A stretch of 15,005 nt of DNA from a virus: IMG/VR virus record IMGVR_UViG_3300045988_129841, positions 1-15,005 of that record, one strand, 5' to 3'. Each line of letters begins with the position of its first letter. Within the stretch, counting starts at the first letter, position 1. Both the position numbers and the translations under genes were made by a program. This document shows, one piece after another, positions 1 through 15,005 of this stretch. The notes below the pieces were generated by a model. The model searched no databases. It saw only the letters and a list, made by a program, of their open reading frames with translations, and was not told where the DNA came from.

Positions 1-9
1 CCTGTAATA

Positions 10-61
10 TGTCCACCACACACGGACACTTTTTCCCATTTGTCCACCACACACGGACACT
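10..61. repeat. Two 21-bp direct repeats TGTCCACCACACACGGACACT (10-30 and 41-61, period 31 bp) inside the ITR; candidate origin or terminal recognition elements
   Basis: The two copies are identical. Each contains a TGTCC...GGACA inverted half-site pair. They begin 9 nt from the genome end. Confidence 0.8.
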
Positions 62-239
62 AGCACAAATCACTAGAAAAGTCAATAGGCAATTCCAACA
101 AATTTTAATCTGAAAACAGCACAGATTTTGTGCAAATTAGACAATGAATTATCAGAAAATATTCGATTTCGACCACCAATTACAGAATATTCTGACAATT
201 CACAAAGATTTCTGACAATAAATTAGAACAAACGTTCGA

Positions 240-260
240 CTGTCCGCGGGCGGCGAACAG
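240..260. promoter_or_regulatory. GC-rich imperfect hairpin CTGTCCGCGGGCGGCGAACAG at the inner ITR boundary; possible terminator for the leftmost gene or a protein-binding element
   Basis: The arms CTGTCCGC and GCGAACAG pair with one mismatch. The element is strikingly GC-rich in an AT-rich genome. It lies just downstream (minus sense) of the stop of the 84-aa gene. Confidence 0.4.
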
Positions 261-285
261 CCGAGAAATAGAACACATGTTCGAA

Positions 286-540
286 TTATTCTATTATAAA
301 AATGTCTGAGATTGAGTATCTTTCATAATATCTCCCACGTAATTTCTCTGTCATTTTAATTAATTCTTCTATTTGTTCAACTTCTGCGAAATAGTAAAAA
401 TCTTCACTACAAAACTCTTGTGTTAGCACTTCTGCAACCACTTTTTTTACTTCAACATCAATAAATTCTTTTCTTTCATCATCGACACCGACTATTTCAT
501 TTCTTGTCTTGTAATAAATTCGTATAATTTTTGTTTCCAT
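286..540 (-). CDS. Hypothetical acidic 84-aa protein; solo transcription unit at the left genome end
   Basis: ATG start at 540 preceded by AAAGAGAGATAAAGAAA. It has its own consensus promoter and follows the late terminator. I recognised no similar protein. Confidence 0.6.
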   Translation of the reverse strand: METKIIRIYYKTRNEIVGVDDERKEFIDVEVKKVVAEVLTQEFCSEDFYYFAEVEQIEELIKMTEKLRGRYYERYSISDIFIIE

Positions 541-587
541 TTTCTTTATCTCTCTTTTCTGTTATGTTGTTTCCTTGTTCTGTAATT

Positions 588-616
588 ATAATATCATGTA
601 TTATAGAAAATGTCAA
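588..616 (-). promoter_or_regulatory. Sigma-A type promoter for the 84-aa gene
   Basis: Minus strand reads TTGACA (616-611), a 17-nt spacer ending in TGA, then TATTAT (593-588), giving an extended -10. It is part of a roughly 75-bp cassette repeated at 11893-11969. Confidence 0.7.
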
Positions 617-636
617 TACATATTTTAAAATTTTAC

Positions 637-670
637 AAAAAATTTTCTAGGGAATTTAATCCCTAGAAAA
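637..670 (-). terminator. Rho-independent terminator ending the long structural operon
   Basis: Minus strand reads UUUUCUAGGGA-UUAAAU-UCCCUAGAAAA followed by UUUUUU. It lies 8 nt after the tail-fibre stop codon. Confidence 0.8.
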
Positions 671-678
671 TCTATTTT

Positions 679-1977
679 TTAACAACATGTTAAAATGTCT
701 CCTGTGAAGTTTGGCACAAACACACTTAAGTTACTTACTCCGGTGTAATGCCCTTTTGAGGAATCGTATAACAATTTCAATGTTACTCTGCCGTTTGCGA
801 ATTTTAATTCGCCGTTTACCATATCATAAGTACCAGTCTTACCCGGAAAAATCGCAACTGTAATTCCAATCGTTAACGGATTACTTGTTGTTGCCCTAAT
901 TGGCTGTGTACATGTTGCAATTTCAATTTCAGACAGCGCGGTCAAGTCATTAACATTTAATTTTAATCCGAATACGCCGCCAATTAAATTCATCTTATCT
1001 TTCTCAACGGCTGCTTTTAATGTCAAGCCTGTTATTTCAGTGGCTTTTCCGCTTGGTGTGAGCGTAATAGTTTCATAACTCCGATACATTCCTGCGCTTG
1101 AACCCGTTAATAACGCATTATAAATTGCAATACCTAACTCACTGGACGCGCTTGCGGTTGGATGAATTAAATCCACTTTATAATAGTTACTCGGCAACCC
1201 TGCCATAACATATTCAACACCATTTAAATAACTTACTTTTCCTGCGCTAGAATAATACGGTGCTTTCCTGTAAACTTCAACAATGTTTCTTAAATGCGAT
1301 ATATAACTGTCTCGATTTTCAAATCCGGTAGACATCCAACCGATACAACCAACATGGATTTTGGCGTTCGGAAAATAATTGATTGCGTTTGTGAAGAAAT
1401 TACGCATGGCGGTTGTCACGTTTGCCATGGTGGTTTTCGTGTCCGCAATCGCGCTTGCGTCATTTAAGCCACCACAGACTACAACATCACTTACGTTCTC
1501 ACGCTCTTCTTTCGTCATATTATTATAACTTTCTGTCAATAAATCTCCGAAAGTTTTCGCCGCGTTTCCCACGAATCCAGAGCCGCCCAGACCATTAAGA
1601 GTAACGTTGTTGTTTTCACCTAAGTAAATTCTTAAAAATGCGCCCCAGCTTGAACTTTCCATTTCCTGTGAATTATAAGCTAAGTAACTATCCCCAATGC
1701 AAAGTATGTTTCTAGTCACAAGAGATTTTTTAAGTTTCTCAACTTCCTCTCTGTAACTCTCTATTTGTGAGTTATAACTTCCGGTTAAAACCCAGTATTC
1801 ACTATTTGTAATTTCCACGCCTACAGGGACTGTTTTTTTACTTGTGTAGCTGTTTCCTAAATATGTTACAATTGTTAACGGTTCATATGCTAAACCACTT
1901 TTCCATTCTGTACTTCCATTTTCGTCCGAGAAAAAACTCGGCACATATCTTGCACCTATATACTGTCTTACTGCCAT
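679..1977 (-). CDS. Tail fibre / appendage protein with a central SGNH (GDSL-type) esterase domain
   Basis: All four SGNH blocks are visible: CIGDS (S97), NGLGGSG, CGGLND (N172) and DLIHP (D269/H272). The N-terminal roughly 85 aa carry a coiled-coil segment (EEVEKLKKSL). The C-terminal roughly 130 aa are beta-rich. It is the last gene of the virion module, in the position of phi29 gp12. Confidence 0.75.
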   Translation of the reverse strand: MAVRQYIGARYVPSFFSDENGSTEWKSGLAYEPLTIVTYLGNSYTSKKTVPVGVEITNSEYWVLTGSYNSQIESYREEVEKLKKSLVTRNILCIGDSYLAYNSQEMESSSWGAFLRIYLGENNNVTLNGLGGSGFVGNAAKTFGDLLTESYNNMTKEERENVSDVVVCGGLNDASAIADTKTTMANVTTAMRNFFTNAINYFPNAKIHVGCIGWMSTGFENRDSYISHLRNIVEVYRKAPYYSSAGKVSYLNGVEYVMAGLPSNYYKVDLIHPTASASSELGIAIYNALLTGSSAGMYRSYETITLTPSGKATEITGLTLKAAVEKDKMNLIGGVFGLKLNVNDLTALSEIEIATCTQPIRATTSNPLTIGITVAIFPGKTGTYDMVNGELKFANGRVTLKLLYDSSKGHYTGVSNLSVFVPNFTGDILTCC

Positions 1978-1994
1978 TTTTATGACCTCTCTTT

Positions 1995-2378
1995 CTAATA
2001 TGATAAAATTAATCTCCCGTATTCAGTCCCAGCTATGTCAACGTCTACGCCCTGTGTATTAAATATGATTTCGTCCCACCGTTCCGGAATGTTATAAATA
2101 ATATATCCTGCGTCTGAAATTTCTACAAAAATCATTGTAGCAAGGTATTTTTCAACGATTTTTTTAACTTCTACGTTGCCAAAATTTTCAAGCGTTTTTT
2201 CAATTTCAGCAATCTGCTTTCTCAGTTCTTCTATCTCTTCTTCTGTCTTATTATCCTCTCCCGTATATTCTCTTAATTTTTTTTCAATCAAAAGCACTCG
2301 GTCAAGCAACGTCATATTGTCAGTGTATACAATCGGCTGTGGTGGAAATCCACCGCCGCAATTTATAAAACCGCCCAT
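1995..2378 (-). CDS. Hypothetical virion-module protein with a central acidic coiled coil (127 aa from ATG 2378; the track starts at GTG 2387)
   Basis: The track start at 2387 is a GTG lying inside the SD sequence AAAGAGGTGA. The ATG at 2378 has ideal spacing from that SD. The gene sits between the lower collar and the fibre, so it may be a fibre adaptor or assembly protein. Confidence 0.6.
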   Translation of the reverse strand: MGGFINCGGGFPPQPIVYTDNMTLLDRVLLIEKKLREYTGEDNKTEEEIEELRKQIAEIEKTLENFGNVEVKKIVEKYLATMIFVEISDAGYIIYNIPERWDEIIFNTQGVDVDIAGTEYGRLILSY

Positions 2379-2393
2379 TTTTATCACCTCTTT

Positions 2394-3149
2394 CTAATAA
2401 ATCAACATGAATAAGTCGCAACAGTCGTCACATATCATTTTGTTAATGTTTAGAATGTTTTCACGAATTTTTTTGATTTCCTCTTGATAACTACCGGAAA
2501 AACCTTTTTCTTCGTGTTTCAAAATTCTGTTTTTATCGTCAATGTTTTTCGAAACGATATTCGTATTGCCGGAATCGTTGCTTAGTGTAGCGTCTGAATT
2601 TTCCACAACCTTTTTTGTTTGTCCACGCACTAAGTCACTTGCATAGTCATTTTGCGAAAAATTAATCTGCGGCGCGTCACTTGTGATAGATTGATTATCA
2701 CTTGTGCTATTACCGTGACCGTTACTATTGCTTGCGGCGCTATTATTATGCTTACTATCGTTTGTATAATCCGTGATGTTCGTCTCGTTGACTTTATCGG
2801 ATGAAGTGAATACACGATTTATAAGCGGCTCATATTCGAATAATGTTGTTCGGTAAAGTTCTTTATAATATGGCATGATTTCAAGCATTTTTTGCTTAAA
2901 AGCAAACTTCCACGCGTCCGGCGTTTCGAATCCTATTGATTCGTTGAAATAAGTATAACATAAATACTTCTCAAATTCAACCTTAATTTTTTCATTTTCT
3001 ACATAAAAAGGAAAATCAAAATCAAACAGTTTTGAATAGCAGTTTTCTACTAAATCGAATCCGCTATTTTTTCCGGCGTACATATCCACGCCGCCATAAT
3101 ACGCTAGTAAAAATCCTATTGATGTACTAGGATAACCAAGATTACTCAT
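2394..3149 (-). CDS. Probable lower collar protein (phi29 gp11 position) with a Ser/Asn-rich disordered insert
   Basis: It follows the portal gene directly with an ATGA start/stop overlap at 3146-3149. Size (251 aa) and synteny match gp11. I could not confirm direct sequence similarity. Confidence 0.55.
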   Translation of the reverse strand: MSNLGYPSTSIGFLLAYYGGVDMYAGKNSGFDLVENCYSKLFDFDFPFYVENEKIKVEFEKYLCYTYFNESIGFETPDAWKFAFKQKMLEIMPYYKELYRTTLFEYEPLINRVFTSSDKVNETNITDYTNDSKHNNSAASNSNGHGNSTSDNQSITSDAPQINFSQNDYASDLVRGQTKKVVENSDATLSNDSGNTNIVSKNIDDKNRILKHEEKGFSGSYQEEIKKIRENILNINKMICDDCCDLFMLIY

Positions 3150-4030
3150 TTTTCTCCTCCGTCCTCATTGTTAGTCATACCGAACTGCTGATACACACCG
3201 CTAACATCAATACTGCTAAGCGGCTCAACGTCAATATCTTTTTCGGTTAATCCGAATACTTTTCGAATCTGTATGCAACTTCTTTTTCTAAGTTCAAGTG
3301 CGCTTTTTAGATTAATTTCTGTAATACCGTTATTACTCTCAACCTCTCCCATTATCATACGTTCTTTTTTTGTGTCTCCGTTATTTGCAATTCCTATTTC
3401 TGTTAAAAAATCAGAAATTTCCTGCTTCATCAATGCTTGAATATTACTTGCGTTATACGGTACGTCAAGATTGAGGACTTTTAAACTGGTCATATCGAAC
3501 TTATCATTTACCGTTATCCACGGTATGAAATTAGCAAGTTGTTTGAAAAGATTTGAAACGCTTAATTTTGTATTACGATTTCCGGCGCATATATACGGCG
3601 TACGCAACGCAACTAGGTTTAAATCACGCGTTAGCCGCATGGTTGCCAATGCTTCGGCGTGCATTATGATAATATCGTTGTAAGGGTACTGGGTGTAGCT
3701 ATCATATATTAAGACGCTGTTTTCTTTTGTGTACTCTCCGACATAGTTATTTGCGTACGCGAAACGCATATCACCGTGATTATAATTATCCATTCGTCCG
3801 GCTTCATTAATCTTCGCTACTCCATAAAGTTCCGCTACTTCATCTTTAAAAAAGATAGCTTCACCATAATCTAATAGGATTTCTTCTAAAAATCGCGGCG
3901 GGATTTCTTCCGGTAACTTCCATTTAAAACGCGAAGTATATATATTTCTCAAAAGAAAATAATAACGTGTATAATATTGCTGATAGCGTTCCCCTTGGTT
4001 CATTGTGTTTTTCTCTTTACATGGATTCAT
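3146..4030 (-). CDS. Portal / upper collar connector protein (phi29 gp10-like)
   Basis: [29 protein letters not shown] resembles phi29 gp10 [48 protein letters not shown] resembles KKERMVTDEVSSNDEQIE. Size is 294 aa versus 309 aa, and synteny agrees. Confidence 0.85.
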   Translation of the reverse strand: [294 protein letters not shown]

Positions 4031-4048
4031 AAAACCACCTACTTTCTC

Positions 4049-4070
4049 AAATGTTTCACGTGAAACATTT
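4049..4070. promoter_or_regulatory. Perfect 22-bp palindrome AAATGTTTCACGTGAAACATTT between the tail-knob and portal genes (copy A of a recurring element)
   Basis: The sequence is fully self-complementary. It overlaps the tail-knob stop codon by 2 nt and sits 6 nt upstream of the portal SD. Related copies occur at 10556-10595 and 11266-11289. Confidence 0.7.
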
Positions 4071-5658
4071 AATTATTTTCAACTGAGAAGTTTCCTACAT
4101 CATTTATATGCCAAAAGAACACTCCCTTTTCAATAATAGAAGTCAGCTTTTCCCTTGCCTGCGGTTCTGTGATACCTTTAAAAGTTACGTCTCTTGCCTG
4201 TAAATAATTCCACGCGCTCCTACTTTTAATATCCGGCTTCGCTATTTCTTCCACACGATAGCCATAAACCGTGAAAATGTTATCAATTTTTTTCAAGTAT
4301 TCCTCTGTACAATGTATTCTCACAACCCTTATTCCTAAATTTTTATTCCAAAAAGAAGTGTAGCCGCCCGCGCTTGTGAAAGACGCATCACTTGCTACGT
4401 CAGCGTGCTGAATTGTACTTGCAAGAGACACCGCACCACTAGCCGCGCTAGGTAAATTTCCGCTTAAAGCTGAAATACCGACGGTAGCCGCCTGCGCTCC
4501 GATTGCAATAGAATTATTCGCTAAGTACGCTTTGAGAGAATCAATCGGAACTCCTAATTTTGGAAAATCGTTATAAGAAATCTGATATTGCTTATTCTCC
4601 GCAAGATTACAATAGTTACGAGGTATCATTACCATGGTCGGAATGGTGTCCGGCGGCAACGAAATATCAAACGCGGCTCTTTCACCGCCGAAATATTCTA
4701 ATTTCAAACTTTCTAACGTGGTTTGTCCGTTATTCAGTCCAATGAAATTATACGGATAACAGAAACATTTATTATTTTTCGGTTTATAAGAACCGATAGA
4801 ATCACCGTATTTCTCAACTGATACACTGAATTTTTTTGTACCGGAAAAAATATAAGGCGCAAGCCCTATAGCAATTATGTTACTAGCTTCTTCCGTAGTC
4901 ATGTTATTAATCGCGGTTTGAATATCAGCCGCGCTCACATATGTATCATATGTACAACCGTAGTAAATACCGTCAATAATCTGCTTATCTCTTTCGCTTT
5001 CTTTCGTTGTCCATCGCATTAAAAAATAATAAATAGCGTTCGGAGAAGTGTCATTTTCCGCGGTGTCCGGTCTAGGTGGTATTAATCCCTCATGTACTGT
5101 AAATCCGGTCGGCGTTGGATATGTTCCGCTTTCGCTTATGGTGAACTCGCTAGAATCCGGATAGTTATATTCATACTGCCCAACTTCCAATCCCTCCGGA
5201 TATGTGTACGCTCCGATTATATCGTTTTTTTTCGCCACATGACTTCTTAAGATATAGCAAGGATTTATTTCAATTTTTGAAAAATTTTCCTGCCATACAT
5301 CTAATTCGAACGTTATTAAGCAACTGTTTACGCTAAGCGGTGTCACACCAGTAATAAAAGCGTAGTGATTTTTCTTCTCAAGCGGCTTATTTGAAAAGTA
5401 AAGATAATTACAGTTAAGCGGCTCAATTTCGTTATACGGAAGTCTTACAGTCAACTGTCCTATTTTAACCGGACTTGCGTTTACTTCCGTTTTTACTGTT
5501 TTTGAGAGAAGGAAAGTGTCCAACTCTGATACCGAATTAAACAACCGTATATTTTTATAACCGTTATCCCACGGTATACCGGCGCACAAATTGATTGTTG
5601 TCTCCGGTGCAAGTCCTATGATTTCATGTTGTGTCGGCATATCAATAAAGTTTTCCAC
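4069..5658 (-). CDS. Tail knob protein (phi29 gp9-like)
   Basis: The N-terminus (IPWDNGYKNIRLF ... HYAFITGV ... FELDVWQ) parallels phi29 gp9 (VPFSNDYKNTRWF ... FYAFVTEL ... FEIDVLQ). The C-terminus (YGYRVEEIAKPDIKSRSAWNYLQ ... GVFFWHINDVGNFSVEN) parallels YGYKINRVKKPNLRTRKAFNYVQ ... GITLWHTDNIGNYSVEN. The start is GTG at 5658, well spaced from GAGAGG; the next ATG, at 5640, is too far from the SD. Confidence 0.9.
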   Translation of the reverse strand: MENFIDMPTQHEIIGLAPETTINLCAGIPWDNGYKNIRLFNSVSELDTFLLSKTVKTEVNASPVKIGQLTVRLPYNEIEPLNCNYLYFSNKPLEKKNHYAFITGVTPLSVNSCLITFELDVWQENFSKIEINPCYILRSHVAKKNDIIGAYTYPEGLEVGQYEYNYPDSSEFTISESGTYPTPTGFTVHEGLIPPRPDTAENDTSPNAIYYFLMRWTTKESERDKQIIDGIYYGCTYDTYVSAADIQTAINNMTTEEASNIIAIGLAPYIFSGTKKFSVSVEKYGDSIGSYKPKNNKCFCYPYNFIGLNNGQTTLESLKLEYFGGERAAFDISLPPDTIPTMVMIPRNYCNLAENKQYQISYNDFPKLGVPIDSLKAYLANNSIAIGAQAATVGISALSGNLPSAASGAVSLASTIQHADVASDASFTSAGGYTSFWNKNLGIRVVRIHCTEEYLKKIDNIFTVYGYRVEEIAKPDIKSRSAWNYLQARDVTFKGITEPQAREKLTSIIEKGVFFWHINDVGNFSVENN

Positions 5659-5680
5659 TTTTCTTACCTCTCTTTCTATA

Positions 5681-6958
5681 TTAACCAGTGATTGTTACTG
5701 TTCCTGTTCCGGTGATTGAATTATCCCAGTGGGCTTTTACAGTCACGGTAAGACTTTCTGCCTTTTCGTCATTTGCAATCATTAACACGTTACTTCCCGG
5801 GACGAAAGCGGTGTGTGTAGAAGTATTTCCGCTGACTTCATAGTCAAAGGTCTGTAATACGTAATCCTCTGCGGTAGTTGGCGCGGCTAAAGCGGTGATT
5901 TTATACTCACTTCCTTTTTTCGCGTTCTCGATTGGTGTAACGTCAATCTTCTTCATGCTGACTGTTTTTGTGGTGAACGCAATACAAGGAAAAAACGGAC
6001 TATATGAATACATATTCTTAATGTTATAAAAATACGTCCAAGTCAAAGCCGCGCCGTTTTTACTGTCTGACATAACGCGATACTGTTCGCGAACTCTGTA
6101 CCAACGCATATCAAATAATGCTACCTTAATATCGTCATTGCCGAATGAATCAATTACAATCTTATGCGCTTCAATATCGGCTTTATTCATATTAAAGGCG
6201 TACGCCAATACGTCAACGTCCAGGACAGCGTCCACTTCCGGCGTTACCATATAATATATGCCGTCAAGGAGAGCGTTACTGTCTGCCCCTGCAATATTCA
6301 AATTCTTATTTGGGAACTTCATTTTTCCAATCCAAGTCTTCATTGCAATGGTTAACGCTTTCGCACTCGCTTCGTCTGTTGGGTCGGCAACCTGCACAGG
6401 AAAAAGCTGAGACGAATTATACGCCGAAACAATTAACTGCTTCATGGAAAGATATTCATCCCACTCTGCGCCGGATACGGTAGATTCTACTTTCGCTCGA
6501 ATCAAATCCATAATACCGTACTCTGTCTGAAAAGCATTACGCATATTATCATAAGTAACAGTAATCGGATACTGCAAAGCAGGTGACATATGATGATAAG
6601 CCGCCAAGACTTCCCCCTCATAGTATTTATACAGTACGGACGCGTCGGCGAATCCGTCAAAAACCTGCGCTTTCGCCATGTTAACGAAAATCTCCTGTTC
6701 AGTTGCACCGTATCGCATTGGGTTACTTTTTAACATTCCAAGTGGGTTTCTGAAGTACGCGGAATTGATGCGCCCCTGCACCATTTGTTCAATTAAGGCA
6801 GAAGCGAATGCGCTTCTAATTACTTCTACATTAAGAACCTGTTCATAAACTGATGCAATGTTTTCAAGTGTCACTTCCGGCAGTCTGTCGGCAGGAAGTA
6901 AACCGCTATTTCGCATAGCATTTAATACATTAACGTTCGTTGGTTTTACATCTCCCAT
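5681..6958 (-). CDS. Major capsid protein (phi29 gp8-like) with a C-terminal Ig-like (BIG2-type) domain
   Basis: LDVDVLAYAFNMNKADI resembles phi29 gp8 LDVDVLAKAFNMNRTDF, with further collinear matches. The beta-rich C-terminal roughly 90 aa ends in TVKAHWDNSITGTGTVTITG. The gene follows the scaffold gene. Confidence 0.9.
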   Translation of the reverse strand: MGDVKPTNVNVLNAMRNSGLLPADRLPEVTLENIASVYEQVLNVEVIRSAFASALIEQMVQGRINSAYFRNPLGMLKSNPMRYGATEQEIFVNMAKAQVFDGFADASVLYKYYEGEVLAAYHHMSPALQYPITVTYDNMRNAFQTEYGIMDLIRAKVESTVSGAEWDEYLSMKQLIVSAYNSSQLFPVQVADPTDEASAKALTIAMKTWIGKMKFPNKNLNIAGADSNALLDGIYYMVTPEVDAVLDVDVLAYAFNMNKADIEAHKIVIDSFGNDDIKVALFDMRWYRVREQYRVMSDSKNGAALTWTYFYNIKNMYSYSPFFPCIAFTTKTVSMKKIDVTPIENAKKGSEYKITALAAPTTAEDYVLQTFDYEVSGNTSTHTAFVPGSNVLMIANDEKAESLTVTVKAHWDNSITGTGTVTITG

Positions 6959-6975
6959 TTTTTAATCCTCTCTTT

Positions 6976-7227
6976 CTATTCTGTTGAACCGTCAAAATCT
7001 AAGTCCTCGATTTTGATTTCTTCTTTTTCTTCTTTTTCTTCTTTCTTTTCTTCCGGTTTCGTGATTTCATCAATGAATCTTTCTGTATATTTCTTTTTCA
7101 ATTCATTGTATTTCTGCTCCCATTCTCCGGAATTTGCCTCTCCACCTTTTAACGTTTCGAAAACTTCCTCATTTTCCGTAACGTCTAAGACTTCCGCGAC
7201 TTTTTTAATAGCTTCTTCGAATGTCAT
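6976..7227 (-). CDS. Scaffolding protein (phi29 gp7 position)
   Basis: It is an 83-aa, highly acidic, helical protein with an EEKKEEKEEKEE tail. It lies immediately upstream of the capsid gene. Confidence 0.65.
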   Translation of the reverse strand: MTFEEAIKKVAEVLDVTENEEVFETLKGGEANSGEWEQKYNELKKKYTERFIDEITKPEEKKEEKEEKEEIKIEDLDFDGSTE

Positions 7228-7236
7228 TTTTTTACC

Positions 7237-7836
7237 TCACTTTCTAAAAAAATTATTTATTTTTCCATGGTATAGGATTTTCTTGTTACCATAAAAAACA
7301 TTTTTTAAAACACTGACTGCTTCACTCGGTGGCGGTGTCGGCGGCTTGCCGCTTAAATATGTATACCAGTCACGTCCGTACTGTAAACGTTGTTCTGTAG
7401 CCGGTATTCCGGCGCGCTCAAATCCTGCGTAAAAAGCCCGCGTGGCGGTGTCAACGTCTGTCAACTGTTTAAAATCTTCGAAAGTATACCCGCTGTTTTT
7501 TTCTGACCATTGGTCAGACGGAACTGGCTTGTTCATGGCTATAACTTGCTGGGTCCCGTCTTTCCAATCATAACCATTGGCGGTTGCGTACTCTGTATAA
7601 TGCGTTGACGGTGACCACTGATAAAGTCCGTAGCCACCGACCGTAGTTCCGATTGGATAATCATGTTGCCACTGTGCCGGATTTATGCCGCTTTCTTGTT
7701 GCGCATTTCCTAGCATTCCGCTAATTGCTTCTATCGTCCATTCATCCTTTAAAATAAGATAAATCTCATCAACATTATCTTGCATTTCAGATTTGGACAG
7801 CGCACCGAATTGGTTTGTTTCAACGTAATGCCACAT
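7237..7836 (-). CDS. Tail-associated peptidoglycan hydrolase; phage tail lysozyme domain (N-terminal domain of phi29 gp13) without an M23 peptidase domain
   Basis: EAISGMLGNAQQESGINPAQWQ ... GYGLYQWSP ... FERAGIP ... WYTYLSG parallels phi29 gp13 [22 protein letters not shown] ... GFGLVQWTP ... YERPANP ... WYKNLSG. The protein ends after a PPTPPP linker and a short basic tail. Confidence 0.8.
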   Translation of the reverse strand: MWHYVETNQFGALSKSEMQDNVDEIYLILKDEWTIEAISGMLGNAQQESGINPAQWQHDYPIGTTVGGYGLYQWSPSTHYTEYATANGYDWKDGTQQVIAMNKPVPSDQWSEKNSGYTFEDFKQLTDVDTATRAFYAGFERAGIPATEQRLQYGRDWYTYLSGKPPTPPPSEAVSVLKNVFYGNKKILYHGKINNFFRK

Positions 7837-7838
7837 GG

Positions 7839-8603
7839 CTAGAATCCTCTTACGAAAGCGTCAAACCCTGCCTTAATAATCTGATTCCGGTAATTAACGG
7901 CGTTACTTTCCGATTCGAACGCGCCGCATTGAACACGGTAAAAGACGTCCTTTCTTTCAGTTATAAAACAATTAAAACCTTTTGTCTCAAGCTGTTTTTT
8001 TAAGTTTTCCGCGTTTTCTCTCCTTGCGAACGCCCCAACCTGCACTCTGTATAATTTAGAATTTATTTTCTTTTCACCTAAATTATAACATACTTTAAAA
8101 GTCTGTACAATAGCCTGTGCGATTTTTTCCTGTGAATTTTTAAAAACTGAAACATCATGATAATTTGTAATGAAGCCACATTCCAGTAACGCATATGGTT
8201 TATCAATTTTATCACAGTAATTCATATTCAGTAAATCTTTTCTAAGTTTTACGCCGCGATTAGAAAAACCGCAATTTGATACTTTTTCCGCAAGTGTCCG
8301 AGAGAAAACGCTATCGCGTTTGCATAAGACCTCCACACCCTGCGCGGTTTTATTCGCGTGTGAATTAAGGTGCAGTTCTAAGATAAAGTCAACGCTGTTA
8401 AAAAGTTCTTTCGCGTCGTTTGCGTTATTTTTAATGTCGCGATAAGAATTTCTATCTGTGTCATATTTTATTACGTCAGCTACCACATTTAACGCATTTA
8501 CTACATATCCTGCCAACTCCCTTGTCAAGTCTGCTTCTCTGAATCCGTTTCCAACAGCACCGCAATCCCCTGCTCCGTGTCCTGCGATTACAAGTATTTT
8601 CAT
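7839..8603 (-). CDS. Endolysin: N-acetylmuramoyl-L-alanine amidase (Amidase_3, CwlC-like) with a C-terminal SPOR domain
   Basis: Amidase_3 signature residues are visible: N-terminal VIAGHGAGDCGA, READ, ELHLNSHAN and LLECGFITN. The C-terminus (about aa 183-254) has two YRVQxGAF half-repeats typical of SPOR. The gene is directly downstream of the holin. Confidence 0.9.
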   Translation of the reverse strand: MKILVIAGHGAGDCGAVGNGFREADLTRELAGYVVNALNVVADVIKYDTDRNSYRDIKNNANDAKELFNSVDFILELHLNSHANKTAQGVEVLCKRDSVFSRTLAEKVSNCGFSNRGVKLRKDLLNMNYCDKIDKPYALLECGFITNYHDVSVFKNSQEKIAQAIVQTFKVCYNLGEKKINSKLYRVQVGAFARRENAENLKKQLETKGFNCFITERKDVFYRVQCGAFESESNAVNYRNQIIKAGFDAFVRGF

Positions 8604-8606
8604 TTT

Positions 8607-9014
8607 TTATTCCTCTCTTTCTAGTAAATCTTCTAATATATTTTTTAATTTTTCCGGATATTTTACGCCGATTCTGCCTCCATTTTCTAAAATGCTGATA
8701 CAGTCATTCACCGTGAAAAATGTGATAACCATATCGCGCAAGCCTTTTATGCCGAACATTTCTCCTGTGTATTTTGCCATACATACAAAAAGTAACATTG
8801 TTAATTTTTTCAAAATTCCTCTGAATCCTGCTTTACTTGACAAGTGTCCGTTTTTTGTTTTTCCACTTTTTCCAAGTACAGCGGATATAATTCCGGTTAT
8901 ATAATCGACCGCCATAATTACAAGTAAACCGATAAACAAGCTATCGAACCCGCCGAAAATCTGACTAAAAATCCCTACTAATCCACCTAGTAAAATACTC
9001 CATTCTGTTTTCAT
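8607..9014 (-). CDS. Holin (phi29 gp14 / TcdE-type, Phage_holin_4_1-like)
   Basis: A 135-aa protein with several hydrophobic helices. It contains the motif VIMAVDYITGIISAVLGK ... SSKAGFRGILKK ... DCISILEN and a charged C-terminus. It lies upstream of the endolysin. Confidence 0.85.
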   Translation of the reverse strand: MKTEWSILLGGLVGIFSQIFGGFDSLFIGLLVIMAVDYITGIISAVLGKSGKTKNGHLSSKAGFRGILKKLTMLLFVCMAKYTGEMFGIKGLRDMVITFFTVNDCISILENGGRIGVKYPEKLKNILEDLLEREE

Positions 9015-9158
9015 TTTCCACTCTCCTATTTTTTCGCGGTTTTACGGTGGCTTAAGATTGCCACCGCGCCGCTGTTTATATATAAACCGCGTCCGGTAAT
9101 CACTCCGGCTAAAATGTGTTTTCCCACATGATTGAAAATTTGCTACGCGGTATATATC
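9015..9158 (-). other. GC-rich, highly structured 144-nt non-coding spacer; candidate ncRNA (possibly pRNA-like) or late regulatory region
   Basis: It is the largest internal non-coding gap. Hand-folding of the minus strand gives a 7-bp helix (ACCGCGU 9151-9145 with ACGCGGU 9092-9086) enclosing two hairpins (AUGUG-GGAAAA-CACAU and CCGG-AGUGAUUA-CCGG). This is followed by the 14-bp palindrome GTTTATATATAAAC and a strong hairpin CGGUGGC-AAUCUUAA-GCCACCG (9066-9045). My count for 9031-9110 is 41 G+C out of 80. Confidence 0.3.
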
Positions 9159-9383
9159 TTAATCACGATATCTAGTATAAGTAAATAGCAATGCTCTTAT
9201 AATTATCTCTCTCCCATCCAGAAGAGTCTTAATTGATAAGTCTTTCTCGTATGCGCTCGCTATTATTAAAATTTTTTCCATATTTTTTAGCTCTTCATAA
9301 ACCGTTATATCGAATTTTTTTCCATCCGTTAGTTTTTCTAATTCCTCGCCTTTTGTTCTTTCTATTAATTCATGTACTGTCAT
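9159..9383 (-). CDS. Hypothetical 74-aa protein; first gene after the third promoter cassette
   Basis: ATG at 9383 preceded by AAAGGAGA. The protein looks helical and is an orphan. Its position at the replication/late boundary makes a regulatory role possible but unproven. Confidence 0.55.
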   Translation of the reverse strand: MTVHELIERTKGEELEKLTDGKKFDITVYEELKNMEKILIIASAYEKDLSIKTLLDGREIIIRALLFTYTRYRD

Positions 9384-9428
9384 GTTTTTTCTCCTTTTCT
9401 GTGCTGTCGTTTTCTTGTTTCTATATAT

Positions 9429-9458
9429 ACAATACCACTTGTTTTATTTTTTTGTCAA
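9429..9458 (-). promoter_or_regulatory. Sigma-A type promoter upstream of the 74-aa gene and possibly the whole lysis/structural operon
   Basis: Minus strand reads TTGACA (9458-9453), an 18-nt spacer, then TATTGT (9434-9429). The downstream leader (TTTTCTGTgcTGTcGTTTtCTTGTTTCT on the plus strand) is a diverged copy of the leaders at 541-587 and 11893-11940. Confidence 0.55.
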
Positions 9459-9475
9459 CTATTTTTTGAAAAATT

Positions 9476-10543
9476 TTAAAAAATTTCCCTACCAATTAAA
9501 TGAAGAAAAGCATCTTTTGATTTCAAATCACAGAAACGCACCTGTCCTTGTGAATACGCTTCTTTTAAGGTCTGTGCTAAACCACTGAACCTTGTTAAAA
9601 GTATGGTATTTTCGCCGTGGTCGGCGTTGTCAAGCGTAAAGCACTTCGCGCCCTTATCTATTTTTTGGTTGATGTAGAGCAAATTATCTCTATGACATTC
9701 GCGAATTGCGAACCGTTCACCGTCCTGCACAAATGTTAAAAGGTATGTACTTTTTCCGGACAAATTCGCTATAAATTCATTATCGTTATAAATTCCGATA
9801 TTTTTTGTGGCGTACTGCACATGACGATTTCCCGCGAACGCTTTTGAAATTCCCAGTTCGCTTGTCTGTTTTTTCGCTGATTCGTTTACCGTTTCTACGT
9901 AAATGTAAGAATCACCGCGAATAATTCCGTTTTTATCCGGCTTCTCGCGATAACATCCCAACTGTAGCAAATAGGGATTTATCTGCGAAAAAGAGTTCCC
10001 AAGTAAAAAAAACTCAACTTCTTTTCCTTGTTTTCCGCTACCTCTTGAAATAGTATACGCAACGGACAGATACTTGTCAACCTCATTTTTTAAGTAGTCT
10101 TCTACTTTTTCAAGCTGGAATTCGTCCATGCCTGCTCTCTTCACTTTGTCAAAAATCGGACTGTATTTTTTTAACTTGTCACAATCGGAAATTGAAATCG
10201 CAAAGCCGATAATTTCGTCATGATTCATAATCTTACGAATAATGCCACTTGCTATAGGGATAGATGTTATTTCCATATCTGGAAATTTGTCTGCTACTAC
10301 GCAAGAAAAGATACTATCAACACCTAGCATTTCTGAACGCGTCCTGTATTCTAACACAAATTGACCATTTCCGGCGCGAAACTGCTTAATGAAATACCAC
10401 AGTAAAGAATAAGTCTTACCGCCGCTTCGGTTCGTTGCGTAAATACGTATAGACGGTATTCTATTATGTTTATCAGCTATGTCAAGGTAGTCCATAATAT
10501 TAAAAAAACCTTTATCGAATTTATGTGTTATCTCGTTTTTCAT
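9476..10543 (-). CDS. DNA encapsidation (packaging) ATPase, phi29 gp16-like
   Basis: Walker A is ATNRSGGKTYS (G41-T44) and Walker B is AGMDEF. FFLLGNSFSQINPYLL parallels gp16 CICLSNAVSVVNPYFL. Size is 355 aa versus 332 aa. Confidence 0.85.
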   Translation of the reverse strand: MKNEITHKFDKGFFNIMDYLDIADKHNRIPSIRIYATNRSGGKTYSLLWYFIKQFRAGNGQFVLEYRTRSEMLGVDSIFSCVVADKFPDMEITSIPIASGIIRKIMNHDEIIGFAISISDCDKLKKYSPIFDKVKRAGMDEFQLEKVEDYLKNEVDKYLSVAYTISRGSGKQGKEVEFFLLGNSFSQINPYLLQLGCYREKPDKNGIIRGDSYIYVETVNESAKKQTSELGISKAFAGNRHVQYATKNIGIYNDNEFIANLSGKSTYLLTFVQDGERFAIRECHRDNLLYINQKIDKGAKCFTLDNADHGENTILLTRFSGLAQTLKEAYSQGQVRFCDLKSKDAFLHLIGREIF

Positions 10544-10555
10544 AACATCACCTAG

Positions 10556-10595
10556 AAAAATGTTTCACGTGAACATTTCTGTAACACGTGAAACA
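10556..10595. promoter_or_regulatory. Two tandem degenerate copies of the CACGTG palindrome (copy B), together forming a terminator-like hairpin
   Basis: TGTTTCACGTG (10561-10571) and CACGTGAAACA (10585-10595) are an 11-bp inverted repeat with a 13-nt spacer. On the minus strand the hairpin is followed by UUUUU (10560-10556). It lies between the SSB-like stop and the ATPase start. Confidence 0.6.
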
Positions 10596-10604
10596 ATATT
10601 ATAA

Positions 10605-10946
10605 TTAAATAGAAGCGTAATAATATTCGCGTCCTGCATTACTCTTCCCTGTCTTAATGATTACATCCATATCTTTCGCGCCGCCTGTGATTTCATCATC
10701 GAATACATCCGCTACAACTTCCATGGATTCTACCATTGTCGGTGAAATTGTTCCGATGAAATCTCCGTCACTTGTCTTAATGACTACGGTCTTTACTTCG
10801 TCACCGTTCACATTCGTGGTTGTCCCGAAGATAATTCCGGAAACTTTTACAGTGGTGTTTTTAAAATCAGTTACTGCTTTCGCGTCATTGTTCGCGCGTA
10901 CGAAATCTTTTTTGTCTGTAATGTTATACGTGTTTGTAATTTTCAT
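10605..10946 (-). CDS. Probable single-stranded DNA-binding protein (phi29 p5-like)
   Basis: KTVVIKTSDGDFIGTISPTMVESMEVVADV ... VIIKTGKSNAGREYYYASI parallels phi29 p5 [30 protein letters not shown] ... VKVVQGTSSKGNVFFSLQL. Size is 113 aa versus 124 aa. The comparison is by eye, from memory. Confidence 0.55.
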   Translation of the reverse strand: MKITNTYNITDKKDFVRANNDAKAVTDFKNTTVKVSGIIFGTTTNVNGDEVKTVVIKTSDGDFIGTISPTMVESMEVVADVFDDEITGGAKDMDVIIKTGKSNAGREYYYASI

Positions 10947-10997
10947 ATTATTTTTTCCTCTCTTTTTCTTTAAATTTTTTGTTTTTTCACACTGCTA

Positions 10998-11228
10998 TTA
11001 CTCGACTACTTTTGAATACTTGATGAAATCTTCGTCAGAAAGTTCACGTTTTTCTTGTACCGGATATTCATAAATCAATTTATGATTCTCGTCATATCCG
11101 TTTTCTGATAAAATTTTCTTCGCGGCTTTCGGTGAATACGTGTTTTTCGGCAATTTCAAATTTGCCACTGTTTCCCCTGCCTTATTTAAGACAGAAAAAA
11201 CATGATGTTTTGTGATTGTTCTAAGCAT
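10998..11228 (-). CDS. Possible histone-like dsDNA-binding protein (phi29 p6-like)
   Basis: RTITKHHVFSV...GE.V..LKLP and EKRELSDEDFIKYSKV weakly parallel phi29 p6 REITKTTVNVA...GEVQVEQLP and EVYELPVEKFLEVATV. It is adjacent to the SSB-like gene, as in phi29. The match is weak. Confidence 0.35.
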   Translation of the reverse strand: MLRTITKHHVFSVLNKAGETVANLKLPKNTYSPKAAKKILSENGYDENHKLIYEYPVQEKRELSDEDFIKYSKVVE

Positions 11229-11265
11229 TTTCTTTACCTCTCTTTCTTGTTATTTTTTTATTTTA

Positions 11266-11289
11266 AAAATGTTTCGCGTGAAACATTTT
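11266..11289. promoter_or_regulatory. Copy C of the recurring palindrome: AAAATGTTTC-GCGT-GAAACATTTT
   Basis: It has 10-bp arms around a 4-nt centre. It overlaps the stop codon of the 130-aa gene. On the minus strand it is followed by UAAAAUAAAAAAAU. Confidence 0.6.
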
Positions 11290-11680
11290 AAAACCTGTCT
11301 TCTAATACAACTCCGATTGGTGTCATATCGTAAACGTTATAAAAAACCGGTCTATATATAGAACAAGTTAAAGTGTCAGTCACACCGCGCCGCAAGTCTC
11401 GCGTTAACATGAATTGATATATATGTTCGCTACACCAAGTAATGTCAGTGTAGTAAATTGCTTCGCCATTCTCCATATAATAAAGAGGATTATCGCGGTG
11501 TTTTAAAAAATCTTTTACTTTTTCAGACATTGTTGAAAGTTTTCTTTCGTACTCATATTCCGGAACGAACCTTATTAATTCGTCAACTGATAGCGTCATT
11601 GGTTCGTTACATAAATCTTTTAAATTGTCAACCGTTTCTAAATACCATTTTCTACTAGTCTTTATGATTGTTGTCTGCAT
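11288..11680 (-). CDS. Hypothetical 130-aa early protein
   Basis: ATG at 11680 preceded by AAAAGGAGA. It is tightly coupled to the upstream 64-aa gene. I recognised no motif. Confidence 0.6.
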   Translation of the reverse strand: MQTTIIKTSRKWYLETVDNLKDLCNEPMTLSVDELIRFVPEYEYERKLSTMSEKVKDFLKHRDNPLYYMENGEAIYYTDITWCSEHIYQFMLTRDLRRGVTDTLTCSIYRPVFYNVYDMTPIGVVLEDRF

Positions 11681-11696
11681 TAAAATTCTCCTTTTT

Positions 11697-11891
11697 CTAA
11701 AAAGACAAATAGTCTATTAAAAGTTCTTTACTAGCACCGTTGTCCATTAAATGTTTAAACAAATCATTATAAATACCGTTGTTAATGGCTACATTTACAT
11801 ACGATTCTAATAAATCATGTGACGGTTTAATAGACAGAAGTCTCTGTCCTAAGATAAGTGTTAAGTTCTGCATTAATAATTTGTGTTCCAT
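11697..11891 (-). CDS. Hypothetical 64-aa early protein
   Basis: ATG at 11891 preceded by AAAGAGAGGTAAAGAAAA. It is the first gene after a consensus promoter. I recognised no motif. Confidence 0.55.
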   Translation of the reverse strand: MEHKLLMQNLTLILGQRLLSIKPSHDLLESYVNVAINNGIYNDLFKHLMDNGASKELLIDYLSF

Positions 11892-11940
11892 TTTTCTTTA
11901 CCTCTCTTTTTCTGTTATGTTGTTTCTTGTTTCTGTAATT

Positions 11941-11969
11941 ATAATATCATAGGTTTTATAGAATGTCAA
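11941..11969 (-). promoter_or_regulatory. Sigma-A type promoter; its -35 box contains the DNA polymerase stop codon
   Basis: Minus strand reads TTGACA (11969-11964), a 17-nt spacer ending in TGA, then TATTAT (11946-11941). The polymerase TGA stop (11968-11966) is embedded in the TTGACA. Confidence 0.7.
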
Positions 11970-14083
11970 CTGTTTTTTTCAATTTTTTCAAAATCTTTTA
12001 TTTTCTGACAACTCATAATAATATTAGAATATTCATCTGTAACGCCTAAAGTATATGTGGTTTCCACAATGCCAATATTACTGGAAGTGGTGAAAGTATC
12101 ACCATTTACCGTAATCTTGAATATTTTATCGGTGTCGTTATAATAAGCTGTTGACCGTCCGACATTTTCAAAAGTATTCCCTATTTTAAAATTCCCAGCA
12201 TTTCCTACGACTTTCGCGCCTTTTTCTTTCGCCATCCCCGCAACCGTAATTCCGAATACATATTTGTTTTTCTTTTTATCAAAAGTTTCATAACAGTATT
12301 TTTTCGCGCCCAGCGTCTTAAAGGTCTTGTATTCTGCATCTTTTTCAAATATTCCGGCGTAACACAATTGACCTTTTGAATTTTTCGCTACAAGACAAGT
12401 GTCACTTTTTTTCGCTTCTTCTATCAATTTTCTATTGTAATCTTCGAACGCTAATTCGTGGTCATTAAAAAATTTATCTGAATCGGTGTCAACGTAAACG
12501 GTGTCATTTCCGGTTATTCTGATAGCGTCATAAAGTTGTGCACGTCCATATGCCGGCACAAAAACGCCTTGCTGATAAATTAAAAAGTTCTTCCGTGATT
12601 TATAAAAACTTTCCAAGTCTTTTTTTAACTTGTCAGCGTCAGCCTTTACGCTTGACCATTCGCCGCCACTCCAATTTATTATATCATGACATATATCCGT
12701 AATTTCCATTCCGTACGCTCCATTGAGTTTATTCTTACTTTTCATGTATTCATAATAAGCGGCTTCTATCCCTTTAAGTTTTGTTTTCGCTTCATAAAAT
12801 TCAAGATTCTGCTGTCGGTATTCAAGATTCATTCTCTCTTTTCTACAGTACATGAATTTAACAAGCTGAAAAGAAGATATATTATAAACTTCTTTTATAA
12901 TCTCATAATCAACATTCGTAATAGTTATCATGATTTCTTTCGCGGAAAGAAGTTTACCGTTATCGTTTAAAATGTCACAATGTTCCTTGCATTTTGAGAT
13001 TGAAATATAAGGAATCGGCGTGTTTTTTTTCGTTTCTATATTGAAAAATCGAACCGTAAAAATGCAAGCGTAATTTTCACATAAAAAGTCAAGTTCTTTT
13101 TTCGTTTCGATACTGATTTCCGACCATTTACCAACCGGAAAAAGTTTACTTTCTGACTGGTACGGATAACTACTTTGAATATCTCTACTATGTAGATTTT
13201 TTAAAATTTGATTCGAATAAAAGCGGTTAGCGTGAGCCACGCCACCGGAAACCGCGTCACGGCATTGCGTATATTCTTCCGGTGAAAGTGCGGAAGAAAG
13301 AAAAAGAGTACGATTCATGGGATTGGCGGTAACGGCGTTCCGAAAATCATTACGAACATATCCGGTAGAAGTGAGCGGGATTCTTAATATATCATACTCC
13401 GTTAATTTCTCCGCTATACATTCACATAAACCGCGTACATCATTATAATTATAAGCCTTTTCATATTCTCTTAATTCTGTTCGTGGAGTACGAATTTTTT
13501 TATAATTAAATTCTTCTCCGTTTAACTTCATATGAACACAAGTCTTAGAATTTTCACAAAATTTACTCAGGCTCATATTAGACAGGAAATAAGAGCAACG
13601 CCATTCAAAGCCTCCACCGGACAGTTTAAGCGGTTTACGTTCATCTTTCGCAAAAAGGTCTGAAACCGTAATAAAATTCTGGATATACTGAAACTCGAAA
13701 GAAAGGTTATGCACGTAAACAACTAGTCGTTGTTTATCATTTAGACACATAGTTTTTTTTAAACGCGCAAGAAAAATCTGAAAATCTTCCCATGTACGCC
13801 CAAAAACTACCGTATCAATTAAGCAGAATTGCCAATGATACATAAAGCCGAACGGTGGCGTATCGTAAATTTTTCTACCGTGATTATCATATATAAAATG
13901 CGGTTCGATTGTCGTTGTCTCAATGTCAAACGCTGCCGGAATATTAAAAGCAGAATATCCGTGTTTACCTTTTTTTGTCACAATTTCACAGTCAGCAAAC
14001 ATATCATAAGGAAAATCGTTTATATTATAAATTTTTTCCATGCTCATTGTATTGTCTTTTAAAGGTACATTTATAATTTCCAT
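11966..14083 (-). CDS. Family-B, protein-primed DNA polymerase (phi29 gp2-like)
   Basis: Motifs read directly: ExoI FDIETTT (D53/E55), ExoII HNLSFEF, ExoIII YNYND (Y211/D215), motif A DIQSSYPY (D301), motif B KLNGAYG (K452), motif C YVDTDS (aa 530-535, nt 12496-12479) and KxY LGAKKY. It is coupled to the upstream gene (TAA, two A, then ATG). Confidence 0.95.
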   Translation of the reverse strand: MEIINVPLKDNTMSMEKIYNINDFPYDMFADCEIVTKKGKHGYSAFNIPAAFDIETTTIEPHFIYDNHGRKIYDTPPFGFMYHWQFCLIDTVVFGRTWEDFQIFLARLKKTMCLNDKQRLVVYVHNLSFEFQYIQNFITVSDLFAKDERKPLKLSGGGFEWRCSYFLSNMSLSKFCENSKTCVHMKLNGEEFNYKKIRTPRTELREYEKAYNYNDVRGLCECIAEKLTEYDILRIPLTSTGYVRNDFRNAVTANPMNRTLFLSSALSPEEYTQCRDAVSGGVAHANRFYSNQILKNLHSRDIQSSYPYQSESKLFPVGKWSEISIETKKELDFLCENYACIFTVRFFNIETKKNTPIPYISISKCKEHCDILNDNGKLLSAKEIMITITNVDYEIIKEVYNISSFQLVKFMYCRKERMNLEYRQQNLEFYEAKTKLKGIEAAYYEYMKSKNKLNGAYGMEITDICHDIINWSGGEWSSVKADADKLKKDLESFYKSRKNFLIYQQGVFVPAYGRAQLYDAIRITGNDTVYVDTDSDKFFNDHELAFEDYNRKLIEEAKKSDTCLVAKNSKGQLCYAGIFEKDAEYKTFKTLGAKKYCYETFDKKKNKYVFGITVAGMAKEKGAKVVGNAGNFKIGNTFENVGRSTAYYNDTDKIFKITVNGDTFTTSSNIGIVETTYTLGVTDEYSNIIMSCQKIKDFEKIEKNS

Positions 14084-14085
14084 TT

Positions 14086-14652
14086 TTAATCCTCAAAAGG
14101 TATAGAATCTTTTTCAAGTGTCAAATATTCAAATTTACTTATCTTTCCTTGTTGATACTGTTTAAAAGCCGCTTGAATATCTTTTTCCGTGAATCCTTTT
14201 CCAAGTTTCGCGATATAATCATCAATTGCTATTGGGCTACCTACAGCCGCTTTCATTTTATCATACATGCCGGATTGCGCAAACTCGTAAAAATCGCGGT
14301 AATCTTCATCCGTCTGTAAATTGACCTTGTTAATTTCCGCGATTCTTTTTCCGTATTCAATGGCTTTCTCTTTGTAGCCGCGAAGCGTGGAAGTTTCCGA
14401 CTGTAAAAATTCCAAAACTTGAGAAAGTTCTTTTTCAAGATTCTTTTCGGTGGTTCGTTTTGAACTGGAAAAGAATTTCCGATTTTCGTCTTTTAAATAT
14501 TTATTCGCTTTTTTCACGGAAAGTGCAGACAAGTCTTGCGCTTTAAAATTCCGCAGACGTTTATTCGCAGTTTTCACAAGACTTTTCAAAAGTTCAACTT
14601 TTCCGTGTTCGTTAAAATCGTCAATTTCAATTGCGTTATAATCTCTTATCAT
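14086..14652 (-). CDS. Putative terminal protein (phi29 gp3 position)
   Basis: It is immediately upstream of, and translationally coupled to, the polymerase gene. The N-terminal basic helix LLKSLVKTANKRLRNFKA resembles phi29 TP YARLVKNTKAKIARTKKK. The C-terminal QYQQGKISKFEYL resembles EQYRRGDFDLSL. At 188 aa it is shorter than the 266-aa phi29 protein. Confidence 0.5.
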   Translation of the reverse strand: MIRDYNAIEIDDFNEHGKVELLKSLVKTANKRLRNFKAQDLSALSVKKANKYLKDENRKFFSSSKRTTEKNLEKELSQVLEFLQSETSTLRGYKEKAIEYGKRIAEINKVNLQTDEDYRDFYEFAQSGMYDKMKAAVGSPIAIDDYIAKLGKGFTEKDIQAAFKQYQQGKISKFEYLTLEKDSIPFED

Positions 14653-14669
14653 AAAATCACCTCATATAT

Positions 14670-14698
14670 ATTATAATACAGATTTCAGAAAAAAGCAA
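14670..14698 (-). promoter_or_regulatory. Early promoter for the terminal-protein/polymerase operon
   Basis: Minus strand reads TTGCTT (14698-14693), a 17-nt spacer, then TATAAT (14675-14670). The leader to the SD GAGGTGA is short. It lies just inside the right ITR. Confidence 0.65.
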
Positions 14699-14745
14699 GA
14701 CGGATATATTCGAACACAATTTCGAACATATGTTCTAAAACTCGG

Positions 14746-14766
14746 CTGTTCGCCGCCCGCGGACAG
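14746..14766. promoter_or_regulatory. Right-end copy of the GC-rich ITR-boundary hairpin
   Basis: Reverse complement of 240-260. It lies about 50 bp upstream of the -35 of the terminal-protein/polymerase promoter. Confidence 0.4.
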
Positions 14767-14944
14767 TCGAACGTTTGTTCTAATTTATTGTCAGAAATCT
14801 TTGTGAATTGTCAGAATATTCTGTAATTGGTGGTCGAAATCGAATATTTTCTGATAATTCATTGTCTAATTTGCACAAAATCTGTGCTGTTTTCAGATTA
14901 AAATTTGTTGGAATTGCCTATTGACTTTTCTAGTGATTTGTGCT

Positions 14945-14996
14945 AGTGTCCGTGTGTGGTGGACAAATGGGAAAAAGTGTCCGTGTGTGGTGGACA
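14945..14996. repeat. Mirror copies of the 21-bp terminal direct repeats in ITR-R (14945-14965 and 14976-14996)
   Basis: Reverse complement of 10-61. Confidence 0.8.
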
Positions 14997-15005
14997 TATT
15001 ACAGG

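Follow-up and report, generated by a model that had tools for sequence, protein, structure and literature searches.

The stretch of viral DNA analysed here (the window, 15,005 bp, 36.7% G+C) raises the question of whether it represents one entire phage genome and, if so, of what kind and with what machinery for copying and packaging its DNA. We consider it about 85% probable that the window spans the entire linear genome of a phi29-like tailed podophage, so far uncultured, that uses protein priming and carries a candidate prohead RNA (pRNA). A sequence-only reading had proposed a complete, protein-primed genome of phi29 type, bounded by terminal inverted repeats (ITRs) and with its genes on one strand, and all tests that we ran support that proposal.

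The arms of the ITR coincide with the first and last bases of the window, and an exact reverse-complement match bears out the perfect 265-bp repeat described earlier. Beyond it the repeat continues with four mismatches (266-268 and 276) up to 285 nt and then decays; thus 265 bp is the length of the perfect portion and 285 bp that of the recognisable repeat. Metagenome assemblers can generate terminal inverted duplications, and in one relative (L042) an apparent 466-bp 'ITR' begins with Nextera adapter sequence. A fold-back or other assembly artefact is scarcely credible here, however, because the diverged 20-base extension of the repeat would not arise from fold-back. Moreover, relatives at about 84-88% identity carry homologous, diverged ITRs at both ends, the cultured phages HM2 (189 bp), AD70P2 (68 bp) and Cp-1 (236 bp) also have ITRs, and no adapter sequence was found at the window ends.

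An independent ENA contig (k119_34015) shares the terminal base and has one mismatch over the 13,040 bases compared, and three complete IMG/VR relatives, collinear and 14.4-15.0 kb long, all end within the ITR, none past the window ends. Homology with the relative L006 stops at window position 2. Alternatively, the contig could derive from a prophage, represent a linear replicon resembling a plasmid, or be part of a longer genome that was cut at a repeat. In L006, 77 nt of foreign, G+C-rich, bacterial-looking sequence lie past the terminus, and phi29-related 'plasmids' are on record from Clostridium beijerinckii and Enterococcus faecalis (Evseev 2024 review). Because the L006 extension is a lone case about one assembler k-mer long, it fits a chimera. 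We regard these possibilities as very unlikely: both window ends are ITR ends, an independent assembly stops at the identical base, complete relatives have the same order and similar length, and the gene set covers replication, packaging, lysis and the virion, with no integrase found in Pfam searches. Against a prophage in particular, no relative lies inside a long bacterial contig or chromosome; the genomes of 185,579 species yielded only two short MAG contigs, and of the 550 members of the terminal-protein family, the 120 listed all lie on contigs of at most 14.7 kb.

Nineteen ORFs, covering 90.7% of the sequence, were taken as genes (Table 1), and all 19 lie on the minus strand, in agreement with the strictly one-directional layout reported before. 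In 18 of them an AGAGAGG/GGAGG-type RBS precedes the listed start by 6-10 nt; in the exception (ORF 1995-2387) the listed GTG crowds the RBS, so the start was moved 9 nt downstream to an ATG. Plus-strand ORFs were set aside as unsupported antisense overlaps. GC skew is negative in all windows of the calculation, and no tRNA genes were found in the genome.

Table 1. Features of the window in order of position, with the basis for each call
Feature	Position	Strand	Basis or remark
Left ITR, perfect part	1..265	.	exact reverse complement of 14741-15005; recognisable to 285
Two 24-nt direct repeats in ITR	7-30 + 38-61	.	AT[A/T]TGTCCACCACACACGGACACT; mirror 14945-14999
G+C-rich 12-bp hairpin, inner ITR edge	236..264	-	terminator-like site; mirror 14742-14770
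ORF84	286..540	-	own promoter-like site
Promoter-like site	616-588	-	precedes ORF84
12-bp hairpin, candidate terminator	642..671	.	between fibre gene and last promoter
Tail fibre or appendage candidate, 432 aa	679..1977	-	weak SGNH/GDSL esterase domain
ORF127	1995..2378	-	start at ATG 9 nt downstream of listed GTG
Lower collar, gp11-type	2394..3149	-	phrog_5472, phrog_3225
Portal / upper collar connector, gp10-type	3146..4030	-	Phage_connector PF05352, E 4e-40
Conserved palindrome ATGTTTCACGTGAAACAT	4051..4068	.	copies 11269-11286 and, imperfect, 10558-10579
Tail knob, gp9-type	4069..5658	-	phi29_gp9_C/Caud_tail_N, PF20934 + PF16838
phi29-type major capsid protein	5681..6958	-	Phi29_MCP PF25622, E 1e-68
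Scaffold candidate, 83 aa, acidic	6976..7227	-	position only
gp13-type tail lysozyme, N-terminal domain only	7237..7836	-	Phage_lysozyme2 PF18013, E 6e-30
Endolysin, N-acetylmuramoyl-L-alanine amidase + SPOR	7839..8603	-	Amidase_3 PF01520, PF05036
Holin	8607..9014	-	Phage_holin_4_1 PF05105, E 2e-32
pRNA candidate	9036..9159	-	three-way-junction fold, conserved, covarying
pRNA candidate, domain-II hairpin	9036-9072	-	predicted fold
pRNA candidate, domain I, three-way junction	9080-9159	-	predicted fold
pRNA candidate, bulge AAUC	9130-9133	-	complementary to D-loop GAUU 9098-9101
ORF74, fast-evolving	9159..9383	-	only 43% aa identity in L006
Promoter-like site	9458-9429	-	precedes ORF74
gp16-type DNA packaging ATPase	9476..10543	-	Podovirus_Gp16 PF05894, E 1e-16; phrog_2150
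ORF113, possible OB-fold ssDNA-binding protein	10605..10946	-	AF2 + Foldseek
ORF76	10998..11228	-	ORF with RBS
ORF130a	11288..11680	-	56% identity in L006
ORF64	11697..11891	-	RBS; promoter-like site upstream
Strong promoter-like site	11969-11941	-	precedes ORF64
Protein-primed family-B DNA polymerase, 705 aa	11966..14083	-	DNA_pol_B_2 PF03175; phrog_1907
Terminal-protein candidate, 188 aa, predicted all-helical	14086..14652	-	synteny; ends 2 nt before polymerase start
Candidate early promoter TTGCTT-17-TATAAT	14670..14698	-	putative; just inward of right ITR, upstream of terminal-protein gene
Right ITR, perfect part	14741..15005	.	recognisable from 14721; ENA contig shares terminal base

Within the replication set proposed earlier, the type-B polymerase stands on its Pfam match and the terminal protein on synteny, while the label 'p5/p6-like' lacks sequence support. 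Motifs Exo I, Exo III, A, B, C and KxY of the polymerase are invariant, and a profile of its clade, compared with PDB sequences, matches only the phi29 DNAP (E 3.6e-17). Immediately upstream of the polymerase, a homologue of the terminal-protein candidate occurs in 63 of the 63 relatives whose polymerase ORF was located by script, astrithr, AD70P2 and HM2 among them; these homologues are mostly 165-215 aa long (119-312 overall), and no member of their family bears a name. It is from this conserved synteny only that we infer a terminal protein, as comparisons of sequence and fold detected no resemblance to the terminal proteins of phi29 or Cp-1. ORF113 may possibly be an OB-fold ssDNA-binding protein: its AF2 model (pLDDT 69) is matched best in Foldseek by SSB-like PrgE (E 0.03-0.05, probability 0.75-0.93) and by ribosomal proteins with an OB fold, a faint hint, and its sequence shows no similarity to p5 or p6 of phi29. 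Replication would begin at both ends by protein priming, with the 188-aa product acting as terminal protein for the phi29-type polymerase and the 265-bp ITR carrying the origin, including the pair of 24-nt repeats that lies in the outermost 61 bp. These repeats are conserved in L006 and may serve as origin or as recognition elements for the terminal protein or polymerase.

Overall, the identities of ten proteins are established. The packaging, virion and lysis genes named before were recovered by HMM (ATPase, capsid, knob, portal, collar, lysozyme, holin and amidase), and the scaffold is a candidate by position: it lies immediately upstream of the capsid gene, like phi29 gp7, with no HMM match and no similarity to gp7 itself. 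Identity to the phi29 capsid, knob, portal, collar, gp13 and gp16 proteins is 27-34% (34% for gp13, 31% for gp11). The fibre candidate scores 30.5 bits against PF13472 (SGNH/GDSL), under the Pfam cut-off of 32.9; it is 35% identical to its positional counterpart in L011 and is replaced in L079. During packaging, the gp16-type ATPase would be expected to act on the gp10-type portal.

The most informative feature of this genome is a previously unreported structured RNA at 9036-9159, which we predict to be a packaging RNA. Its fold is conserved and covaries. The minimum free energy is -45.6 kcal/mol (z -5.8), and nucleotide identity in relatives is 86-97%; in L006 it reaches 96.6%, next to an ORF74 with only 43% amino acid identity. 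Across 14 distinct RNA sequences, 87.8% of cells are paired, compared with 34-43% in slid controls, and 19 of 30 pairs show double-sided changes, compared with 2-5; the covariance model CM R2 gives a score of 50.7 bits. All 14 sequences can form the 4-bp helix between bulge and loop, two positions of which covary, and among relatives this complementarity of 4-5 nt changes in concert (AAUC/GAUU, AACC/GGUU, CACC/GGUG). The phi29 pRNA has the same order of elements (A helix, C helix, bulge, E hairpin, D hairpin), its loop pair AACC/GGUU is that of type B, and domain II, absent in type C, is likewise optional in phi29; in contrast, the RNA lies mid-genome here and at the genome end in phi29. Furthermore, HM2, L008 and AD70P2 have RNAs that cannot be aligned with this one yet share its architecture, its complementary bulge and loop, and its position adjoining the ATPase gene. 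Each complementarity has a chance probability of 0.01-0.1. By analogy with phi29 pRNA, the RNA would assemble into a ring on the prohead, in which the bulge of one molecule pairs with the loop of another (AAUC with GAUU).

Alternatively, 9036-9159 may not serve packaging but act in cis within an mRNA, as a leader that controls the holin and lysis genes downstream or as a 3'-UTR stabiliser or attenuator behind the ATPase operon, for example, or it may be an RNA whose bulge and loop form an intramolecular pseudoknot. In types A, B and C the holin RBS follows it directly, no promoter or terminator of its own is obvious, and its bulge-loop covariation fits intramolecular and intermolecular pairing alike. 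Nor is there cross-detection with phi29 pRNA: Rfam gave no match (RF00044 was unmatched even at E<=10 with a 181-nt query), and a model built from the candidate did not detect phi29 pRNA. However, RNAs of this architecture in HM2 and L008 have on their 3' side a terminator-like hairpin with a U-run, and the separate ORF downstream is Tad2-like or a GH25 endolysin, not a holin; in AD70P2, too, the RNA is directly 3' of the ATPase gene. The one constant neighbour is thus the gene for the packaging ATPase, which is never more than 0.5 kb away. Taken with the element order, loop pair and optional domain shared with phi29, this leaves these alternatives jointly unlikely, although with an appreciable chance, and a packaging RNA remains our prediction. 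In the literature searched, no pRNA has been described outside Bacillus phages. The structured RNA was absent from the sequence-only reading.

In regard to expression, matches to the promoter consensus suggest that transcription would run one way along the minus strand from four sigma-A-type promoter-like sites (~14698, 11969, 9458 and 616). The order would be replication genes, packaging ATPase, pRNA, lysis cassette, head, tail and a last small gene, with stops at the hairpin 671-642 and within the left ITR, where the hairpin 236..264 is a candidate terminator because it lies 3' of the last gene on this strand.

Our findings also place the genome among its relatives. Its size, ITR length and one-strand layout had been presented as departures from phi29; this is true of phi29 itself, but such traits are not new and are ordinary in the wider group, as Cp-1, HM2, AD70P2 and Astrithrvirus have long ITRs, genomes of 11-17 kb or near-unidirectional layouts. 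In Cp-1, 25 of the 28 genes share a strand, as do all non-nested ORFs of at least 60 aa except one in HM2 and 14 of 15 genes in AD70P2 (an Amedibacillus phage of 12.3 kb; HM2 infects Clostridium). The Astrithr genome measures 11.6 kb. The proposed distinct lineage is indeed separate from every classified phage, but public metagenome collections already contain it in unannotated form: besides the ENA near-match, three IMG/VR contigs share about 84-88% nucleotide identity with the window, and the polymerase of a fourth is 93% identical. From these sequences and the shared traits it follows that the genome is an unclassified phage of an already catalogued phi29 type. Its host is probably a member of the gut Bacillota, judging from the origin of the relatives.

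A candidate packaging (prohead) RNA, or pRNA, lies in the 144-nt gap that separates ORF74 from the holin gene, and no other non-coding stretch of the window is as rich in G+C. On the coding strand the gap folds at -45.6 kcal/mol (z = -5.8), as good a fold as none of 200 shuffles reached, and in four close relatives the RNA keeps 86-97% nucleotide identity against 43% amino acid identity in the neighboring ORF74, with two compensatory changes inside this close set. A covariance model built from window-clade RNAs only (R1) matched about 25 distant relatives whose polymerases are about 40% identical; these matches are weak (E 0.3-10), full-length and strictly syntenic, were confirmed by direct inspection, and fall on RNAs with a G+C content of 0.52 in otherwise A+T-rich genomes. 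In minimum-free-energy folds, type A of the window clade and types B and C of distant relatives (loci L039 and L057) share one architecture: a long A helix leads into a three-way junction, and then come, in this order, a C helix, a bulge of 8 nt, an E hairpin whose loop is GRAAAA(A), and a D hairpin. When 14 distinct sequences are aligned, 87.8% of paired cells are standard pairs compared with 34-43% in slid controls, 19 of 30 pairs are altered on both sides compared with 2-5 in the controls, and covariation supports all helices. The coding strand is fixed by G-U pairs.

Coordinates of the features in the window
Feature	Position	Strand	Basis
Inverted terminal repeat (ITR), perfect part	1-265 / 14741-15005		exact reverse complement
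Terminal-protein candidate, 188 aa	14086-14652	-	synteny
DNA_pol_B_2 polymerase	11966-14083	-	PF03175
ORF113, possible SSB	10605-10946	-	structure model
Podovirus_Gp16 ATPase	9476-10543	-	PF05894
pRNA candidate	9036-9159	-	fold, covariation
Second RNA hairpin	9036-9072	-	fold
Holin	8607-9014	-	Pfam/PHROGs
Endolysin, Amidase_3+SPOR	7839-8603	-	Pfam/PHROGs
Phage_lysozyme2, matches N-terminal domain of phi29 gp13	7237-7836	-	Pfam/PHROGs
Scaffold candidate	6976-7227	-	position only
Phi29_MCP capsid	5681-6958	-	PF25622, E 1e-68
gp9-type tail knob	4069-5658	-	PF20934
gp10-type connector	3146-4030	-	PF05352
gp11-type lower collar	2394-3149	-	phrog_5472
Fiber candidate, 432 aa	679-1977	-	SGNH/GDSL match, sub-threshold
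Promoter-leader cassette before ORF64	11907-11999	-	repeat
Promoter-leader cassette before ORF74	9394-9458	-	repeat
Promoter-leader cassette before ORF84	554-646	-	repeat
Palindrome copies	4051-4068, 11269-11286, 10558-10579		repeat

With regard to function, the order of the helices and the complementarity of bulge to D loop are the same as in phi29 pRNA, which was folded for reference. The four bulge/D-loop pairs are standard in all 14 sequences, and both sides change in two of the four aligned columns: the window clade has AAUC/GAUU, type B AACC/GGUU, and type C CACC/GGUG; the type B pair is that of phi29 (AACC in the bulge, GGUU in the D loop). This covariation fits intermolecular and intramolecular bulge-loop pairing alike. 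The second hairpin, present in types A and B and missing from type C, parallels domain II of phi29 pRNA, which is dispensable (PMC11476376). A gp16-type ATPase and a gp10-type connector co-occur with the RNA in the window, and in every subclade the RNA and the ATPase gene are no more than 0.5 kb apart. The order of the genes around the RNA differs: ATPase, ORF74, RNA, holin in the window, and RNA, holin, ATPase in types B and C (L039, L057), where the amidase gene is found upstream of the terminal-protein gene.

Homology to phi29 pRNA is not demonstrable, and the likeness is one of equivalent design only, because models fail in both directions. With the Rfam model RF00044, neither the whole window (E ≤ 1) nor the RNA regions 9000-9180 and L039 5770-5960 (E ≤ 10) gave a match, and a model built from the three RNA types (R2) did not detect phi29 pRNA. 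Rfam scans of the window and of the RNA region returned chance matches only (snR13, NEAT1, mir-35). Searches with R2, with filters off as well as on, gave no match in Clostridium phage HM2, relative locus L008, Amedibacillus phage AD70P2, phi29, Cp-1, or the Salmonella phage astrithr. In IMG/VR, a loose gapped pattern for the type B and C RNAs matched unrelated contigs, and its result was set aside.

In HM2, L008, and AD70P2, RNAs were located by folding the gap adjoining the ATPase gene. These RNAs cannot be aligned to that of the window, but they have the same architecture and complementary bulge/loop pairs of their own, GUAGU/ACUAC in HM2, GACU/AGUC in L008, and UAUCC/GGAUA in AD70P2, where the whole RNA is only about 65 nt. 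For the pairs of the window clade, types B and C, HM2, and L008, five of the six known outside phi29, the chance probability of each complementarity is 0.01-0.1. Folding the ATPase-adjacent gap of two further relative loci, L009 and L012, revealed no convincing equivalent, and in astrithr, where the genes abut, there is no pRNA-like element beside the ATPase gene. Alternatively, an RNA that stands just ahead of the holin gene, as it does in the window and in types B and C, might serve as a leader for that gene. In HM2 and L008, however, a terminator-like hairpin with a U-run comes after the RNA, and behind it stands a separate ORF (Tad2-like or GH25 endolysin) instead of a holin, which argues against such a role, and the constant neighbor of the RNA is the packaging ATPase gene. 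The Tad2-like (anti-Thoeris) protein gene of HM2 lies just downstream of its RNA, at 6313-6555.

According to a 2024 review, only phi29 and its relatives among the Bacillus phages have a pRNA (PMC11476376), the further pRNAs that a structure-based search added in 2025 are all from Bacillus phages (PMC12670572), and our literature search found no report of pRNA outside phi29-related Bacillus phages. We nonetheless give a probability of about 0.7 to the reading that the window RNA and its counterparts in at least six non-Bacillus phi29-like subclades, including cultured HM2 and AD70P2, are true prohead RNAs, and consider it just as likely that the window RNA taken singly is a real packaging RNA. 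If this is true, pRNA-dependent packaging would be old and widespread in the phi29-like supergroup instead of peculiar to Bacillus Salasmaviridae, and its RNAs would have escaped detection because their sequences diverged past the reach of the Rfam model. Such a result would overturn the idea of pRNA as confined to Bacillus phages and is testable in two cultured phages, HM2 and AD70P2. The RNAs also bear on whether the packaging-motor RNA is ancestral, and they supply new, very compact three-way-junction scaffolds, as in AD70P2.

The genome that carries this RNA has the one-directional layout that the sequence-only reading described. The minus strand carries all 19 ORFs taken as genes, which together make up 90.7% of the sequence. 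Each 1-kb segment has a negative GC skew, and no tRNA gene was found. An AGAGAGG/GGAGG-type ribosome-binding site stands 6-10 nt upstream of the listed start in 18 of the 19; in the remaining one, ORF 1995-2387, the GTG given as start is too near this site, and the start was set at an ATG 9 nt downstream (1995-2378). The same reading had proposed a full phi29-type gene set with visible but low similarity to phi29. Pfam and PHROGs uphold this for the polymerase, gp16 ATPase, capsid, knob, portal, collar, gp13-type lysozyme, holin, and endolysin, and tblastn against phi29 gives 26-34% identity for six proteins (capsid 27%, portal 27%, collar 31%, knob 30%, gp13 34%, gp16 26%). The p5- and p6-like proteins in that set gained no sequence support: no small ORF resembles phi29 p4, p5, p6, or p7, and blastp of all window proteins found nothing below E = 0.05 among phi29 p1, p3, p4, p5, p6, p7, p16.7, and p17 or Cp-1 orf6, orf7, and scaffold. 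A p6-like protein has no support in the window. The medium-confidence AF2 model of ORF113 has as its top Foldseek matches the SSB-like protein PrgE (OB-fold) and OB-fold ribosomal proteins (E 0.03-0.05, probability 0.75-0.93), a weak hint from modeling that ORF113 may be an SSB. In the fiber region, a relative that is elsewhere collinear with the window at about 84% nucleotide identity (L079) is without a match (L079 494-1903 versus window 680-2296), which suggests that the receptor-binding module has been swapped.

The ORF that ends 2 nt before the polymerase start has a homolog directly upstream of the polymerase in 63 of 63 relatives in which a script could locate the polymerase ORF. These homologs, mostly 165-215 aa long (range 119-312), include astrithr gp02, AD70P2 gp13, and a 312-aa protein of HM2. 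We infer from this synteny that the ORF encodes the terminal protein, there being no sequence or fold link to the terminal proteins of phi29 or Cp-1. The candidate has no match in Pfam or PHROGs, iterated HMM searches starting from it never recruited the phi29 and Cp-1 terminal proteins, HHalign against these two gave a probability of 0.4%, and its all-helical AF2 model (pLDDT 68.8) has no Foldseek match in the PDB below E = 2.9. Terminal proteins notoriously resist alignment between genera. The family has 550 members in a large protein collection, none of them named, and among the 120 members listed the longest contig is at most 14.7 kb. Ser139 of the window protein is invariant and is a candidate priming residue. 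The family genes of HM2 (1150-2088) and L008 (1425-2336) show a duplication of the N-terminal first domain, with about 300 aa versus about 190 aa.

A profile of 15 clade polymerases has a single match in the PDB, phi29 DNA polymerase (E 3.6e-17), over residues 140-471, a span that in the published phi29 numbering we take to include TPR1 and TPR2. The profile was required, as a single-sequence phmmer search of the PDB with the window polymerase found no match. Exo I, Exo III, motifs A, B, and C, and KxY are invariant in the clade, and these motifs, the PDB match, and PF03175 together identify a protein-primed family-B polymerase. Exo II reads HNLSFEF (N126-E130, window 13694-13708), and its Glu130, which would stand where phi29 has the catalytic Asp66, does not vary among the 15 clade polymerases of the alignment, those of astrithr and AD70P2 included. 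By tblastn, the nearest classified or cultured polymerases are those of HM2 (48% identity over 98% of the length), AD70P2 and AD70P3 (40%), and Astrithrvirus (about 31%), and none of the 34 matches is a Salasmaviridae record. In a comparison with Guelinviridae, whose Clostridium perfringens podophages include phiZP2 and CpV1, the phiZP2 polymerase is 25.7% identical to that of the window over 58% of its length only, and the nearest phage carrying the family label is AD70P2 at 40%.

These polymerase identities and a best INPHARED capsid match of 34% agree with the earlier proposal of a distinct lineage, which we regard as unclassified but of a known kind. Megablast of the whole window against INPHARED found no match, and Salasmaviridae are not close, with capsids 22-31% identical and neither a nucleotide nor a tblastn polymerase match. 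HM2 (LT600745, unclassified Caudoviricetes, 17.5 kb) has the closest cultured polymerase and is 2.5 kb longer than the window. It shares with the window a terminal-protein-family gene directly upstream of the polymerase, a single strand for its non-nested ORFs of at least 60 aa, with one exception, a long ITR (189 bp), a three-way-junction RNA directly after the ATPase gene, and the palindrome TGTTTCRCGTGAAACA. Unlike the window, which has an amidase+SPOR endolysin, it carries a GH25 endolysin and a Tad2-like gene; its structural proteins are 26-30% identical, and there is no nucleotide similarity. AD70P2 and AD70P3 (OP172638/9, 12.3 kb, 26.7% G+C) are filed under Guelinviridae by NCBI, a placement that needs clarification (PMC11476376). 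Both phages come from human gut or sewage. AD70P2 also has the upstream terminal-protein-family gene, a 68-bp ITR, and a compact pRNA-like junction right after the ATPase gene, but one of its 15 genes lies on the opposite strand, and the polymerase is the sole tblastn match shared with the window at E ≤ 1e-3.

The sequence-only reading had set the window apart from the phi29 paradigm by its size, ITR, and layout. These departures are real with respect to phi29, a Bacillus phage of the Salasmaviridae with 19.3 kb, a 6-bp ITR, divergent early and late operons, a terminal protein without detectable similarity to window proteins, and its pRNA at the left end with the ATPase last in the late operon, whereas in the window the ATPase and the pRNA candidate come before the genes for lysis and head. 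The departures are ordinary in the wider group of phi29-like protein-primed podophages, which takes in Salasmaviridae, Guelinviridae, Rountreeviridae, and allied genera, as Cp-1, AD70P2, HM2, and astrithr show. The Streptococcus phage Cp-1 (Salasmaviridae, Cepunavirus; 19.3 kb) resembles the window in its 236-bp ITR, in a left-end terminal protein followed by the polymerase, and in a shared strand for 25 of its 28 genes, but its right end holds three reverse-strand ORFs, and its lysis genes come last; its polymerase is unmatched by tblastn at E ≤ 1e-5, and its capsid is 22% identical. Astrithr (Astrithrvirus, 11.6 kb), which shares the terminal-protein-candidate family and the Exo II Glu, has 11 of 15 genes on one strand, an 18-bp ITR, and a Gram-negative host. 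Two things are mildly distinctive in the window. One is the complete lack of reverse-strand genes, with even the last small gene, ORF84, having a predicted same-strand promoter of its own; the other is the gene order of replication genes, ATPase, pRNA candidate, lysis cassette, head, and tail. A 2024 survey counts about 2,000 phi29-related sequences, many of them 12-17 kb, from human metagenomes, and assigned to Bacillota (PMC11476376). The earlier novelty claim shrinks. The genome itself adds little, since gut phi29-like phages of 11-17 kb with long ITRs and near-unidirectional layouts are already catalogued and the sequence is already in public assemblies; its value lies in the pRNA-like RNA, which covariation supports, as an RNA of gut Bacillota phages.

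The gene set, the ends, and the relatives support the view that the window is a complete, ITR-bounded, protein-primed phi29-type genome. Its two arms begin at the first and last base and are exact reverse complements over 265 bp, as befits a linear genome; the repeat can be traced to 285 nt with four mismatches (266-268, 276) and decays beyond. The exact window polymerase is present on four contigs of 10-20 kb. One of these, ENA ERZ27229666 k119_34015 (14,819 bp), starts at the terminal base of the window and has one mismatch to it over the 13,040 bases compared. Three complete IMG/VR relatives (14,433-14,483 bp, about 84-88% nucleotide identity, collinear genome-wide) stop within the ITR at both ends, as would be expected if the assembler collapsed the ITR, and none runs past the window termini. 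Polymerases 92-93% identical and the same pRNA candidate occur in IMG/VR UViG 3300045988_118989, _128940, and _135873 and 3300029711_000042; the IMG/VR relatives and the ENA contig are all without annotation or classification. A scan of one genome each of 185,579 species matched two short MAG contigs only. A 15,041-bp relative (L006/L071) reaches the phage terminus, and its homology to the window ends at window base 2. There, 77 unrelated nt (L006 1-77, equal to L071 7588-7664; 55% G+C, an open reading frame) abut the terminus. This single case is probably a chimeric join at the physical end, integration or ligation also being conceivable. Assembly can produce inverted repeats by folding back, but this origin is unlikely because the inner extension is diverged, the homologous ITRs of relatives are diverged, and cultured HM2, AD70P2, and Cp-1 have ITRs. 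The apparent 466-bp ITR of the IMG/VR locus L042 opens with an Illumina Nextera adapter (…TCGTCGGCAGCGTCAGATGTGT), as noted for positions 1-40 and the other end of the locus; it is at least partly a library artifact and was discarded as evidence, and ITR-based completeness flags can mislead on such contigs.

As a proposed working of this genome, origins would lie in the terminal ITR and include two 24-nt repeats (7-30 and 38-61), which occupy the terminal 61 bp of each ITR and are conserved in L006. The 5' terminal CC might, speculatively, allow one-base sliding-back with a terminal-protein-dCMP primer. A TTGCTT-17-TATAAT site at 14698-14670 would be the promoter for the terminal-protein gene, strong sites of the TTGACA type at 11969, 9458, and 616 would each drive transcription ahead of a small ORF, and hairpins at 671-642 and 264-236, after the fiber gene and the last gene, would serve as transcription ends. 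The packaging motor would combine a gp16-type ATPase, a gp10-type portal, and an RNA ring, and the cell would be lysed by the holin, the amidase, and the gp13-type lysozyme, which is virion-associated. At its inner edge the perfect ITR has a G+C-rich hairpin of 12 bp (236-264 and 14742-14770); the left-end copy is terminator-like and faces incoming transcription, and the right-end copy stands a short way upstream of the candidate early promoter.

The one-way layout, together with a clade-conserved 16-bp palindrome, bears on how early and late timing works without divergent operons. The palindrome, (A)TGTTTCRCGTGAAACA(T), is perfect over 16-18 bp and has two to three copies in the window, where chance would give 0; each copy sits closely behind a stop codon, in a short gap. 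It is found in 52 of the 76 loci compared, and relatives with polymerases only about 40% identical, among them HM2, L008, and L042, have 1-4 sites per genome. It may be bound as an operator by a conserved regulator, or it may act as a conserved hairpin in RNA. The three promoter-leader cassettes, each preceding a small unknown ORF, resemble one another over 26-92 nt (79% over 92 nt for two of them) and combine a TTGACA element with a spacer of 17-18 nt, a TG-extended -10 element, and a leader that is conserved (AACAAGGAAAC...ACAGAAAAG), a pattern that suggests co-regulated transcription units within the one-directional genome.

Follow-up and report, generated by a model that had tools for sequence, protein, structure and literature searches.

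Recurrent gene-junction palindromes in a phi29-like gut podovirus as probable host-type parS centromere sites

The palindromes that recur at gene junctions of the window, the whole 15,005-bp stretch of viral DNA analysed here, are very probably chromosomal-type parS centromere sites, carried by a phi29-like, protein-primed podovirus of gut Bacillota that would be segregated by the ParB of its host. As judged from the sequence, the 16 bp at their core, TGTTTCACGTGAAACA, are those of the optimal parS of bacterial chromosomes, on which ParB/Spo0J nucleates. This identity is supported by sequence and by comparison with related genomes, while the binding of ParB, its spreading over the 15-kb genome and the hitch-hiking on origin segregation are proposed by analogy, from the phi29 precedent and from ParB biology. 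The initial annotation had ascribed the palindromes to a sequence-specific reader, among others a dimeric DNA-binding regulator, and such a reader is likely, the core being the ParB/Spo0J site.

The window is a complete linear phi29-like genome (36.7% GC, approximately 90% coding) bounded by a perfect inverted terminal repeat (ITR) of 265 bp (1-265 and 14741-15005). All its long ORFs lie on the minus strand and, with every gene on that strand, upstream and downstream are read along it throughout. The genes needed to place the palindromes, together with the PolB gene by which the phage is defined as phi29-like, are the following:

3146-4030, minus strand: connector/portal gene, phi29 gp10 family (Pfam PF05352, E = 4e-40), downstream of parS-A
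4069-5658, minus strand: tail knob gene, phi29 gp9 family (Pfam PF20934 and PF16838), upstream of parS-A
9476-10543, minus strand: DNA encapsidation ATPase gene, gp16 family (Pfam PF05894), downstream of the parS-B pair
11966-14083, minus strand: protein-primed PolB gene (Pfam PF03175)

The phi29 major capsid family is also present in the window (Pfam PF25622, E = 1e-68). Pfam further recognises a holin, an endolysin with Amidase_3 and SPOR domains and a tail lysozyme, to which PHROGs adds a lower collar protein. The 113-aa and 76-aa ORFs, previously labelled SSB-like and p6-like, have no match in Pfam or PHROGs. The ITR is long for a phi29-like phage, that of phi29 measuring 6 bp; it holds a G+C-rich hairpin with a 12-bp stem (236-264 and 14742-14770), as well as direct repeats of GTCCACCACACACGGACAC close to the genome ends.

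As the initial annotation had noticed, the palindrome recurs at three gene junctions, as the single copies A and C and the degenerate tandem copy B; the same family was recovered independently by a repeat finder. The individual sites, named after these copies, are as follows:

4052-4067: parS-A, matching TGTTTCACGTGAAACA at 16 of 16 positions; the palindrome reaches 4049-4070 and lies between the knob stop codon and the ribosome-binding site (RBS) of the connector gene
10580-10595: parS-B1, TGTAACACGTGAAACA on the plus strand, with two mismatches, both in one arm; the upstream member, in gene direction, of the pair ahead of the gp16 gene
10561-10575: parS-B2, TGTTTCACGTGAACA, the consensus minus one A in one arm; 17 nt separate its end from the gp16 start codon downstream (ATG 10543-10541)
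11270-11285: parS-C, TGTTTCGCGTGAAACA, with one mismatch at position 7; the flanks widen the palindrome to 11265-11289, between the stop codon of the 130-aa ORF and the 76-aa ORF

Copy A is a perfect 22-bp palindrome, AAATGTTTCACGTGAAACATTT (4049-4070), that shares 2 nt with the knob stop codon. Copy C, AAAATGTTTCGCGTGAAACATTTT (11266-11289), overlaps the stop codon of the 130-aa ORF and has the core CGCGTG instead of CACGTG, and copy B consists of two degenerate copies in tandem (10561-10575 and 10580-10595). The earlier statement that all copies begin at or overlap an upstream stop codon holds for A and C, which start at the stop codon of the upstream gene on the minus strand, but not for B, which begins 9 nt past a stop codon (10605-10607) and ends 17 nt short of the gp16 start. 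The distance to the next start codon is 21 nt from the end of copy A and 41 nt from the end of copy C. TTTGAG follows copy A, in agreement with the U-tract reported as absent there, and a T5 run stands after both copy B and copy C.

These matches are far more numerous than chance would provide. The 18-mer, with up to three mismatches, is found three times in the window, where 0.01 matches would be expected, and none of 200 shuffled sequences attains that number; the 16-mer, with up to two mismatches, gives three window sites against 0.02 expected, in addition to the deletion variant at 10561. A sequencing-adapter artefact was considered and ruled out, as degenerate copies stand beside exact ones and their positions are conserved across independent assemblies.

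The assignment of the core to parS follows the usage of the literature. For the ParB/Spo0J site of B. subtilis, TGTTTCACGTGAAACA is given as the 'optimal sequence' (PMC4333373), and the parS consensus is named for species of several phyla (PMC7022226). It was by this consensus, with up to two mismatches, that parS was located in gut bacteria, where ParABS was present in all 12 species examined, with 1-10 parS sites per genome (PMC10197239). When a 16-bp inverted repeat matching TGTTNCACGTGAAACA with up to two mismatches is taken as parS, the window has sites at 4052 (0 mismatches), 11270 (1) and 10580 (2). Both the sequence and the mismatch tolerance are those of the optimal chromosomal site of Bacillota and most bacteria. 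Unlike chromosomal parS, however, the window sites lie on a virulent-type phage and away from oriC, and they are dense: approximately one per 5 kb in the window, where each phage base is within about 6.5 kb of a site, and one per 6.5 kb in its relatives, compared with 1-10 sites in each bacterial genome.

At least 120 IMG/VR contigs contain the 18-mer without mismatch, and approximately 40 of them are phi29-like. The GC content of these contigs ranges from 27% to 70%, a span that excludes a lineage-specific operator and points to something common to most bacteria. Among other known motifs, the CcpA cre, PadR (ATGT-N8-ACAT), LexA/Cheo box, Fnr/CRP, Noc NBS and phi29 p4 box were compared with the core; none fits all of its 16 positions, whereas parS fits 16 of 16. 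Plasmid and prophage centromeres (P1 parS, F sopC, N15 and KorB OB) likewise act in cis, bringing a ParB-family protein to a replicon outside the chromosome. Elements of the P1, F, N15 and KorB type supply ParA and ParB themselves, and their centromere sequences are private. By contrast, the window phage encodes no ParA or ParB and copies the host site; a ParB (ParBc) domain was found by Pfam and PHROGs in none of its proteins.

Conservation was followed in 81 related IMG/VR genomes, which were collected by capsid homology (32-97% capsid identity) and hence blind to the motif. The search in relatives that had been recommended as a check located at least one parS (up to two mismatches) in 75 of the 81, with 180 sites in 1,178 kb against approximately 0 in shuffles, while 287 kb of Clostridia chromosomal DNA, used as a control, contained 0 sites. 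In four close relatives (L121-L124) the sites stand at the junctions of the window and are mostly perfect: parS-A has its counterpart at the same knob/connector junction, and the position of parS-C is occupied by a perfect site. Relatives with a tandem pair of the copy-B type combine one degenerate and one perfect copy, and the one-nucleotide-deletion variant seen in parS-B2 was found twice more in L124. One further junction is informative through its absence of a site in the window:

5659-5680: empty site at the capsid/knob junction; a clean 21-column alignment gap in the window where close relatives have parS

Here, perfect sites are present in L121 and L123, a variant with a 1-nt deletion in L124, and a decayed copy with non-compensatory changes in L122. 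Whole-site gain, loss and decay are seen at this junction among near-identical genomes.

Clade-wide, the sites are concentrated in two places, the interval from PolB to gp16 and the region that follows the capsid gene. In phi29-like genomes 59% of them fall within the 10% of the DNA that is intergenic, typically occupying the gap from a stop codon to the next RBS. Because sites in coding sequence also exist, this placement is most simply understood as the cheapest spot for a 16-bp palindrome in a compact genome. In a sister clade of approximately 55% capsid identity (L190-L223), an exact parS lies in frame inside the PolB ORF (for example at 2334-2349 of L192). There, the 16-mer encodes V-S-R-E-T and is kept though the flanking residues differ between subgroups, a sequence pattern that points to selection at the DNA level.

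The same intergenic enrichment could be expected if the palindromes acted mainly as RNA hairpins, terminating, attenuating, stabilising or marking processing and so setting the stoichiometry of capsid, knob and portal, with the parS match incidental. RNA processing and attenuation had been listed among the possible functions from the beginning, and several observations fit them. On the coding strand, every copy in the window falls between genes, the copy directly after the capsid gene in relatives occupies a classic attenuator position, and T5 follows copies B and C. The folding energies proposed as a check are -11.8, -17.5 and -10.4 kcal/mol for the window hairpins (z from -3.5 to -4.0 against shuffles), which makes these hairpins thermodynamically real. 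However, across 140 non-redundant sites from phi29-like genomes the changed positions comprise 99 one-sided changes and 1 compensatory change, unlike the non-coding gap at 9015-9158, which does show compensatory pairs in the same close relatives. In addition, only 10 of the 54 co-directional intergenic sites have at least five T within the next 8 nt. One-sided changes and few U-tracts together indicate that RNA structure is not what is conserved, which bears out the earlier claim that sequence rather than structure is maintained.

Like the sites described here, intrinsic terminators and attenuators are palindromes that lie between genes and follow highly expressed ones, and short T runs, as at copies B and C, are a further common trait. 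They differ from these sites in stem composition, U-tract and covariation: the stems of the palindromes are AT-rich, with 2 G-C pairs outside the 4-nt loop, and gave no call in the terminator scan; a U-tract is missing from copy A and from most related sites; and no covariation of the arms was seen. The occurrence of parS within ORFs, including that of PolB, and the exact 16-mer common to hosts and phages of 27-70% GC argue further against an RNA element, so that a primary role as RNA hairpins is improbable. A hairpin that looks different from the palindromes stands at 642-671, after the fibre gene. It has a stem of 12-13 bp (TTTTCTAGGGA...TCCCTAGAAAA), is T-rich on both strands and looks like a conventional bidirectional terminator, unlike the parS hairpins. 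Given the stability of the latter and the T5 at copies B and C, the parS sites may still exert a secondary effect at the RNA level.

A second view takes the palindromes as operators of a dimeric regulator encoded by the phage itself, namely one of its orphan proteins of 64-130 aa, and has very little probability. In its favour, several of the small ORFs could be assigned to no family, ribosome-binding sites follow shortly after the palindromes, and no homologue of p4 was detected by Pfam or PHROGs, as the initial annotation had remarked. However, a private operator would co-vary with its regulator, whereas this motif equals the host centromere and is invariant across phi29-like clades that have 25-40% protein identity and different early genes; it is also found in cultured Bacillus and Clostridium phages. 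The attributes of a p4-like operator (lineage specificity, overlap with a promoter and a cognate phage protein) were not recognised. No promoter-like hexamers coincide with the window palindromes, and Pfam and PHROGs recognised no HTH, p4 or other DNA-binding family among the phage proteins, although an absent match is weak evidence.

The actual repeated regulatory element of the phage is a different one, a promoter-leader cassette of 92 nt. It is present in two copies of 79% identity (555-646 and 11908-11999), with a partial third at 9411-9447, and on the minus strand contains a near-consensus promoter, TTGACA-17-TATTAT with TG. The leader is shared and runs up to the RBS of two ORFs, those of 84 and 64 aa, and the partial copy precedes the 74-aa ORF. 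It is these cassettes, rather than the palindromes, that resemble repeated transcription signals belonging to the phage itself. The undescribed circuit of the phage's own that had been suggested for the palindromes is thereby not borne out: with a core equal to host parS, an 18-mer in at least 120 contigs, a precedent in the phi29 family and no ParB or HTH protein detected in the phage, the supposed new regulatory circuit is replaced by a known mechanism, host-centromere mimicry.

Host-centromere mimicry is already known in phages of the phi29 family. Both phi29 and Nf were reportedly described by Meijer et al. in 2005 as carrying parS and as being entrapped in spores in a Spo0J-dependent manner. 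A scan of phi29 (NC_011048) gave four copies of TGTTTCACGTGGAACA, which lie inside genes 10, 15 and 17 except for one that starts 1 nt past the gene 16 stop codon. According to a published report, phi29 'contains five parS sites', and the segregation of its genome into the prespore involves Spo0J (PMC2731898). The window phage is of the same virus type as phi29 and Nf, with a protein-primed PolB, homologues of gp8, gp9, gp10 and gp16 (all found as Pfam families) and an ITR. Like them, it carries several host-type 16-bp parS on a small linear genome without a ParB of its own, and the phi29 site after gene 16 also recalls the position of window sites just after a stop codon. There are differences as well. 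All window genes are on one strand; the window sites match the perfect palindrome, where phi29 has the TGTTCCACGTGAAACA variant; they are all intergenic, while three of the four strong phi29 sites are inside genes; and one of them is a tandem pair. Furthermore, the host of the window phage is uncultured and probably belongs to gut Clostridia, and the window has no exact Spo0A boxes.

For the exact Spo0A box, TGTCGAA, the counts are 0 in the window against 1.7 expected and 6 in phi29 against 2.5 expected, so that the second arm of the phi29 strategy, the suppression of lytic growth through Spo0A boxes at early and late promoters, is not evident. The relaxed form TGNCGAA occurs 13 times in the window (for example at 10797, 11031, 11146, 11462, 11579 and 12228) against 5.8 in mononucleotide shuffles, a null that ignores codon bias. 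Of these, 11 are on the coding strand, with a concentration in the early region, and codon bias may account for the excess.

The distribution of parS among cultured phi29-like phages was examined in a small, hand-picked panel with phylogeny-blind statistics, in which the phages were divided by the sporulation status of their hosts. Sites were present in 8 of 11 phages of endospore formers and in 1 of 9 phages of non-sporeformers (Fisher p approximately 0.01, ignoring phylogeny). The endospore-former carriers are phi29, Nf, DK1, CI55P1, CI130P1, CI644P1, the Hungatella phage CH17P1 and phiCPV4, and no parS was found in GA-1, PumA1 and susfortuna. Among the phages of non-sporeformers, Cp-1, 44AHJD, phiYS61 and several actinobacterial and rhizobial phages have none, although S. 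pneumoniae, at least, reportedly has a ParB and parS of its own (PMC4488948). Glutamicibacter phage Voltaire, whose host does not sporulate, has two perfect sites (8742/8761). With exceptions in both directions, the link to sporulation is a tendency and not a rule. The highest number of sites among the cultured relatives is seven, reached by the Clostridium phage phiCPV4 within 17 kb (4812/4838, 7846/7871, 9949 and 11824/11849), and these include three tandem pairs; CI55P1, a phage of C. innocuum, has one site. The tandem pairs of phiCPV4 and Voltaire are 19-26 bp apart and intergenic, like copy B of the window.

The host of the window phage is, from sequence comparisons, probably a member of gut Bacillota, Clostridia. 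The nearest genomic relatives of its Amidase_3 and SPOR endolysin all come from gut Clostridia MAGs, at 30-46% identity, and with identities just in this range the host assignment is at class level at best. The nearest GenBank capsids derive from human faecal viromes. A capsid profile searched against GTDB genomes gave 71 pattern matches, none confirmed as a capsid homologue. A megablast of the whole window against GenBank phages returned no match, relatives being found at the protein level only (capsid identity up to 34%), and the exact capsid protein sequence has no prior record.

Under segregation by the host, ParB dimers of the infected cell would nucleate on the phage parS sites after injection, load as CTP-dependent clamps and spread across the phage genome. 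The phage DNA would then act like origin-proximal chromosomal DNA and could be moved by the machinery that segregates the host origin. In a sporulating cell it would be delivered into the forespore, amounting to spore entrapment as for phi29, and in a dividing cell a non-lytic carrier genome could be partitioned. By analogy with phi29, forespore entrapment is the most likely outcome, and partition of a carrier genome is a possible one.

It is also conceivable, though rather unlikely, that ParB reads the sites and that the function under selection is neither segregation nor spore hitch-hiking. ParB might then serve as a roadblock or silencer that times the expression of gp16 and the portal, recruit SMC for compaction of the phage DNA, place replication in the origin or pole region, or be titrated in a way that disturbs host segregation. 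Such functions would suit the location of the sites at boundaries between modules in many unrelated phi29-like genomes, where the next start codon is typically 15-25 nt away, their clustering ahead of gp16 across clades, and the tandem pairs that recur in the window, phiCPV4 and Voltaire. They would suit, too, the two perfect sites of Voltaire, a phage of a non-sporeformer, and the parS found inside a repeated promoter of an unrelated 201-kb contig. On the other side stand the lack of promoter-like hexamers at the window sites and the sites inside ORFs, such as PolB and phi29 genes 10, 15 and 17. Moreover, the only role in the family with reported experimental support is Spo0J-dependent prespore segregation (PMC2731898), and the association with endospore formers favours a prespore role.

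The 201-kb IMG/VR contig (L039), which is not phi29-like, has perfect parS at 4943-4960 and 5818-5835. Each is flanked by a TTGACA box on one side and by a downstream -10-like region on the other, within a promoter-like element of which the contig has two copies, and ParB or a ParB-like protein may be a transcriptional repressor in this phage.

In the literature searched, host-type parS was found described in no other phi29-like or gut phages. Three features appear to be new, with no description found in that literature: how widely parS is spread over the uncultured phi29-like phages of the gut, its presence inside ORFs, and the repeated occurrence of tandem pairs. A mechanism so far studied only in the Bacillus phages phi29 and Nf can now be considered for most members of a big uncultured human-gut clade, in which parS is present, and for cultured phages of C. 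perfringens, C. innocuum and Hungatella, which carry it also. More tentatively, and with doubt prevailing, the copying of the host centromere may be a trait that is near-universal and actively maintained in a large uncultured phi29-like radiation of the gut, and not a peculiarity of phi29. If so, hijacking of ParB, by spore hitch-hiking or as a partitioned carrier state, would be a core persistence strategy of the 'virulent' phages of gut Clostridia. On this view a further, so far undescribed function might attach to the tandem pairs that precede the packaging ATPase gene. If ParB-mediated hitch-hiking into spores or daughter cells does operate there, it would help to account for the persistence of small, strictly lytic phages and for their dispersal along with spore-forming Clostridia of the gut, and would be relevant to phage therapy against C. 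perfringens. For annotation, a parS scan offers a cheap marker of this lifestyle and of a ParB-bearing (Bacillota) host.

A separate feature of the genome concerns RNA. An Rfam scan of the window gave nothing above chance and no match to the pRNA model, and there are no tRNAs. On the minus strand, the 144-nt, G+C-rich non-coding gap at 9015-9158, between the 74-aa ORF and the holin gene, is likewise without an Rfam match and folds strongly as RNA, at -45.6 kcal/mol (z = -4.56). This makes the gap a candidate for a structured non-coding RNA, possibly an analogue of the packaging RNA, an idea that arises because no pRNA is found elsewhere. In L121-L124 the gap is nearly invariant, and the changes that occur there include two compensatory base-pair changes.
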